Source of the DNA: Candidatus Krumholzibacteriota bacterium
Lineage (GTDB): Bacteria; Krumholzibacteriota; Krumholzibacteriia; JAJRXK01
DNA: 64,000 bases
Reading direction: 5' to 3'
Assembly (NCBI GenBank): GCA_963764625.1
Contig: CAVXTH010000007.1
Span: 128,001-192,000 of the forward strand
The translations under genes and the position numbers were made by a program. Positions 1-64,000 of the stretch are shown here, one piece after another. The notes under the pieces are model-generated. The model saw only the letters and a list, made by a program, of their open reading frames with translations, made no database searches and had not been told where the DNA came from. Position 1 is the stretch's first letter; each line of letters opens with the position of its first letter.

Positions 1-1
1 C

Positions 2-787
2 GATTTGCCCGGTGATCGCCAGAGCCGACGAGAGGTGTACGGCGGAGTGGTAGAAGGAGGGTCGAATCTCCAGCGCCTTGAGATACTCGCCAATGGCTTC
101 GTCGTAGTGTCCCGCGGCCTCGTAGGCCTCGCCGAGTGAGTCGTGGGGATTGGGCTGGTTCTCGGCGTAGTAGGCGTAGCGCCGCAGGTTGGCGATCGCG
201 GAAGTGTAGTCGCCCTTCTGGAGGTAGAGATATCCGAGCTGGTTGTGGCACATCACCTGCGAGGGATCGATCTTGAGCGCGTCTTCGTAGAGCTTGATCG
301 CCTCATCGGAATCAGCGGCAGCCCAAGCTCGTCGGGCCCGGATGAGAATCGAGCGAATGTCATTGGGATACTTTTTCGCCATCTCCTTCAGGACGGCATC
401 CGATTTCTCGTAGTCTTTCGTGATGATGGCGTAGTGGTAGCTGATGTAGAGCCGCTCCATCTCGCTCACGTGGTCGCGCAGCGCATTGGCCTTCTCGATG
501 GCTTCGTCGCAGCCCTTCTCGTCCGAGATGTTGCGGCGCGCCAAGGCCAACTCCACCCACGCGGTCGCGAAGGTGCTGTCCGCTGCCACCGCCTTTTCGA
601 ACGCCTCGGTCGCCTCCTTGAAGAAGAACTTCTCGCGACTGTCGATTCCCTTTTCGTACCAGTTGTAAGCCTCGTCGGAGGAAGTGGTGACGTCACGCGC
701 GGGCGCGCGGTCATCCAAATAGAGCCATGCACCCGCGGAGAGAACGACGAGGAAAAGAAGGAGGAAGACGAGTCGGCGACGATTCAT
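2..787 (-). CDS. Membrane-anchored tetratricopeptide-repeat protein (partial, runs off left edge)
   Basis: Manual translation from ATG at 787: MNRRRLVFLLLFLVVLSAGAWLYLDD...TTSSDEAYNWYEKG...FEKAVAADSTFATAWVELA. N-terminal TM segment followed by TPR-like helices. Not in the ORF track because it has no stop in the window. Confidence 0.75.
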   Translation of the reverse strand, partial: MNRRRLVFLLLFLVVLSAGAWLYLDDRAPARDVTTSSDEAYNWYEKGIDSREKFFFKEATEAFEKAVAADSTFATAWVELALARRNISDEKGCDEAIEKANALRDHVSEMERLYISYHYAIITKDYEKSDAVLKEMAKKYPNDIRSILIRARRAWAAADSDEAIKLYEDALKIDPSQVMCHNQLGYLYLQKGDYTSAIANLRRYAYYAENQPNPHDSLGEAYEAAGHYDEAIGEYLKALEIRPSFYHSAVHLSSALAITGQI

Positions 788-843
788 GAGTTGCGTACCT
801 CAGCCGTGGATCGCCCGGCAAGAATAAAAAGTGAAAACAAAGG

Positions 844-3435
844 CTACCTCCCAACCTTGTCCTCTACGGACTTTCCGGGTTGCGGGTTGCTCATTTCTGG
901 ACTCTCCGCGGTAGCGCGGAGCACGACCACCGTCAGGTCATCCCCGGCGTTCAGCTCGGCAGCCCCCTGTTTCCCCCCGATATGGGCGAAAACCGCGCTC
1001 TTGATCTCCTCGGCCAGGGTCCGGGCCCCGCTCCCCGGGTGCCGGCAGACCACCTCCAGCAGACCGTTCTCGCCGAATTGGTTCTCCACCTTGTCCTCGG
1101 CCTCGGTCACTCCGTCGGTATAGAGCACCAGGGTATCGCCCGTGTTCAGCTCGACCTCGGTCTCGGGATACTCCATGCCGGCGAAGGCTCCCAGCGGAGT
1201 GGCCCCGTCCTCCAACCACACGCAGGTGCCGTCCGTGCGTCGCAACAGCGGAGGGTTGTGACCCGCGCTCGAATACAACAAACGCCGCCGGTCCGGTTCG
1301 AGCGCCGCGAAAAAGAGTGTCGCGAAGCGGTCACTGTCGGTGCTCTCGAAGAGCGAGGTGTTGACCGCCTTCAGAATGGCCGCAGGGCTGTTGTGCATGG
1401 AGGCGAGAGCGCGGAGCGAAGCTTGCAGATTACTCGCTAGGAGCGAGGCTCCCATTCCTTTCCCCGAGACGTCGCTGATCACCAGGCTCATGCGCCCGTC
1501 GAGCAAGGAGACGAAGTCGTAGTAGTCGCCGCTGATTTGGCGCGAAGGTAGATTGATGGCCGCGATGTCGTAGCCGGCGATCGCAGGCACTCGCGAAGGC
1601 AGCAACCTCTGCTGGATGGAACGCGCCAGCGCCAACTCCTCTTCGAGCTGGCGTCGAGAAATCGCCTCATCGTAGAGACGCGTGTTTTCCAGCTGAACCC
1701 CCATTTGTCCCGCCACGATGGTCAGGAGTTCGAGCTCGGAGCTGTCGTAACTCTCTTCGCTGCGTTTCTCTCCCAAACACAACGCGGCCACCAGACGATC
1801 GCCGGCCAACGCCGGCACCACCACTACGTATCTGCTCTCGGTGAGAGTGCGAAGCTCGTTCTCGAGGTAAACTCGATGTGCCGTGGCGCCATCAGCGTCA
1901 TCGGGCCGCAATGGCGTGCTCATGAGTTGGGACTCGAGCACATCCAGCATCAAGGCCGAACGCCGTCCGGCCAGATAGCCGGAAAATTCCTTCAGCTCGC
2001 TCTCGCCATCCGAATCGGGAAGCTGGAGCGCCTCGTTCTCGGCAAGCAGGATCGTGAAGATCTCTGGATGAAAGAGCGTGGTAATACGGTTCTCCACCAA
2101 GTCCATCAGCGCGCTGCGCTCGATGGTTCGAGGCACGGCCAGCGCCAACTCCTGCAGCGCGGCTTGCATGTCGTGCTTCTCCCGGAAGAAGCGCCGCTCG
2201 AGAAATGCCTGGATGCGATCGCGCGCCGGCGCAAACGCGGCGGCCACGATCAAGGTGGCGATGATCGCCACGATCTGGTTGGTCTGACCGGAGGCCTTGA
2301 GCAGGACGTTTCCCACCAGAATGATGATGAGAAAGTAAGCGCCGACCAAAAGGCCGGTGAGGATGGCGTAGATCAGCGAACGCCGGATGATCACTTCGAC
2401 GTCCATCAGGCGGTAGCGTGCGATGGAGTAGCCGAAGGAGACGGGGATCAACACCAGGGGGACTGCGCCAAAGAGCGCGAAGTCACTGCGTCCGGTCCAG
2501 ACTTCGAAGATCATGGTGAAGACCAGGTAGGGCAAAACCCCCAGGACGGTGCCTAGGGTGAGGATCTTCACTTTCTGTCTCATCTTGACGTCGGTGCTGC
2601 GCAGATACGTGGTGATGAGACTCCCGAGTCCGATGGTGAAGTAGAGGCCCAGGATCATCTGCTGCGAGCTGGTGATCTGGGCCGGGCGCGAGCCGAAGAA
2701 CTGACTGTGGGTGAAGCTGCCGTAGTAGAGCAGGGGAAGCACGTAGATCAGTGGCACCATCCACCGGTGGCGGTTCAACACTTCACGATGTTGCGGGAAG
2801 ATGAGGAAGAAATGCAGGAAGAGAGGCGGCACCAAGAGCGAGGACAGCGCCGCCATGTTCCGCGAAAACACCTGACTCCAGTAGTATTCCACCGAGCGAC
2901 CGCTCGAGGAGAAGAAGTAGAGCAGGAAGACCACGCCGAGCAGGAAGAAAACCCTCGATGGGTTCTGCCACGGGTTCTTCCAGAAGACCAACAGGCCCAC
3001 CAGGAAGTAGACGAGCCCCAGCCCGCAGTAGATGAGATAGGTCGTGACGTCGGTGGTGCGTGTGCTTCCCAGACGTACCTGTACCTCGAAGATGTCCCCG
3101 TCGCGGTTCACCATGTAGGGGATCACTTCGCCCACGCGACGATCCCGCAAAAGAACCGCGGCCTGCCGGGGGGAGAGAATCGGCTTGCGGTCGATTCCCT
3201 CGATCACGTCTCCCACTTCAATGGGAAAGAGTTGGTCATCGCGGGTGGCGAGCTGCGCCGGGCCGGCCGGTAGGAGTCCCACGATGCGAATTTCGTCTTG
3301 CCCGAGTTTCCACTCGGCGCCGTCGGTGGGTTTGCGTTGCAGAGCGTCGAATGCACAGAAGCCCGCGGCCATGAGGGCCAAAAGTCCCACGAAGAGGTAG
3401 ACCAAGGGCGGATGTTGGGCCGTCGTATTGGGCAT
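844..3435 (-). CDS. Membrane sensor PP2C/SpoIIE-family phosphatase (PDZ + multi-TM + GAF + SpoIIE)
   Basis: PDZ-like segment (GPAQLA...EVGDVIEGID), several TM helices, a GAF-like region, then PP2C motifs SGDYYD, DVSGKG, SAGHNPP, LYTDGVTE, DDLTVVV. Confidence 0.85.
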   Translation of the reverse strand: MPNTTAQHPPLVYLFVGLLALMAAGFCAFDALQRKPTDGAEWKLGQDEIRIVGLLPAGPAQLATRDDQLFPIEVGDVIEGIDRKPILSPRQAAVLLRDRRVGEVIPYMVNRDGDIFEVQVRLGSTRTTDVTTYLIYCGLGLVYFLVGLLVFWKNPWQNPSRVFFLLGVVFLLYFFSSSGRSVEYYWSQVFSRNMAALSSLLVPPLFLHFFLIFPQHREVLNRHRWMVPLIYVLPLLYYGSFTHSQFFGSRPAQITSSQQMILGLYFTIGLGSLITTYLRSTDVKMRQKVKILTLGTVLGVLPYLVFTMIFEVWTGRSDFALFGAVPLVLIPVSFGYSIARYRLMDVEVIIRRSLIYAILTGLLVGAYFLIIILVGNVLLKASGQTNQIVAIIATLIVAAAFAPARDRIQAFLERRFFREKHDMQAALQELALAVPRTIERSALMDLVENRITTLFHPEIFTILLAENEALQLPDSDGESELKEFSGYLAGRRSALMLDVLESQLMSTPLRPDDADGATAHRVYLENELRTLTESRYVVVVPALAGDRLVAALCLGEKRSEESYDSSELELLTIVAGQMGVQLENTRLYDEAISRRQLEEELALARSIQQRLLPSRVPAIAGYDIAAINLPSRQISGDYYDFVSLLDGRMSLVISDVSGKGMGASLLASNLQASLRALASMHNSPAAILKAVNTSLFESTDSDRFATLFFAALEPDRRRLLYSSAGHNPPLLRRTDGTCVWLEDGATPLGAFAGMEYPETEVELNTGDTLVLYTDGVTEAEDKVENQFGENGLLEVVCRHPGSGARTLAEEIKSAVFAHIGGKQGAAELNAGDDLTVVVLRATAESPEMSNPQPGKSVEDKVGR

Positions 3436-3627
3436 GATTGACGCTTGGTGGTTTTCTGGAACTCAGACTCGAGGTGGCTGCCGGCCTTCGAATTGTACCC
3501 TCTTGCCGAGCTTCTCTCACCCTGATAATTGGACGCACGAGGGGCGCCTCAGGTTGCCGCCCGCACTTTACTCCCCTAGAATCGGCGAATTCCGCTTACC
3601 CAAGTGTAACCCGAGAGGACCGCTTCC

Positions 3628-4470
3628 ATGGATAGTGCTCTTTCGCCGCGCTCGCTCCGACGCTTCATCACCAATGTACTGTGGGAGGTCGCCGAGAGCA
3701 TCGTCAGTCGATTTGGGCACACCGGACCGCTCACCTTCAAGTACGGTCGGGAGGCCATCACCGAGGTAGACCGTCAGGTTGAGGACAAGATCGCACAGGC
3801 GATCCTGGCCCGCTTCCCCGGGCACCGATTCGTGGGAGAAGAGGCGGGAGAGCGCGGAGTGGAGGGTGCGGAGTGGACCTGGCAGGTCGATCCCATCGAC
3901 GGGACCCTCAACTATTCGGTGGGAATTCCGGTGTTCTCCAGCTCGGTGGCCGTCCTCCACCGGGGTGTCCTGCAGGCCGGCGGAGTGCTCGATCCTCTGC
4001 GGCGCGAGATGTTCAGCGCCGCGCGGGGGGAAGGGGCCTTCGTGAGCCGGAAGGACGACGCGGGTGAAGAGGGGGAAGAGCTTTCGTTGAAGGTGAGCGA
4101 TCGCGAGCGCTTTTCCGAGGCGGTCGTAAGCACCCAGTTCGGTCGTTACTCGGTCTTCGTGGAGCATCCCGAGCTTCTGCAGCAGATGCTGCGCCACCCG
4201 CTCAAGACGCGGCGCCTGGGCAGCATCGCGATCGAATTGGCCTGGTTGGCGGCGGGGAGGATCGATCTGCTTCTGGCCGGCAAGCGCTCTCCGATCAACT
4301 TCTACGACATCGCGGCCGGCGCCATTCTGGTCGAGGAAGCGGGAGGACGCATCACCGACGGCCGGGGAAAGCCCCTCAGCGACGACTGTCGGGAGATCAT
4401 CGCCTCCAACACCCGCCTCCACGATGAGCTGGTCGAGATCCTCAATCCCTGGCTGGAAACGCAGGGCTGA
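3628..4470 (+). CDS. suhB: Inositol monophosphatase family protein
   Basis: Motifs GEE, WQVDPIDGTLNY, RRLGS, YDIAAGAILVEEAGG. Confidence 0.85.
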   Translation: MDSALSPRSLRRFITNVLWEVAESIVSRFGHTGPLTFKYGREAITEVDRQVEDKIAQAILARFPGHRFVGEEAGERGVEGAEWTWQVDPIDGTLNYSVGIPVFSSSVAVLHRGVLQAGGVLDPLRREMFSAARGEGAFVSRKDDAGEEGEELSLKVSDRERFSEAVVSTQFGRYSVFVEHPELLQQMLRHPLKTRRLGSIAIELAWLAAGRIDLLLAGKRSPINFYDIAAGAILVEEAGGRITDGRGKPLSDDCREIIASNTRLHDELVEILNPWLETQG

Positions 4471-4966
4471 GACGCCAGCGCTCGAACCATTCCCGTAGCC
4501 CGGATTCGCGCCCAGTGCTGCGAAAGACCCGCGCTTCTTCGCTCGCGCAGAGTTCTTCCCATTGGTGCGCGAGTTTTCTGCGCAGGTAGAGAACTGCCCG
4601 CGCGAGCTTGGGATGCTCAGGGCGCAGGCAGCGGTAGATCGCGTGGTGGAAGAGGAAAGGGAGCTCCGAGGGTTCGCTTTCCACCGAGAATCGGAAGAGA
4701 GCCCACAGAATCGCCCGGCCCAAAGGGTGATCCGCATCCTCCAGAAAGCCCCAGGTGTGTCCCTGCAGGGTATAGGAGAGCCCGCCGCTTCCGCGTAGAT
4801 AGGGGGATTCGCCCAGCTCTTCGCCGAGTTCCCGCATGAGTCGCGCGCTCAGCTCCCGTGAGGCCGCGCGAACCGTCTCCTTGCCACAGGAGGGACAGCG
4901 CGCGGCGGAGGTGGCCAGTGGCTGGGAGCACTTGCAACAGAGGGAAACCGAGGGGTTCTGCTTCAA
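4442..4966 (-). CDS. Hypothetical protein with N-terminal zinc ribbon
   Basis: CCKCSQ...RCPSCG double CxxC. Fills the gap between two + strand genes and overlaps the suhB stop by 29 nt. Confidence 0.4.
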   Translation of the reverse strand: MKQNPSVSLCCKCSQPLATSAARCPSCGKETVRAASRELSARLMRELGEELGESPYLRGSGGLSYTLQGHTWGFLEDADHPLGRAILWALFRFSVESEPSELPFLFHHAIYRCLRPEHPKLARAVLYLRRKLAHQWEELCASEEARVFRSTGRESGLREWFERWRLSPAFPARD

Positions 4967-5079
4967 GTCGATCCGACTCGCTTTCTCCCCGCGCTTGATC
5001 GAACCGGAGTTTCGCCCGTACCTTTGAATGCGCGGAGAATGCCACCCGCCGATTCTGCGCGGCCTTGAGGACTGCCATC

Positions 5080-5703
5080 ATGCCCGTATACCGTAGCACA
5101 CGAGTTCGCACGCCGGCCATCGGTGCCTGGAGTGTGGTCGTCGGCTTCTGCCTGCTCGCTCTGCTGGCATCTCCGGCGCGCGCGGAGCAGATTCGCACCT
5201 CGCAGAGCCCTTGGGTCGGCTGGGTCGGGCCCTGGGCCGATGGGATCATGGGGTTTCGCTTTGGGATGGATCCCGCGTCCGTGCGGCAGGTGGCTTCGGG
5301 GAAGAAGTTGCAGGCCACCGGAGCGCGGTCGGGCACGCTGCACTACCTGGGGAAACTCGCGGGTCGCGACGGCGATCTCGTGCTGGAATTCGCGGTTCCC
5401 AAACAGGGGCCCCAGCGGGGACTGCTCGGCCGCATCCTGATCAGCTGGGACGAGATGAGAGGCATCAGCACTCACGCGATCCAGCTCTTCGATCTCCTGG
5501 ACAAGCTGCTGGCCAAGCGCTACGGGTCGCCGATCTTTCACCGCGATCCGTCCATTTCCGAGATCAACTCTGGCTACAAGCAGAAAGTCCATATCTACCA
5601 GGGGGAAGAGATGTACGCGCGTCTCATGCTCCTGGCCGCCAGCAAGGACATCTTGCGCGTCAGCCTCATCCTGACCTCGCCGCAACTGCATCCCGACTTC
5701 TAA
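5080..5703 (+). CDS. Hypothetical exported protein
   Basis: GAGGA RBS before ATG 5080; hydrophobic signal peptide ending PARA-E. Confidence 0.6.
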   Translation: MPVYRSTRVRTPAIGAWSVVVGFCLLALLASPARAEQIRTSQSPWVGWVGPWADGIMGFRFGMDPASVRQVASGKKLQATGARSGTLHYLGKLAGRDGDLVLEFAVPKQGPQRGLLGRILISWDEMRGISTHAIQLFDLLDKLLAKRYGSPIFHRDPSISEINSGYKQKVHIYQGEEMYARLMLLAASKDILRVSLILTSPQLHPDF

Positions 5704-5843
5704 GAGTTGCGCCGCAATCACACTCAGGTTTCCTGCGACTTCCCCGCCATTGTCTCCCCATTTGGATTTTTCCGCTGACGAGGCTCTGGTCATTTTCCCC
5801 GTGATGTTCTAGGATGCCGCCTCCAATCGAGGGGGAGAGCACC

Positions 5844-6770
5844 ATGGCAGGAGCGAAAGCACAGCGGAAGAAAAGCAGCGGAACGGGCCAAGGCCAGAGC
5901 TCGTCGAAGGGCCGTGCCAAAGGCAAAGGCGGCTCTAAGAGCGGACGCCGCAAGGCAAACCGAACCAAGGGCGGGCCCCGTTTGGCGGAGATGGCGGACA
6001 AGCACGTTCTGTACGAACTGGCGGTGCAGGATCCCGTGCAGGACGTCGCCTTCCTCCTGAAAGCGTACGAGAGCGTCCGCGGCCGCCGTCCGCGCCGTCT
6101 GCGCGAGGACTTTTGCGGCACCGCCGCTGTCTGTGCGCAATGGGTGGGTCAGGGTGAGGACTTTTCCGCCGAGGGCTTCGACCTCGACGGCGACACACTG
6201 CAGTGGGGACGGCAGCGGCATCTTGACCCCCTCGGGGATGCGGCGCAGCGCGTGCAGTTGCACTGCAAAGACGTACGGGAGGCGGGTCTTGCGAAACCGG
6301 ACGTCACCTGCGCCCACAATTTTTCCTACCAGGTTTTTCACACCCGTCCCGCGATGCTGCAGTACTTCAAGTTCGTGCTCGACTCGTTGGCCGAGGAGGG
6401 CGTGTTCGTTCTCGATTTGTACGGCGGTTGGGAATCCACCGAGGAACTCGAGGAGGAGCGCTACATCGAGGGCAGCGACGCGATCTACGTGTGGGACCAG
6501 ATCCGATATTCGCCGGTCACCGGCCGGCAGGACTGCGCCATTCACTTCCGTTTCAAAGACGGCAGCGAGCTGCGCAACGCGTTCCACTACGAGTGGCGTT
6601 ACTGGACGATGTCCGAGCTGAAGGACATTCTCCAAGAGGTGGGATTCGCAAGGATCGACTCCTGGTTCGAAGTGATGGATGACGAAGGCGACGGGACGGG
6701 AGTCTTCGAACCTTCCGACGAAGGCCTGAACTGCGAGAGCTGGCTGGGCTACCTCGTGGCCTACAAGTGA
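5844..6770 (+). CDS. Class I SAM-dependent methyltransferase
   Basis: LYELAVQ, LREDFCGTA motif I, GFDLD, GVFVLDLYGG; GGGGGAG RBS; Lys/Gly-rich N-terminal tail. Confidence 0.8.
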   Translation: MAGAKAQRKKSSGTGQGQSSSKGRAKGKGGSKSGRRKANRTKGGPRLAEMADKHVLYELAVQDPVQDVAFLLKAYESVRGRRPRRLREDFCGTAAVCAQWVGQGEDFSAEGFDLDGDTLQWGRQRHLDPLGDAAQRVQLHCKDVREAGLAKPDVTCAHNFSYQVFHTRPAMLQYFKFVLDSLAEEGVFVLDLYGGWESTEELEEERYIEGSDAIYVWDQIRYSPVTGRQDCAIHFRFKDGSELRNAFHYEWRYWTMSELKDILQEVGFARIDSWFEVMDDEGDGTGVFEPSDEGLNCESWLGYLVAYK

Positions 6771-6906
6771 GGCGAGGGCGGACGGATGCGGCCCGAGCGA
6801 CAGTTTTCCCTTCGCCGAGCCGCGCTTTTGCCCTAAAGTTCTCCGGCGTGCGTTCGCCGCACCCCACCTTTCCGATCGAGTGATCGTTTCATCAGGAGTC
6901 ACCGCA

Positions 6907-8821
6907 ATGCAGAAATCGACCCGTCTGAGAAGCTTGCAGAGCCTGGTTCTCTTGCTGGTGCTCGTGCTCGCGGCCGGCATGGCCTGGGCCATCCCCAACA
7001 CCGACAAACGCGACCAGATCCCCGAGCAGTACAAGTGGAGAGTCAACGACATCTATCCAGACTTCGATGCCTGGGAGAAGGGCTACTCCGATCTCGAGGG
7101 GATGATCAACGACTTCAAAGCGTTCAAGGGCACGCTGGCCGACGGCCCGGATGCTCTGCTCAAGTGCTACCAGCTACAGGACCAGATGGGACAGGTCGCC
7201 TACAAGGTGTGGTCCTACGCCAGCCTGCAGCACGACCAGGATCTGCGCGACACCGGGATCGACAGCTACCGCCAGCGCGCGCAGACGCTGTTCGCCAACT
7301 GGACGCAAGCCACCTCGTGGTTCAATCCCGAATTGCTGAAAATTCCCCATGAGACGATGGAGAAGTGGTTGGAGGGGAAGCGAGGCGCTGTCCCTCTACC
7401 GCTTCGCGATCGAGGACCTCTACCGCCAACAGGCGCATGTACTCGACGAGCAGGGTGAATCGCTGCTCGCGTACAACTCGCAGTTCAACAGCAGTCCCTC
7501 AAACATCTACGCCATGCTCACCACGGCCGACGTGGAGTGGCCCAACGTCGTCTTGAGCAACGGGGACTCACTCAGCGTCACCGCCGGTCAGTACTACGCG
7601 CGCATGGAGAGCGAGCGGAAGCGCGCGGACCGCGAGATGATCTGGCGGGCGTTCCTGGAGACCTTCAACAAGGACATCAACACCTACACCGCCATTTACA
7701 GCGCACTCTGCCAGCGCGACTGGGGCCTGGCGCAGGCGCGCGGCTACGAGTCGACCCTGGACGCGGCTCTGGATGGCAACAACATCCCCACCTCGGTGGT
7801 GGAGAACCTGATCGATGTGGCCAAGAAGGGCGCGGGCCCTCTGCAGAGGTACTACGCGGTGCGCCGCAAGCTGCTCCACGAGGACAAAGTCGCCATCTAC
7901 GACGGCTACGTCTCGCTCGTGCCGAACGAAAAGAAATACCCTTATGAAGAAGCCAAGAAGATGGTGCTCTCCTCGGTGAAAGTGCTGGGCGACGACTACT
8001 ATCAGACGATGAAGAATGGCTTCGAGAACCGCTGGATCGACGTGTACGAGAACGCGGGCAAGCGCAGCGGAGCGTACAGCTCGGGCGTGTACGGGGTGCA
8101 TCCCTACATGCTGCTGAACTACACCGATGGGCTCAGCGACGTCTTCACCGTCGCCCACGAGTTCGGGCATACCATGCATTCGGTCTTGGCGAGCGAACAT
8201 CAGCCTTTCGTCTACAGCGACTACACCATCTTCGTGGCGGAAGTGGCGTCGACTCTCAACGAGGGCCTGCTGCTCGACTACTGGATGGCCCACACCAAGG
8301 ACCCGTACGAGCGCATCAATCTACTGCAGCACGCGATCGATCAGATCGCGCTGACCTTTTACCGACAGACCTGTTTTGCCGACTGGGAGCTGCAAGCGCA
8401 TCAAATGATCGAGGAAGGCAAGCCGGTTACCAGCGACAACTTGAGCCAGCTGTACCTCGATCTGCTACGGCAGTACTACGGATCCGACACCGACATCGAC
8501 GAGCTCTACGGAGCTACCTGGGCCCGGATCCCGCACTTCTTCCGCAGTCCGTACTACGTCTACCAGTACGCCACCTGCTTTGCATCCTCGGCTCAGCTGC
8601 TGAAGGACATTCGCAGCGAGGACCCGAAGGTGAGCAAGGCGGCGGTGAAGCGTCATTTGGCGCTTCTCTCCGCCGGTGGCAGCGACTACCCCATGAACGA
8701 GCTGAAGACGGCGGGGGTCGACCTCACTCAGCGCGAGACCTTTCAGGCGGTCATCGATCAGATGGACCACCTGGTCACGATGCTCGAAGCCGAGGTCGCC
8801 AAGTTACCCGAGAAGAAGTAG
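6907..8821 (+). CDS. pepF: Oligoendopeptidase F (M3B) with signal peptide; split by one frameshift near 7375-7381
   Basis: N-part RDQIPEQYKWRVNDIY (ORF 6880-7458) continues in ORF 7349-8821 with RWIDVYENAGKRSGAYS, HEFGH zinc motif, IFVAEVAST and WARIPHF. The junction lies at the GGAGGGGAAG run. Confidence 0.9.
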
Positions 8822-8851
8822 CGCGGGCTGCTTCGGAGGCGAAATCGTATC

Positions 8852-8881
8852 GCGCGCCGCTCGAATGGGCGGCGCGCTTTT
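8852..8881 (+). terminator. Intrinsic terminator after pepF
   Basis: GCGCGCCGC-N8-GCGGCGCGC followed by TTTT. Confidence 0.7.
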
Positions 8882-8911
8882 CGTTGGCCGAATCGAGTTC
8901 AGATGGGGAGC

Positions 8912-10321
8912 TCAGATCTCGCTCCTGCGTAGCTGGGCCAGCATCGATTCGGTGAGGCCCACCGGGAAGACCTCGCCCTCCTCGAGAGCGGGGGCGAAGC
9001 GCTCCAAGGCGTCGGCGACCTGGGCGAAGTCCTGGGGAACCGCAGCGCCCTCAGCTTCTCCGTCGGCGGCCGCGCTGCTGGTGAGGATCGTGTCGAGTTC
9101 CTTCAAGCTCTTCCCGTGGATCATGGCCTGCGCCGCGGCGGCGAGCAGCAAGTAGGGCTGCACCGACCCGTCCGCCAACCGGAACTCGATGGTGGGCGGC
9201 GTGACCGCGCTGCCGTCCTCGCTCACGGCCTGAATGGGAAGGCGAACGAGCGCGTGGCGGTTGAAGCGCCCCCAGGTGATGGACGAGGGGACTTCCCTGC
9301 CCTGACTCAGACGCAGGAACGAATCCTCGCTGCGGTTGCCGAAGGCCATGAGCGCGCCGCCCATGGTGACGAATCCACCGATGAGCCAGCGCGCTTCCTG
9401 GCTGAGATTTCCCGAATCGTCCATCCCCCCCAGATGCTTCTTGTCCTTGAAGGGGGAGAAGTGGAAGTGCATCCCGCTACCGGCGTGTCCCGCGCGCAGG
9501 ATGGGATCGAAAGAGCAGGGCATGCCGTGGAGGTGCGCCAGGTGGCGCAGGACCCACTGGGTGAGCACGACCCCCTCGGCGGCATCGGGCAGGGGCCGTA
9601 GCGCCAGTTCGATCTCGTGCTGCTCCCAGATGTGACCGTCGGTTTCACTCGCCTCGATGTAACCGACCTCACTATGGCCGTACTTCACGCTTACGCCGAT
9701 CTCGGTGAGAATGGCCAGCGCCTCACGACGCAGTCGCTCTCCGAAGACGAAGGGGGCGGTGGCGTGGTAGCCTCGATCGTGGGTGCCGTAAACGTCGCTC
9801 TCTTCGGCCCGTTTGCCCAGGAAGAACTCCACCTCTCCCAGCGCGAGAAGCTCCACTCCCGTCAGTTCGCGCACGCGATCGTACGCGCGCCGCACGATGG
9901 TGTCGGGAGACTGCGGCAAAGGACTTCCATCGCGACCCCTGTGCTGGCAGACGAAGGCCAGAGTGGGGTAGGGGCTGAAGGGATCGAAGAACGCGCTGTC
10001 GATCCTCGGGCGCAGCACGATGTCACTGGCATCCGCCTTGATTCCCGTATCCGGAAATAGAGAGGAACCGTCGGCGCGCTCGCCGGCAGCCAGGATCTCG
10101 CGGAGGTGCTCTTGGCTGCGCGGTGCGAAGTCGAGAGTCTTCAGGCAGCCATCGCTGCCGACGTGCATGAGTGCGATCGTGCGCACCCCGTTGTCCTGTA
10201 CCACGCGCACCATGTCATGGATGGTCCACTGACTGCTCGGTTTCCCCAGGAAACGGCGAACCCGACCGGCCGGGAGGGGGGTGCGGCCTTCGTCGATCCA
10301 GTGCCGGGGCGTCGAGTTCAT
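8912..10321 (-). CDS. Glutamine synthetase type I family protein
   Basis: DGSS, GEVEFFL, HSEVG, EQHEIE, HAGSGMHFHFS, WGRFNRHALVR, IEFRLADGS motifs. Confidence 0.8.
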   Translation of the reverse strand: MNSTPRHWIDEGRTPLPAGRVRRFLGKPSSQWTIHDMVRVVQDNGVRTIALMHVGSDGCLKTLDFAPRSQEHLREILAAGERADGSSLFPDTGIKADASDIVLRPRIDSAFFDPFSPYPTLAFVCQHRGRDGSPLPQSPDTIVRRAYDRVRELTGVELLALGEVEFFLGKRAEESDVYGTHDRGYHATAPFVFGERLRREALAILTEIGVSVKYGHSEVGYIEASETDGHIWEQHEIELALRPLPDAAEGVVLTQWVLRHLAHLHGMPCSFDPILRAGHAGSGMHFHFSPFKDKKHLGGMDDSGNLSQEARWLIGGFVTMGGALMAFGNRSEDSFLRLSQGREVPSSITWGRFNRHALVRLPIQAVSEDGSAVTPPTIEFRLADGSVQPYLLLAAAAQAMIHGKSLKELDTILTSSAAADGEAEGAAVPQDFAQVADALERFAPALEEGEVFPVGLTESMLAQLRRSEI

Positions 10322-10392
10322 GGCGAGGCCTCTCTGTGTCCAGTGGAATCGGCCCGAGATTCTCTTGTGGTGGAAAGCCTCAATGCCATTGA

Positions 10393-10479
10393 TGGTGCCC
10401 GGAGGGAGACTCGAACTCCCACGAGGTTGCCCCCACTACGACCTGAACGTAGCGCGTCTGCCAATTCCGCCATCCGGGC
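10393..10479 (-). tRNA. tRNA-Leu(CAG)
   Basis: Reverse complement GCCCGGATGGCGGAATTGGCAGACGCG-CTACG TT CAG GT CGTAG-long variable arm-GTTCGAGTC...CCGGGCACCA; CCA is encoded. Confidence 0.95.
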
Positions 10480-10521
10480 GCCCGTACAGCGCGAGGAGCT
10501 GGGCTCCTCGGCGGGGAACGG

Positions 10522-10550
10522 AGAATAGTCAGGGCAATCGCGGGTGTCAA
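10522..10550 (-). promoter_or_regulatory. Sigma70 promoter of tRNA-Leu
   Basis: TTGACA-17 nt-TATTCT on the minus strand, ~40 nt upstream of the tRNA. Confidence 0.75.
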
Positions 10551-10625
10551 GAAAGGCCCCGATCCCGCCGTTGCCCCTTGGGGCGCGGTCTGTTAGCTTG
10601 ATTCTCCGCCGGGGGAGAGAACTTG

Positions 10626-11129
10626 ATGGCAGGCAAGAAGCGCTCGACCAAGGTCGAGGGCGATGTCAAATTCATTGCTCGCAACCGTAAGGCGCGCTTC
10701 AACTTCGAATTCCTCGAGCGATTCGAAGCCGGTCTGGTCCTGGTGGGCACGGAGGTAAAAAGCCTGCGCGCGGGTCAGTGCAATTTGGGAGACGCCTACG
10801 CTGAGATCCGCGGAGCAGAGCTTTGGCTGAAGAATCTGCACATCTCTCCCTATGAGCAGGCCAGCCGGATGAATCACGATCCTCTGCGGGCGAGGAAGCT
10901 CCTGATGCATCGCAAGGAGATCCGGCGCCTGCAGGGCAAAGTCGCCGAGAGAGGGCTCACCCTGGTTGCGGTGAGCCTCTACTTCAAGAAGGGCAAGGCC
11001 AAGTGCGAGCTCGCGCTCGCGCGGGGAAAGAAACTGCACGACAAGCGCGCCAGCGCGGCAGACAAGGACGCCGAGCGCAAGTTACGGAACGCCATGCGAG
11101 GCGGAATGCGCCGCCGCGATCAGGAGTAG
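10626..11129 (+). CDS. smpB: SsrA-binding protein SmpB
   Basis: NRKARFNF, EAGLVLVGTEVKSLR, RKLLMHRKEI, ARGKKLHDKR. Confidence 0.97.
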   Translation: MAGKKRSTKVEGDVKFIARNRKARFNFEFLERFEAGLVLVGTEVKSLRAGQCNLGDAYAEIRGAELWLKNLHISPYEQASRMNHDPLRARKLLMHRKEIRRLQGKVAERGLTLVAVSLYFKKGKAKCELALARGKKLHDKRASAADKDAERKLRNAMRGGMRRRDQE

Positions 11130-11134
11130 GGCGA

Positions 11135-12718
11135 GTGGCAGGTAGAGGCCGATCACATTCACCGGTCCTGAAATCCCGACTGTGGGTGGGACTGATTCTG
11201 GTTTTGGGGCTCGCGTTCCTACCGCTCACGAGTACCGATGTCGCGGCCCAGGGATCCTCCCAGCAGCAGTTCGCGGCCCGCTCGGCGCGCATCAACCCCG
11301 GCGACGGTCGTCCCTCTCTCACGGTCACCCTCAAGCAACTCTCGCCCCCCAGCGAAGAGTGGTACATCGCGGGAAGCGATCTGGCCGACGCCCTGCAGGT
11401 CGGACGCTTCTGGCGGACGGATGTCCGCAAGCTCGTGCTGCGGCTGGATGATCTCCGCGTCACCTTCACCGCCGGCGCTCGTTCGGTGGTCAGCGAGAAG
11501 AGCACGACTCTGCTCCACACCCCGGTCGTTTTCCACCTGGGCGAGCCGTGGATCCCCATGGAGTTCCTCACCGCCATTCTGCCTCAACTGAGCGACAAGT
11601 CGGTTCGTTGGAACGCGGAAGATTTCGTCTTGAACCTGGGCGTGCGCATCACCAATGTGGAAGGCTTGAGCTTCGAGCAAGGGGAACTCTCCACCCAACT
11701 GGTGTTGAAACTGAACACGGCGTTGGCGTTTCGGGTGGACGACAGCCAGCCGCGGCAACTCGTCGTCAAACTCTACGGAGCCCGTATCTCGCCCGGCGCG
11801 CTCACCGTCACCCAACCGCGGGGACTCGTCGACAGCGTAGAGGCCCGGCAGTACAACGATTACGCGCTGGTCACGGTGCACCTCAGCGAGTTGGTGAGCC
11901 GCTACCAGTCGTTCAGCCAAGCCGATGGGCGCGAGATCGTACTCAAGGTGCTCCAAGAGCCCATCACCACCATCCCCGAGCCGGTTCCGCGCGGACCCAA
12001 GATCGTGCAGACTTTGCCCTCCACCGAAGTGGGGCGCAAGGTCACCGTCCGGCGCGTGATCATCGATCCGGGTCACGGCGGAGCGGATGACGGAAAGAAA
12101 GGCATCGGCGGACTCCTGGAGAAAGACGTCACCCTGGCCATAGCGCTCGAATTGAAACGGGAGCTTCAGGGCAAGGACGGCATCGAAGTCTTCCTCACCC
12201 GCGACGACGATTCGACGGTGGGACTCATCGAACGCACCGAGTTCGCCAATCAGCAACGCGGCGATCTGTTTCTTTCGATCCACTGCAACGGCTGGTACGC
12301 GTCTGACGCCAAGGGGGTGGAGACCTACTTCCTCTCTCCGGCCAAGACCCAGTGGGATTCCACGGTGGCAAAGGAAGAGAATTTCACCACCGGGGTGGCA
12401 GAGGATGTCGATTTCATCGTCTGGGATCTGGTGCAGAACCAGTTCATCCAGGAAAGCGCCACGCTGGCCGAACAGGTTCAGCGCAGTCTTTCGAGTAATC
12501 TCCAGCTGGATAATCGCGGGGTGAAACAGGCCGGATTCCGGGTTCTGGTCGGAGCCTACATGCCGGCGATTCTGGTGGAAGTCGCGTTCCTCTCCAATCC
12601 CCAGGAAGCGAAGCTCTTGGCTTCGAGGGATTTTCATCATCGCGTGGCCCATTCGCTCGCGCAGGCGATTCTGGAATTCCGCGATCGCATGGAAGCGGTG
12701 CGCGAGGAGCAGCCGTGA
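11135..12718 (+). CDS. N-acetylmuramoyl-L-alanine amidase (Amidase_3)
   Basis: Signal peptide; IIDPGHGG, EKDVTL, LTRDDD, FLSIHCN, MPAILVEVAFLSN. Start set at GTG 11135, just after the smpB stop. Confidence 0.9.
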   Translation: MAGRGRSHSPVLKSRLWVGLILVLGLAFLPLTSTDVAAQGSSQQQFAARSARINPGDGRPSLTVTLKQLSPPSEEWYIAGSDLADALQVGRFWRTDVRKLVLRLDDLRVTFTAGARSVVSEKSTTLLHTPVVFHLGEPWIPMEFLTAILPQLSDKSVRWNAEDFVLNLGVRITNVEGLSFEQGELSTQLVLKLNTALAFRVDDSQPRQLVVKLYGARISPGALTVTQPRGLVDSVEARQYNDYALVTVHLSELVSRYQSFSQADGREIVLKVLQEPITTIPEPVPRGPKIVQTLPSTEVGRKVTVRRVIIDPGHGGADDGKKGIGGLLEKDVTLAIALELKRELQGKDGIEVFLTRDDDSTVGLIERTEFANQQRGDLFLSIHCNGWYASDAKGVETYFLSPAKTQWDSTVAKEENFTTGVAEDVDFIVWDLVQNQFIQESATLAEQVQRSLSSNLQLDNRGVKQAGFRVLVGAYMPAILVEVAFLSNPQEAKLLASRDFHHRVAHSLAQAILEFRDRMEAVREEQP

Positions 12719-13275
12719 AGATCTCCCGTCGGTTGGTTGCCAGTATCGCGCTGGTTCTCGTGCTCGGGGGAGGCCTCCTCGTCTGGGGAGTGTTCTTTCA
12801 CCAGAAGCGGACGCCCGATGAGTTCGAGGTCACCGAGCCGCTGGACGAGCAGGGAATGCGCAGCGTCACGCTCTACTTCGGGGGACGCACCGCACAGGGT
12901 TTCGTGAGCGAACGCCGCATCATCACTGCCTCGCTACACCGTGACCAAGAAGTCGAGGCGGTAGTAGACGAGCTTCTCCGTGGGCCCAAGAGCGCCAACG
13001 CGGTGCGCACCTGGCCCGAAGGCACCGCGTTGCGCGACGTGTTCTACGACGATGACCTCCATCTGTTATATCTCGATTTCAACAGCGCGCTGGTTTCCGG
13101 CGACACCGGTGGCAGCGCCATGGAGGTCATGACTCTCGGCGCACTTCTGCGCACTATCGCCATCGACTTTCCCGAAGTGGATGCGGTGCAGCTTCTGGTG
13201 AACGGGCTCGAGGTCGAGACGCTAGCCGGCCACATCGACTGCACGAAACCATTTCGGCCACGCGAGTGGCTCTGA
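12715..13275 (+). CDS. GerMN (sporulation/spore germination) domain protein
   Basis: N-terminal TM; VTLYF, ELLRGP, GGSAME, VQLLVNG..ETLAGH; usual amidase-GerMN-murI-rph synteny. Confidence 0.85.
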   Translation: MKISRRLVASIALVLVLGGGLLVWGVFFHQKRTPDEFEVTEPLDEQGMRSVTLYFGGRTAQGFVSERRIITASLHRDQEVEAVVDELLRGPKSANAVRTWPEGTALRDVFYDDDLHLLYLDFNSALVSGDTGGSAMEVMTLGALLRTIAIDFPEVDAVQLLVNGLEVETLAGHIDCTKPFRPREWL

Positions 13276-13317
13276 ACTCCAATCCGGCGCGGGGCAAAAG
13301 CCGCGCAGATCAAATCC

Positions 13318-14217
13318 ATGGATTCCAGACCCATCGGGGTATTCGACAGCGGCGTCGGCGGTCTCACCGTCTTGCGGGCGCTGCGGGAACGATTGCCCCA
13401 AGAGAGTTTCGTATACCTCGGGGACACCGCCCGCGTGCCGTATGGAACCAAGGGTGTCGCGACCATCCGGCGCTTTGCGCTGCAGGCCGCTCGCTATCTC
13501 GAGTCGCGAGGAGTGAAGCGACTCGTGGTGGCCTGCAACACGGCCAGCTCCTACGCCATCGACATCTTGCGCGAGGAATGCTCGGTCCCGGTGGAGGGCG
13601 TGGTCGAGCCCGGGGTCGAAGCGGCCCTGCGGGTGAGTAAGGGGCACGTCGGCGTGATCGGGACTCCGGCCACCATTGCCAGCGATCGCTACGGAGAGCT
13701 CCTGCGCGCAGCCAACCCGCAGATTCGCGTGGAGAGCCAGCACTGTCCTCTTTTCGTGCCCCTGGCCGAGGAGGGCTGGACCGACGATGCCATCGCCCTC
13801 AGCGTGGCCGAGCGGTATCTCGCCGGTCTGCGGCGGGCCGGCATCGACACCCTCATTTTGGGATGCACGCACTATCCGTTGCTCAAGCACGCCATCTCGC
13901 AGGTGATGGGTGAGAGAGTCACCCTGGTGGATTCGGCGCTCGTATTGGCGGAAGCGGTGGAGCAGGATCTTCGCGAAGCCGATGCACTTTCGGACGGACC
14001 GGGGACCGTGCAGCTGGTGGTGAGCGATCTACCGCAGCGCTTCGCCGAGATCAGCCGGCGCTTTCTCCTCACCGACGCGCCCGAGGTGGAAGTGGTGGAT
14101 CTCGATTTGGTTCCCATTTCGCAGGAGGCGCCGCCGCAGACCGCAAGCGGCAAACGACGCTCGCCCAAGAGCCCGACAAAAGGTAAGAAGCAACCCGCGG
14201 GAAAGGATCCCACATGA
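13318..14217 (+). CDS. murI: Glutamate racemase
   Basis: [39 protein letters not shown]. Confidence 0.97.
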
Positions 14218-14957
14218 GTCGACCCAAGGACCGCAAGCCCCACGCGCTACGCCCGGTGAAGATCACGCCTCACTATTCGCGCCACGCCGAGGGCTCCGCG
14301 CTCATCGAGATGGGAGACACCAAGGTGCTGTGCGCGGCGTCGATCGCCCCGGGGATTCCGCGCTGGAGGAGAGAGAGCGGACTGGGATGGGTGACGGCCG
14401 AATACGGCATGCTCCCGCGTGCCACCAACGAACGCACCATGCGCGAACGCGGCCACGTGAGCGGCCGCACGAGCGAGATTCAGCGCCTCATCGGTCGAAG
14501 CCTGCGTTCGGTAACCGACATGGGGATCATCGGCGAGTTCACCCTGACCGTGGACTGCGACGTGATCGAGGCCGACGGCGGAACCCGCACCGCGAGCATC
14601 ACCGGAGCGAGCGTGGCACTTTGGATTGCGCTCGAGCGCATGCGGCGCAAGCTGCGGCTGGGACAGCATCCCATGGCTCATCACGTGGGAGCGGTCAGCG
14701 TGGGGATCGTCAAAGATGAAATCGTCCTGGACCTGGAGTACATCGAAGATTCGATGGCCGAAGTCGACATGAACGTGGTGATGACAGGCAAGGGGAAGTT
14801 TGTGGAGATCCAGGGCACCGCCGAGGGGGAGAACGCCGCCTTCGATGACGCGCAATTGCAGGCCATGCTGAATCTGGCCCGCGGCGGCATTCAGCTTCTG
14901 GGTAAGATCCAGACCCAGGCGTGCGAGATCGCGGTCAAGACCCTGGAGGCGAGCTGA
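14214..14957 (+). CDS. rph: Ribonuclease PH
   Basis: [57 protein letters not shown]. Confidence 0.97.
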
Positions 14958-15607
14958 TGGCGGAGAGGTCCGTGCTTGTGCTCGCCACACGCAATCGCGA
15001 CAAGGTGAGCGAAATGCGGCGGCTGTTTGCCGATCTTCCCCTGGATGGGCTGCGTTGCGCGCTCGACTATCCCGATCTCGAAGAGGTCGAGGAGACGGGC
15101 ACGAGCCTGGCGGAGAACGCGCTGCTGAAGGCGCGGGCGGTGGCCCAGGCGACCGGACTGATGAGCGTGGCCGACGACACGGGCCTGTTCGTGGACGCAC
15201 TCGAAGGCGCGCCCGGAATCTACGCTGCCCGCTACGCGGGCGAGGGCTGCACCTACGCCGACAACCGCGAGAAGTTACTTCGGGAACTGGCCTCGATTCC
15301 CTCGCCCAGGCGCGCACGCTTCAAGACCGCGATGGCCCTGGTCGATCCCCGTGGCGAGGACGGGGCGAGCGAGCATCTCGTCGAAGGAGTACTCGAAGGG
15401 GAGATTCTGAGCGAGATGAGGGGTGAAGGCGGTTTTGGCTACGATCCCGTCTTCTATCTACCGGCGGAAGGGCGTACCCTGGCGGAGATGGCGATCGAAG
15501 AGAAGAACAAGATCAGCCACCGGGCCGAGGCGGCCGCCGCGATGCACGAGTACCTACGAGGGTACCTGGCGAAGACTTCTGAGCGCGGCGCTAGAGGATC
15601 GGCTTGA
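14957..15607 (+). CDS. rdgB: dITP/XTP pyrophosphatase (HAM1 family)
   Basis: LATRNRDK, ENALLKA, ADDTGL, GFGYDPVF, KNKISHR; TGATG translational coupling to rph. Confidence 0.95.
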   Translation: MAERSVLVLATRNRDKVSEMRRLFADLPLDGLRCALDYPDLEEVEETGTSLAENALLKARAVAQATGLMSVADDTGLFVDALEGAPGIYAARYAGEGCTYADNREKLLRELASIPSPRRARFKTAMALVDPRGEDGASEHLVEGVLEGEILSEMRGEGGFGYDPVFYLPAEGRTLAEMAIEEKNKISHRAEAAAAMHEYLRGYLAKTSERGARGSA

Positions 15608-15652
15608 CGGCGACGCTCTTTACGACGAGATTCTGCACCCGCTTCAAATGGT

Positions 15653-15729
<77 letters not shown>

Positions 15730-15763
15730 ACTTACCACATCAACTGGCTCATGCGCACAAGAT

Positions 15764-15789
15764 GGCCTCGCGCCCAAAGACGCGAGGCC
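15764..15789. terminator. Hairpin between convergent tRNA-Pro and the lamin-tail gene
   Basis: GGCCTCGCG-N8-CGCGAGGCC. Confidence 0.5.
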
Positions 15790-15822
15790 CCGAATCGAAT
15801 CCTCAAGTGTGAGCCGTCTCGA

Positions 15823-16476
15823 CTAGTAACGAGCCTTCATCGCTCCCCAGCTGTCGGAGCTCGCGTCCACCGGCTGCAAGCAGTTGGTGTCCGCCGAAGT
15901 ATTGGCCGCGCCCGGCGTGATGCAGCGCGGACTGAAGTCCACGTTGTTCTGATCGGTATCCACACCGTCGGGATAGCGCGAGATGCCGAGGTAATCGAAG
16001 GCGGCGTCATCGATCAAGCCGACTCCCGATCCCTCCGTGTACGGGGCACCGGTATCACCTTCGTAGCTCACCGTGTCAATCAAAACACCATTCGCATCAA
16101 ACAGTGCCACCGCGTCGGGGGCACCGTTCTGGATGAGATTGGTGTCCGGTGTAACATCCATGTCGCAGTTGGTGGTATTGGCGCTGTCTCCGCAGAGGAC
16201 GAAATAGTCCCCGGCTGCGAGTGACATCGCCGGCAGGATGAAGAGCTGATACTGCACCGCGCCACCGCCGCTGCCGTTGACGAGCTCGACCGCCCAGCCG
16301 TTGAGATCGACCGCGGCTCCACTGACGTTCTTCAATTCGATGAATTCAGAGGCGTCCGTTCCAGCCTGGTCGTAGTCGATCTCGTTGATGACGATCTGTG
16401 CCATGACCATCGTGGCGCTGAAAAGCAGAATGAGGGCGACCATCGAGGATGTGAGAATCGTTCGCATTGGTCTCAT
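15823..16476 (-). CDS. Secreted lamin-tail-domain (LTD) protein with C-terminal SWGxxK tail
   Basis: Signal peptide (MVMA-Q); IVINEIDYD..SEFIELKN, IQNGAPDAVAL, ITPGAAN; ends VDASSDSWGAMKARY. Confidence 0.8.
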   Translation of the reverse strand: MRPMRTILTSSMVALILLFSATMVMAQIVINEIDYDQAGTDASEFIELKNVSGAAVDLNGWAVELVNGSGGGAVQYQLFILPAMSLAAGDYFVLCGDSANTTNCDMDVTPDTNLIQNGAPDAVALFDANGVLIDTVSYEGDTGAPYTEGSGVGLIDDAAFDYLGISRYPDGVDTDQNNVDFSPRCITPGAANTSADTNCLQPVDASSDSWGAMKARY

Positions 16477-16701
16477 GGAAGGACTTCCTTTCGTTGTGTC
16501 AAATGGGGGGCAAAGCCACTCAGGGACCTTTCTTGGCTTTTTCCAACAGCGGTGATCGATTCGCGGCGTGTCCCCCGGCAAGGGATGAAGGATGTTCGGA
16601 ACCAAGGGGAGCATACACCAAGAGGGGACCCGGAGTCGACCTGAGTTAGGCAGAGTGGGAGGTCGAGGGGCGCCGGTTCGAACCCCGGCGCTCCGAATGG
16701 A

Positions 16702-17454
16702 CTAGTCGTGGAACAGGCTCTTGATCATGCCCCAGCTCTTGCCTTCGGTGCCCACGAAGGGTTCGCAGCAGTCCGCGGTGGCTCGAAATACGAGATTACC
16801 AGGGAAATTGGAGACTGGGTCCGTGACGAGGTCGATGTCCTGACCACCGTTGAAGTTCCAGCTGGTACAGGCCGTGGGCACGCTATCGGTCACGATCCCG
16901 GGAACCCCACCAAGCCGACAGCGAACGTCGGAGAGGTGGATTCCAATGGCATAGAGGTAGCCCTTGTCCGCACAGACACAGTCGAGTGGCAGTCCCACGG
17001 TGTAGCCTCCCCCGCTGGGAAGGACCGCAGTGTAGGTGGAGGCCACGCAGTGCTCCTGGGTGACGGTATAGCAGCCTGGAGTCGTCTCCTCGGCTTCGGC
17101 GAAGGATGCCTGAACGTCTAACTCGCAGCTGTCTCCGCTCGAGACAGACACCAGAAAACGGATCTCCGTCACCTGGAAGCCAGTGGGGCACACCCCGCAA
17201 CCCTGCGTGGGATCGAAGATGAGGTAGTAGTCCTCGGGAGGTAGCAACCAACCCTCTATCGAAAAAGAACCGGCGCTGGCATTTCCTGTTACGCAACTCA
17301 CCGGAGGCAGGGAGACCTTGCCGGGCTCCATCGGAAATGCATCTTCGAGATTGTCGATCCGCTTCACGGTAGCCTTGCGTTGCGCGAAGGAAGTCTGCGC
17401 GACCAGACAGAAGAGCAGGATCAAAGAGAGTACGAGCACAACGCGTGAATGCAT
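16702..17454 (-). CDS. Secreted Cys-rich hypothetical protein with C-terminal SWGxxK tail
   Basis: GAGG RBS, signal peptide (TSFA-Q), ends VGTEGKSWGMIKSLFHD; hairpin at ~16668-16693 downstream. Confidence 0.75.
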   Translation of the reverse strand: MHSRVVLVLSLILLFCLVAQTSFAQRKATVKRIDNLEDAFPMEPGKVSLPPVSCVTGNASAGSFSIEGWLLPPEDYYLIFDPTQGCGVCPTGFQVTEIRFLVSVSSGDSCELDVQASFAEAEETTPGCYTVTQEHCVASTYTAVLPSGGGYTVGLPLDCVCADKGYLYAIGIHLSDVRCRLGGVPGIVTDSVPTACTSWNFNGGQDIDLVTDPVSNFPGNLVFRATADCCEPFVGTEGKSWGMIKSLFHD

Positions 17455-17609
17455 GATGACCTCACGGAGACCTGAAACGCAACGATACCCGGCACGGCGA
17501 TCGCGGCGCATCCAGAGACCAGGAGCCGTTAGCGGTAGTAGCGCCCTCTCGGGTGAATCTTGTCAAGCGCAATGTTGCACGACGGGAAGCGCCACGCGGT
17601 CGCTGCCGG

Positions 17610-19945
17610 CTAGGGCGCGTCGTTCGGCCGCTGGAAGGTCTCGATCCGTATCGGATGGTACAACCGATCGAGGTAAGCCTGCAGCCCGCGGAGAATCCAG
17701 ATCGCGGAATCTCCCTCGGGGAAGATCACAGCCGCCAACTCGTCGCTCAACGGGTTGAAGGAGGGCAGACCGGCGGAAGCGTATGATTTCGTCAGGAGCA
17801 GAGAGCGCCCCGACTCGGAATCGACGAGGTAGAGAGCTTTGTTCAACAGTCCGATCCGCGGTGACCGCGAGGCAGCGACCGTCGCGATTCCAAGCCGGAC
17901 GATAGAAGACCTCAGACGGCGAGCTCAGGCGCTTCGTCTCGCCACTCTTCAGGTCGAGTAGGTGAATCCCGTCGCTCTGACGCGTCCACGCGATTCGATC
18001 TCCCGCGAAAGAGAACGAAGGAAAGCCATTTCCGCCGTCACGGGTGAGTTGCCGAAGTTCGGGGGTTTGGAGATTTTCGAGCCAGATTTCCGAGCTTCCG
18101 CTGCGCTGAGAAGAGAAGGCGATCCACTTGCCGTCGGGCGACCAGCTGGGCGAGATGTCGTTAGCGGGATCGGAGGTGATGGGCGTGAGCTTGTCGCGCG
18201 TCAAATCGTAGAGGGCGAGATCGACGTTGCCATTCTGTAGCACCGAGAGGGCCAGGGACTTGCCGTCGGGTGACCAGGAAAGGACATCCAAAAACTTCTT
18301 CTGGGTCAGGATAGTTCTCTCGCTGCCTCCGTCGACGGACCGAATGCAGATGCGGCTCTGATTCCCCGGGTCGCCGACTCGATAGGCCAGTGACTTGCCG
18401 TCGGGAGACCAGGTGGGACTGATGTATTCCTGATCTCCTCGGGGGTCACGCGTGCCATGGTGAGAGGATCGATCGTCAAAGGCGTACAATAGAGAATCGC
18501 GACCTCGGGACGAACGTAGATCTGGCGTACCGCAGCTCGCCGTTGATGGCGGCGCGGTCATACAGCAGCGGTCGCAGAGCCGGTCGCAAAGCATGGATCG
18601 TGAGTTTGTCGAGCATGAGATAGCGTGCGTGTTTCTCGGGCCAGGAACTCCATGATGTCTTCGTATGCAGCTACCGGAATCTCCACATACCTCGCACCGG
18701 CGTAGAATGCAAAATAAGGCTTACGATCGGCGACCAGATCACCGGGCTGGATGCGATTTTCGATTTCAGTATCTGGGCTGTCTTTCGGCTAAATGCGAAT
18801 GTGCCCGAGATGGGCGTCACGAGCAGCGGGTAGTTGAGCCATACTCCGACGCCCCCGGCGACGAGCAGGCGCGAAAGATAAGCATCCAGCGCCTCCGCTT
18901 CCCACCCAAAATCTCCACTGCCGATCAAGGCATAGAGAATCAGAATCGGAAGATAGGGCAAGAATGAAGCGGGGCTCACTCCGCGGCGTGAAGGCCGGAT
19001 AGACCAGAAATGGAACCAGGGCGGCCGCGAGGATTCCCGCGCCTCTTCCACAGGCCAAAGAGCGCCAGGAGAAAGGCAACCGGAAGCAGATGTCGATTCA
19101 GCAGCAAAAGCTCATGGGGCAGTCGCTTCAGGTAGTCCGCTACGGCACTGGTATCTGGGTCTGTTCCTCGAGTCACCTTCTTGGCCAGCTGGGAAGTGGA
19201 AGAATCGATCAGGGCTTCGCGCTTCTGCCAAGGTGGGCACTCAGGCCGAAGTTTCCCGACTTGCTCAAGCAGCTGCAACCTGTCCAACCGAAACCGAGAG
19301 CGCCGCGCTGCCCAGCACGTAAACCAGCGCAAAGCCGCCCAGAAGTCGAAGTACTCGTCGCGGTGGCGCAGTTTGAACAGGCTGAGGACGGCGACGATCC
19401 CGATGGCTTCGGGCCGGGTGATCGCGGCCATTCCCAAAGACAGCCCGCTCTGCCCGGAATGCTCTCGGGTGAAAAGAAGCAGGGCCAGAAGGACCCAGAA
19501 GAGATAGAGACGACTCCGACATGGTCATGAGCGAGTACTGGATGAAGATGGGCTTGTCGCGCCAAGCACGCAGAGCGCCAACCATAGCCAGTTCCCGGCG
19601 CACGAATCGACCGCACAACAGATAGAAGACGCAGAGCGATGCCAGCGCGGCGAGCAGCGACACGGTCTGCGCCGCGCGAACCCCGTCGTGAATGATCGGC
19701 AACAGCAGCGCGATGAACGCCGGATAGCCAATGGGGAACGCGCTGGCGGAGTTTCCCGAGAGAAGGGTCTTGGCCTGGTTGATGTAGTACGTACCGTCAT
19801 ACGAGACCAAATCGAAAGTCTTCAGAAAGGGAATGCGGGCGGCGAGACTGACCAGAATCAGCGCCGTGCAGGCGTAACGGTCTCGAAGTACGAATTGGCG
19901 CCGGGAATCTCGTTTTGGTGAGGATGAACGTTTGGGCTTGGTCAA
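17610..19945 (-). pseudogene. GT39/PMT-like membrane glycosyltransferase fused to TolB/PD40 beta-propeller; multiple frameshifts
   Basis: Collinear fragments across frames: SYDGTYY..FPIGYP..MTMSES, AAITRPEA, FTPRSEPRF, GDLVADRKPYFAFYSG, then repeated SPTWSPDGK/SWSPDGK PD40 motifs. Confidence 0.65.
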
Positions 19946-21840
19946 GTTCGGTCGTCCTCTAGGACTTCACGCACCTTGCGCGCCAGCATTTCGATTCCGA
20001 AGGGCTTCGGAATGAAGTGCACGCCCTGATCGAGTATGCCCTGCCTCGAGATGGTGTCTGCTGTATATCCTGACATGAAAAGTGTCTTGAGATCGGGTTT
20101 CGTTTTCAGCAACGAGTCTTGGAGTTCTTTTCCGCTCATGTTGGGCATGACGACGTCGGTGATCAAGAGATCGAACTCATCACGATGGTCTTTGAAGATT
20201 TGTTGCGCCGTTTTTGCCGAATCTGCGACGAAGACAGTGTAACCAATGTCCTTCAGAACGGTGGTCACAAGATCGCGAACCATGGGGTCATCCTCGACCA
20301 GCAGCACACTCTCCGTGGCCGGCTCGAGGTGGACGAGATGCGCACCACTAATCGGAGCGGGTCGTTCGCTGCAACTGGGAAAGTGCAGAACGAAGGTCGT
20401 TCCCTTGCCCACGTCGCTGCTGAACCGGATGAACCCTCCGTACTGGGCCACGACGCTCTGCACCGTCGCCAGACCCAACCCAGTGCTGGTCGCCTCGTCC
20501 TTTGTGGTGAAGAAGGGCTCGAAGATGTGATCACGCGTCGCGGGGTCGATCCCTCGTCCGGTGTCGCTCACCGCAAGCTGGACGAATTCTCCGGGGGCGA
20601 CATCTGGTTCGTGGGCGATTTCTTCGGGGGGCACCACTACGTTCTTGGTCTCGATCTGAAGGCGTCCGCCCTTCGGCATCGCATCGCGAGCATTGGCCGC
20701 CAGGTTGGCGAGAATGTGGTCGAGCTGGGAAGGATCGATCTTGATTCGCCACAGATCGGCTCCAGGCTTGAAGACGAGTTCGATGTCCTCGCCGATCAGA
20801 CGACCCAGGGTCACTTGCATTCCTTCGACCGCCGGGTTCAATTCCAACGAGCGGGGACTGATGATCTGCTTGCGCGAAAATGCCAGGAGCTGACGAGTGA
20901 GGTCGGCCGAGCGTCTGGCGGCCTTGTCGATCTCCCGGATCTCTTCCGCGAGGCCCTCGTTCAAGCCCGAACGAGTCAGAATCAACTCCGTGTACCCGAG
21001 AATGACGTTGAGCATGTTGTTGAAGTCATGAGCCACGCCGCCGGCCAGTCGTCCAATGGCCTCCATCTTATGGGACTGTCGCAGCTGTTCCTCGACCGAG
21101 CGCAGCTTCGTGACGTCCTCCACGAGGGATAGGACCCCGAGAACCTCGCCATCCGTTCCGATCAGCGGCGCGTTGTACCACTCGCAGAGAATGGTCTTGC
21201 CGCTCTTGGTCACGTTCTTGTTCGTGCTTCGCTTCCCCCCAGATGCGTTCATGAGATTCTGCCAGATCTTGTCTACGTGTTCCCGTGCATCATCGGGCAC
21301 GATGAACCTCGCATGATGACCAATCGCCTCCTCTTTCGAGTGTCCGAAGATTCGCTCCGCCGCGAGATTCCATTGCGTCGCCTTGAACTCCGGGTCCCAG
21401 GTGATGATGGCCATGGGGGATTGCTGGACGATGAGAGCCAGGCTCTCGCGGTATTCCCGATACTGTTTCGCGCGCTCCTTGCGCTCGGTGATGTCGCGGA
21501 CGATCGCGATGAGGACCGGTTGATTGTCGTAGGAAGAGTACACTCCGTAGATTTCAGCGAGATAGTTCGTGCCGTTCTTGCGATGTCCCTCGCGCTCCAG
21601 CGAGTTTGTACGTGGGTCTCGGGCCTGGTCCATGAACTGCGGAAGGTCCTCGATGGGATCGAGATCGAGGATCTCATTGATACGTTTGCCGATGAGCTCT
21701 TCCCGGGTATATCCGGTCAGATCCGCGAAGGTGGGATTCGCGTTCAGGATGGTCGTGTTCGCGTCGATGACGCAAATGCCGTCGAGCATGCTCTCGTAGA
21801 TGGCGAGCAGCTCGTCGAAGGACGGAATGGCGTGGCGCAC
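19942..21840 (-). CDS. Hybrid sensor histidine kinase (PAS-PAS-HisKA-HATPase-REC)
   Basis: Two PAS/PAC domains, LAGGVAHDFNN, NARDAM, FEPFFTTK, GLGL, receiver LLVEDD..TDVVMP..MSGY..KPF. Start GTG 21840 chosen on its RBS. Confidence 0.92.
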   Translation of the reverse strand: MRHAIPSFDELLAIYESMLDGICVIDANTTILNANPTFADLTGYTREELIGKRINEILDLDPIEDLPQFMDQARDPRTNSLEREGHRKNGTNYLAEIYGVYSSYDNQPVLIAIVRDITERKERAKQYREYRESLALIVQQSPMAIITWDPEFKATQWNLAAERIFGHSKEEAIGHHARFIVPDDAREHVDKIWQNLMNASGGKRSTNKNVTKSGKTILCEWYNAPLIGTDGEVLGVLSLVEDVTKLRSVEEQLRQSHKMEAIGRLAGGVAHDFNNMLNVILGYTELILTRSGLNEGLAEEIREIDKAARRSADLTRQLLAFSRKQIISPRSLELNPAVEGMQVTLGRLIGEDIELVFKPGADLWRIKIDPSQLDHILANLAANARDAMPKGGRLQIETKNVVVPPEEIAHEPDVAPGEFVQLAVSDTGRGIDPATRDHIFEPFFTTKDEATSTGLGLATVQSVVAQYGGFIRFSSDVGKGTTFVLHFPSCSERPAPISGAHLVHLEPATESVLLVEDDPMVRDLVTTVLKDIGYTVFVADSAKTAQQIFKDHRDEFDLLITDVVMPNMSGKELQDSLLKTKPDLKTLFMSGYTADTISRQGILDQGVHFIPKPFGIEMLARKVREVLEDDRT

Positions 21841-22029
21841 GGATTGACCCCTCGCATGGACCCATCGCAGGGAATCCTGCTTGGAATGTTTGAGGGAAGC
21901 TGCCGGCAAGTCAAGGGGATAAGGGCCCGAGCCGGCCTTTCACGGCCAGTGGAGACTTGTGCATTGGCCACGTCGAGCCTACGCTATCGTGGTTCAAGAG
22001 GTCCGGTTCAACAACAAAGAAGCTCTCTC

Positions 22030-22869
22030 GTGCGGCAATCACCCTCCCTCGAACTCTCCGTGGTCATCCCCGTACACGACGAGGAAGCGAACGTCCACCG
22101 TTTGACCGAGGAAATCGATGCGGCCCTGAATGGCCTGCGGTGGGAGTGCATCTGGGTGGATGATGCTTCGGTCGACCTCACCCTCACCCGTCTCCGCGAA
22201 GTCCAATCGAACGGAAACGGATTGCATCGCGTGCTCTGCTTCCAGCGGCAGCGGGGACAGAGCGCGGCTCTGATCGCCGGCTTCAAGGCGGCCCGGGGGG
22301 AGTTCGTCGCCAGTTTGGACGGGGACGGACAAAACGATCCCAAGGACTTGCCGCGCTTGCTCGAAATCGCGGTGCGTGACGAACTGGACATGGTCAATGG
22401 CGTGAGGATACAACGGCACGACAACTGGATTCGCATCGTGTCCTCGCGCATCGGCAACGGATTTCGCAACCTCGTCACCGGTGATCACATTACCGACGTC
22501 GGCTGTTCCACTCGCGTTTTCCGCCGCGAGTTCGTCGATGCTCTCCCTCACTTCAAGGGCATGCACCGATTTCTGCCCACTTTCGTGCGGGCGGCAGGCG
22601 GTGTGATCGGTGAGGCTCCGGTTGCTCACCGTCCACGGGCGGGGGGACAAACGAAGTACGGCGTGGGCAATCGGCTTTTCCGTGGCCTGGTCGATACGCT
22701 CGGAGTGCGGTGGTATGCGCGCCGAGAGGTGAGAGTCGATGCCTCGGAAACCGATGTGAGGGAAGCGGAAGTCGTGGAGCTGAACGCGGCTCGAATGAAC
22801 GCAGCTCGGTCCAATGCGGACCGGGAGTTCTCGCTCAGTCCTGAAATCGAAGGCGGCCCCTCGCAGTGA
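22030..22869 (+). CDS. GT2 polyprenol-phosphate glycosyltransferase (ArnC/DPM1-like)
   Basis: LSVVIPVHDEE, VDDAS, GQSAAL, LDGDGQND, DVGCS, GMHRFLP, HRPR..G.TKYG. The true start is within the long ORF 21277-22869. Confidence 0.9.
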   Translation: MRQSPSLELSVVIPVHDEEANVHRLTEEIDAALNGLRWECIWVDDASVDLTLTRLREVQSNGNGLHRVLCFQRQRGQSAALIAGFKAARGEFVASLDGDGQNDPKDLPRLLEIAVRDELDMVNGVRIQRHDNWIRIVSSRIGNGFRNLVTGDHITDVGCSTRVFRREFVDALPHFKGMHRFLPTFVRAAGGVIGEAPVAHRPRAGGQTKYGVGNRLFRGLVDTLGVRWYARREVRVDASETDVREAEVVELNAARMNAARSNADREFSLSPEIEGGPSQ

Positions 22870-23147
22870 TCGATCGCATCTGGCTTGCAGTAGGACTCGT
22901 GGCGCAGGGAATGTTCATGGGACGTTTCCTGGTGCAATGGATCATCAGTGAGCGTAAAGGTGAGAGCACCATTCCAGTCGCCTTCTGGTATCTGAGCATC
23001 GCCGGCGGTATTCTGCTTCTGGCCTATGCGTGTTGGCGGCGCGATCCCGTATTCATTCTCGGGCAGAGCACCGGCATCATCGTGTACACTCGCAACCTCG
23101 TGCTCATGAGGCGCAGTCGCAGAAGAGCACTGCAGGCGGATGCCTAA
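22866..23147 (+). CDS. Lipid-A-disaccharide synthase N-terminal (LAB_N) domain membrane protein
   Basis: GLVAQGMFMGRFLVQWIISE..S.IPVAFWYLS..RRDPVFILGQ..YTRNL. Confidence 0.85.
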   Translation: MIDRIWLAVGLVAQGMFMGRFLVQWIISERKGESTIPVAFWYLSIAGGILLLAYACWRRDPVFILGQSTGIIVYTRNLVLMRRSRRRALQADA

Positions 23148-24645
23148 CCGTTCTTGGCTGTGGCTTTTCCTGTTGGCCTCGGTCGTGGCCTTCGGATTCC
23201 AGGGCACTCGTGGACTGAGTGATCCCGACGAAGGACGCTATAGCGAAGTCGCGCGCGAGATGCTCGTGAGCGGCGACCTTGTGCATCCCCAACTCGAAGC
23301 GCAACCGCACTACTCTAAGCCACCCCTGACCTATTGGTCGATCGCGGCCTCGATGGCGCTGTTCGGGCAGAATGAATGGGCCGCTCGCCTCTTTCAATCC
23401 CTGTCCTACCTGGCCACCATCCTGCTCGTGGCGGCGAGTGGCGTCGCGCTGTTCGGAAGTTCAGTGGGAGGGTTGGCGGGCATCGTATACGCGAGCATGG
23501 CGCTGCCCTTCGTGGCCGCGAACATCATCACCACCGACACGCTGCTGACCCTGTGGGAAGCGCTGGCCGTCTTCGCTTTCATTCGCGGGCGCAGTGCGAC
23601 GAGTCCTTCCGCCCGGCGCTTCTGGCCTGCGCTCTGTGGTCTCGCCTTCGGATTGGCGTTCTTCACCAAAGGTCCTCCAGGATTGCTCTTTCTGGCGGCG
23701 CTGCTCGTCTACACGCGATTGCCGGTCGGACGTCGCGATCGCGGGGCCCCCCTGCTCGACGGCCTGGGAATTCTGCTGCTCCTGGGGGTCGGATTGTGGT
23801 GGTTCGTCTATCTCGCCCTCACCACCAAGGGCATCACATCGTACTTTCTGGGCGATGAGGTCGTGGGACGTTTGGCGGGAGAGCACCATCGCAACGCGGG
23901 CCTGATGGGTGCCGTCAAAGTCTACCTGCCCATTCTGACTCTGGGGACGCTTCCCTGGTCGGTGACCTGGATCGTGGCGTGGCAACGGATGCGCAAGAAG
24001 ACTCCCGAGCTCACCCACCTCTGGCAGGCCTGGCGGCGTCGGCCCGCTCTGACCATGCTCGTGCTCTTGATTCTTGTTCCCCTCCTCGTCTTCACCCTCT
24101 CGCGCTCGCGCCTGCCTCTTTACGTCTTGCCTCTCTTCATTCCGATCTCGCTTGCGACCGCTCGCGCCCTTCAGCTCGCCTTTAAGAGTGCGGCGCGAGA
24201 CTTGGCCACTTTGCGTCTCCGCTCCGGTTGGGGTCTGGGGATCGGGGTATGGGTTCTGGTTCTTCTTGCCCTTCGCGTGGGCTACGCCCACTGGCCGGAC
24301 GAGGCCAACGCGCGTGCGCTGCATGGCAAGCTGCCGGTGACGCGCGCCGATGAGATCGTGGTGATCGATGGGGTGCGCTCGGTGCACGGGCTCGCCTTCT
24401 ACGATAGGCGTGAGCTGGAGTACGCTGCCTGGTCCAAGGACGAAGCGAAGCAGCGGGGTTGGTCCACCGTGCAGGCCAAGCTCGAGCGCCTACAGGCTCA
24501 TCCCGCAGAGCGTTATCTCTTCTTGGTGAAGCCCCAATCAGTCGAGAACTTGCAGTCGATGCTCGAGGGACGTGGTCTCGTGGCAGAGACCACCATCAAA
24601 GGGAAGAAGATCGTCGCTCTGTTGTGCGGCTCCGGAAATTCCTAG
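23140..24645 (+). CDS. ArnT/GT83-like membrane glycosyltransferase
   Basis: DPDEGRYSEVAREM, KPPLTYW, NEWAAR, FTKGP, SRLPLYVLP; many TM helices. Confidence 0.85.
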   Translation: MPNRSWLWLFLLASVVAFGFQGTRGLSDPDEGRYSEVAREMLVSGDLVHPQLEAQPHYSKPPLTYWSIAASMALFGQNEWAARLFQSLSYLATILLVAASGVALFGSSVGGLAGIVYASMALPFVAANIITTDTLLTLWEALAVFAFIRGRSATSPSARRFWPALCGLAFGLAFFTKGPPGLLFLAALLVYTRLPVGRRDRGAPLLDGLGILLLLGVGLWWFVYLALTTKGITSYFLGDEVVGRLAGEHHRNAGLMGAVKVYLPILTLGTLPWSVTWIVAWQRMRKKTPELTHLWQAWRRRPALTMLVLLILVPLLVFTLSRSRLPLYVLPLFIPISLATARALQLAFKSAARDLATLRLRSGWGLGIGVWVLVLLALRVGYAHWPDEANARALHGKLPVTRADEIVVIDGVRSVHGLAFYDRRELEYAAWSKDEAKQRGWSTVQAKLERLQAHPAERYLFLVKPQSVENLQSMLEGRGLVAETTIKGKKIVALLCGSGNS

Positions 24646-25334
24646 CCCAGACTCCCCAGGTGCTCACAGCCCACGACGTACTTGCTGTTCTTGGTAACCA
24701 GGAGCGACAACCCCTGGAGCACCCGGCCCACTTGCTCTGCCGCGCCGCGCTGAGCTTTTACCTCCACCACGAGAGTCCCCGGCGGTTGCGTGGCGAACCG
24801 GAGATTCGGCCGTGTGGTGGCCCATTGGTTCCAGTATTTCTGGTGCGTGTCTATGGTCACCCGGACGGCACGGTTAGCAGTAATCAGATAGCTGCGGAGA
24901 TAACGATTGATGATCACGGGCTGGTCGAGAGTTCGAGAGGCGGATCGGACGTCTTCGGGAACGCTGCGCATCATCAGATCGAGGAAGGCACTCCAACTCA
25001 TCGATCGGAGGTTCACCCGCTCCGTTACCGGGAAGGATCGTTTCCAGCCCAAAGCGCCGTGCTTCAGTTTGAATTCAAGATGGCCGCCCGCACCGTCCAT
25101 CGCCTCGCCGTACCATCGGTACCGCAGTTTGCTGCGATCGCTGACGCCGGCGTAGTTCTGGTTGAGCCGCGAGAGGTTCCGCGAATCGAGGTAGACGTTG
25201 TTGACCCATCGCTGGGGGTGAAGTTTCCGTAGCGCGAGGGGATGAACTCTCACTTGGGCCAAGAGCCGCGGCAAATACCCTTCCGGGGCGGCCAGCTTGA
25301 CTTCGTAGCGCAGGTCTTCCACCGGAATCATCAT
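24642..25334 (-). CDS. VTC (polyphosphate polymerase-like, CYTH-fold) domain protein
   Basis: RYEVK, VNNVYLD, RSKLRYRWYG, LEFKLK, RVTID, VVEVK, SKYV. Confidence 0.8.
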   Translation of the reverse strand: MMIPVEDLRYEVKLAAPEGYLPRLLAQVRVHPLALRKLHPQRWVNNVYLDSRNLSRLNQNYAGVSDRSKLRYRWYGEAMDGAGGHLEFKLKHGALGWKRSFPVTERVNLRSMSWSAFLDLMMRSVPEDVRSASRTLDQPVIINRYLRSYLITANRAVRVTIDTHQKYWNQWATTRPNLRFATQPPGTLVVEVKAQRGAAEQVGRVLQGLSLLVTKNSKYVVGCEHLGSLG

Positions 25335-27921
25335 TCAGTTCCCCAAGACGCCCGTGGCGTACAATTTGCTCACGTCGAAGTCGCTGGTCGGCAGAGTGCG
25401 ACCATCGAGGGTGACGGTGCAGCCGGTTTGCACCAAGGAGACTCTCTGAACCGAAGGAAACTCGATGTGAGTCGCATCGATCGAGGCCGGGCCATAGACC
25501 GGCTTCTTGACGTAGGCGGCAAGCCCGATCTTCGCGTTGCGAATCACCCCATCTTGAACAATGACGGTGGAGAGGTCCTTGCTGGCCACTCCGATGCTGG
25601 TTTCATCCACTTGTAGCTGCGCCACGCGCACATTCGATTCCTCGCCGGCCGAAATCGCCTTGTCACTGATGCGCAGGGCCTGAATGCGACGCATGTCCAC
25701 GGTGCTACCGCTCAAGTCGAGCGCGTCTCCCCCGACATCGTGGAAGGAACAGTCCGAGACGCTGCCCTGCACGAAATCGCAATCGAGCGCGTCGGAGAGG
25801 CAGTCGCCAATGATGGAGTTTTCCATCGAGAAACGGGTCCGCACCAGATGAACCGCATCTTCGCCCCGGTGGTTCTCGAAGCGGCAGTCGCGAATCTCCA
25901 ACGGACTCTGGTACGCGGTCACCCCCCCGGTGAGGAACCATCCCGGCCGGTCGACCCCCTTGGTCGCGCGAACCTCCACGTGATCCCAGCGGCTCAATGA
26001 ATCGACATCCATGAGGACCAGACCACCCCAATCTTCACCCTCGGGCAAGAACCGCACCGGCTTGTCTTTGGTACCCGAGCAGTTTAGGGGAGCGCGGGCG
26101 AGGATGACCGCGCCCGTTTTCATCCGCAGGGTCACGCCGGGCAAAAATCGGGTGGTCACGGCGGGAAGGATCAGGTCGTGATCGAGATGCCACTCCCCGG
26201 GCATGACACTCAGATCCCCGGTGCGCGCGTCCCAGTGAAGCCAGGACTCGCGGCTTGCGAAGAGCGCGGGGTCAGCGGGGGCGGCGGGCAATACCGCCGG
26301 CTGGGCGAAGGACTCGGTGGCCGCACGGAGAACGCACTCACGCCGGGTCTGCGGCAGGGCGAAACTCTGGAACACCGCGTCGTACTTGCTCGCCCTGGGC
26401 AGGGAGGGAGAGCGGCACGTGAAACTCGTGCTCTTGCCGCGACTCCAGTTTCTCATAGGCGGAGAGGAATAGTGGTTGAGGAAGCTCGAAGCTTCGGTTA
26501 CCCACTCTCACCGCGAGTAGCTCGAGCGGGACGTCGCAGACCGAGCCCACCCGCAACTTCAAGCCCTCTCCGTCCGCAGAGTACTTCCCCTCCAGGGCCA
26601 CCGGGGTTTGCAGCTTGCCCCGGAAGAAGCGCTGTCCATCCAGAAGCGCCGGCGCGGGGCTTTGCAACTGCGGCCATTCGAGGTGCAGGGCGAGCAGACG
26701 GTCGTGCAGGCCCTTTCCGTATTCATCGAGCAGCGACTTCGACCACGCGGGATCCGAATACTCCCACAGCGCTCTCATGTAGAGCGACAGCGCCTCTTTC
26801 TGGGCCAGAAAGTCGCGAATCCACGGGTACCAGCCGCCGCGGCTCATGGAGAATTGCTGCCCGGCGAAGAGATCGGAGCGCATCTTGTCTTCCTCCGACC
26901 AACCCCAGGGCTCCCCGTCGAAGGCGATGGGCTCCAGCCGCGTCGTCACCGGATTGTAATAGAAACGGAGGTTGTGCCAGATGAGGGCGTGATCGGCGCC
27001 CCACACCCGGCAGAGGGCCAGAAAGCGCGCCATGCTCTGAAGGTCGAAGACCTGCGAGGGCTTCAGTTTTTCTCGTTGGAAGCCCTCGAGCAGGTGTCGC
27101 GTGGCTTCCATCTGTTCGCGCATGACCGGGTTTTCCTGAAGCTTGCTCTGCGAGAAGAAGCTCACCTGAGCGGTGCGAAAGTCGAGGTGATCCAGGTCGA
27201 ACCAGCCGAGGTGGAAATCGTTGTGGGAAATGCGGCGCTGTTCCCAGTGGGGATTCTCGTCGAACTTGGCGATCGGGGCTTCCGCGCGTTTCTCGCTCTC
27301 CAATAGCTCCTTGGCGAAGTGCTCCTCGACCGCGTAGATCCCTTTCGACTTTCCGTTGAAGACGAGTTTGACGAAATCGTAACGCGGCGCCAGGATGCCC
27401 TCCCGGCGTACGCTGGCCAGGAAGAGCCACTCCCCGAGGTACCGGCGCACCCACGGAGCTTGGACCGAGAAGCGGCGCATTCCGTGGTATTGCGTGCCTT
27501 TCTTCGTCTTCACCCGGAACGACCATTTGTCGGTTTGGAAATGGTCGGGCCAGTCCCCTTTGAGCCGCATCTTCACCGGAATCGTTCGACCGTCGGCCTC
27601 CAATTCGGCCGGCACTTCATCGCTGTCGTCGCTGAAGAGGAGCCCCACGCGCAAGGCCTCTTCGCGCTTGGCGAGAATCTTCTCGTAGTCCTTGAACTTC
27701 ATGTGGAAATGGAGCTCGTCCAGGGGTGGCGCGTGCAATTTGGCGTGGAGCAGCGATTTGGGAATGTCCAGTAGCATTCCCTTGGGATCGTGTTTCACGC
27801 GCCGTAGGAAATCGATTCGCAACAGCCCCAAACCGGCTGCGATGACGAAGAGGGCGAAGAGGAAAATGGACAGGCGCCCGGGCCAGCGCCGTTTTCGCTC
27901 GCCCGAATCGAGGATCTTCAT
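25335..27921 (-). CDS. CotH-family kinase with C-terminal right-handed beta-helix; one frameshift near 26400
   Basis: KMRLKGDWPDH, KWSFRVK, GIYAVEEHF, HALIWHNLRFYYNP..LEPIAFD in ORF 26338-27921. Continues in ORF 25335-26456 with EDAVHL, DALDCDF, DALDLSGS, DKAISAGE, GVASKD. Confidence 0.8.
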
Positions 27922-27927
27922 GGCGAC

Positions 27928-28608
27928 TCAACCACCCAGGAAGTTCTGTTGCTCCACGAAGGTAACTCGGGCGCCGGGAAACGCGCTGCGCAGGTGGTCC
28001 ATGCCGGCGATGAGCTCCTTGTCGCTGCGGCATCGCACGAAGTAACTCGCCTGCAGCTCGCCATCGGCCACGTCCATCCGCCGCATGTCGGCAAAGCTCA
28101 AGTGTTCAGCCAGGATCGAGTGAATGGCATCGAAGGTCACGCGTCCGTCCTCGACAGAAGGCACGATGATGTTCAGGAAAAGATTCTCGTCCTTGCGGTG
28201 CGTTCCCGAGCGGGAGACCAATGCTCCCACGATGAGGATCACTGGGGCCGCCGCCAGGGCGGAGTAGCGCTGATCGGCGCCCAAAGACAGGCCCACCGCG
28301 ATGCACAAAAAGAGATAGGCCAGCTCCTCGGGCTCCTTGATGGGGGTACGGAAGCGTACGATCGAGAGCGCCCCGACCAGCCCCAGGGAGAGAGCCAGCG
28401 AGGACTTCACCACGCTGATGATGAGAATGGTGGTCAAGACGATGAAGGGGAAGGTCTTGGCCAGGGCTACTCGATTCGAGAGACTGCGGCCGAAACGGAC
28501 GTAGTGCCAGGAGAGGAGCAGCGACAAGACGATCCCCAGCCCCAAGTTCAGGAGCAGATCGCTGAGCGAGAGGGGGGTCGCCGCCAATTGGGTAATGCTG
28601 TTGGGCAT
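27928..28608 (-). CDS. DUF4956 family membrane protein
   Basis: SSLALSLGLVGALSIVRFRTPIKEPEELAYLF signature; GAGGAGG RBS before ATG 28608. Confidence 0.9.
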   Translation of the reverse strand: MPNSITQLAATPLSLSDLLLNLGLGIVLSLLLSWHYVRFGRSLSNRVALAKTFPFIVLTTILIISVVKSSLALSLGLVGALSIVRFRTPIKEPEELAYLFLCIAVGLSLGADQRYSALAAAPVILIVGALVSRSGTHRKDENLFLNIIVPSVEDGRVTFDAIHSILAEHLSFADMRRMDVADGELQASYFVRCRSDKELIAGMDHLRSAFPGARVTFVEQQNFLGG

Positions 28609-28685
28609 CGTGCCTCCTCGGATCCCTTGAGATTCCGGGCCAGAGACTAGCAGAGGGCAGGCCAGGTGGCGACGGCTTCCGTGCC

Positions 28686-28735
28686 TTGACAGGATCGAGC
28701 TTGCAGACCATACTTTGATCGGTGTCCGTACAAAG
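28686..28735 (+). promoter_or_regulatory. Sigma70 promoter overlapped by putative ROK operator
   Basis: TTGACA(28686)-17-CATACT(28709) followed by palindrome CTTTGATCG-GTGTC-CGTACAAAG. Confidence 0.65.
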
Positions 28736-28845
28736 GGTGGATTTTGATTCCTGCCCAGGACTCTCATCTTGGGGTGTGAACCATTCCTCGCAGTTTCTTG
28801 GAGGCTTTCGCGTGAAGCAGCTCGTCGCTCGACTCTTCGCTCTCT

Positions 28846-30210
28846 ATGGCGCTCTCGATGCTGATCTTCCAGCTGGGATGCAGTGGACGTGACCCCATGG
28901 GTCTCGAGCCGGCGCGGGCCTCCGTCGACCCCCTTGTCTTCGGGGATGACTACGACGCTGACGTCTACTTCCAGGCATTCTTCCAGACGAACTATACCGC
29001 GGTCCAGGTGGACTCCGTCTACGCCTACAACGGTTACGCTCCTGACGGCGCGCGCTCCCTCAAGATCACAGTCGCACCGATCGGTTCCGCCCTCGGTCTC
29101 TATTCCGGGGGAGTTCTGACCTCGGCGGCAAGCCGGGACCTGGCCGATTACAACGCTCTGACTTTCTACGCACGGGCAAGCGCGGACATTTCCCTCGACC
29201 TGGTGGGGTTCGGGAACGACAACACCGGCACTTCGCTGTATGAGGCCAGACGTTCGGGGCTCGCTCTGACCCGCGATTGGCAATACGTCGTCGTTCCCAT
29301 TCCCGCGCCCTCCAAGCTCATTGCGGAGCGAGGGCTCTTCACCTTCGCGGAGGGTCTGCAGGAAGAGTATCCGGACGGCTACGACATCTGGGTCGATGAG
29401 ATCAAGTTCGCCAAGGTCGACGGCATCTCGGTCTTCCGCCCCAGCATGCGCTCGGTGAGTCGCCAGTATTTCGTGGGCGCGACGGTTAGCCTCGACGGAA
29501 CCTCCACCATCTTCCAAGTGAATGGCGCGTTCGTCCCGGTGGACCATTCGCCCAACTACTTCGACTTCGTCTCGTCCGATCCCGCGGTGGCCACGGTGAG
29601 CCAGGGCAGAGTGAGGGTCGTGGGTACCGGAAGCGCCACGATCACCGCCACGCTCCAGGACACACCGGTCCTCGGCAGCGTCGCGCTCACCGGATATGAG
29701 CCTCCCGCGGTCGCTCCTGTGTCGCCCACCCTTCCCGCGGCCGACGTGATCTCGATGCTGAGCGACGTCTATCCGAACGTCCCCGTCGACACCTGGCGCG
29801 CGGATTGGGGAGGGGTCACCACCCAGATCGAGGACTACTCGGTGGCCGGCAACCACATGAAGCTGTACTCCTCGTTGAACTGGGTGGGCATCGAGTTCCT
29901 GAACCCGGTAATCGACGCCAGCGCCATGACCCATCTCCACGTGGACGTCTACGCACCGGCCGGCACGAATTTCCGGCTGAAGCTGGTCTCGTTCCCCACC
30001 GAACTCACCCATTCGGTGGAGACGGTGGAAAAGGTCTTCGATGCCAGCTCTACGCCCGTCTTCACTCCGGGCTCCTGGTCGTCGCTGGACATTCCGCTGA
30101 GCGATTTCCAGCTTCCCGCTTCCTGGGACTGGGCTCGCATCGGGCAGCTCGTTCTCGCCTCATCGGATGCGCAGCTCGTGCTGGTGGACAATCTCTACTG
30201 GCACAAATAA
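28846..30210 (+). CDS. Carbohydrate-binding surface lipoprotein (CBM-like + Ig-like Big_2 + CBM-like)
   Basis: Lipobox LGC; SSDPAVATV..GTGSATITA Big_2; ADVISMLSDVY..VDTW module. The true start is probably GTG 28812 (GGAGG RBS) with a 1-nt frameshift. Confidence 0.65.
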   Translation: MALSMLIFQLGCSGRDPMGLEPARASVDPLVFGDDYDADVYFQAFFQTNYTAVQVDSVYAYNGYAPDGARSLKITVAPIGSALGLYSGGVLTSAASRDLADYNALTFYARASADISLDLVGFGNDNTGTSLYEARRSGLALTRDWQYVVVPIPAPSKLIAERGLFTFAEGLQEEYPDGYDIWVDEIKFAKVDGISVFRPSMRSVSRQYFVGATVSLDGTSTIFQVNGAFVPVDHSPNYFDFVSSDPAVATVSQGRVRVVGTGSATITATLQDTPVLGSVALTGYEPPAVAPVSPTLPAADVISMLSDVYPNVPVDTWRADWGGVTTQIEDYSVAGNHMKLYSSLNWVGIEFLNPVIDASAMTHLHVDVYAPAGTNFRLKLVSFPTELTHSVETVEKVFDASSTPVFTPGSWSSLDIPLSDFQLPASWDWARIGQLVLASSDAQLVLVDNLYWHK

Positions 30211-30253
30211 GATCGTCTCGCCTCGAAGCCTCAACCGTGAGAGAATTGGCGAG

Positions 30254-31519
30254 ATGCACAATCACAACCTGAATCGCAAGGGGTTACGGCGCGTCGATGC
30301 CGATGGCCCGCGCCCCTTGGCCGACGCCGTGCTGCGGCTCATCTGGCAGGAGCGGCGCATCTCCCGGGCGGAAATCGCACGCCACGCCAAACTCTCCCGC
30401 TCGACCGTCTCGGAGATCGTCAACGAGATCCTTCCCATGGGACTCATCGCCGAAATCGGCGAAGGCCCCTCTCGCGGCGGCCGTCCGCCCATCGTGCTGG
30501 AATTTTGTGACGATGCTTGTGTCATCCTGGGCGTCGAAATGGGCGCGGCCCACGTCGTGGTCACCCTCATCGATCTGCGCGGCAAGGTGTTGAGCTGGGA
30601 ATCGCGCGAGCATCCCGTGCGCACCGATCCTCCCGGCACTCGACGGCTCATCGCGGAACTCTGCAAGGCCTGCCTCGCGGCCTCGGCGGTAGGCGATCGC
30701 CCCCTGGTCGGAATCGGGGTCGCGGTTCCTTGCCCGGTCGACCCCTTCGGAAACCACCGTCTTTCGAATGTAGTGCTGCCCGCCTGGGAAGGGCAGCTGG
30801 GCCTGGAGGACCTCGCCAAGCACTACGGCGTGCCCCTGATGGTCGACAACGACGCCAACCTGGGCGCGTTGGCCGAGCAATGGTGGGGAGTGGGACGGGG
30901 CGTCGACGACATCGCCTACATCAAAGTCGCCACCGGAATTGGATCCGGGCACGTCATCGGGGGAGAGATCTATCGGGGCGCGACCGGCGTCGCGGGCGAA
31001 ATCGGCCACATCGCCATCGACCCGCAAGGCAAACCCTGCATCTGCGGCTTGCGCGGCTGCCTTGTCACTCTGATCGGCGGACCGGCCCTGGTCGCGCGCG
31101 CCGAGGAGCTGAGCCGCGAGTATCCCCAGAGTACGCTGGCCCAGGGGAAGCACAGTGTCCGCGAGATCGAGGACGCCGCTCTCGCGGGCGACCCGCTCGC
31201 CTTGCAGGTGGCGCAGGAAGCGGCTGGCTATCTCGGCCGAGCCGTCGCGAGTCTGTTGAATCTCATGAATCCCTCCCTGGTGATCGTGGGAGGGGACTTG
31301 GCTCAGCTCGGGGACCTTCTGATCGGCCCCCTCCGCGACACGGTCGAGAAGCGCACGCTCGTCAGCTCGGTCGCCGCGGCACAGATCCGCACCAGCGAAC
31401 TCGGTTTCCGCTCCACGGCCATCGGCGCGGCGACTCTGGTCCTGAAGGCCGCCCTGGCCGACTCGAGGTTGTTTCCCCCGGTGGGGGAAGCTAAATCGCC
31501 AATTGCAGATAGGTCCTGA
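30254..31519 (+). CDS. ROK family transcriptional repressor (NagC/XylR-like)
   Basis: HTH ISRAEIA..LSRSTVS, GGRPP, DNDANLGALAE, GEIGH, CICGLRGC. Confidence 0.93.
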   Translation: MHNHNLNRKGLRRVDADGPRPLADAVLRLIWQERRISRAEIARHAKLSRSTVSEIVNEILPMGLIAEIGEGPSRGGRPPIVLEFCDDACVILGVEMGAAHVVVTLIDLRGKVLSWESREHPVRTDPPGTRRLIAELCKACLAASAVGDRPLVGIGVAVPCPVDPFGNHRLSNVVLPAWEGQLGLEDLAKHYGVPLMVDNDANLGALAEQWWGVGRGVDDIAYIKVATGIGSGHVIGGEIYRGATGVAGEIGHIAIDPQGKPCICGLRGCLVTLIGGPALVARAEELSREYPQSTLAQGKHSVREIEDAALAGDPLALQVAQEAAGYLGRAVASLLNLMNPSLVIVGGDLAQLGDLLIGPLRDTVEKRTLVSSVAAAQIRTSELGFRSTAIGAATLVLKAALADSRLFPPVGEAKSPIADRS

Positions 31520-34500
31520 TCTCCCATTCCCTTCCCGAGGGCAGACCTTCCGGATACTGCGTTCCCTCCGCGGGCAGCGTCACCCCCACCGGCTGGTAGC
31601 GATTCGAATAGCGATCGAGGGTGCGATACAAACCGCGCACGCCGATCCGCGTCTGCGGCAGGTCGAACCACTTCGGCGTGCCCAGAGTGAACGAGACATC
31701 CGCCATCAATTGCAGGGGATAGGTCAGGTTGTGATCGTGGTGGTAGTCGTAGGGGCCGTAGTCGTTGACCTTTATGAAGCTGGAAAAAACCAGGGAAGGC
31801 CAGGCGATGCGGCTGTCGATCCCGAAGTGGTGGACGAGACGCGGATTGTCTCCATTGGGTTCAGCCGTTCCGTAGTAGAGGTGGCTGATCATCCGCACTC
31901 TTCGGCTGAGGCGATTGACCACGCGTCCGTGAAGCTCCCACAAGTCGCGCGCCGGAGTGGCGCCGGGAAAGGCCAGGATCGTGTTGTCGGCCGAGATGAA
32001 GAGACCCGCATCGGCGGTAGTGCGGTGGCGCTTGAAGACGAAGCCCAGGCTGGCCGCCAGGTCGGCATCCTCGCGCGTATCGTTGTCCCAGCTCCACATC
32101 CAGGTGGCGGGAGTCGGATCGTAGGTGATCATGAGCTCGGCGCCGGTGGTCTCGCGATTGCCGCGCACCGCGAACGGATCGTCCAGAACGTTGCGAGGAT
32201 GCCCGGGGGTGCCCGTCAGGTCGCTCGAATTGGGCATCGGACCCACGATGGGTTTCTGCCACAGGAAGTTGGGTCCGATCTGCCAGTTGCCGAAGCTGGC
32301 CGCAACGCCTGAGAGAGCATTGACCTGATTGCCCGAACCGCTGTCCCTCAGCTCCCAGCCGGTGAAAGTGGGAATGGCCGTGGGACCGGCCTCGGCCACC
32401 AGGCCCATGTACGCACCCTGTCCGTACCAGTGCCAGCGTCCGTGCTCCCAGGTCAGCTTGCCCTTGAAGCCGAGAGTGTCGTCGCTCTTGATCTTATCCT
32501 GCCGCACGTCCTGTGGAGCAATGGGGCCGCCTGCGTCCACCAGACTTTCTTCCACCAGCTGGAAAGTCTCTCCCACGCGCGGATCGCCGGACCAGAGGAA
32601 CCCTCCTTCGAAACCGAAGGGTCCGAGTCCGGTCTGCATCTGCAACGAGGCCTTGCGCGTCGATCGAATCGGAATCGCGATGGAGCTCGTGGCCTGCGAA
32701 CGCTGGGCGAAGTCGTCCTGATAGAGCCCCGTCCACTGAATGCCGCCCACGGAGCGTTCGTACTTCAAGAAAATGGCCGGGTTGGCTCCCCACCACAGCT
32801 GGGGACCCATGGCGAGCTTGAAGCCATTGAAGAACTTCTTGCCCGCCATTTCGAACCCGATCGGAGCTTCCCCGTTGTAGATGTCGAGGTTCTCACCGTA
32901 AAACGCGTCGCGGTAGAGGCCGAAGAAGTCTCCCTCGTATTGCCAGTGCAAATGCCCGGTGCGATAAAAGCTGTCGAGCATGAACCAACGGTCATCCCAC
33001 GAGAGATCAGCCTGATACACTTTCACTCGCTCCAGCGACTGGATCTCCACCGGGTTGCCCTGTTCGTCGAGAACTGTCTTGGGACGGCCGCGATTCTCGT
33101 AAAAGATCTCGTCGATCGGGTTCTGGGGTACGTTGCCCAGCACGCTGACGGAGAGCCGGCCCTGAACCGCATCGTTGGGCTGGGCCTGGATGTCCGCGAA
33201 GAACGATTCCCCGTGGTCGAAGCCCAAGAACGACGGATAGGAATCCTGCGGAGACTCGTTGTCGGGGGTGGAGATGTTCTTTCCCCCGGTGCTGTAGGTC
33301 TCCCACTCCAACCGAAGACCCGACACCCGCACTTTGCTCGAAAGATCGCTCTTCAAGCTGGCCGCGTCCCCGCGCGCCTGCAGCACCGCGGCCATGGGCT
33401 GGATCGCATGGAAGTGATCCCGGATGCTCTGAAGATCGGTTCCCGCCGCGTAGGGATCGAGCTTGAACGCATCGCGAAGCGCGTAGTAGGCCGCGCGCGG
33501 GTAGACCTCGTAATAGCCGTTGGGGTCGGGAAAGCCCTTGGCGGTAATTCCCCACCACTCCTCGTTCATGTTGTTGTCGCCCTCGTGGTAATCGAGAGGG
33601 TAACCCGCGTTCGGCCACGAGGCGTTGGTGTCGTGAATGTCGAGGCGGCTGTCCTGCCCAAACTTCCACCAGCCATCGCTCCACTGGAAGATCAGGCCAC
33701 CGATCGCGTTCCCCACGCGTCCCTTGGCGGCCGACTGTTCGTAGATCTCCTCCCACTGGCCGAGCAGGTAATACGCCTGAGCGGCCTGATCCTCTTTCAT
33801 GGTGATGGCATTGAAGGCATCGGAGCCGAACTCGGTGAAGAGAGCCGGGATGCCCAGTTTGTCGTGAACGACCTGGAAGAAGTCGCGGGCCGAGACCCCG
33901 CGGTAGACGTTGGAGCCAAAGATATCGAGCCGCGGGCACTCTTGGGCGACGATGTCGATGTATTGCACGTCTCCGTTGGCGATGGCCACCGGGCGGCTGG
34001 GATCACGCTGCTTGATGTCTTCGATGATCTCGCCGAAGAGGGAGTAGAGGAAGCGCGCGCGCGCCGCGTTCTGTTCGCCCTTGGGCAGAGCTTCGATCTC
34101 GAAGGACGACCAGGAGAGTCCGTAGTTGTTCTCGTTACCCAGAAGCCACATGAGAACCCCGGGAGTTCCCTTGTAGCGGTCCACCACGCTCGCCATTTCG
34201 GCCTTCAGGTAAGCGCGCACCTTGGGATCGCTGTAATTGGTCGATGGCTGCCACACACCGTCGATCGTCACCCCGTAGCGCCCGATGGTGTCGTTGATGA
34301 TGGTGAAGATTCCAAAGTTCTCGTAGATGTACTCGATCCAGCGGGGAGGGATGCCGGGAGCCTGGCGAATCGTATTCACGCCCATGGTGGACAACAGTGG
34401 CATCTCCCGGAAGAGCACTGCTTTGATGAAGTCATCCGGCTTGTTCCAGAAGTCGTAGCTGTAGTTGTATCCGATGGGCAAGTAGCCCCAGTTCATGCCG

Positions 34501-34700
34501 AAGACCATGAAATCGCGGCCATCCACTTGAAGCCGGGAGCCGCTCGAGTCGTTCACGGTCTCGATTTCCGGCAAGGCGGCGCCGGCGGTTTCAGCCTGTG
34601 CTTCGACCGGCACCAAGCCCGCCGCCGCAAGCAGGAGAAAGCCAAGGCCCACGACGAACAGGCGGCATTGGTTGGGTCGGCTACTTGGAATCGAATACAC
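31491..34700 (-). CDS. Secreted clan GH-A glycoside hydrolase (GH2 TIM-barrel/GH158-like) fused to ~600-aa predicted outer-membrane beta-barrel
   Basis: Signal peptide; MGVNTIR, WLLGNENN (acid/base), TEFGSDA (nucleophile), FQWSDGWWK, EEWWG; C-half rich in amphipathic beta-strands, ends WEIRTYLQLAI. Confidence 0.7.
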   Translation of the reverse strand: MYSIPSSRPNQCRLFVVGLGFLLLAAAGLVPVEAQAETAGAALPEIETVNDSSGSRLQVDGRDFMVFGMNWGYLPIGYNYSYDFWNKPDDFIKAVLFREMPLLSTMGVNTIRQAPGIPPRWIEYIYENFGIFTIINDTIGRYGVTIDGVWQPSTNYSDPKVRAYLKAEMASVVDRYKGTPGVLMWLLGNENNYGLSWSSFEIEALPKGEQNAARARFLYSLFGEIIEDIKQRDPSRPVAIANGDVQYIDIVAQECPRLDIFGSNVYRGVSARDFFQVVHDKLGIPALFTEFGSDAFNAITMKEDQAAQAYYLLGQWEEIYEQSAAKGRVGNAIGGLIFQWSDGWWKFGQDSRLDIHDTNASWPNAGYPLDYHEGDNNMNEEWWGITAKGFPDPNGYYEVYPRAAYYALRDAFKLDPYAAGTDLQSIRDHFHAIQPMAAVLQARGDAASLKSDLSSKVRVSGLRLEWETYSTGGKNISTPDNESPQDSYPSFLGFDHGESFFADIQAQPNDAVQGRLSVSVLGNVPQNPIDEIFYENRGRPKTVLDEQGNPVEIQSLERVKVYQADLSWDDRWFMLDSFYRTGHLHWQYEGDFFGLYRDAFYGENLDIYNGEAPIGFEMAGKKFFNGFKLAMGPQLWWGANPAIFLKYERSVGGIQWTGLYQDDFAQRSQATSSIAIPIRSTRKASLQMQTGLGPFGFEGGFLWSGDPRVGETFQLVEESLVDAGGPIAPQDVRQDKIKSDDTLGFKGKLTWEHGRWHWYGQGAYMGLVAEAGPTAIPTFTGWELRDSGSGNQVNALSGVAASFGNWQIGPNFLWQKPIVGPMPNSSDLTGTPGHPRNVLDDPFAVRGNRETTGAELMITYDPTPATWMWSWDNDTREDADLAASLGFVFKRHRTTADAGLFISADNTILAFPGATPARDLWELHGRVVNRLSRRVRMISHLYYGTAEPNGDNPRLVHHFGIDSRIAWPSLVFSSFIKVNDYGPYDYHHDHNLTYPLQLMADVSFTLGTPKWFDLPQTRIGVRGLYRTLDRYSNRYQPVGVTLPAEGTQYPEGLPSGREWEIRTYLQLAI

Positions 34701-36111
34701 GGGAGTCCCCTTCACTCTGAGTGGTAGTGGAGGCATCGGCGATCGCCGCGGGAACCTCGACCACGGTATTGGCCGATACCGCTTCGCGATAGTAGTAGGC
34801 GCTGTCCTTGGGGAGACGTTGCTGCGTGGTGAAATCGACTGAGAAGAGGCCGAACTTCTTCTTGTAACCGAATCCCCATTCGAAATTGTCCAGGAGCGAC
34901 CAGGCGAAATACCCCTTCAGGGGTACGCCGTCCTCGATGGCGCGATGGGCCGCCTTCAGGTGCTCGCGCAAATAATGAACTCGTTTCGCATCGGCGATGC
35001 GATCCAGAGGATCGATAGGGTAGTCGTACGCGGCCCCGTTTTCGGTGACGTAGATCTTGGGTGGTCCATACTCCCGGGAAACGCGCGTCAGACTCTCGTG
35101 GAGACCGCGCGGATAGACTTCCCACCCCATGTCGGTGAGTTCCTCCGAGGGTGCCACCTTCACGGCCACCGGACGTCCATCCTTTTGCGCCTTCATGACC
35201 ACCCGGCTGTAGTAGTTGAGACCCAGGAAATCCAGGGGCGCGGAGATGGCCTCCATGTCGCCCTCGCGAACGAAGGGCAGCTCAGGGCCTTTCAGATGGC
35301 CCGCGCGAACCCGATCGGTCACCGCGTCGGCGGGATAGGAACCCCGGAACAGAGGATCCAGATACCAACGGTGGAAGAAGCCGTCGAACCACCGCGCGGC
35401 GTCGCGATCGCCCGGATCGTCGCTGGCGGGGTGGGCGGGACAGTGGTTCAGCACGATCCCCAGCTCGGCTCGCGGCGTCTCGTCGCGAATCGCCCGGGTC
35501 GCCCAGCCGTGGGAGAGCAGCAGGTGATGCGCCACGCGTAGGGCCTCGGTGGGGTCCACATGGCCCGGGGCGTGATGGCCCTCTTCGTGACCGAGCGTGG
35601 CGATGCACCACGGCTCGTTGTGGGTCACCCAATGTTGTACCCGGTCTCCCAGCCGCCTCGTCACCGCGTCGGCGTACTCCACGAAAGCTTTCGCCGTGTC
35701 GCGCGCACCCCATCCGCCCTGTTCCTGCAGGACCTGAGGGAGGTCCCAGTGGTAGAGCGTGGGGAAGGGCTGGATCTTGGCCTCGAGCAGGGCGTCGACC
35801 AGAGCGTCGTAGAAGTCGAGGCCCGCCCGGTTCCGCGCGCCCCATCCCTTCGGCAGAATTCGCGGCCAGGAGATGGAGAAGCGGTAGGCGTCCAGGCCCA
35901 GCCACTTCATCAGGGCCAGGTCCTCGCGCCAGCGGTGGTAGTGATCGCAGGCCACGTCGGGGGTGGAGCCGTCCTCGATCTTCCCCGCCAGACCGGCGAA
36001 GTGGTCCCAGATGGAGTCGCTTCGCCCGCCTTCGCTTCGCCCACCCTCGATCTGCTGGGCGGACGTGGCGACCCCCCAGAGAAAGCCCTTGGGAAACTCG
36101 AAGCTGGCCAT
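34681..36111 (-). CDS. bglA: GH1 beta-glucosidase
   Basis: FPKGFLWGVATSAQQIEG, YRFSISWPR, TLYHWDLP, THNEP, YVTENG, WSLLDNFEW. Confidence 0.95.
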   Translation of the reverse strand: MASFEFPKGFLWGVATSAQQIEGGRSEGGRSDSIWDHFAGLAGKIEDGSTPDVACDHYHRWREDLALMKWLGLDAYRFSISWPRILPKGWGARNRAGLDFYDALVDALLEAKIQPFPTLYHWDLPQVLQEQGGWGARDTAKAFVEYADAVTRRLGDRVQHWVTHNEPWCIATLGHEEGHHAPGHVDPTEALRVAHHLLLSHGWATRAIRDETPRAELGIVLNHCPAHPASDDPGDRDAARWFDGFFHRWYLDPLFRGSYPADAVTDRVRAGHLKGPELPFVREGDMEAISAPLDFLGLNYYSRVVMKAQKDGRPVAVKVAPSEELTDMGWEVYPRGLHESLTRVSREYGPPKIYVTENGAAYDYPIDPLDRIADAKRVHYLREHLKAAHRAIEDGVPLKGYFAWSLLDNFEWGFGYKKKFGLFSVDFTTQQRLPKDSAYYYREAVSANTVVEVPAAIADASTTTQSEGDSRVFDSK

Positions 36112-36138
36112 GCGTGCTCCGATTCTCAAAAAAGAATC

Positions 36139-36185
36139 TTTGTTCGGACTCCGAACATAGTGTATGATACCACGGGCGCTGTCAA
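36139..36185. promoter_or_regulatory. Divergent promoters overlapped by putative ROK operator
   Basis: Palindrome TGTTCGGA-C-TCCGAACA (36141-36157). + strand TTGTTC-17-TATGAT; - strand TTGACA(36185-36180)-17-CACTAT. Confidence 0.65.
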
Positions 36186-36228
36186 GCCCCCTCTTCCTCA
36201 GAGTTTCTTCGAAAGAGAGGTCACTACA

Positions 36229-37206
36229 ATGCGAAATCTGGTCATCGCCGTCCTGACGGTCGCGGCACTTTTCTGTCCGCTCGTGGCCACGGCACAACCC
36301 CTGGCTTCCTATACCCAGGACTTCGAAGGCCTGGTGCAGACAGACGTGAACGCTCTGGCCAACGACGGCTGGCTCGTCTACGGCAACGTCTTCGACACGG
36401 ACGGTACCAGCTACCTGTACGGCTACGGTGCCTTTCCCGCCCCCAACACCGGCGCCGCATTCTGTCAGATCGTCATCGGCGAGGGTGGTCTAGAGCAGGG
36501 AGCGCAGCAGCTCGTCGTCTTCAGCGACTACGAGAACACCGATCACGCACTCGGCCACTATATCGAGTCCAACGTCTACCACGAGGAGAAAGTCGGTGCC
36601 GAGAACGTCGGTGAATCCTGGGTCTTCGAATTCGATTCGAAGCGCGGCAATCTGACGGGAAGCTCCACCGCCTTGGCCTTCATCAAGACCCTCGATCCCA
36701 GCAACGGCTACGCCCTGACCAACTTCATCACGGTGGACATGACGACGAGTCCCACCACCTGGAATCACTACTCGCTGTCCATCTCGATCGATGCGTCGCT
36801 GGAGGGTCAGTTGCTGCAGTTCGGCTACTCGAACACCGCCACGCTGTACGAAAGTGCGGGGATCTTCTACGACAACATCACCTTCCACCCGGATAATGCG
36901 ACGGGTAGCACGCCGGCTCGTTCCATGGTCGATGCCACCTTGCGGCAAAACTACCCGAATCCCTTCAATCCCAGCACCCGCATCGAATTCAGCCTGAATC
37001 AGGCGCAAAGCGTTGATTTGGCGGTCTTCGATCTGGCGGGTCGCCGTGTGGCCACGCTGGTGCGCGGCGCGCTCGAGAGCGGAGAGCATGCGGTGAACTG
37101 GAACGGTAGGAGCGACAACGGAGCTGCGGTGGCTTCGGGACGATACAACTACGTGCTGAGGACGCAGCACGGACAGCTGTCGGGAAGCATGACCTTGCTG
37201 AAGTAG
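36229..37206 (+). CDS. Secreted CBM-like beta-sandwich protein with FlgD-Ig/T9SS-type CTD
   Basis: GAGAGG RBS; signal peptide ATA-Q; LRQNYPNPFNPST...WNGRSDNG..VASG.Y CTD; paralog of 42409-43143. Confidence 0.8.
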   Translation: MRNLVIAVLTVAALFCPLVATAQPLASYTQDFEGLVQTDVNALANDGWLVYGNVFDTDGTSYLYGYGAFPAPNTGAAFCQIVIGEGGLEQGAQQLVVFSDYENTDHALGHYIESNVYHEEKVGAENVGESWVFEFDSKRGNLTGSSTALAFIKTLDPSNGYALTNFITVDMTTSPTTWNHYSLSISIDASLEGQLLQFGYSNTATLYESAGIFYDNITFHPDNATGSTPARSMVDATLRQNYPNPFNPSTRIEFSLNQAQSVDLAVFDLAGRRVATLVRGALESGEHAVNWNGRSDNGAAVASGRYNYVLRTQHGQLSGSMTLLK

Positions 37207-37233
37207 AGCCTTTTTCTCGACGAGCGGTACAAC

Positions 37234-40200
37234 ATGAAGACCAAGTCCAGTCTCAACCCGGTCTCTCCATCGACCGAGGAGTTGCCCGGGATTCCCGTCG
37301 GTGAGTTCGTCTGTCTGGAGGGGGAGAAGTACTACCGGATCTCCGCGTACGATCGTCTGGATCCCTTCCTGATGAGCGTGCCGAGCGATACGGATCTGTG
37401 GATGTTCGTGACTTCTGGTGGAGGTCTCACGGCCGGTCGGGTCGACGCGGACGGGAGTCTCTTTCCCTACCGTACCGTCGACCAGCTCCACGATGCGCAC
37501 CACCATACCGGGCCGCTGAGTTCGATCCAGCTGGAAAAGGCGAGCGGCGAGTGCGTGCGCTGGGATCCCTTCGCCGAAGATGGCGCCGAGAATCCCCGGA
37601 TCGAGTGGAATCTCTACAAGAACACCATCGGGAACCGCTTGGTGTTCGAGGAGATCAACCACGAGCTCGCTCTCGCGTTTCGGTACCGGTGGTCGGCGTG
37701 TGACGAATTCGGCTGGGTACGCAGCGCGACTCTGGAAAACCGCTCGCCTCTGGTGGCGCGGGTGACGCTTCTGGACGGGCTGAGGAACATCCTGCCCTAT
37801 GGAGCGCCTCTCTCGCTCTACCAGCAGTCGAGCAACCTGGTCGACGCCTACAAGAAGTCCGAAGTGGATCCGGAGACGGGGCTCGGCATCTATTCCCTTA
37901 CCGCGCAGATCACCGATCGGGCGGAGGCGCTCGAGATGCTCAAAGCCAATACGGTGTGGTGCTGTGGTCTGGAAAGATTCAAGGTCCATCTCTCTCTCGA
38001 CGCGGTGAAGTGCTTTCACGCGCGAAAACTACTGACCGAAGATAGGGTGACGAACGGAATTCGCGGCAACTACCTGGTGAGTTGCGCAGTGGAATTGCAG
38101 CCGAAGGAGAGTGCCCGCTGGCACATCGTGGGCGACACCGGTCGCGATCAGATACAGATTGCCGCTCTGCGGAAGAGATTGCTCGAGGAAGACGATCTGA
38201 GTGGGCTGATCGAGGAGAAGCTCCAGCTGGCGGGAGAGAATTTGCGCCGAAACGTGGCCAGCGCGGATGGGTTGCAGTTTTCGGAGTTGGAAGAGACCTG
38301 GGTTCACCACTTCACGAACGTGCTGTTCAACAACATGCGCGGCGGGGTGTTCCTGTACAACTACACCCTTCCCATGCCGGACTTCCGGGATTTCCTCCGC
38401 GTCCACGATCCCGCTGTACTTCGGCGAAGGCGGGCCGAGTTGGATCGGCTCCCGGAGATCTGCGAGCTGGACCAGGTTCATGCCGCGGCTCAGCGGTCGG
38501 CAGATCCCGACCTTCAACGGTTGAGCTACGAGTATCTTCCCCTCTACTTCGGACGGCGGCACGGCGATCCCAGCCGCCCCTGGAACGGCTTCTCCATCCG
38601 CACCCGAAACGAGGCAGGCGAGGAGAGGCTGAATTTCGAGGGGAATTGGCGCGACATCTTCCAGAACTGGGAAGCTCTCGGCACCGCCTTTCCCGGCTTC
38701 CTTTCCAGCATGGTAGCCAAGTTCGTCAACGCCTCGACGGTGGACGGGTTCAACCCGTACCGCATCACTCGCGACGGGGTGGACTGGGAGACCGTCGTCC
38801 CGAATGACCCGTGGAGCAACATCGGGTACTGGGGCGATCATCAGATCATCTACCTGTTGAAGCTTCTCGAGTCTTTGGATCGCCACGAGCCGGCGGCGCT
38901 CCACGAGCTGCTCGAACGGGAGATCTTCAGCTACGCCGAAGTTCCCTATCGCATCAAGCCGTACGAGGAGATTCTGAGGAACCCCCGTTCGACCATCGAT
39001 TTCGATCATGCGCGCGCGCGCGACATCGAGGAGAGGGTCCAGCGCGCGGGTACCGACGGAAAGCTCCTTCACGATTCGGACGGATCGGTCTACCACGCGA
39101 ATCTGTTCGAGAAGTTGCTGGTGCCGGCTCTCTCGAAGCTATCGAACCTGGTCCTCGATGCCGGCATCTGGATGAACACCCAGAGACCCGAGTGGAACGA
39201 CGCGAACAACGCGCTCGGTGGGGGCGGAGTCTCCGTGGTGACTCTGTGTCACCTGCGCCGCTACCTGGCCTTTCTCACCGGGCGGTTCGAAGCGAGCACG
39301 GCAAAAGAGTATCCCGTGTCGAGGGAAGTCGCCGATTGGTTGAACTCGATCGAGAGCATCCTGGGCCAGGAGCGGGATTTGCTCACACGCGAACATCCCG
39401 GGGGACGGGATCGAAAGCGGATGATGGATGCCCTCGGGGAGGCGTTCTCGGTCTATCGGCAGGGGGTGTATGCCCACGGATTCTCGGGCAAGACTCCGGT
39501 TGCGGTACGGCGGGTCGTGGAACTTTGTACGACCGCGCTGGAGTTCATCGACCACGGCATTGGCGCCAACCGCCGCCAGGACGGGCTCTTCCACACCTAC
39601 AACCTGCTGGACTTCGCGCCGGATGAGAGCAGCGCCGAAGTGAAGCGTCTGCCGGTCATGCTCGAGGGGCAGGTCGCCATCCTGAGTTCTGGATTCCTCC
39701 GGCCGCAGGAAGCGCTCGAAGTCCTGGAGCGGCTCTTCGCCAGCGCCCTCTACCAGCCAAGCCAGCGCAGCTTTTTTCTCTACCCCGAGAGGGAAGTGCC
39801 GGGCTTCATGGCGAAGAACGTGGTTCCGAGAGAGAGTGTGGAGGAGATCCCTCTCTTGAGGGAACTACTTGCGCAAAAGGACCACTCGGTGCTGGGGGAG
39901 GACGCCGAAGGCGTGCTTCGCTTCTGTGGCGAGTTCAAGAACGCACTGGATGTGAGCGTGGCCCTGGACGAGTTGAAGGAGCGAGAGGAATGGGCGGGTG
40001 CGGTGCAGCGGGACCGTCCCGCCACGCTCGAACTCTTCGAAGGGGTCTTCCACCACGAGTCCTACACCGGTCGCTCCGGAGTGATGTTCGGCTACGAGGG
40101 CCTGGGGTGCATCTACTGGCACATGATCGCTAAACTGCTCCTGGCGGTGCAGGAGACGATCTTTCGCGCCTTTGACGACGACGCGCCGCCGGCGGTGCGC

Positions 40201-40734
40201 GAGGCTCTCACCGCCATGTACTTCAGGGTCCGTGCCGGGCTCGGATACGAGAAATCCGTAGCCGAATTCGGCGCGTTTCCTACCGATCCCTACTCGCACA
40301 CCCCGGCGGCGGGAGGCGCGAAGCAGCCGGGCATGACCGGTCAGGTGAAGGAGGAAATCCTCACCCGGCAGGGCGAACTCGGGATCAGGGTCGAACACGG
40401 GCGCGTTCGCGTTCGGCCCCTTCTCCTGCGCAGTGAGGAGTTCCTGGCCCAGCCCAAGGTCTTCCACTATTTCGACGTCTCGGGAACAGCGCGTTCGATC
40501 ACCTTGTGTACCGACAGTTTGGCCTTCACCTTTTGTCAGGTGCCGGTGATCCTGCAGCGCACCGCGGAGAAGACGCGAATCGAGGTATGCTTCGAGAACG
40601 GAACGTCCTCTTTGGCGCAAGGCGATACGCTCTCGGCCGAGCTGAGCGCGGAGCTCTTTTCGCGCAGTGGACGCATCGAGAAGATCTCGGTCAAGATTCC
40701 GGACCACGAACTTAGCCCACACGAGCGGAGATGA
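37234..40734 (+). CDS. Probable GH149 beta-1,3-glucan phosphorylase
   Basis: 1166 aa, no signal peptide; motifs RRHGDPSRPWN, EGNWRDIFQNWE, YWGDHQIIY, WMNTQRPEWNDANNAL, YEGLGCIYWHM, FPTDPYSHTP, QPGMTGQVKE recalled as typical of GH149; context with GH16/GH17. Confidence 0.75.
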   Translation: MKTKSSLNPVSPSTEELPGIPVGEFVCLEGEKYYRISAYDRLDPFLMSVPSDTDLWMFVTSGGGLTAGRVDADGSLFPYRTVDQLHDAHHHTGPLSSIQLEKASGECVRWDPFAEDGAENPRIEWNLYKNTIGNRLVFEEINHELALAFRYRWSACDEFGWVRSATLENRSPLVARVTLLDGLRNILPYGAPLSLYQQSSNLVDAYKKSEVDPETGLGIYSLTAQITDRAEALEMLKANTVWCCGLERFKVHLSLDAVKCFHARKLLTEDRVTNGIRGNYLVSCAVELQPKESARWHIVGDTGRDQIQIAALRKRLLEEDDLSGLIEEKLQLAGENLRRNVASADGLQFSELEETWVHHFTNVLFNNMRGGVFLYNYTLPMPDFRDFLRVHDPAVLRRRRAELDRLPEICELDQVHAAAQRSADPDLQRLSYEYLPLYFGRRHGDPSRPWNGFSIRTRNEAGEERLNFEGNWRDIFQNWEALGTAFPGFLSSMVAKFVNASTVDGFNPYRITRDGVDWETVVPNDPWSNIGYWGDHQIIYLLKLLESLDRHEPAALHELLEREIFSYAEVPYRIKPYEEILRNPRSTIDFDHARARDIEERVQRAGTDGKLLHDSDGSVYHANLFEKLLVPALSKLSNLVLDAGIWMNTQRPEWNDANNALGGGGVSVVTLCHLRRYLAFLTGRFEASTAKEYPVSREVADWLNSIESILGQERDLLTREHPGGRDRKRMMDALGEAFSVYRQGVYAHGFSGKTPVAVRRVVELCTTALEFIDHGIGANRRQDGLFHTYNLLDFAPDESSAEVKRLPVMLEGQVAILSSGFLRPQEALEVLERLFASALYQPSQRSFFLYPEREVPGFMAKNVVPRESVEEIPLLRELLAQKDHSVLGEDAEGVLRFCGEFKNALDVSVALDELKEREEWAGAVQRDRPATLELFEGVFHHESYTGRSGVMFGYEGLGCIYWHMIAKLLLAVQETIFRAFDDDAPPAVREALTAMYFRVRAGLGYEKSVAEFGAFPTDPYSHTPAAGGAKQPGMTGQVKEEILTRQGELGIRVEHGRVRVRPLLLRSEEFLAQPKVFHYFDVSGTARSITLCTDSLAFTFCQVPVILQRTAEKTRIEVCFENGTSSLAQGDTLSAELSAELFSRSGRIEKISVKIPDHELSPHERR

Positions 40735-42350
40735 CGATGCATCCCAAGAACCTGCTTCCCACTCTGGCGTTTCTGGCCTGCTTTGGCCTGCTTGCTCCCG
40801 TCTCGGCCAGTGCGCAGTGCATTTTGGCCAACCCCAGTTTCGAGTTGTCCGGATCGGGAGGGCAGACTTTCGGGGGCTGGAATCAGTTCGGGGTGGTCGG
40901 TTCGACGAACCTCGCCACTCACGGCTCCAAAGCGGCCCGGGTCTCTGGCCCGAACTACGGTGGCTGGGACGTGTCGGCCTACTGGCAGGCTCAGGATTGC
41001 GTTCCCGGTGAGCAGTGGGAGATCACCGGCCACGTCAGGATTCCCTCGAGCAAGCCCTTGATCGGGAGCTGCGTGGCCCTGGTGAATGTCGAGTGGCGCG
41101 ATTCGGGAGGGACCCTGATCGACTACGACTCCTTCACCGTTGCGGACGCTTCGTCGCCCACCGACACCTATCTCGATTTCGATTTGACCAGTAGCGCTGC
41201 TCCAACCGGAACCGCCTCCACGCGTCTCCTGCTCGGGGTTCTTCAGAGCCCGAGCGATCCTTCTCCCGATGTCTACTACGACCAGGTCACCTTTTTCAGC
41301 ACCTCTCCTCCAACCATCGACGACCAGCAGTGGAACGATTTCCCGGGGGGACGAACGGTCAGTTTCGGCGGATACACCTGGCGCGTCAAAGGCCCGGGAT
41401 TTTACGGACCCGGAGCCAATCTGTTTTGCGATTCCTCCGACTGCGTCTGGGTGGACTCGAGCAATCAGCTCCATCTCACCCTGCAGAATCGCAGTGGGTC
41501 GTGGTACAGCACCGAGGTCGTCAACGAACAGGCTCTGGGATACGGAGACTACATTCTGACGACGGTCGGCCGCCTGGACCTCATCGACCCCCAGGCCGTT
41601 CTCGGCATCTTCCTGTGGCAGTATGGACCGTGCTGGGACGACGCCTACCTGTGGTGGAATCCGTACAACGAGATCGACGTCGAGTACAGCCGTTGGCAGA
41701 ATCCGGGCGCAGACATCGCCCAGTTCGTCGCCCAACCCTTCGACTACCCGGGCAATCTGGTTCGCTTCGACGCGAGCTTCGCGCCGGGCGAGGTGGTCAG
41801 CCATGCCATGCGGTGGCTTTCGGACAGTGTCGAATACAGAGTGTGGCGCGGGGGTCCGAACGACGAATCACCGGCGAACCTCATTTACTCCTGGACCTAC
41901 ACCGGTCCGCACATTCCCCGCCCCGAGCAGCCACGGATGCACCTGAATCTGTGGAGAATCGACGGCGTGCCGGCCTCGAACCAAGAAGTGATCTTCCAGG
42001 ATTTCACCTACGTGCCCGAGGGAGGCCCGACCGCAGTCGAGGACGGCGGGGTGGCGCGAATTCCCTCGGTATCGGGCGGCCATCTCTACCCCGCGGTGCC
42101 GAATCCCTTCAATCCATCCACCACCATCCGCTTCGACCTGGCCCGGACCGGCTACGCGAGTCTCGAGGTCTACGACCTCAGCGGCCGGCACGTGCGGACC
42201 CTCGACAGCGGTTACCTGAGCGCGGGGCAGCACTGGGCGCTGTGGAACGGGCAGGACGAGCATGGCAAGACGGTGGCTTCTGGCGTGTACTTCCTGCGGC
42301 TGTCGGGCCAGGACTTCGTGAAGACCCAGCGAGTGGCCCTCATCAAATAG
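40731..42350 (+). CDS. Secreted CBM-like + GH16-like glucanase + FlgD/T9SS-type CTD
   Basis: Signal peptide ASA-Q; LANPSFE CBM-like domain; catalytic EIDVE (ExDxE) motif; AVPNPFNPST CTD. Confidence 0.7.
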   Translation: MTMHPKNLLPTLAFLACFGLLAPVSASAQCILANPSFELSGSGGQTFGGWNQFGVVGSTNLATHGSKAARVSGPNYGGWDVSAYWQAQDCVPGEQWEITGHVRIPSSKPLIGSCVALVNVEWRDSGGTLIDYDSFTVADASSPTDTYLDFDLTSSAAPTGTASTRLLLGVLQSPSDPSPDVYYDQVTFFSTSPPTIDDQQWNDFPGGRTVSFGGYTWRVKGPGFYGPGANLFCDSSDCVWVDSSNQLHLTLQNRSGSWYSTEVVNEQALGYGDYILTTVGRLDLIDPQAVLGIFLWQYGPCWDDAYLWWNPYNEIDVEYSRWQNPGADIAQFVAQPFDYPGNLVRFDASFAPGEVVSHAMRWLSDSVEYRVWRGGPNDESPANLIYSWTYTGPHIPRPEQPRMHLNLWRIDGVPASNQEVIFQDFTYVPEGGPTAVEDGGVARIPSVSGGHLYPAVPNPFNPSTTIRFDLARTGYASLEVYDLSGRHVRTLDSGYLSAGQHWALWNGQDEHGKTVASGVYFLRLSGQDFVKTQRVALIK

Positions 42351-42353
42351 AAA

Positions 42354-42373
42354 GGGCCCGGATTTCCGGGCCC
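42354..42373. terminator. Bidirectional terminator hairpin
   Basis: GGGCCCGG-ATTT-CCGGGCCC between convergent genes. Confidence 0.65.
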
Positions 42374-42408
42374 CTCCTTCGCTGGAATGAACTTTCCAGA
42401 ATCTTCGT

Positions 42409-43143
42409 CTAGTGGAAGAGAGCCTTCACTTTGCCGAAGCTCGATTCCTGCGCCGAAATCGCGCCGTCCATGAAGAAGCTCACGTTGTCGTAGAAGGTTC
42501 CCGAGGCCTCGAAGTTCGTGGCCCGATTCGAGAAGCCAAACTGCAGAATCTGGCCGGCCAGGCTCGGGACGATATCGATCGACAGCGCGTAATCACCCCA
42601 AGTCGCGGGGATGGATGTCATGTCTACCGTGATGAAATTCGTCGTCGCATAGCCGTTACCGGGATCCAGGGTCTTGATGAAGGCCAGAGCCGTCGAGGCT
42701 CCCGCCAGGTCACCGTGTTTGGCCTGGAAGGTGAAGAACCATTTTCCGCCAACGTCACCCGCAGCGATCGTCTGCTCGTGAAAGACATTGGACTCGACGA
42801 TATTTCCCGCGTTGTGCGCGTCGGCATTGTTGTAGTCGCTGAACACGACCAGTTGTTGGGCTCCCTGGGCCGCGCCGCCCTCCCCGGCCGCGATCGTACA
42901 GAACGCGTAGGGGGGACCGCTGTTGGGTGCCGGAAAGGCGCCATAGCCGCCGATATACGTGACGCCGTCTGGAGCAAAGACATTGCCGTAGACCAGCCAG
43001 CCATCGGCGCCAAGAGCGCCCGTGTCCGTCTGCCCGAGGGTCTCGAAATCCTGGCCGTACCCGCTTAGCTGAGCGCTCGCCATCACCGGCATCAGGCAGA
43101 TCAGCAGGGCGGCCGCAAAGATCGCAGTAGCTCGATTGGTCAT
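42409..43143 (-). CDS. Secreted CBM-like protein (paralog of 36229-37206) with short SFGxxK tail
   Basis: Signal peptide ASA-Q; shared blocks DGWLVYGNVF, YGAFPAPN, QGAQQLVVFSDY, STALAFIKTLDP; ends ISAQESSFGKVKALFH. Confidence 0.85.
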   Translation of the reverse strand: MTNRATAIFAAALLICLMPVMASAQLSGYGQDFETLGQTDTGALGADGWLVYGNVFAPDGVTYIGGYGAFPAPNSGPPYAFCTIAAGEGGAAQGAQQLVVFSDYNNADAHNAGNIVESNVFHEQTIAAGDVGGKWFFTFQAKHGDLAGASTALAFIKTLDPGNGYATTNFITVDMTSIPATWGDYALSIDIVPSLAGQILQFGFSNRATNFEASGTFYDNVSFFMDGAISAQESSFGKVKALFH

Positions 43144-43258
43144 CTCATTGTCCTCTCGTTATTGAGATCTGAAGTTCTTGCTACCGAAAAAGCACTCGGA
43201 ATCGGAGCCGTCTCGCCCAGCGGCATGCGTGGCTGATTCCAGTACGATCAGTCTATAC

Positions 43259-43378
43259 TATGTTCGGTAACCGAATCAAGTCCTAGATTGACGGCAGGGC
43301 GCAAGATAGGGCAGGGTGGGCCAGAATTCTGTTGACCCCCTTGTCGCGAGCGGATACTTTGTTCGTAGTTCGAACAAA
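43259..43378. promoter_or_regulatory. Two putative ROK operators in divergent intergenic region
   Basis: TATGTTCG-GTAAC-CGAATCAA (43259-43279) and TTTGTTCG-TAGTT-CGAACAAA (43358-43378), the latter right after TTGACC...GATACT. Confidence 0.65.
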
Positions 43379-43434
43379 GATCTAGCTCTCTGGGGAAGGT
43401 CAGGGAAGCGCAAGCCCGCAAACGAGATGGCCTG

Positions 43435-44916
43435 ATGAATCCTGCCGTCCATTCCAGAACTGCGCCCGAGGATCGAGTCCGCTTCCCCCACCGGCTGGCC
43501 TACGGGGCTGGCGCCTTCGTCAATAATCTCCTGGCCGCGGCCAGTGGCGGGATGATGATCGTCCTGAACCTGGGACTCGGGATGAACCCCGGGCTGGTGG
43601 GTCTCTTGGGGGCTCTGCCCCGGCTGACCGACGCCTTCACCGATCCCCTCATGGGGTACATTTCGGACAACACCCATACGCGGTGGGGGCGCCGGCGTCC
43701 CTACATCTTCTGGGGCGCCATCGCGGCCGGGATCATCTTCGCTTTGCTGTGGCAGCTCCCCCGCGATCGAAGCCAGGCCTTCTACTTCATCTTCTTCCTC
43801 GTGGGATCGATTCTCTTCTACGGCGGGTACACGGTCTTCGCCACGCCCTGGGTCGCTCTCGGCTATGAGCTCACGCCCGACTACAACGAGCGAACTCGTC
43901 TGATGGGCACGCAGAACTTCATCGGTCAGCTCGCCTATGTGGTCTCCCCTTGGTTTCTCTGGATCATGAACTCGGGAAAATTCTTCCCGGATCAGGTTTC
44001 CGGAGCGGCCGGACTGGCCATCATCGTGGCGGTGGTGGCCATCGGATTGGGTATTCTGCCAGCGATTTTTCTGCGCGAGCGCATGCAGAGTTTGGCGGCG
44101 GAGGAGATGGAGGTCTCCAAGGCAGCCGGGAAAGGCGAGGAGCGGGCTCTCAAGCACAACCTCAGAGAGTTCTTCAAGGGATTCAAGGTCACGCTGTCGA
44201 ATGGGCCCTTCCTGAAGCTGTGTATGGCTACCTTCCTGGTGTTCAACGGCTTCATGCTCATCGCCTCGTTCCAATACTACGTGATCATCTACTACGTGTG
44301 CGGTGGCGACCAGACCGCCGGCGCCAAGTACGCCGGCTTGGCCGGCACCGTGGGCGCGGTGTGCACCTTCGCCGTGGTCGCGTTCGTCACCTGGCTCGGC
44401 ACCAGGATCGGAAAGCGCCACACCTTCTTCTTGGCCATCGGTCTCTCCATCATCGGTTACGGTCTGAAGTGGGTCTGCTACAACCCGAACGTGCCGCTGT
44501 TGGTGGTGCTTCCCGCGCCGCTAATGGCTTTCGGCTTGGGCGGTCTGTTCACTCTGGTTCCATCCATGATCGCCGACGTGGTGGACACGGACGAACTCAC
44601 GACGCACGAACGGCGTGAGGGAATGTTCGGCTCGATCTTCTGGTGGATGGTGAAACTGGGAATGGCAGCGGCACTGGCCGGCGGTGGCTATCTGCTCAAT
44701 GCCACCGGCTTCGAGGTCGACCTGGGGGGGAACCAGGCGCACCATTCCATCATTCTTCTGCGGCTGTGCGACGCGGGGATCCCCATGGTCACCTCAGCCC
44801 TGGCGATCTGGGCCGTGGCCAAGTTCCCGATTTCCGAGGCGAAAGCCCTCGAGGTGCGCCAGGAACTCGAACGCCGTAGAGGGCGGCCGGTGGCGGCCGA
44901 TGCGATGGGGAGTTGA
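43435..44916 (+). CDS. MFS glycoside-pentoside-hexuronide (GPH) sugar transporter
   Basis: DAFTDPLMGYISD..TRWGRRRPY, ELTPDYNERT, SMIADVVD..RREGMF; ~12 TM helices. Confidence 0.9.
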   Translation: MNPAVHSRTAPEDRVRFPHRLAYGAGAFVNNLLAAASGGMMIVLNLGLGMNPGLVGLLGALPRLTDAFTDPLMGYISDNTHTRWGRRRPYIFWGAIAAGIIFALLWQLPRDRSQAFYFIFFLVGSILFYGGYTVFATPWVALGYELTPDYNERTRLMGTQNFIGQLAYVVSPWFLWIMNSGKFFPDQVSGAAGLAIIVAVVAIGLGILPAIFLRERMQSLAAEEMEVSKAAGKGEERALKHNLREFFKGFKVTLSNGPFLKLCMATFLVFNGFMLIASFQYYVIIYYVCGGDQTAGAKYAGLAGTVGAVCTFAVVAFVTWLGTRIGKRHTFFLAIGLSIIGYGLKWVCYNPNVPLLVVLPAPLMAFGLGGLFTLVPSMIADVVDTDELTTHERREGMFGSIFWWMVKLGMAAALAGGGYLLNATGFEVDLGGNQAHHSIILLRLCDAGIPMVTSALAIWAVAKFPISEAKALEVRQELERRRGRPVAADAMGS

Positions 44917-44921
44917 GTTCC

Positions 44922-45929
44922 ATGCAGCTTCGCTCCGGCGTGGCTATCCTGCTCTTGGGCTCGATCTTGGCCCTCTTCGTGACCGGGATCGCGGGCTCTT
45001 TGGGCCCAGCTCACGCTGAGTCTCGCTCCCCCGGAGAGGAGATTTTCGCAGTGCGTCCCCTGCGGTTGGAAGAAAACGGCACCTGGATCGGAAACGCAAT
45101 CTGCTACAGCCCCTATCGAGACGGTCAGCGCCCGGGGGGCGCTACTCCCACCCCGGCTCAACTCCGCGAAGACTTGCGCTTGATGCTTCCGCACTGGAAA
45201 CTGCTGCGTACTTATGGAGCTTCCGGCTTTGCCGAGAACCTGCTCGAGCTGATTCGCGCCGACGATTTGGAAATGAAAGTGATGCTCGGCGTGTGGATCG
45301 CATCCGAGGATACCGCTCTGAATCGACGCGAAGTCGATGCAGCGGTACGCTTGGCAAACGCATTCCCCAATATCGTTCTCGCGGTTTGCGTCAGCAACGA
45401 GACTCAGGTCTCTTGGTCGTACAATCGGATCCCAGCCAGCGAGTTGATCGAGTATGTGCGTCGCGTGCGCGCAAGAGTTGCGGCACCGGTAACGGTGGCC
45501 GACGACCTCAAATACTGGAACAAGCCGGAGAGTCGCAAAGTTGCGGCTGAAATCGATTTCATCACCTTGCACGCGCACCCCCTGTGGAACGGAATCCTTT
45601 TGCCCGACGCCCTCTCGTGGCTGCAGGAGCAGGTGGAGGCGGTGCAGGCCATGCATCCCGAGCGGGAGATCGTGCTCGGCGAGACGGGTTGGGCTACCGC
45701 CTATTCCGACGAGGGCGAGCAGGGTGCGTTGATCAAAGGCCAGACCGGCGAGAGCGAGCAGAAACTGTTCTACCAGGCCACTCGGAGATGGGCCGAGACG
45801 AAGAAACTGCCCATATTCACCTTCGAGGCCTTCGACGAAAACTGGAAGGGCGGTACGGACCCGACCGAGGTGGAGAAGCACTGGGGTCTGTTTCGTGCCG
45901 ACCGATCGGCGAAAATGGCACTTCGTTGA
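44922..45929 (+). CDS. GH17 beta-1,3-glucanase/glucanosyltransferase
   Basis: AICYSPYRDGQ, LRTYG, MLGVWI, VSNE, LGETGWAT, FEAFDENWK, EKHWG. Confidence 0.85.
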   Translation: MQLRSGVAILLLGSILALFVTGIAGSLGPAHAESRSPGEEIFAVRPLRLEENGTWIGNAICYSPYRDGQRPGGATPTPAQLREDLRLMLPHWKLLRTYGASGFAENLLELIRADDLEMKVMLGVWIASEDTALNRREVDAAVRLANAFPNIVLAVCVSNETQVSWSYNRIPASELIEYVRRVRARVAAPVTVADDLKYWNKPESRKVAAEIDFITLHAHPLWNGILLPDALSWLQEQVEAVQAMHPEREIVLGETGWATAYSDEGEQGALIKGQTGESEQKLFYQATRRWAETKKLPIFTFEAFDENWKGGTDPTEVEKHWGLFRADRSAKMALR

Positions 45930-46036
45930 ACAATTCTGCTGAGCAGGATGGCAACTTCCCATTCCGAGTTCGTCGAATCGAAGCCGGGCGCATCGCTCGC
46001 GTGAGCATACGCGTGAGCGACGCGCCCCGTGTGACC

Positions 46037-46444
46037 TCAGTGCTTGGGAATCATGGGGCACTCGAAACGCTTGACCACGTCGCCGATGGAGATCTGTCCG
46101 GCATCGGCAGCGTTTTGGACTTGCTCTGCGTTGGTGAACTGGGTTGGCGAGATCGATAGCCACTCGATCGGACGGACCTCCCAACGACCCCCGTTGAACT
46201 CCATGTCACCGGGCGCGGCGTCCGCGACATTGGCCAAGTCACCGCCCAGAACATAGATGGTGTCGAATTTCCCCTGCGGGGGAAGATTCGTGGGGGTCCC
46301 GATGGTCTTGTACTGCTGGTCGTGGGCGTAGATCGTACCGGCGGGTGGACCGCCCTTGGCAAAGGCGATCGAACCCAGGGTTACGGTCATGGCCATCGCC
46401 ATGACGAGAGCCGTGAGCAGGAAAGTGCTTCTGTGCGTTTTCAT
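46037..46444 (-). CDS. Small secreted hypothetical protein
   Basis: GAGGAG RBS, signal peptide AFA-K, good coding-like composition. Confidence 0.7.
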   Translation of the reverse strand: MKTHRSTFLLTALVMAMAMTVTLGSIAFAKGGPPAGTIYAHDQQYKTIGTPTNLPPQGKFDTIYVLGGDLANVADAAPGDMEFNGGRWEVRPIEWLSISPTQFTNAEQVQNAADAGQISIGDVVKRFECPMIPKH

Positions 46445-46800
46445 AGACGTATCTCCTCTGAACTATTAGGAGCGCGAAACGGGACAGGGCCGCGTTCGCG
46501 CGGGGGAAGTCGCCGGTGGGATCGGTGTCTTGAGTACGCATCACTGAGAGAGCTGTGACCGAAGGGTACTGGACCTCAGATTGACCATTTTGATCGTGTG
46601 CGTACGCGAAGCTCGAACTCGAGCTATAAGGCCCTTGAACTCGCCGCCTCTCCTCGAGACACGTCGATTAGGTGGGTAAACTCACTATGGCCGGGAGATC
46701 CCAAGAACCAATTCGCGGCGACATTGTCTCAGTTCGGCTCCTCGGATATGATGATTGGGCCCTGTCCCACGATATTCCCCATACGAGGGTGGAGTAGTCA

Positions 46801-49029
46801 ATGGTCCCCAGCCATGAGCACCGCGCTATCACTTGTTTCTTCCTGTTTCTGTTCCTGATCATTGCTTCCATCGCGAATGCGGCAGACACCACTCTGCAAA
46901 ACGATGGTTTCTACGCAGGAGCGGGAGTCGGCTTCCAAGGTGGTTTCGTTACCGGCGAGATCGGCGCGTCGCGCTTCACTCCGCCCGGTTCCGTCCAGCT
47001 CAAGCAGGTACTCTTTCTGTTCGGAGGGGCCGGCGGTTCAGCGACGATCACTCTGCACATTTGGGACGATTCGGCCCTGAGACCAATCTCCGGCGTTGAA
47101 CTCTACAGCAACGACTATCTCCTCACCCCCTCGGATACCGATCTCCAACAGATCGATTTGAGCGGAGAGAGCATCTACGTCTCGGGGCCTTTTCGGGTGG
47201 GCATCCAGTTTCAGCAGGACGGGTACCCCTCCATTGCGCGCGATGACGACGGAACGATCACGTCCTCGTTGAACTACATCAACGCGAGCGGTCTGGGATG
47301 GTATCAATCGTCTCTCTTGGGATTGACCGGAGACTGGATCATCCGGGCCGTGGTTGGAACCGCACCCGCATCCTACACCGTCGGCGGTACGGTCAGCGGA
47401 TTGAACGGCATTCTAGTGTTGCAAAACAATGGGGGAGACGACCTGGTGATCAGCGGCGACGGCGCCTTCTCTTTCGCAACGCCTCTTACTGACGGCAGCA
47501 GCTACGAAGTGACCGTACTCTCCGCTCCAGCCAATCAGAACTGTGTGGTGAGCATGGGGACGGGAACCATCTCCGGGTCGAACGTGACCAACGTCTCCGT
47601 GAGCTGCAGCGATAAGCCGACGACAGTGCAGGTATTGCAACACGATAGCTTCATCCCCGGTCAGAACGCGGGTTTTCAGGCCGGATTTGTGGCCAACGAG
47701 ATCGCTGCGGTTCGTTTCACTCCGCCTGGTCTAGTTCATCTCGAAGCGGTACGATTTCTCTTTGGAGGAGCGTCAGGACTCACCTCGATTCGTTTGCACG
47801 TATGGGATGACGCCGCGGAAACGGATGATCCCGGCACCGAACTCTTGGCTCAGGATTACCTCATCGATGCTTCGGACGTCGCGCTCCAGGAGATCGATCT
47901 CGGTTCGCAGGGCCTCCAGCTCACGGGACCGTTCCGGGTGGGGGTCGAGCTTCTCGCGGCGGGTCTGCCATCGGTGGCGAGGGACGATGACGGCAACATC
48001 GACAGCGCGGTCAATTTCATTCTGGGCCAAAGCATCGGCTGGGTGAAGTCGAGTACGGTGGGTCTCACCGGCGACTGGATCTTGCGGGCGATTGTGAGTC
48101 TCGCTTCATCGTTCCCGGAACCCATCATCTTGGCAGTGGATGACATCGGCAACGATCAAGGGGGACAAGTACGTCTGAGCTTTCAGAGCTCGAGCCAGGA
48201 TGCTCTGGGAGCCACGCAGCCGGTGCTGAGCTATGAGGCCTATCGCCGCATCGACTCGCTGCCCTTCGGAGCCATCGCTGGGGTCTCCGCCAAAAAGCTA
48301 GCGGGCTGGGAATACGTGGGTGCGGTTCCGGCGCACGGTGAAACCGAGTACAACATGATCGTGCCCACCCTGGCCGATTCCACCATCAGCCAGGGAATGC
48401 ACTGGTCGGTGTTCTTCGTTCGGGCCGCGACCGCCTCGCCAACGATTTTCTACGATGCGGCGCCCGATTCCGGCTGGTCGCTGGACAACCTGGCACCGAG
48501 CGCGCCCAACAATCTCGTGTTGAACGCGGCGCAGCTCGATTGGACTCCCGCGGCCGAATCGGATTTCGACTACTACAGGGTGTACGGTTCCTCGACCGGA
48601 GCCCTCGACGGGTCAGAGATGCTACTGGGCGCCACGAGCGCGAACTCGTATTCCGTTTCAGGCAGCCCCCAGCCGTATTATCTGGTGACCGTTGTCGATT
48701 TCGCGGGGAACGAAGGCGAGGCTTCCGCGGTGCAGAATACCGCCACCGGGGTCGAGAACGTGCCCCCCCGCGATTTGTGGGTGCGCGTGAGTCCCAACCC
48801 CTTCAACCCGGCCACCTCGATTCGCTTCTACTTGCCCGAAGCGGCGCCGGTCAGTCTGCGGGTCTATGACCAGAGGGGGCGGCTGGTGGACACGCTCTTG
48901 CGGTCACAACCGTTTCCGCAAGGGGAACACCTCGTGCCCTATCGAAGCGAACTGCCGAGCGGAGTCTATTTGCTGAAGCTGATCAGTGCGAATCAAAGCC
49001 AGACGGCTAAGATCAGTCTGGTGCGTTGA
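46801..49029 (+). CDS. Secreted multidomain protein: duplicated ~150-aa beta domain, YTVGGTVSGL spacer, Fn3-like domain, FlgD/T9SS-type CTD
   Basis: Signal peptide; two homologous domains ending GLTGDWI(I/L)RA; DIGNDQGG domain; SPNPFNPAT CTD. Confidence 0.8.
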   Translation: MVPSHEHRAITCFFLFLFLIIASIANAADTTLQNDGFYAGAGVGFQGGFVTGEIGASRFTPPGSVQLKQVLFLFGGAGGSATITLHIWDDSALRPISGVELYSNDYLLTPSDTDLQQIDLSGESIYVSGPFRVGIQFQQDGYPSIARDDDGTITSSLNYINASGLGWYQSSLLGLTGDWIIRAVVGTAPASYTVGGTVSGLNGILVLQNNGGDDLVISGDGAFSFATPLTDGSSYEVTVLSAPANQNCVVSMGTGTISGSNVTNVSVSCSDKPTTVQVLQHDSFIPGQNAGFQAGFVANEIAAVRFTPPGLVHLEAVRFLFGGASGLTSIRLHVWDDAAETDDPGTELLAQDYLIDASDVALQEIDLGSQGLQLTGPFRVGVELLAAGLPSVARDDDGNIDSAVNFILGQSIGWVKSSTVGLTGDWILRAIVSLASSFPEPIILAVDDIGNDQGGQVRLSFQSSSQDALGATQPVLSYEAYRRIDSLPFGAIAGVSAKKLAGWEYVGAVPAHGETEYNMIVPTLADSTISQGMHWSVFFVRAATASPTIFYDAAPDSGWSLDNLAPSAPNNLVLNAAQLDWTPAAESDFDYYRVYGSSTGALDGSEMLLGATSANSYSVSGSPQPYYLVTVVDFAGNEGEASAVQNTATGVENVPPRDLWVRVSPNPFNPATSIRFYLPEAAPVSLRVYDQRGRLVDTLLRSQPFPQGEHLVPYRSELPSGVYLLKLISANQSQTAKISLVR

Positions 49030-49074
49030 GCTCGGGGAATGTGGTGTTTGCTCTCCTGAAGAGCGGGACCTCTC

Positions 49075-50631
49075 CTAGCGCAGCCCGAGCTTGCGCGCCA
49101 GATGGTGGAGATTGCTGCGGTGCATTCCCAACTGACGGGCTGCCGCCGCCCAGTTGCCGTCATTCGTTTGCACCGCGGCCTCAATGACGCGCCGTTGATA
49201 GTCGCGCGTTCTCTCGCGCAGTCCGCGTTCGTCTTCCTTTTGGGTCGTCTCCGGTTGGTTTCGAGACTCTGTGGGCGCACCCGCGCCGCTGCGGACGTCG
49301 AAATGATGGCTCTCGAGAATGAGAGGTTCCCGACTGGTGTGACCGCGGGCGCCGCGCAGCGCCGCACGGCTCACCACGTTTTCGAGTTCGCGGGCATTGC
49401 CCGGCCAATCGGCCGTCATGAGTCTTTCACGGGCCTCGGGTGAGAGGCGCACGGGGCCCAGGCCAAGCTTGCGGCGAGTTTGGTCCAGAAAGTGCGCAGC
49501 AAGCAGCGGAATATCCTCCCGCCGTTCGCGCAGCGGCGGAACAATCAGCGGATATACGGCCAGCCGGTGGTAGAGATCGGCCCGGAAGCGGCCGGTGGCG
49601 ACCTCCTGCTCGAGATCGCGGTTCGTCGCGGCGATGACTCGAACGTCGACGTGGTGGGTTCGATCGTCCCCAACCCGCTGGATCTCGCCCTGCTGGAGAA
49701 CCCGGAGCAGTGTCGGTTGCAGAGTGAGGGGTAGTTCACCGATCTCGTCCAGAAACAAACTTGCTCCGTCTGCGATTTCGAACTTGCCGGCGCGGTCGCG
49801 CGTGGCTCCGGTGAATGCTCCCGCGACATGACCGAAGAGTTCGCTCTCTGCGATCGACTCCGGGAGAGCCGCGCAGTTGACGTGAATGAGCGCCTCCTCG
49901 CGACGCGTGGACTCAGCGTGAACTTGCTGTGCCACGAGTTCCTTTCCCACTCCGGTCTCCCCTAAGATCAATACCGACAAATCGCTTGCCGATACCAAGC
50001 TGATGTCGCGGCGAAGCCGTTCGATCGAGCGACTATTCCCCAGAATCTGAAGGGTGTTGCTGCTGCGCTGAAGTTCGCGTGCCACCGCGCCTTTGCGTTC
50101 CGCCATTCGCTCGATCGATTCGATGAGGGACGCAGTGTGCAGCGCAGCACCGGCGATCGCGGCCAGGGCTTCGAGCCACTGAGGTTCCAGTGCATCGAAC
50201 GCAGTGGGGGAGAGGGCATCCGCGGTCAGCGCCCCCACCACTTGTCCACCCTCGGTCAACGCGCAGCCCAGGCAGGCGTGAATGTGGTGGAGGGCGCGTG
50301 GATCGGAAGAGAGGTAGCCATCGAAGGGATCGGGAAGAGACGAATCCACTGGAAACCGGACCGCGCCCTCCGACGAGAGGATAATGTTCAAACGCGGGTG
50401 TTCGCTGCGTGGGTAGTGCCGGACCAGCGCTTCGTCGGTCAGACCATGGGCCGCGACGGGGACCAATTCCTCCCCCTGAAGTCGCAGGAGACACGCCGCG
50501 TCGCAGGGGATCAGACCTCGCAGCGCGGTGAGAAGCCGGTCATAACGGTCTTCGGCAGCGAGGGAAGCGGTCAGGTCCCGCGCGATTTCCAGGAAAATCT
50601 CCAGGCCCTCTGGCTGTTGTTGATCTGACAA
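49075..50631 (-). CDS. norR: Nitric oxide-responsive sigma54 activator NorR
   Basis: GAF domain with LPDPFDG..IHACLGC..TAD; [39 protein letters not shown]; C-terminal HTH. Confidence 0.92.
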
Positions 50632-50732
50632 CGAGTTATTCCTTTCATAACAGATGGTTCGTTATTCTTTCCATAACATACTTTCTAAGTCCTTGTCATC
50701 AAAGAAGTTTTTTGGCTGGCATCGAAGCTGCA
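50616..50732 (+). promoter_or_regulatory. Three NorR-type enhancer palindromes and sigma54 promoter for ric-norB
   Basis: GTTGT-N7-ACAAC (50616-50632), GTTAT-N7-ATAAC (50635-50651 and 50661-50677); TGGCATCGAAGCTGCA with GG-N10-GC at 50717-50732. Confidence 0.75.
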
Positions 50733-50760
50733 ATCTCGCTTCCACAAGGAGGAGATTATC

Positions 50761-51423
50761 ATGGAGAGTATCCACACGAATCTGGCGCAACTGGCCATCC
50801 AAAACCCCGCCGCGTCGCGGGTCTTCCACAGCCGGGGGCTGGACTACTGCTGCGGCGGTCAGCGTTCCCTGGAGGAAGCCTGCGGCGAGCGCGGCCTCGA
50901 CCCGGCCGAGATCCTCGAGGAGATCGGCCGCCAATCGCGCACTGCGGTGGAGGGGGATCAGTGGACGAACCGTCCGTTGCACGAGCTGACCGATTTCATC
51001 GTGAACCGTTACCACGCGGCTCTACGGCGCGAGCTTCCCGAACTCATTGCCTTGGCGGAAAAGGTCGAACGGCGGCACGCCGAGAAAGAGAGCCGTCCCG
51101 CCGGTCTGACGACTCATCTGCGGATGATCCACGCAGCGATGCTGGATCACATGCAGAAGGAAGAGCAAATCCTCTTTCCGCTCATCGATGCCGGTAGCGG
51201 AAACCAAGCCGCTGGCCCGGTTCAGGTCATGGAGAGCGAACATCGCGAGCATGCCGTCAACCTGCAACGCACCCGCGAGCTCACTCACGATTTCTTGCCT
51301 CCAGAAGAGGCCTGTACGAGCTGGCGGGCACTCTATCTGCGACTCAATGAGCTCGAAGCGGAACTCATGGAGCACATTCATCTCGAGAACAACATTCTCT
51401 TTCCTCGAGCACTGTGCGAATGA
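50761..51423 (+). CDS. ric: Iron-sulfur cluster repair di-iron protein
   Basis: LDYCCGG, RYH, HMQKEEQILFP, EH, CTSWRALY, HIHLENNILFP. Confidence 0.95.
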   Translation: MESIHTNLAQLAIQNPAASRVFHSRGLDYCCGGQRSLEEACGERGLDPAEILEEIGRQSRTAVEGDQWTNRPLHELTDFIVNRYHAALRRELPELIALAEKVERRHAEKESRPAGLTTHLRMIHAAMLDHMQKEEQILFPLIDAGSGNQAAGPVQVMESEHREHAVNLQRTRELTHDFLPPEEACTSWRALYLRLNELEAELMEHIHLENNILFPRALCE

Positions 51424-51437
51424 CAGGAGGTTTCGCA

Positions 51438-51838
51438 GTGTGCGGTCATGGGAAATACTGGTGGGGTTTGGGAGTGACGCTGGTCGTTGCGTTCACAATC
51501 CTCGGGTTCTTCGGTCGGGAGGTCTATCGCAAAGCTCCGCCGCTTCCGGAAAAGGTCGTGTCGGCGGATGGCGTTGTGCTCATGACGCGTGCAGACATCC
51601 TCGATGGGCAGCAGGCCTGGCAGAGTTTGGGCGGCCAACAGATGGGCTCGATCTGGGGACACGGCGCCTATCAGGCGCCGAGCAGGCCATCTACCGCGAC
51701 CGTTTGCTTCACGAGATGCGCCGAAACACCCTCGATCCCGCGACCGGTACGCTGGTGCTCAGTGACGCGCGAGTCGAAGCCATTGGCAAGGTCGCGGCTC
51801 ATTATCGCGCACTCTTTGGTGGCGATCCTTCTTCCTGA
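51438..51838 (+). pseudogene. norB: Remnant of quinol-dependent nitric oxide reductase (qNor) N-terminus
   Basis: GREVYRKAPPLP..ILDGQQAWQSLGGQQMGSIWGHGAYQAP, then a deletion/frameshift near 51678, then EMRRNTLD..GTLVLSDAR..HYRALF and a stop; catalytic membrane domain absent. Confidence 0.8.
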
Positions 51839-51986
51839 GCGGAGTCGCTTCCCTCGCCTGGTTCTTTCTTGGACTTCTCACCGGACACAGCTACTTGCTT
51901 GTAAGTGAGCGGTCGAAGATCAAAGCCACGCGGGTATGGATCCGAGCTTCGGGGAGTGTGACCAGAGCATGATGTGAAAGGGGACT

Positions 51987-52457
51987 TTACCTGTTCTCGA
52001 AATACCTCCGCAACATCATCAACTGTCCAAAGTGATACGAGTTGTGTTTGATCAAGAGGATCCCTTCGCGCAGGAGCGTCTGTCCACTCCCATGCGTGAA
52101 GGGCTTCTCGAGATCGTTCGACGGGTCCGCGAGCAAACTCACCATATTCTCCAAATCCCTTTGGAAGGCCTCGATGCTCTGCGACCAAGCAGCTTCATTC
52201 TTGGGCGCTGTATCCTTGGGCCAGTAGCCCTCCGGCCAGGGAGGGGATTTGTGCTCGGGGTCGGTCGAGAACTTCAGGATGTCCTCCTGCGCCAGACGTA
52301 GATGCTCGAGCAAGTGCCATGCGGAATGGGAGAAGCCATCAGGTACGCTTCCGCGGTGTTCTTGCGGAAAATCCTCGAGGATCTCCTTCAACATGGGGTG
52401 GGCGTTGGAGGCCTTGAGCATCGTGGTGAGTTGTTCGCGGACCGCGTCGTTCGCCAT
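51987..52457 (-). CDS. DinB family protein
   Basis: AH, SAWHLLEHLRLAQEDIL, WPEGYWP, GQTLLRE, HNSYHFGQ. Confidence 0.85.
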   Translation of the reverse strand: MANDAVREQLTTMLKASNAHPMLKEILEDFPQEHRGSVPDGFSHSAWHLLEHLRLAQEDILKFSTDPEHKSPPWPEGYWPKDTAPKNEAAWSQSIEAFQRDLENMVSLLADPSNDLEKPFTHGSGQTLLREGILLIKHNSYHFGQLMMLRRYFENR

Positions 52458-52473
52458 GGGGACTCCTCGGATC

Positions 52474-52953
52474 CTAGAATTGACCCTTCAGCATGCCCCA
52501 ACTGCTACGGGGCACCGCAACCGCGCCGGCATCCATACCATCACAGTCCTGGTCGATTCCGTCGCCAGGGATGTCGAGCGCGGCAGGGTTGATCGTAAAA
52601 TCAGAGTCGTCGCAATCACCCCCACCGAAGATCGTACCGAACTCGTTGCAGCTAAAGTCTGCGCTCAAAACCGTGCTGGAGTCAGAGCCCCAGCCATCCG
52701 CGTCTAGATCTTCGTAGCAGAGTTCGAACCCATCGCAGTCTTCGTCGATTCCGTCGCTGAGGAATTTCAACCGCTCCTGGATATAATGGAGTTAGTTGTC
52801 ATCGCAGTCATCGCCGCCGCAGGCAACCGAGATGTGACCGTCACCATCAAGATCCTCCGGACACTGGGCCCGCGCGGTGACGTTTCCGACAAGCAGACTG
52901 GATGCAAGGATGAGAGAAAACAGGTAAGAGACATGACTTAGCCTTGTTCTCAT
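52474..52953 (-). CDS. Secreted protein with MopE-related putative metal-binding repeats and SWGxxK tail; frameshifted near 52765-52795
   Basis: Signal peptide ARA-Q; DLDGDG..DCDD, DGIDEDCDG, DCDDSDFTINPAALDIPGDGIDQDCDG; ends VAVPRSSWGMLKGQF. Confidence 0.7.
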
Positions 52954-53254
52954 AGAGAGACCTCGTGAATTGCGGGGGAATGAGGAACTCCAACAGCGCG
53001 GTAGGGGAGCCAGGCGCACAAGTAATAGGCGCTCGCCTGGGACCGAGCGTCGGGGCCGAACGGAGTATACACCGAATGGCGGTTCCGTGAGAGAACTTTC
53101 GAAAGGCTCCTCTAATTCTCATCTCCCACCTCAGTGGATGTCGCTCCACTGAAGGTTCAGAGTAAACGGATCGCCACTGGCGTGGTTGCGATGAGCGAAG
53201 CGAGTCAAGCACAAGCATGCTTGGCACAACTGTACTCGCTTTCCTCTTATTCCA

Positions 53255-55473
53255 ATGGTGGTCAGATCAATAAAGCGCACTCATTCATCGGTATTTCCTG
53301 GTTTCACCCTCGCGTTTTTGTCATCGCTGGTGCTCTTCCTCGCTTGCTCCGCGCGTTGCGCAGTCGCGGATACCATCCAAGTCGCAAAGGATGGGTCGGG
53401 TGATTACTCGACTCTGCAAGAGGCGGTTGCGGCCTCCAGCGAGGGTGATCGCATCGAAGTAGGTCCGGGCACCTACAGCGAGGCCGGAGTGGAGGAAGCA
53501 GGGGTTCAGGTGACCCACAGTCTGGAGATCGTCGCGACATCGGGTCCCGAAGTTACGATCATCGACGGCGAGACCGTTCGACGTGGCTTTCTCTTTAGGG
53601 GCATACAGACGAGCCTCGTGCAGGGCTTCACTTTCCTCAACTGCTACCACAATGACATCGGCTCGGGGATTACGGTCACCGAAGGCGCGCACCTCGAGGT
53701 CGAAGGCTGTTCCTTCGAGCAAAATATGGCGGGTTATCAAGGAGGTGCGGTTCACGTACGTCAATCTGGATCGAGTTTACAGATCCGAGACTCCCAGTTC
53801 ACCGAGAATACATCCTACATAGGAGGAGCAGGTACCTCCATCCAAGGGGGGAGCCTCTCCTTTGAAAACTGCCTGTTCGAAAAGAACGTGGGCACCGAGA
53901 TCTACGGTACGCTGGCAACGAATGCGGCGTACCTTGGTGTCACGGGGTGCACCTTCATCGAAAACAGCGGGCCGAGTGGTACCTGCGTCAACTACTATGA
54001 GGCGGATGGCAAGGTCTTGGGGAACACCTTCTACAGGAATTCGGTCGGGATCGCGAGTGTGAGAGTCGATGCTCCGACCAAGAGAATCCTCGTGGCTAGA
54101 AATATCTTCTACGGTGAACAGCAAGGTTACGGCTTGGTGGAATACGGTGGGGTGGACGAGAGCTGCAATCTCTACTACCAGAACGCGAAGGGCAGCAATC
54201 TGAGCTGATCATGTCGGCAGATAGTGCGGGAGGTACTTTTGGAGAAGAAGTCGCGACCACGGTGAGCCTGCGTTTGGCGGATGCAGATGCACCCGTCGTG
54301 TCTTCGATTGGAGGCCTGGACTTCGTTCTGCTGTGGAACCCCATCGTCGCTACCTTCGTCAGAGTTGAACCCACCGAGGAGACGGCAAACTGGCAGATTG
54401 CCAACGATGCCACTCACGCCCCGTATGGGGAACTTCACGTCTCCATGGCTGGTCTCGATGGTTTCGACGTGGGTCCGGAGAAAGTGAATGCCTTGCGGAT
54501 AGTCTTCGAGTTCAACTCGGACGGAGGTTATACCTCGCTGGACCTGACTCAGACGAAGGTTTTTACGACTGAACCAGCTCCCGTTTCTCATGGTACCGAA
54601 GCAGGTACGCTCACGGAAGGTTGTGAGAAGGGTGACGTCTATCCCGACGGCAGCATCGACTCGGCGGACGCCATCCTGGCATTGAAGATTGCGATTGGAC
54701 TGGTCCAGGCCACTCCAGCGCAACTCTGTGCCGCCGACATGAACGATGACGGAAAGGTCGATGTCGGCGATGCCGTGCTGATACTCCGTACGGCCGTTGG
54801 TTCGCTCAAAACGGACTTGGCAAAGTCGAGCACACTTGCGAGCAGTGTCGAATTGAACCCGAGTTCGGAGGGGGCGACGCTGAATCTCTCAGGAATTGCC
54901 GGCTTCGATGCCGAGTTGATCTACGCTCCAACCAAGATCCACTTTGTGGCCGGTAGCTCTCAAAGTGGGCTCGTGATCGTCAATGATGAGCAGGAAGGGC
55001 TGATTCAGGTGGCCTACGCTGCAAGCTCCGAGAATGACGCTGCCGTCAATCTGCACTTCGAGTCCTTGAATGGGGGAGGGTTGCTCACCCTTCAGCAGGT
55101 GTGGGGTTGCGATCTCGGAGGACAAAGCGTGGGTCTGAGCAACGACGAGCAGAGCGTGTTCGTTTCGTTGACCGCAACCTCGACGCCAAGTAGCTCTCGA
55201 AAAGCGGAGCTGCTGGGCATCTATCCCAATCCCTTCAACCCGCAGACGGTAATCAAATTCCGTCTCGATGCGCATGAATCAGATCTGAGGATCTATGATA
55301 CGGCGGGTCATCGGGTGAAGAGCTTTGATCTATCGCATCTCGGGTCCGGTGAGCATAGCATTCGTTGGTTCGGAAGGGATGAGGCGGGGCGTACGGTTGC
55401 GAGTGGCGTGTACTACGTCAGACTGCAGACTTCTCATGGGGCAGAAGTGCTCAGGGCCGTGCTCCTGAAGTAG
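53255..55473 (+). CDS. Secreted right-handed beta-helix + cohesin-like + dockerin + FlgD/T9SS-type CTD protein, split at 54206-54211
   Basis: GSGDYSTLQEAV..GPGTYSE..GPEVTIIDG beta-helix ORF 53255-54208. ORF 54211-55473 lacks a signal peptide and has GDVYPDGSIDSADA / ADMNDDGKVDVGDA dockerin loops and IYPNPFNPQT. Confidence 0.65.
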
Positions 55474-55491
55474 GCGAGAGGCTCATTCGAA

Positions 55492-55513
55492 GGGGCTCCC
55501 CCGGGGGAGCCCC
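55492..55513. terminator. Hairpin between convergent genes
   Basis: GGGGCTCCC-CCGG-GGGAGCCCC. Confidence 0.6.
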
Positions 55514-55518
55514 ATTCC

Positions 55519-58308
55519 TCAGCGATATCCGAAGAGCACCGAGTAGAGAATGAGCCCGATGAGGATCGTCCCCAGGGTGAGCGCGGTGAACCCGAGGATC
55601 TTCACCGCCAGCATACGTCGGCGTGAAATGCTGGTGGTTTCCACGTAGCGCTTCAGTCCACCAAGATCCTTCAAATCCGCCACCGCACGAGGACGATCCT
55701 TCTTGTACTCCTCGTAGGGCACGACGCCAGTGAAGATCACGGTATCCATGGGGAACGCCTCGGGCCTCAGATGAGTATTGAAGAAGTGGATGGTGAAAAT
55801 GAAACCAACCGCGAGCAACGCCTCGTCGCTGTGGATGATGGTGGCGACGTTGATGAGCCAGCCGGGGAGGAACTTCGTGAAGAGCTCGGGTAGCCAAAGC
55901 ATCAGCCCCGAGAGACCGATGACTGCGATTCCCCAGAACACCGCCAGATAGTCGAACTTCTCCCAGTAGGTCCAACGTCCGTACTCCGGTCGCGGACCCT
56001 TGCCCCAGAACCACTTCACCGAGGCGATGAACTCGTGGAAGTCCCGGCGATTGAACATGAGCGAGTTGGGCCCGAAGATCAGATCCTTGAGCGAGACCTT
56101 GCGCTTTCTCTTGAAGAGCGCGAGGGAGGCAAGGTGGAAGGCGAAGTATCCGAAGGTGATCACCGCAGCTGTGCGGTGGATCAGACCTGCATTACGCACT
56201 CCACCGAGCATCGCGGAGAGTCTGACTGCCCAGGGCATGCCCGAGAACTTCAACATCATCCCCGTGAGCGCGAGGGTCAGGAAGCTGATGATGACGAAGA
56301 TGTGCGTATACTGCTGGGGCTTCGTGAAGCGGCGTACGTAGTGACGGGTACGTCCTTCTTCCACCGCCTTGCGTCTGCGCTCTCGCATGCTCTTGAACGA
56401 GCGTGGGAGCCACATCAAAGTGTGAATGCCGAAGAACGAGAACACGCCCACCAGAAGGAGCGTCATTGACCAGTAGGTGTAATACAACACCGGATACCGC
56501 ACCGGATCGTGGTGTGTGGCATGGGTGAGGTAACCGGTGAACCGCCGATTCGCATCCGCGTGACACTTCCGGCAGGTGGTCACGATGTTTCGGAAGGCGA
56601 CCGAGGATGCCGGATCGTTGACGCTCAGAATGAGATGCGCGCCATGGCAATCAGAACACTTCGCGGACTTCAAGAAGCCCAACTGATAGGCCTTTCCGTG
56701 CATCGTCTTCAGATAGGTCTTGGCCAGCTCCTCGTGACACGAGCCGCACTGCTGGGTCACTTGCCGCATGAACTCGTCCTGTTGGGTCGATTCGATGCGG
56801 TGCGAAGTGTGGCAACGCGCGCAGGTGGGGACCTTCTTTTCATCTTTGGGGTCGGAAGAGTAGTGAATGCTCTTGATGAACTCTTTGTAGATCCCCCGGT
56901 GACAGTTTGCGCATGTCGCAGGCAGGTTTCGCGGATAAACCTTGGAGCGATTGTCCGAGGCGGGGAGAATCAAGTGGCTGCCGTGGCAATCGATGCAGAT
57001 GGCGCTGGGAAGAAGGCCCTTTTCCGTCAACGCGCGCCCGTGGACGCTCTTGGAGTAGTCGTTGAACGCGGATTTTTCCGTGAGATCAGCGGCGGTATTG
57101 GCAGCTCCTCCTTTGGTGTGACACTTGCCGCATAGTGCCGGCACGTTCGAGCGGAAAGTCAGCGATCGTTCGTCGTTGTGGCGATACGCGTTGTGGGTTC
57201 CATGACAATCGGTACAGTAGGGAGCTTCTTTCACTCCGGAAGCCCAGTCCTTGCCGTGACCGCTCTCGAAATACTCCTCGGAGATCTTCGAGTGGCAGGC
57301 CGAACAGTCCACTCTACCCGACGGCTCGCAGGGCCGGTGCAGGCGCGGATCGATATCAGAATGGCACTTCACGCAGGGAATCGTGGTGTGGGCGGAATCC
57401 TGCAGCACCTTGGAATCAACGTACATCGAGAGCGTGTCGCCGCTGGCGGAGACCGAGTGCAATGTGTGGTCAGCGTGACAACGTAGGCACTCCCGATCGG
57501 AGACCGTCATCGCAACGGTTTCCTTGCGGGTCAGGTGCGGTCGGTGACAGTCCGTGCACGACGGAATCGCGCCGGGCTTCTGTTCCCAGAGCTCACCCCG
57601 AATGACCTTGGCATGCACCTTTTCGATCTGTGCATGACACTTCATACAGGTCTTGGCTATGTTGCGTGGCGAGATGGTCGCGTTCGGATCGGTATGCGGG
57701 AGAATCCGGTGGCTACCGTGGCAGTCGTTGCAGGTCGCGGTGACGATGAGCCCCTTTTTGAACAGCCCTTCACCGTGGATGCTCTGACTGTAGTTCTCGA
57801 GAATGTTGGTTTGACCGATCTTGTAGGTGCTCGCGACGGGCGCACCCTCTTTGTGGCAACGGCCGCATGTGAGGGGGATGTTGGTTTTGTAGACCTTCGA
57901 CTTTGGGTCTCTGGGGGAACGAATGTCGTGAATCCCGTGACAGTCGGGGCAGTCGGGCGCATAGGGCAGGCCGCCGCTCAGGGCCTGACCATGGATACTC
58001 GAATCGAAGTCGAGCTGCTCGTCGTCGTGGCAGTTGCCGCAGCGGACCTTGGCCAGCCGTTCGGGGTGGTCCTCGCTGGCGTCCTCATGACAGTCGGTGC
58101 ACGAGAGATCAGCGTGAACCGACGCGGCGAACGCTTTGGCGTTCACGTAGAGCGAGAAGGTGGTGCCCTGCCGTTCCGTGGAGAAATCGGGGTCGTCATG
58201 GCACATCAGGCAGGTCTCGTTGTCGGTCTGGGCCCGCACGGAACCCGTCACCAACAGCCCTCCCACCAGCATCAGCCAGAAGAGCACTCGCTTTGATCCT
58301 CGATCCAT
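55519..58308 (-). CDS. Multiheme cytochrome c (19 CxxCH) fused to FdnI/HydC-like cytochrome b (CbcL-like)
   Basis: 19 CxxCH motifs counted; C-terminal TM domain with [38 protein letters not shown]. Confidence 0.88.
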
Positions 58309-58559
58309 GCCGCCACTCCGCTGGAACCCGGGAACTCCCGAACGAAAGCTCGATAACCAGGTCGAACAATTGTGATTTTGGGGGCCCTGTCAAGGTGAAG
58401 TGGAGTTCCCGTGCGATGGGACCATCCTGCGATTTCCCCCGATTCCGGGCCGAATCGGGCCATTTGCGAAATTCCCATGGACAGACGCGCGAGGGTGGAG
58501 AGAGGCTCATGGGGCCAGAGTGAATCCAGAGACTTCCTCGGACCAGGGAGGGCAAGTCG

Positions 58560-59084
58560 GTGCGCACGGTTCGATTTCTCCTAGTCTTGTCCAGTAGCAT
58601 CTTGCTCGTGGCGGTGGGATGCTCGCAGAGAACCCAGCCGTCCGAGGAGTTGGCGCACTACGCGCTGGACGACATGGATGGGGTGATCACTCAGACCGGC
58701 GTCGAGCTCGACAAGGCGGTGTCGAGCGATGCGGGCGGTTCCCTGCATCTGACGACGACCGATTCGACCACGGTGAGCCTTTTCGAGACGGGTGACCTGA
58801 AGGTGGAGGGCGCTAGGCTCATCTACTCGGCGAAGATCCGCACCCAGGACCTGGAGGGAAAGGCCTACCTGGAAATGTGGTGCCACTTCCCGGGAAAGGG
58901 CGAGTACTTCTCCCGTGGGCTCACCGATCCTCTGACCGGGAGCCAGGACTGGAGCTCCCAGGAGACCTCCTTCTTCCTGAAGAAGGGTCAGGATCCGGAC
59001 CAGGTGAAGCTCAACCTCGTGGTCACCGGGCCCGGTGAGGTGTGGATCGATGATCTACGGCTGGTGAAGGCTCCGCTTCCGTAG
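58560..59084 (+). CDS. Hypothetical lipoprotein (CBM-like jelly-roll)
   Basis: Lipobox AVGC; AYLEMWCHF, GEVWIDD. Confidence 0.65.
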   Translation: MRTVRFLLVLSSSILLVAVGCSQRTQPSEELAHYALDDMDGVITQTGVELDKAVSSDAGGSLHLTTTDSTTVSLFETGDLKVEGARLIYSAKIRTQDLEGKAYLEMWCHFPGKGEYFSRGLTDPLTGSQDWSSQETSFFLKKGQDPDQVKLNLVVTGPGEVWIDDLRLVKAPLP

Positions 59085-59134
59085 GCGGACCTTGGCGGGG
59101 TCGGTCGAGCGAAACGGGAGCGCGGGCTCGCGAC

Positions 59135-59602
59135 TCAGTTCTTTAGCATCCCTTCTGGCATTTCAACGCACACGATTTCTCCCGTGGCGCAAACGACGCC
59201 CTCGGCGGAGAGTTCGGCGTCGATGACGACCTTTCGACCCTTGATTTCCTTGATCTTGCCGCGAATGACCAACTCCGGTCCCATGGGCGTCGGCTTCAGG
59301 TAGTTCACGTGGAGGGCGGCGGTCACGAAGCGGGGAATCCTCTCGCCCTCCGTCCCGCCCCGATGGCGGTGCATCGCGGCGGCGGCAGAGCCGGTGCCGT
59401 GGCAGTCGATGAGGGAAGCGATGAGCCCGCCGTACACGTACCCCACGATGGCGGTGTGATAGGGCTTGGGCTGGAAGGTGCAGACTGTTTCGTCGCCATC
59501 CCAGTAACTCTTGATCTGGTGACCATGCTCGTTCAGGGCACCGCAGCCGTAGCAGTGCTGGACATCCTCCGGGTAGAGGTCCTGGAATGCGACTCGCTCC
59601 AT
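59135..59602 (-). CDS. PaaI family thioesterase (hotdog fold)
   Basis: CYGCG..NEHG, YGGLIASLIDCHG, VTAALHVNYLKPTP. Confidence 0.85.
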   Translation of the reverse strand: MERVAFQDLYPEDVQHCYGCGALNEHGHQIKSYWDGDETVCTFQPKPYHTAIVGYVYGGLIASLIDCHGTGSAAAAMHRHRGGTEGERIPRFVTAALHVNYLKPTPMGPELVIRGKIKEIKGRKVVIDAELSAEGVVCATGEIVCVEMPEGMLKN

Positions 59603-59628
59603 ATCCGTGATTCCCTTCTGAGAAAAGA

Positions 59629-59657
59629 GAAAGCCCCCACCAAAGGAGGGGGCTTTC
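59629..59657 (-). terminator. Intrinsic terminator
   Basis: GAAAGCCCCC...GGGGGCTTTC followed by a U-rich tract on the minus strand. Confidence 0.7.
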
Positions 59658-59683
59658 CATTGTATCTCCCAGGCTCAACTAAG

Positions 59684-60439
59684 TCACTTGCCGTAACTCG
59701 ACTTGATCTTGCTGAAGGAGACCGCTTGTGCATCCACTGGAGACATCGCGCTGATCTCGACCACGAAATCCTGGTAGTCGTTGTCAGTACAATGGTCGCA
59801 GTAGCTCGAAGTGATGTCGCCACTGTAGTCCAGGTCTTCCCAGGCCAGAACGAAGGTGGGAACGCCGCCACGGAGATCCGTGATGTCATACACGAGACAC
59901 TGCACGTCGCCATCTGTCGGCGCGTGCACTCCGCCGCCCCCGGACACGCCGAGGTCGTTGTAGAAGCGATTGACGAAGAAAAGCTCCGGTTCGGGTGCGT
60001 TGATGGAGTCCAGCGGACCATTGGGGTTGAGATAGAAGCTAAACGTCGTCACGCCGGAGGGGAATACGATCGATGCCGTCGCTCCGACCCCCGACGGGCC
60101 ATCAAAGATCACACCGTCGTCCACTCCATCGATGACGGGTTGACTCAAGGTCTCCTTGTACCAGCCGAAGGTGTTTTGGGGACTGTAGCCCGCGACCTCG
60201 CGAACGATGATGCCGTAGATTCCAAGGTCTTCCCAATACACGGGGTCGGGGTCGCCGGAGTTTGCGCCGATGTAGTCGTTCTGGGCGTCGATGACGCCAA
60301 CACCGTACTCAGCATCGAGTACGCTCTGAAGGGAGATACCATCCCACGACGTGCCGAAGGTGACAGGGAAGGCGTGGGCTGAGGAAGCAAGAAGCAGGGC
60401 CAGCAGCGCGCAGCCCATTCCGCGAACAAGGTTGTGCAT
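59684..60439 (-). CDS. Secreted DUF4114-like protein with SFSxxK tail
   Basis: GGAGG RBS, signal peptide AHA-F; EVAGYS..NTFGWY; LAWEDL...DNDYQDFVVEI; ends VDAQAVSFSKIKSSYGK. Confidence 0.7.
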   Translation of the reverse strand: MHNLVRGMGCALLALLLASSAHAFPVTFGTSWDGISLQSVLDAEYGVGVIDAQNDYIGANSGDPDPVYWEDLGIYGIIVREVAGYSPQNTFGWYKETLSQPVIDGVDDGVIFDGPSGVGATASIVFPSGVTTFSFYLNPNGPLDSINAPEPELFFVNRFYNDLGVSGGGGVHAPTDGDVQCLVYDITDLRGGVPTFVLAWEDLDYSGDITSSYCDHCTDNDYQDFVVEISAMSPVDAQAVSFSKIKSSYGK

Positions 60440-60667
60440 AGAGTGCCTCCACGGGAAGAGTGTCGGTGAGACTACGGGCGGCCGCGTCCAACGTAGAGGA
60501 CCGACGCAGCCGGAAGGATTCGTTCTCACTCTTCTCCTGCGCGAGTGTAGCCTAATTATAGGGTCCCTGTCGAGCCGGCCGATCCGTGATACGGCCCAAA
60601 ACGGTATCAAATAGCAATTTAGCCGGCTCGACCCGCCCAGTCTGGTACCGCTGCGGCCCGTGGTGAT

Positions 60668-61705
60668 TCAGGGCGCGGTTTGCTCCGAGCTCGCGGACTC
60701 CAGCCCCAGTTTCTGCAGATAGCCGTTCAGCTTCTTGTGCTGTTCGGCTTTCATGTCTCCTTCCGCCATCTGGATGGCGCGCATCTCTGCCAGTACCGCG
60801 CCGACAAAGTCACCCTGGGCCGCCAGAGTGCTCGCCAGGCCATCGAGATGTCCCGGCGCTTCGAAGCGCGTGGCGCGGACCGCTTGCTCAGCAGCTTGTA
60901 CCGCCGCCTGGCGAAGGGAAGCGGGGACATCCCCTTCCGCTTCGCTCACTTTGACGGCGAGACCAGTGAGAAGTTTGGGGTCGGCGACACTGGAGTACTG
61001 GGAGAGCAGTTCTTGCGTCGCGTTGGTGGCGTCTTCCCAGCTCTGCGCCGCGATCGCTTCGTCAATCCGCTTTCGCAGGACCTTCGCGGCTCTTGCCTCT
61101 TCGAATTCCCGACGAGCGCGCGTCATATCGAACTCTCCGGCAAGGACTGCCTGAACTCTGGATTCGACGCGATGGGGATTTCCCACCCACAACAAGTGGC
61201 CGCTTCCATCTACCAAGAAAGCCCTGGGCAGGCTCATTGTACCCAGACGCTGCATCCACTCGTGGACGAAGATCCCCTGCAGCTTCTTCGCTTCGGAACG
61301 ACTGGGAGGAAGCCAGGCCATGCGGTAGTTGATTCGATCCTGTCGGGACGCGAGAAACCTCTTCACCGAGCCGAGATCATTGCCCCACTTGTCTTCGGAG
61401 GTGATGCCGATCACGACCAGGCCATCCTTGGCGAAACGCTCCTGCAAATTCTCTAGCAGCGGCATGCTGGCCAGACAGGGAGTGCACCAGGTGGCCCACA
61501 GATCGATGAGGTAGAGATGGTCGGGCTGCCAGTTATCAATCGGCGCGCCCTGCAACCACTCGCTCACTTCGATGAAGGGCAGAGCGTCACCGACGGTCAG
61601 GGCCTGGCTCTCAGGTTGGGCTCGAGCGGTTGCAACCGACAGAAAGAGCAGACTGGCGAGCGCTAGAATGGGAAAATGGAGGACGGACACGCGAGGCGGG
61701 TTCAT
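60668..61705 (-). CDS. Exported TlpA-like thioredoxin with helical C-terminal region
   Basis: Signal peptide ARA-Q; DLWATWCTPC; LPRAFLVD. Confidence 0.85.
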   Translation of the reverse strand: MNPPRVSVLHFPILALASLLFLSVATARAQPESQALTVGDALPFIEVSEWLQGAPIDNWQPDHLYLIDLWATWCTPCLASMPLLENLQERFAKDGLVVIGITSEDKWGNDLGSVKRFLASRQDRINYRMAWLPPSRSEAKKLQGIFVHEWMQRLGTMSLPRAFLVDGSGHLLWVGNPHRVESRVQAVLAGEFDMTRARREFEEARAAKVLRKRIDEAIAAQSWEDATNATQELLSQYSSVADPKLLTGLAVKVSEAEGDVPASLRQAAVQAAEQAVRATRFEAPGHLDGLASTLAAQGDFVGAVLAEMRAIQMAEGDMKAEQHKKLNGYLQKLGLESASSEQTAP

Positions 61706-61933
61706 GGTGCGCTCCTTACTCGATTTGCGGGTGGACGGAGAGGCGGGACTCCGCGGGAGAACAGTCTCAAGCTAGCGGCTGCCGATGTCCCCGTCGAGGG
61801 TCTCCTGGACGGAGCTTGACTGTCCAGTCGATTCGCCATTTGAAGACCGCAATCCCCAATGGGAGACGGAGCGGCGGCGAGCTGCTGGAGTAGTGTCGAG
61901 TTCACAAACGCCAGGCACGAAGGGAAGTCCAAA

Positions 61934-64000
61934 TTGCTCGGCAAGAGTTTGGATGGCTATGAGATCATCGCCTTCCTCGGCAGCGGGGGAATGGGTGAAG
62001 TCTACCGGGCGCGGGATCAGCAGTTGGGTCGCGAGGTCGCTCTCAAGCTCCTACGGGAAGATCTCGCGGCGGACGCCAAGCTCGTGAACCGTCTGAAACT
62101 GGAAGCTCGTACTCTCGCCAGCCTCAATCATCCCAACATTGCCACTCTCTTCGCCTTCGTTCAGGCCCAAGGCCGCTGGTTCCTGGTGATGGAATTGGTG
62201 GAGGGCAAGGATCTCCAGGAGCACCTGCTAGCGGGTCCGTTGCCCACAGAGGAAGCGGTGCGGGTGGCTCGTGAAATCGCCGAGGGATTGGCGGTCGCCC
62301 ACGCGCACGGAGTCGTGCACCGCGATCTCAAACCCGCCAACGTGAAGCTGACGGACGAGGGAAGAGTGAAGATCCTCGACTTCGGATTGGCCAAGCACGA
62401 GACGCTGGGCGGGAACGAGCTGACCACGATGCCGGCACAGGTCACGGCGGACGGTACGCTCGTCGGGACACCAGCCTATCTCGCTCCTGAACGCATCCGC
62501 GGCGAATCCGGCGACGCACGTAGCGATGTCTTTGCACTGGGTTTGGTGCTCTACGAGATGCTCACCGGGAGGCATTCCTTCCTCAGGTCCAACGTCTTTG
62601 AGACGACTAGCGCCATCCTCAAGGAAGATTCTGCGCGGTTGACCGGACACCCCGCATGGCTGGCCCGGCTGGTCGAGGAAGCGCTGGAAAAGTCTCCCGA
62701 TAGACGTCTGGCCTCGGCCCGCGAGTTCGCGGATCGACTTGCCGCGGGAGCTCCCACTGCTTCGGAACGCCAGCCTATCGAGGAAGAGCTCCCCATCGAC
62801 TCTCTGGCCGTACTCCCGTTCTACAATGAAGCCGGGGAAGAGGATGCTGACTATCTCATCGACGGAATTTGCGACTCCCTCATCGACAACCTCTCGTAGC
62901 TCCCACGCCTGAAGGTGATGGCTCAGAGCACGGTCTTCCGTTGTCGCGAACTCTACGACCGTCCCGATGCGGTGGGGAGAGAGCTGAAGGTCCGTGCGGT
63001 GCTCACCGGCCGGATGCAGAAACGGCGTGACAAATTGGTCATTCGCACCGAACTCGTGGATGCGAACGACGGAAGGCGCCTCTGGGGCGGACGCTTCGAC
63101 CGTCCGCTTACCGACGTACTCGCGATCGAGGGGGAAATTTGCGCGGAGATCACCGAGAATCCGCGCTTTCGCCTGACGCACGAAGAGAGGAGCCTCATCG
63201 CCAAACGTCAAGAGCGCGATCCCCGCGCCCACGATGCCTACATGCAGGGCCGCTACTTCTGGAAGCGCTGGAAGACGGCCGATGCCATGTACGCTGCGAT
63301 CCGCTATTTCGAGGAGGCACTTTCGATCGATCCCCTGTACGCACTGGCGCACGGGGGTCTGGCTGACTGCTACAACATTCTGGGAAACATCAAGGCCCTC
63401 CCGCCCGATGAGGCCTATCCCAAGGCCAAAGACGAAGTGAACAAGGGTCTAGCTCTCGATGAGGGGTTGGCCGAGCTGCACGCCTCCTTGGCGTTCATCC
63501 ACCGGTTTCGGGACTGGGACTGGAAGTCGGCCGAGCGGGAATCTCTCCGGGCCATCGAGCAGAATCCCGGCTACTCGCCCGCACATCGTTTTTACGGACA
63601 TCTCCTCTCCGGCCTGGGCCGGCATGAGGAGGCGATCCCGCGCGTCAAGCGGGCACTCGAATTGGATCCTCTCTCGATCCTTCTGCACACCTCGGTGGGT
63701 GACACCTATTTCTATGCGCGCCGCTACGAGGAATCGATGGGGTGGTATCGCAAGGCGATGGATCTGGACGAGGCCTTCATCCCTGCCCACACCGATCTTG
63801 CTCGCGCCCTGGAGCTCGCCGGCCGCCTCGAAGAGGCCGAGGCGGAGTTTCGCAAGGCCCAGACGCTCATGCCCGAAGGTCCACCCGAGCCCTCCTCCGG
63901 TCTGGCGCATGTGTACGCGCGCATGGGTCGGAGGGAAGAGGCGCTGGCGATCGTGAATCGGCTTTTGGAAAGGGCCAAGTCGCGCTATGTGTCACCCTAC
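61934..64000 (+). CDS. Ser/Thr protein kinase + TolB-like + TPR protein (partial), interrupted by in-frame TAG at 62897-62899
   Basis: LGSGGMGEVY, VALK, HRDLKPAN, DFG, GTPAYLAPE, SLAVLPF. The same frame resumes after TAG with LPRLKVMAQSTVF...AYMQGRYFW and TPR repeats to the window end. Confidence 0.85.

Follow-up and report, generated by a model that had tools for sequence, protein, structure and literature searches.

A short C-terminal tag of about 17 residues ends approximately 50 open reading frames (ORFs), roughly 1–2% of the genes, in the 3.57-Mb genome of an uncultured salt-marsh bacterium. The tag is a real sequence element, restricted to the C-terminus and carried by diverse exported proteins, and, as read from protein alignments, it takes the place of the T9SS type-A C-terminal domain (CTD) at one junction on the same cores. 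We propose, with a probability of roughly 0.5, that it serves as a modular address or docking tag at the C-terminus, which an envelope protein receptor reads.

The tag came to attention on five ORFs of the window, as we call the whole 64,000-nucleotide stretch of DNA analysed here. A preliminary description of this stretch had claimed that the five share a C-terminal pattern, and all the endings were found as claimed, at the sites listed in Table 1. In the window proteins the tag measures 15–17 residues, of which nine form the conserved core, and its consensus reads [VI]-[PA]-[AT]-x3-[ST]-[WF]-G-x-[LVIM]-K-[AS]-x-[YF]-x0-4-stop; the conserved V/I lies six residues N-terminal to the S and is followed by P/A and A/T. 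With a relaxed regular expression the only matching ORFs of the window were these same five, in keeping with the claim that no cytoplasmic protein of the window carries the tag.

Table 1. Genes of the window that carry the tag or a T9SS type-A CTD.
Position	Strand	Product	Tag or CTD
15823..16476	-	Lamin-tail-domain protein, 217 aa, signal peptide	Tag = last 15 residues, 15826-15870; stop 15823-15825
16702..17454	-	Exported Cys-rich protein, 250 aa, no known family	Tag = last 17 residues, 16705-16755
36229..37206	+	CTD-form paralogue of the 42409-43143 protein, 325 aa	T9SS type-A / FlgD_ig-type domain replaces tag
40731..42350	+	Secreted protein with T9SS type-A CTD, 539 aa	PF13860 2e-08, TIGR04183 1.7e-07
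42409..43143	-	Tail-form CBM-like beta-sandwich protein, 244 aa	Tag = last 16 residues, 42412-42459
52474..52953	-	MopE-repeat protein with tag	Tag = last 15 residues, 52477-52521
59684..60439	-	DUF4114-like exported protein, 251 aa	Tag = last 17 residues, 59687-59737

The bodies that precede the tag differ from one carrier of the window to the next. The 15823-16476 protein matches PF00932 (LTD, E 4.8e-20) at residues 26-139, with no model covering the tail, and the 16702-17454 protein has no Pfam or NCBIfam match; the tails of both were included in the tail alignment A1. Foldseek matches of the 42409-43143 protein are CBM16/22/61-like, and for the 59684-60439 protein PF13448 (E 0.0018) fell short of the cut-off. 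The remaining gene, 52474-52953, had been described as encoding a MopE-like secreted tail protein; the tail stands, and the gene is not intact, being interrupted by an in-frame TAA at 52792-52794, so that the tail belongs to a 98-aa ORF (52474-52770) and the signal peptide to the piece lying upstream of it, with a PF11617 match on the 3′ ORF.

We used a strict regular expression, S[WF][GSA].[MILV]K..[YF], to search the 38,916 six-frame ORFs (5.24 M residues) of the whole 3.57-Mb genome. It returned 33 matches, compared with a single match in reversed sequences and 1, 0, 3, 2 and 2 matches in five shuffles. The distance from the match to the stop codon was 0 residues in 15 cases, 1 in seven, 2 in four, 3 in five, 4 in one and 9 in one, so that all 33 lie within nine residues of the stop, as expected from the proposed confinement of the tag to the extreme C-terminus; under uniform placement this distribution has a log10 P of -43.8. 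A relaxed and unanchored expression gave 57 matches, which ended 0–4 residues from the stop in 48 cases, 5–9 in three, 10–49 in two and at least 50 in four. Among 50 tails of the genome the core columns hold G in 46, S/T in 45 and A/S in 48, and K in 50/50, the K being required by the expression; the upstream columns, which lie outside the search expression, hold V in 35/50, P in 23/50 and A/T in 38/50. In other genomes, all 84 matches to a codon pattern for the tag stop with TAA, TAG or TGA and never use the permitted TGG, and the same 84 show a V-P-[AT]/P-V-E context upstream although the pattern left it unspecified. Of the tails in relatives, a few (loci L200 and L202) run on for another 10–25 residues, so a free carboxylate directly after the motif is not a constant feature.

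The carriers themselves are diverse. By BLAST, 48 bodies fall into 38 clusters, and the Pfam domains found on them are varied (LTD, MopE, DUF4114, Beta_helix, Temptin_C, fn3, Cohesin, OB, Peptidase_C25 and Phosphoesterase), which agrees with the claim that the bodies are unrelated; about 30 of them have no Pfam match at all. Six of the tails come from one six-member paralogue family. The claimed preference for secreted proteins was also borne out: according to a crude heuristic, a signal-peptide-like start is present on 41/45 carriers versus 360/1494 controls (24%; Fisher p 1e-20). Tail proteins (n=41) have a median length of 233 aa, considerably less than the 622 aa of CTD-bearing ORFs (n=80; Mann-Whitney p 7e-10).

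Conservation within families was assessed on two of them, aligned without use of the regular expression, at 50–80% identity. The linker columns are variable (entropy 2.5–3.3 bits), and despite this V, S, W/F, G, V/L, K, A/S and F/Y are conserved, with K kept in 98–100% of the sequences; judged from these alignments, the tag is under purifying selection. Similarity among the 80-nt segments downstream of the stops is confined to two recent duplicate pairs, which does not fit a mobile DNA cassette, and the folding energy of these segments is control-like (-17.8 versus -16.7 kcal/mol). Viral contigs gave 0 matches to a codon pattern that yields at least 119 genome matches, which is weak evidence as one codon version was used.

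The tag is present in all 151 Krumholzibacteriota genomes sampled. Three metagenome-assembled genomes labelled Latescibacterota, Fibrobacteraceae and UBP1 belong to the same GTDB phylum and are therefore the same genomes re-sampled. In Eisenbacteria, 35/61 genomes match at E<=1e-5; five of the 26 non-matching genomes, searched at E<=0.01, all gave 18–48 matches together with SprA, and the loci inspected in this phylum were true tails in 10/10 cases. Even in the weakest-matching genomes (G002, G062, G110, G024 and G071), 24/24 loci inspected hold true tails. The single Coatesbacteria genome (G154) contains SprA and at least one tail, with no match to alignment A1 at E<=0.01. The preliminary description had mentioned similar tails from candidate phyla of the FCB group, correctly so for Krumholzibacteriota and Eisenbacteria. 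The tag co-occurs with a T9SS, SprA being detected in 150/151, 5/5 and 5/5 genomes of the tail-bearing sets tested, the first of which is the Krumholzibacteriota sample; as no tail-negative genome was found among the sampled genomes of either phylum, this co-occurrence is uninformative, and for the same reason phyletic profiling could single out no reader.

The relation between the tag and the T9SS was examined in homologous proteins that end in different ways. The proteins of 36229-37206 and 42409-43143 are 61% identical over 220 aa, and the alignment breaks directly after a common FYDN motif, beyond which the former continues into a CTD (TIGR04183 match at G000:C7:164952-165173) and the latter into the tag. 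Among the best 120 of 983 homologues of the 42409-43143 protein, 96 match the tail expression and five carry a degenerate tail, against 17 CTD forms and two with other endings; the junction is the same in tail and CTD homologues, and none of these CTD forms retains the motif. In-genome pairs of a tag form and a CTD form exist for three bodies, one of them within the window. Taken at the level of aligned sequences, tag and type-A CTD swap at one junction on the same cores, as a sorting module would be expected to do. The exchange is not seen in every family, since the 120 best homologues of the 59684-60439 protein comprise 112 matches to the tail expression, five degenerate tails and no CTD. 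Tag and CTD endings are also used side by side, the CTD gene 40731-42350 being convergent with the tail gene 42409-43143 at a distance of 58 bases.

In spite of this exchange, the tag is not itself a type-A CTD (TIGR04183 / PF18962 Por_Secre_tail; in this genome FlgD_ig-like PF13860). The two have much in common: both stand at the extreme C-terminus of unrelated Sec-exported proteins (for the tag, 41/45 by the heuristic) in the same genomes, here one with SprA, a PorU-PorV operon and six further, weaker PorV-family matches; both use the same junction and cores, and each carries a conserved Lys close to its end. However, the CTD has 70–100 residues (about 80), it is found on far larger proteins and it outnumbers the tag in the genome (about 80 CTD ORFs versus about 50 tails). 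None of the five window tail proteins matched a CTD family HMM at Pfam E<=0.1 or NCBIfam E<=1, whereas the control neighbour 40731-42347 did. AlphaFold2 (AF2) models place a coil and a helix of 6–7 residues after the body, with no strands and no seven-stranded beta-sandwich. No homology was found between the tail and either the CTD or the linker upstream of it, the comparison with the CTDs of this genome plus 36 upstream residues giving an hhalign probability of 0.16%. V-P-like residues precede both the tag and the CTD, a likeness too weak to count.

The AF2 model of the 42409-43143 protein has an overall pLDDT of 91.6, with a sandwich at residues 29-225, a coil at 226-235 and a helix at 236-241 (tail pLDDT ~75); in the 59684-60439 protein a helix is predicted at 242-248 (tail pLDDT ~61). 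With modest confidence, these models suggest that the tag is a short helix on a floppy linker. An amphipathic helix had been proposed beforehand and is weakly supported: a short helix appears in the models of the two families at pLDDT 61–75, and the helical hydrophobic moment of the tag core is 0.23, at the level of body 9-mers (0.24). For the strand-type moment the core reaches 0.40 and the background 0.26.

According to the reading that we favour, small and for the most part single-domain proteins would carry the tag at the end of a linker that varies and is probably disordered; these proteins would be exported by Sec to the periplasm, where an envelope receptor protein would read the tag and thereby fix the final place of the protein. 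The tag would thus act as a signal, an alternative to the ~80-residue CTD on the same cores, and would be linked to the T9SS. Used in place of the CTD, the tag most likely specifies a fate other than passage through SprA with delivery to the surface by PorU/PorV, for example docking at a partner in the outer membrane or on the surface. The reader would be a protein, since a tight protein contact fits the invariant K, the near-invariant G and, four positions on, the small residue better than a generic membrane anchor would. A broader proposal, which we advance more tentatively and at somewhat less than even odds, is that Krumholzibacteriota, Eisenbacteria and allied uncultured FCB lineages may possess an undescribed sorting or surface-docking system parallel to the T9SS, in which a conserved envelope receptor would grasp a tag of ~10 residues and so put small binding and enzyme modules on the cell by the dozen; cells would choose between a CTD and a tag version of one protein to send it to either of two destinations.

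An alternative that dispenses with a dedicated reader is that the tail is a self-sufficient interfacial anchor, a short amphipathic peptide sticking to a membrane leaflet, to LPS or to peptidoglycan. C-terminal helices anchor some penicillin-binding proteins, and short helices of this kind are known from the PBP5/6-type amphipathic anchors and the membrane-targeting sequence of MinD. Like the predicted tag, these combine aromatic, aliphatic and Lys/Arg residues with a flexible linker, and the composition of the tag (W/F, L/V and Y/F plus K, often with a trailing R) is typical of interfacial peptides; the short helix of the AF2 models and the failure of tail-gene neighbourhoods to yield a reader gene are in line with such an anchor too. 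However, the known anchors conserve amphipathicity within single families, whereas the tag conserves residue identity, and not hydrophobicity alone, across dozens of families in two phyla, as seen in the core columns and in the K of the family alignments; moreover, the core is only nine residues long and its helical moment is that of the background. We therefore regard the interfacial anchor as unlikely.

A minimal T9SS export signal, which would target the SprA translocon or a PorV-family shuttle and replace the folded CTD, appears to us a little more doubtful still. The substitution for the CTD on the same cores, the SprA found in the tail-bearing genomes tested and the PorU-PorV operon with its additional PorV-family matches would all suit it. 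The translocon study PMC10994853 describes a near-invariant and functionally important Lys near the C-terminus of type-A CTDs, and a C-terminal SkpA helix that docks on PorV from the periplasmic side in the Flavobacterium Extended Translocon, a contact reported as non-essential. SkpA thereby sets an example of a T9SS outer-membrane component being touched by a short C-terminal helix at the end of a disordered extension; it is, however, a single component protein whereas the tag is common to many cargo proteins. In the solved complexes, the whole seven-stranded CTD is bound via ~1,850 square angstroms (PMC10994853), which a nine-residue core could not reproduce. The lack of profile likeness between tail and CTD also argues against a minimal T9SS signal, and the T9SS literature, as far as the surveyed parts of it go, reports no such tail for Bacteroidota.

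A third possibility is that the tag governs maturation or degradation and not location, as a site for a periplasmic C-terminal protease or a PDZ-type sensor. Its strictly C-terminal position, mostly an aromatic end plus 0–4 residues, and the raised strand-type moment, which a peptide that binds by adding a strand should show, would agree with this. On the other hand, we see no evident rationale for a constitutive degron on about 50 unrelated, stable-looking modules conserved across two phyla, and the exchange with a secretion domain speaks for a role in localisation, which makes a processing or turnover signal very improbable. That the tag has no function of its own, and either arose by chance or forms the final structural element of bodies that are related, is refuted by the excess over shuffled sequences, the 38 unrelated body clusters and the position of the tail beyond the folded domain and behind a variable linker, there being nothing in its favour beyond small paralogue families such as the six-member one.

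The C-terminal sorting signals of the LPXTG/sortase, PEP-CTERM/exosortase and GlyGly-CTERM/rhombosortase systems are tripartite. Similar to these, the tag is a short, lineage-restricted C-terminal signature found on many unrelated exported proteins per genome; unlike them, it lacks a hydrophobic transmembrane stretch, and its motif is not followed by a basic cluster. Since 32 of the 33 strict matches end 0–4 residues past the motif and no NCBIfam model matches, a tripartite sorting signal was rejected, and the earlier statements that the tag has no transmembrane segment and differs from LPXTG, PEP-CTERM and GlyGly-CTERM hold; no cognate intramembrane enzyme is known for it. An outer-membrane-protein beta-signal was likewise discarded, the modelled bodies being soluble beta-sandwiches and the aromatic residue being the last one in only 15/33 strict matches. 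No Pfam or NCBIfam model matches the tag. Searches with motif strings returned nothing relevant, those for C-terminal secretion in Krumholzibacteria and those for sorting signals found nothing, and the T9SS literature surveyed together with the phylum names mentions no short tail in the parts consulted, all within the openly accessible literature (subscription-only papers lay outside the scope). The tag is thus uncatalogued in the family models and the literature searched.

In the neighbourhoods of tail genes, as in phyletic profiling, no reader gene emerged. The recurring neighbours are limited to two groups, CTD proteins (a 22-ORF cluster) and Ser/Thr kinases with PD40/TPR domains (a 14-ORF cluster): 6/50 tail genes lie within 500 bp of a CTD gene (2.07 expected, p ~0.016) and 7/50 within 2 kb of such a kinase (2.6 expected, p ~0.013). 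Both enrichments are marginal, and neither holds up once corrected for how many features were examined.

New envelope machines, namely sortase, exosortase, rhombosortase and the T9SS, have been reached time and again by way of C-terminal sorting signals. If the tag is such a signal, it would provide a ready-made list of cargo proteins, a handle of one-residue resolution on the reader through the invariant K and G, and better localisation calls for thousands of 'hypothetical proteins' from metagenomes. The natural CTD/tag paralogue pairs would serve as built-in experimental controls, including the pair of the window, which sits in a glucan-utilisation locus.

The C-terminal tail of about 15-17 residues was searched for in the source assembly (3.57 Mb in nine contigs, 96% complete), in all 38,916 six-frame, stop-to-stop ORFs with a length of 50 aa or more. 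The strict pattern S[WF][GSA].[MILV]K..[YF] gave 33 matches, against one in the reversed sequences and 1, 0, 3, 2 and 2 in five shuffles. The motif was restricted to protein ends: 0 residues separated match and stop in 15 cases, 1 in 7, 2 in 4, 3 in 5, 4 in 1 and 9 in 1, a placement with a chance of 10^-43.8 if position were uniform. A relaxed pattern identified 51 C-terminal ORFs and, when unanchored, 48 matches at most four residues from the stop vs 4 at least 50 residues away. Conserved positions outside the pattern were V at -6 (35/50), P at -5 (23/50) and A or T at -4 (38/50), and 18 of the 50 tails have a Cys between -8 and -10. TAG was the stop codon of 26/50 tail genes vs 711/2405 long ORFs (odds ratio 2.6, p 0.0015), and of 53 of 82 unique tails from other genomes (loci L054-L133); the tail genes do not share their downstream DNA.

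The endings described for the five window ORFs were all borne out on re-reading, with correction of the MopE-repeat gene, which has the tail but is not intact: because of an in-frame TAA, the tail lies on a 98-aa ORF and the signal peptide on the upstream fragment. The roughly 15 codons that follow this TAA resemble the canonical repeat (P-G-A-V-E-I-P) only in another frame, a sequence feature suggesting one of three things: two compensating frameshifts, an error of assembly, or decay of the gene. The proposed association with signal-peptide proteins was also recovered, since a signal-peptide-like start was present in 41 of the 45 tail ORFs that reach 150 aa vs 360 of 1494 controls (Fisher p 1e-20), by a crude heuristic that over-calls (24% of controls positive). 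Short fragments and two broken duplicates are among the tail ORFs lacking such a start, and a simple lipobox pattern was found in 2/41. Once the tails were trimmed off, 48 bodies fell into 38 BLAST clusters, the biggest a six-member family, in agreement with the claim of unrelated bodies behind one tail. Their Pfam domains comprise LTD, MopE, DUF4114 (2), Beta_helix (3), Temptin_C, fn3, Cohesin (2), OB fold, Peptidase_C25 and Phosphoesterase; no Pfam match was obtained for about 30 bodies of the genome. In the window, Pfam and NCBIfam assigned LTD, MopE and (weakly) DUF4114, left two bodies without family, and had no model reaching any of the five tails; the copies used contain no model for the tag, and literature searches by motif strings and topic terms found no paper on it. 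In one beta-helix paralogue a TGA replaces the Trp of its sister, leaving ORFs of 581 and 163 aa, which looks like a TGG-to-TGA change and not recoding.

An HMM built from 35 tails (alignment A1), run against related genomes, matched all 151 sampled Krumholzibacteriota genomes (1-54 each among the matches listed); in the genomes matching least, the tails were genuine when loci were inspected. SprA was found in 150/151, the exception being 86% complete. In Eisenbacteria, 35/61 genomes (one, G259, flagged unpublished) matched at E<=1e-5; five of the 26 others, repeated at E<=0.01, gave 18-48 matches each plus SprA, with 10/10 inspected loci genuine. No tail-free lineage for phyletic profiling was found among the sampled Krumholzibacteriota and these five Eisenbacteria. 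The codon pattern S-W-G-x-[LVIM]-K-x-x-Y-R-stop occurred at no fewer than 119 places, i.e. at least 119, in the species-genome collection, and 84/84 matches in 80 inspected loci were genuine ORF ends. Among the matches listed, records were mostly Eisenbacteria and Krumholzibacteria, with single Coatesbacteria, Effluviviaceae and Anaerolineaceae (a 3.6-kb contig); a Humidesulfovibrio match in a 63-aa ORF is likely chance. MAGs labelled Latescibacterota, Fibrobacteraceae and UBP1 turned out to belong to the window's own GTDB phylum. In two relatives (loci L200 in G002 and L202 in G110) 10-25 additional Pro/Ala-rich residues follow the motif; therefore the tag is not always at the very end.

The genome encodes SprA, has a PorV-family gene next after a PorU-like one, and contains about 80 ORFs with a T9SS type-A C-terminal domain (CTD); these ORFs have a median length of 622 aa (n=80) vs 233 aa for tail proteins (n=41). 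The PorU-like sortase gene is split into three overlapping ORFs in different frames, by either assembly frameshifts or breakage of the gene. At E<=0.001, 983 homologues were obtained for the window's CBM-like protein, close ones being assigned by their sources to Candidatus Krumholzibacteria or Krumholzibacteriia. The best 120 of the 983 end in the tail pattern (96), a degenerate tail (5), a FlgD_ig/T9SS CTD (17) or otherwise (2). The sequences run parallel as far as a common FYDN motif and thereafter carry tag or CTD, and no CTD form among them keeps the tag motif. The window holds such a pair, a CTD-ended ORF being 61% identical in its body to this tail form, and for the C25 peptidase and LTD bodies, paralogues with a CTD are encoded at other places in the genome. 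By contrast, DUF4114-like members ended in the tail pattern in 112/120 cases and a degenerate tail in 5/120, with a CTD in 0/120. The tag is a modular element of exported proteins that is strictly C-terminal, is under selection and can be exchanged with a known secretion/anchoring domain. Elsewhere, a 2201-aa T9SS-CTD protein (DUF4082, Big_5, GH16-like, cohesin) is flanked by four tail genes; cohesin domains also occur on two tail proteins.

Locations of features (window positions, the window being C7:128001-192000, unless a contig, C5-C9, of source genome G000 is named)
Feature	Location	Remark
CBM-like tail gene	42409-43143	
CTD-ended ORF	36229-37206	
MopE-repeat gene	52474-52953	TAA 52792-52794; out-of-frame stretch 52740-52800 (minus strand)
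Split PorU-like gene	C6:500214-504442	upstream of porV; locus L184, 5214-9442
Weaker PorV/PorQ-family match	C9:1055156-1056203	
Weaker PorV/PorQ-family match	C9:892821-893824	
Weaker PorV/PorQ-family match	C9:936731-937506	
Weaker PorV/PorQ-family match	C9:85813-89336	
2201-aa CTD protein locus	C6:227494-240318	locus L210
Beta-helix paralogue, TGA	C8:97403-97405	sister C5:391425-392759
Ser/Thr kinase near tail gene	17563-18720	
Ser/Thr kinase near tail gene	61844-64000	
Ser/Thr kinase near tail gene	C6:16348-28727 and other places	

AlphaFold2, given 65- and 64-sequence alignments of two tail families, predicted both bodies confidently (one CBM16/22/61-like by Foldseek), each with a coil linker behind it that leads into a helix of 6-7 residues spanning the tail core (pLDDT ~75 and ~61). 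The strand-type hydrophobic moment was raised and the helical one was not, so the helix of the preliminary description is regarded as likely rather than established. If the tail is helical, the G-x3-[AS] spacing sets two small residues on one face, which may form a protein-contact surface. We give the highest probability, about one half, to the tag being an address or docking label recognised by an envelope protein. A self-sufficient interfacial anchor, with the tail itself holding proteins at an interface, appears unlikely.

Somewhat less probable still is a minimal T9SS signal, for which two parallels are found in PMC10994853: close to their C-terminus, type-A CTDs carry a near-invariant Lys that reportedly serves mainly another part of transport, and SkpA docks on PorV through a C-terminal helix. 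Directly downstream of genes for CTD proteins there are weaker PorV/PorQ-family matches, and one such match is located upstream of a CTD gene and a tail gene in the same orientation; the layout is reminiscent of the cognate cargo-shuttle pairs that PMC12618676 reports for type-B CTDs. A signal for processing or turnover is improbable. In the CBM-like and DUF4114-like families alike, linker positions vary (2.5-3.3 bits) and tag positions are conserved; a tag without function of its own is scarcely credible.

Enrichment statistics around tail genes were marginal in general. Ser/Thr kinases with PD40 beta-propeller or TPR domains, from a genome with 32 kinase-like ORFs, lay within 2 kb of 7/50 tails (2.6 expected, p ~0.013).

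Follow-up and report, generated by a model that had tools for sequence, protein, structure and literature searches.

A probable and so far undescribed address label: a 16-residue C-terminal tag on dozens of otherwise unrelated exported proteins of two uncultured phyla

The LPXTG, PEP-CTERM, and T9SS C-terminal domain (CTD) signals have each led to dedicated machinery, and surface proteomes are now predictable from sequence. In the ‘choice-of-anchor’ families of NCBIfam, one extracytoplasmic domain occurs with several alternative C-terminal sorting signals. Within a window of 64,000 nucleotides (the whole stretch of DNA analyzed, from a Candidatus Krumholzibacteriota bacterium; GCA_963764625.1, CAVXTH010000007.1:128001–192000), two paralogous proteins share a core and end differently, one in a T9SS-type CTD and the other in a 16-residue tag. 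This tag is probably an undescribed address label, borne in two uncultured phyla by dozens of exported proteins unrelated to one another. It has neither a membrane span nor a folded domain, and is found on tens of proteins per genome; the two phyla are known chiefly through metagenomes. As an address label, it would define an unannotated exported sub-proteome and imply an envelope machine not yet recognized.

The tag shares several properties with the T9SS type-A CTD (TIGR04183/PF18962; FlgD_ig, PF13860; and the ‘short’ CTDs of Prevotella intermedia, PMC11969387), including a C-terminal position on Sec-exported proteins, tens of unrelated cargoes per genome, interchangeability on a shared core, and occurrence in FCB-type lineages with SprA/PorV/PorU-like genes. 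Unlike these CTDs, it has 16 residues (compared to ~40–100) and matches no CTD model, and the Ig-like sandwich and motifs B, D, and E that characterize CTDs in two reports (PMC11969387, PMC11285876) are absent, so that the tag was rejected as a T9SS CTD. It resembles PEP-CTERM/exosortase signals as a short C-terminal signal with a [VI]-P-x start after the last domain, and homologs of the same core bear PEP-CTERM-like tails in other lineages, but it was rejected as a PEP-CTERM signal because it has no transmembrane helix or other hydrophobic span and no terminal Arg cluster; only one ORF in this genome is PEP-CTERM-like. As in dockerin-cohesin systems, a short C-terminal module is proposed here to dock many proteins to one receptor, and some homologs of the core end dockerin-like, but the tag is far shorter and without Ca-binding repeats, and the analysis identified no cohesin partner. 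An outer-membrane-protein beta-signal was likewise rejected, as the carriers are soluble proteins of sandwich, helix, or LTD type and 22 of 40 tags have 1–5 or more residues beyond the aromatic position.

Paralog A (36229..37206, + strand; 325 aa) consists of a Sec signal peptide, a predicted CBM-like beta-sandwich core (~24–224), a linker, and a T9SS type-A/FlgD_ig CTD (~240–325), and paralog B (42409..43143, − strand; 244 aa) of a Sec signal peptide, the same core (27–225), a short linker, and the 16-residue tag. The original prediction, that homology spans the mature domain and is lost after FYDN, with a CTD on one paralog and a short tail on the other, holds in both respects. BLASTP aligned residues 1–224 of paralog A to residues 1–228 of paralog B, both signal peptides included (139 of 229 positions identical, 61%; E = 3e-87), with the alignment stopping at ...FYDN(I/V)(T/S)F(H/F)(P/M)D(N/G)A and the breakpoint falling 4–8 residues past FYDN. 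Beyond this point, paralog A is a T9SS type-A CTD cargo at the level of its C-terminal domain, with FlgD_ig (PF13860; 42.8 bits, cut-off 27) and TIGR04183 (T9SS type A; 23.7 bits, cut-off 23) above their cut-offs and PF18962 below (20.3 bits, cut-off 27). Paralog B ends in ISAQESSFGKVKALFH, and profile scans of its sequence past the breakpoint matched no Pfam or NCBIfam family. Its stop lies only 58 bp from that of the convergent gene at 40731–42350, and there is therefore no space for a decayed CTD downstream.

In the AF2 model of paralog B (pLDDT 92), the beta-sandwich closes at residue 225, and the modelled core resembles the CBM16, CBM61, CBM22, and CBM4 folds (Foldseek E ~1e-5, TM ~0.6 on target), placing it, as predicted structure, in the beta-sandwich CBM fold. 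Fold and glucan-utilisation setting are shared with these CBMs, but sequence identity is only 9–16%, and profile scans assigned the core to no Pfam or NCBIfam model and, by sequence, to no named CBM family. Fold similarity to CBMs and the locus together suggest that the core is a putative glucan-binding module. Members of the core family end in the short tag, a T9SS-type CTD, a PEP-CTERM-like tail, or dockerin-like repeats (judged by eye), or carry no tail, some terminating straight after FYDNxxV, a tabulation that agrees with the proposal that the C-termini are interchangeable modules. Among 150 cluster representatives of the family, regular expressions recognized 12 PEP-CTERM-like tails, four CTDs, six tags, and 128 other endings; the 121 closest sequences comprised 67 with the strict tag, 18 with a CTD, and 36 with other endings, mostly tag variants. 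The same core occurs with at least two distinct C-terminal sorting signals, as in the ‘choice-of-anchor’ families, but, unlike them, is matched by no model of NCBIfam or Pfam, and among its ‘anchors’ is a tag that those libraries lack.

The tail swap proposed for the pair was not borne out as a recent event. A tree of 137 homologs shows just four switches in the type of C-terminus (shuffled mean, 33), and at least 29 of the 68 related loci retain both paralogs; the pair is therefore an ancient paralogy, retained together. Judged from sequence, the pair belongs to a conserved locus for the utilisation of beta-1,3-glucan (laminarin-type), which includes a ROK-family regulator with a winged-helix N-terminus (30167..31519, + strand; PF00480, 191 bits; at this position in 16/68 loci), an exported protein of 1081 aa that weakly matches a GH2_C-type TIM barrel and whose long C-terminal half has no family (31491..34736, − strand; 24/68 loci), a GH1 beta-glucosidase (34681..36090, − strand; start codon approximate), a GH149 beta-1,3-glucan phosphorylase (37234..40734, + strand; NF058639, 1495 bits, cut-off 1150), an exported protein of 539 aa with a T9SS-type CTD (40731..42350, + strand; 45/68 loci), an MFS_2 sugar transporter (43435..44916, + strand), and a GH17-like protein (44913..45929, + strand; 39/68 loci). 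Across the 68 related loci, the tagged paralog usually adjoins the MFS gene.

An operator-like palindrome of 17 bp (TGTTCGGACTCCGAACA; 36141..36157) lies in the divergent promoter region of GH1 and paralog A, and a second copy (TGTTCGTAGTTCGAACA; 43360..43376) lies between paralog B and the MFS transporter gene. The palindrome TGTTCGN5CGAACA has two matches compared to 0.16 expected, and both paralogs, as had been claimed, share the same putative operator as sequence. It is plausible that the ROK regulator acts at this palindrome. A weaker third copy occurs near 43262.

The tag of paralog B (42412..42459, − strand; residues 229–244, I-S-A-Q-E-S-S-F-G-K-V-K-A-L-F-H) was modelled by AF2 as a short helix (236–242, pLDDT ~70) after an unstructured linker. 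The motif, [VI]-[PA]-[AT]-x3-[ST]-[WF]-G-x-[LV]-K-[AS]-x-[FY] followed by 0–5 residues (nine in one ORF), had 48 matches among the 22,389 ORFs of ≥80 aa in this genome. Forty of the 48 fell within the final 20 residues, positions that make up 10.6% of all residues in these ORFs, and in 39 of the 40 the motif started 9–13 residues before the C-terminus. The Lys is invariant in this genome (40/40) and nearly so in tagged orthologs (101/102). Across 102 tagged orthologs, entropy was 0.08–1.3 bits in the tag, 2.9–3.4 bits in the linker, and 0.8–0.9 bits at the FYDN of the core, with conservation of the tag on a par with the core, and the tag was spaced 17–19 residues past FYDN in many assemblies. 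The tag is a genuine element found throughout the proteome, strictly confined to the C-terminus, subject to purifying selection, and distinct from the fold, and it can drift concertedly across unrelated proteins. It is in no Pfam or NCBIfam model, five 30-residue tails searched against NCBIfam with E up to 10 returned nothing relevant, and no publication describing it was found in the literature on secretion and sorting in these phyla, where the motif is not a searchable term.

At least 40 otherwise unrelated exported-type proteins of this genome end in the tag, including a lamin tail domain protein, a beta-helix/NosD-like protein, CxxCH proteins, an fn3 lipoprotein, and many proteins without a family. 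A signal-like N-terminus was present in 26 of 40 carriers by a crude rule, and in seven more by eye. Some carriers are c-type-cytochrome-like, compatible with the periplasm as well as the surface.

A DNA proxy for the W-G form of the tag was positive in all 151 genomes of this phylum (1–88 per genome; reversed control, 0–3) and in all 21 genomes of a phylum titled Eisenbacteria (2–55 per genome; the count takes in the unpublished genome G194); because the proxy undercounts variant tags, these per-genome numbers are lower bounds and therefore not comparable between lineages. In 21 Planctomycetota, the proxy was at the level of the control (0–3 per genome). A genome titled Latescibacterota (G152), a candidate for a third phylum, drew the same genome set as the phylum studied here and was set aside as no independent group. 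Genus g55 has few matches to the W-G form (6, 2, and 1 in G097, G089, and G090, respectively) and many to a W-[ST] form (43, 20, and 14, compared to 1, 0, and 2 in reversed controls), the opposite of the genome studied here (G000; W-G, 23; W-[ST], 3). All 20 sampled sites in G097 had the full tag, spread over 15 unrelated BLAST clusters, and a change of Gly to Ser/Thr on unrelated proteins argues for one shared reader. ‘Tag-poor’ genera were considered as natural knock-outs and rejected as such, their orthologs retaining variant tags (SWS, TWT, SLD) that are invisible to the W-G proxy.

On balance, it is probable that the two proteins are ancient CBM-like paralogs of a glucan locus, with paralog A leaving via the T9SS and the tag of paralog B read by one trans-acting envelope component. 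Both paralogs would be exported by Sec, and paralog A would most likely cross the outer membrane by a SprA/PorV/PorU-type system, since it carries a T9SS type-A CTD. The tag would be a recognition peptide for one common trans-acting envelope component (receptor or processing enzyme), sending its carriers to a destination or attachment unlike that of the CTD proteins. One glucan-binding module would then be outside via the T9SS and the other held at a second envelope site, encoded beside the gene for the MFS importer. We infer that the tag decides location, and likewise its destination and reader; by analogy, it would occupy the same slot as known sorting signals. A more novel reading, of slightly below even likelihood, is that the tag marks the substrates of an unrecognized sorting or surface-attachment system of the Krumholzibacteriota and Eisenbacteria, parallel to the T9SS and with its own receptor or sortase, for which the Gly to Ser/Thr change in g55 would be a footprint of co-evolution. 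Were it to hold, the g55 switch could be used to find that receptor or sortase. The natural pair, with the same core bearing either tag or CTD, offers a ready comparison for the function of the tag. Pfam scans of 113 ORFs (75 + 38) near tag genes gave no recurrent partner family, and when the 367 ORFs within 6 kb of tag genes were clustered by BLAST, only CTD-linked proteins, the paralog family of the tag, and a large Ser/Thr-kinase/PD40 family emerged; no receptor, sortase, or exporter for the tag was found among these neighbours.

It is unlikely that the tag is instead a minimal signal for the same T9SS (SprA/PorV/PorU) as the CTD proteins, a single route with different processing or anchoring. 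The genome, checked for SprA, PorU, and PorV as the original prediction proposed, has SprA above its cut-off (236.8 and 223.6 bits, cut-off 200; split over two ORFs) and an adjacent pair of PorU-like (277.9 bits, cut-off 420; matches in three frames) and PorV-like (105.4 bits, cut-off 250) genes, both below theirs. GldK reached only 89 bits (cut-off 350) and GldM had no match, its controls being silent too. A shared route is also consistent with the presence of SprA and tags together in every searched genome of the phylum, and with the functional shortened CTDs of P. intermedia described in PMC11969387. As SprA was found in 151/151 genomes, its co-occurrence with the tag gives no means of telling a T9SS-dependent route from one that is independent. 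Even the ‘short’ CTDs in that report retain motifs B, D, and E, together with an Ig-like sandwich of several strands, an architecture reported as essential in PMC11285876, whereas the tag is modelled as one short helix and is unlike the CTD ends of this genome (...K-x-x-[LVM]-x-L-[LIV]-K). Co-variation of PorV with the motif switch was rejected, g55 having 3/50 conserved columns altered, inside the range of 1–8 of 54–57 elsewhere (six further groups of genera plus one g32 genome). No link of the tag to SprA, PorV, or PorU was found in this analysis; a complex prediction of PorV-like residues 38–343 (28-row alignment) with paralog B residues 26–244 (63-row alignment) scored 0.00 in both runs and has no bearing either way.

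Similarly doubtful is a periplasmic handling tag, read by a chaperone or a protease (e.g., a C-terminal processing peptidase of the S41 family or a PDZ protease of HtrA type) or tethered covalently through its Lys, that controls maturation, turnover, or wall attachment rather than location. The invariant Lys, the extreme C-terminal position, carriers that look periplasmic (e.g., the CxxCH proteins), and an S41/PDZ peptidase gene convergent to a tag gene (G000:C5:93355) are what such a role would predict, but this single neighbour could be chance, and the variable residues after the motif (0–5, and nine in one ORF) fit a PDZ-type reading of a free C-terminus poorly. Enzymes of the S41 and HtrA families are generally found in almost all bacteria, unlike the tag, which is at background in the 21 Planctomycetota.

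An amphipathic helix that binds the membrane directly, as an in-plane anchor without a protein partner, is very improbable. The predicted helix at 236–242 does place W/F, L/V, and F/Y on one face (i, i+3, i+7) with the Lys adjoining, but it has only about two turns, and in-plane anchors, those of penicillin-binding proteins for example, typically have about double that length. Ser/Thr, Gly, and Lys are conserved in a sequence-specific manner, as is the [VI]-[PA]-[AT] element six residues upstream, and this conservation and the concerted change in g55 all indicate a specific reader rather than bulk lipid. That the tail is an artefact, either what is left of a CTD after a frameshift or truncation or a strand belonging to the core fold, both raised with the original prediction, is scarcely credible even in an assembly with frame breaks (PorU in three frames, SprA in two ORFs), given the sequence and spacing kept in 102 orthologs from many assemblies, the 58 bp to the next gene, a fold complete without the tail, and homologs that have none.

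Further tagged proteins are encoded elsewhere in the window. Two are unrelated to the pair, one with a lamin-tail-domain core (15823..16614, − strand; ending ...SSDSWGAMKARY) and one of no known family (16702..17511, − strand; ending ...GKSWGMIKSLFHD). A short ORF, a putative gene, ends in ...RSSWGMLKGQF (52474..52791, − strand), and a variant-tag protein ends in ...VSFSKIKSSYGK (59684..60610, − strand) and is 48% identical to the tagged protein at G000:C5:93355–94383. Many tag carriers are located in polysaccharide-utilisation loci.

Two ORFs in the window, paralog A (P0001; 36229-37206, + strand; 325 aa) and paralog B (P0002; 42409-43143, - strand; 244 aa), had been predicted to share one core domain whose homology breaks off after an FYDN motif, with a T9SS-type C-terminal domain (CTD) on the former and a short tail on the latter, and both parts of this claim held. 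Residues 1-224 of P0001 and 1-228 of P0002 were 61% identical (139/229; BLASTP, E = 3e-87), in an alignment that took in both signal peptides and ended just past FYDN. The C-terminal part of P0001 scored 42.8 bits against FlgD_ig (PF13860; cut-off 27) and 23.7 bits against the 'T9SS type A sorting domain' (TIGR04183; cut-off 23), with PF18962 sub-threshold at 20.3 bits, and P0002, for which there was no match among Pfam or NCBIfam models, ended in ISAQESSFGKVKALFH. This ending, hereafter the tag, spans ~16 residues and carries the motif [ST]-[WF]-G-x-[LV]-K. The two genes are the sole close tag/CTD pair within the source genome (G000), where two further pairs are weaker (31-34% identity).

The tag was found to be neither a part of the core fold nor a CTD remnant. 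In the AF2 model of P0002 (63-row alignment; pLDDT 92.0, pTM 0.84), the beta-sandwich ends at residue 225, followed by a linker and a short helix (236-242, pLDDT ~70), and family members exist that stop straight after FYDNxxV, so that the core is complete without a tail; together these rule out the tail as part of the fold. A remnant was ruled out by the 58 bp between the stop of P0002 and that of the convergent gene (40731-42350), a space too short for a decayed CTD, and by the conservation of tag and spacing in 102 tagged orthologs. Among these, entropy by tag position was 0.95, 1.25, 1.03, 3.05, 1.02, 0.08, 1.31, 0.79 and 0.99 bits, compared to 2.9-3.4 bits in the linker and 0.8-0.9 bits in the FYDN motif, with the lysine retained in 101/102 and the distance from FYDN to the motif fixed at 17-19 residues. 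The relatives of P0002 numbered 983 (E <=1e-3; search of 5.8 billion clustered proteins), of which 119 matches, together with P0001 and P0002, formed a close set of 121 sequences with 67 strict tag, 18 CTD, and 36 other endings, the last mostly tag variants (SWS, SMG or TWT, then x-VK-x-L-[FY]-R). Two endings in the close set, from the P0002 homologs P0038 and P0060, read ...NQPVPVELMS[FL]S[IV]E, in which the start, V-P-x-E-x-x-S-F, aligns with the tag's first half; they may be contig-truncated or an additional tail type.

The original prediction also held that the C-termini are interchangeable modules, which stood at the scale of the family and gave way to older paralogy for this pair. Among the best 150 of 642 cluster representatives (E <=1e-3), tails classified by regex were 12 PEP-CTERM-like, 4 CTD, 6 tag, and 128 other, and by eye the 128 included more VPxP-TM-RR tails, dockerin-like repeats, tandem cores, and bare cores. 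With tag, CTD, and PEP-CTERM-like tails all on one core, the C-terminal slot is clearly modular in these sequences. For the pair, a FastTree phylogeny was built from core columns only for 137 single-domain homologs (102 tag, 21 CTD, 14 PEP-CTERM-like; unclassable sequences and lengths outside 200-360 aa left out). The tree needed 4 changes of C-terminal type (minimum possible, 2; shuffled mean, 33; as low in 0/200 shuffles), and thus indicates that the tag and CTD forms are old lineages kept together and not the result of recent exchange.

The pair lies near genes for a GH149 beta-1,3-glucan phosphorylase (1495 bits), a GH1, a GH17-like protein, an MFS_2 sugar transporter, a ROK regulator, a 539-aa CTD protein, and a 1081-aa exported protein (31491-34736, - strand), and Foldseek placed the P0002 model among beta-sandwich carbohydrate-binding modules (CBM16, CBM61, CBM22, and CBM4; E ~1e-5, target TM ~0.6, identity 9-16%). 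The gene order (ROK, 1081-aa protein, GH1, core-CTD, GH149, 539-aa CTD protein, core-tag, MFS, GH17) is kept in 68 related loci, from records titled mostly as Krumholzibacteriota/-ia and Eisenbacteria/Eiseniibacteriota. The core-tag form occurred in 51/68 loci, and a CTD core was called by regex in 38/68, with core endings in 13 more loci mostly resembling CTD ends, and the two forms occurred side by side in at least 29/68, a count limited by contig ends. A 17-bp palindrome precedes both P0001 and P0002 (2 matches vs 0.16 expected) and is a plausible candidate operator. Within the first 310 residues of the 1081-aa protein, the one match is a weak one to a GH2_C TIM barrel (24.9 bits), and the ~700 residues that follow have no family; the protein is kept in 24/68 loci and may combine an enzyme with a binding or outer-membrane module. 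Immediately past the glucan locus, a 742-aa protein (46801-49029, + strand) has a Por_Secre_tail match (27.1 bits) and an N-terminal part without a family.

Across 22,389 stop-to-stop ORFs (>=80 aa) from the 3.57-Mb source genome (9 contigs), the pattern [ST][FWY]Gx[ILVMF]K occurred 48 times, with 40 occurrences within the last 20 residues, a zone holding 10.6% of all residues; 39 of these 40 occurrences began 9-13 residues before the C-terminus. The 8 internal matches were cytoplasmic-looking chance matches, except one decayed paralog. When the 40 tails were aligned on the motif, the pattern ran from upstream positions -6 (V27/I5/L4), -5 (P18/A8/G6), and -4 (A18/T9/S7), through three variable residues, to the motif itself (S30/T10, W31/F9, G40, x, L22/V12, K40), then A26/S11, x, and a terminal aromatic (F19/Y17) that lies 0-5 residues from the stop (9 in one ORF). 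A looser look recovered variants outside the strict motif (VSFSKIKSSYGK, MGWGAWKARYGH, and TSWSAMKAAFK), so 40 tagged ORFs is a lower bound. The carriers are mutually unrelated. Many belong to no family, and the others include one protein with a lamin tail domain, several of beta-helix/NosD-like type or with CxxCH motifs, an fn3 lipoprotein, and a family of 7 members whose fold is unknown; a signal-peptide-like N-terminus was present in 26/40 by a crude rule and in 7 more by eye, the rest being fragments or doubtful ORFs.

The tag extends beyond the source genome. A W-G proxy (DNA encoding W-G-x-[LVIMF]-K-x-x-[FY], stop within one codon) had 23 matches in the source genome vs 0 in the shuffle, and matches occurred in 151/151 genomes of its phylum (1-88 each; reversed control, 0-3) and in 21/21 genomes of the phylum of the Eisenbacteria-titled genome (2-55 each; control, 0-1; 20/20 without the unpublished G194). 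The 21 Planctomycetota genomes had 0-3 matches, at control level. The Latescibacterota-titled genome G152 was rejected as a third group, as the genome set for its phylum is the same as that of the source genome; its NCBI title (Candidatus Latescibacterota) conflicts with that grouping.

In genera that appeared tag-poor by the W-G proxy, the P0002 orthologs were still tailed (TTWTEVKSLFR, HSWSGVKSLFE, TSWSGVKSLFR, TTLSGVKALFE, TSLDSVKALFR). A second proxy, W-[ST] (DNA for W-[S/T and similar]-x-[LVIMF]-K-x-x-[FY]-x-stop), had 43 (G097; control, 1), 20 (G089; control, 0), and 14 (G090; control, 2) matches in three genomes of genus g55, which had 6, 2, and 1 W-G matches, respectively, and 3 (control, 2) in the source genome. 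Of the 43 sites in G097, 20 were inspected and all carried the full tag, including the upstream [VI]-x-[VT]-E, on proteins from 15 unrelated BLAST clusters. Genomes within a genus are non-independent, so the g55 switch counts as one event, not three. In genus g32, genome G055 had 17 matches (control, 2) to the tag's second half (VK-x-L-[FY]-x-stop), with both first-half forms rare, and in G070 matches to this second half were no more frequent than in the control. A single trans-acting reader, co-evolving with its tags, would shift one motif residue in step across the unrelated proteins of a lineage, and of the new evidence, this concerted drift argues most strongly that the reader is shared.

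The check for SprA, PorU, and PorV genes proposed with the original prediction found SprA above cut-off, its matches spread over two ORFs, a PorU-like gene with matches in three overlapping reading frames, and, directly downstream of the latter, a single-copy, intact PorV-like barrel ending ...SLSFLF. The broken PorU-like/SprA frames (G000:C6:500177-505511 and G000:C9:993505-1000012) could be either assembly indel errors or real breaks. GldM had no match in the source genome, with control genomes equally silent, and GldK had a weak generic match (89 bits, cut-off 350); the phylum may lack a T9SS motor/ring, or have one that has diverged too far to match, despite universal SprA. Given the T9SS-type genes and an NPFNP-type CTD on 63 ORFs, a T9SS route for P0001 is plausible. 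No link from the tag to the T9SS was found by three approaches: the tag has none of the CTD-defining features described in PMC11969387 and PMC11285876, SprA is universal in the phylum and its co-occurrence with the tag is therefore uninformative, and PorV has no unusual change in g55.

The mechanism with the best support, which we consider moderately probable, is that the tag would be a short recognition peptide with a single reader common to all carriers in the envelope, and that tagged P0002 would thereby meet a different fate from the T9SS-routed P0001. The tag is classed with C-terminal recognition or sorting signals. Five isolated tag tails had no Pfam or NCBIfam model match, and a keyword-based literature search, in which the motif itself is not queryable, found no description of it; dedicated machinery, if existing, would be a new system.

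Tagged genes also occur in several distinct settings in the source genome. Eight lie within 29 kb at G000:C6:211675-240318, along with a 2201-aa CTD protein with DUF4082, Big_5, GH16, and cohesin matches. Two tagged proteins, at G000:C7:58628-59380 (four CxxCH) and G000:C6:211675-212160 (one CxxCH and a Temptin_C match), are c-type-cytochrome-like carriers. Fragments of the 7-member family also occur at C6:48807-49495 and C8:98104-98820. The ORFs at G000:C9:482451-483059 and C9:500958-501551 are 99% identical over the first 150 residues and then diverge, with the second lacking the tag, and it looks like a frameshifted duplicate. The same trio, in which a CHAT-TPR protein of ~930 aa is joined by one small CTD protein and one small tagged protein, occurs twice (G000:C1:43248-49176 and G000:C7:237605-241967). 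A second glycan locus in which a CTD enzyme is paired with a tagged protein lies at G000:C9:85813-89433(-). Its three genes form an apparent operon and encode a PorV/FadL-like barrel of 346 aa that scored 39.5 bits against the PorV model, a glycoamylase (PF10091) bearing a T9SS CTD, and a tagged protein of 309 aa.
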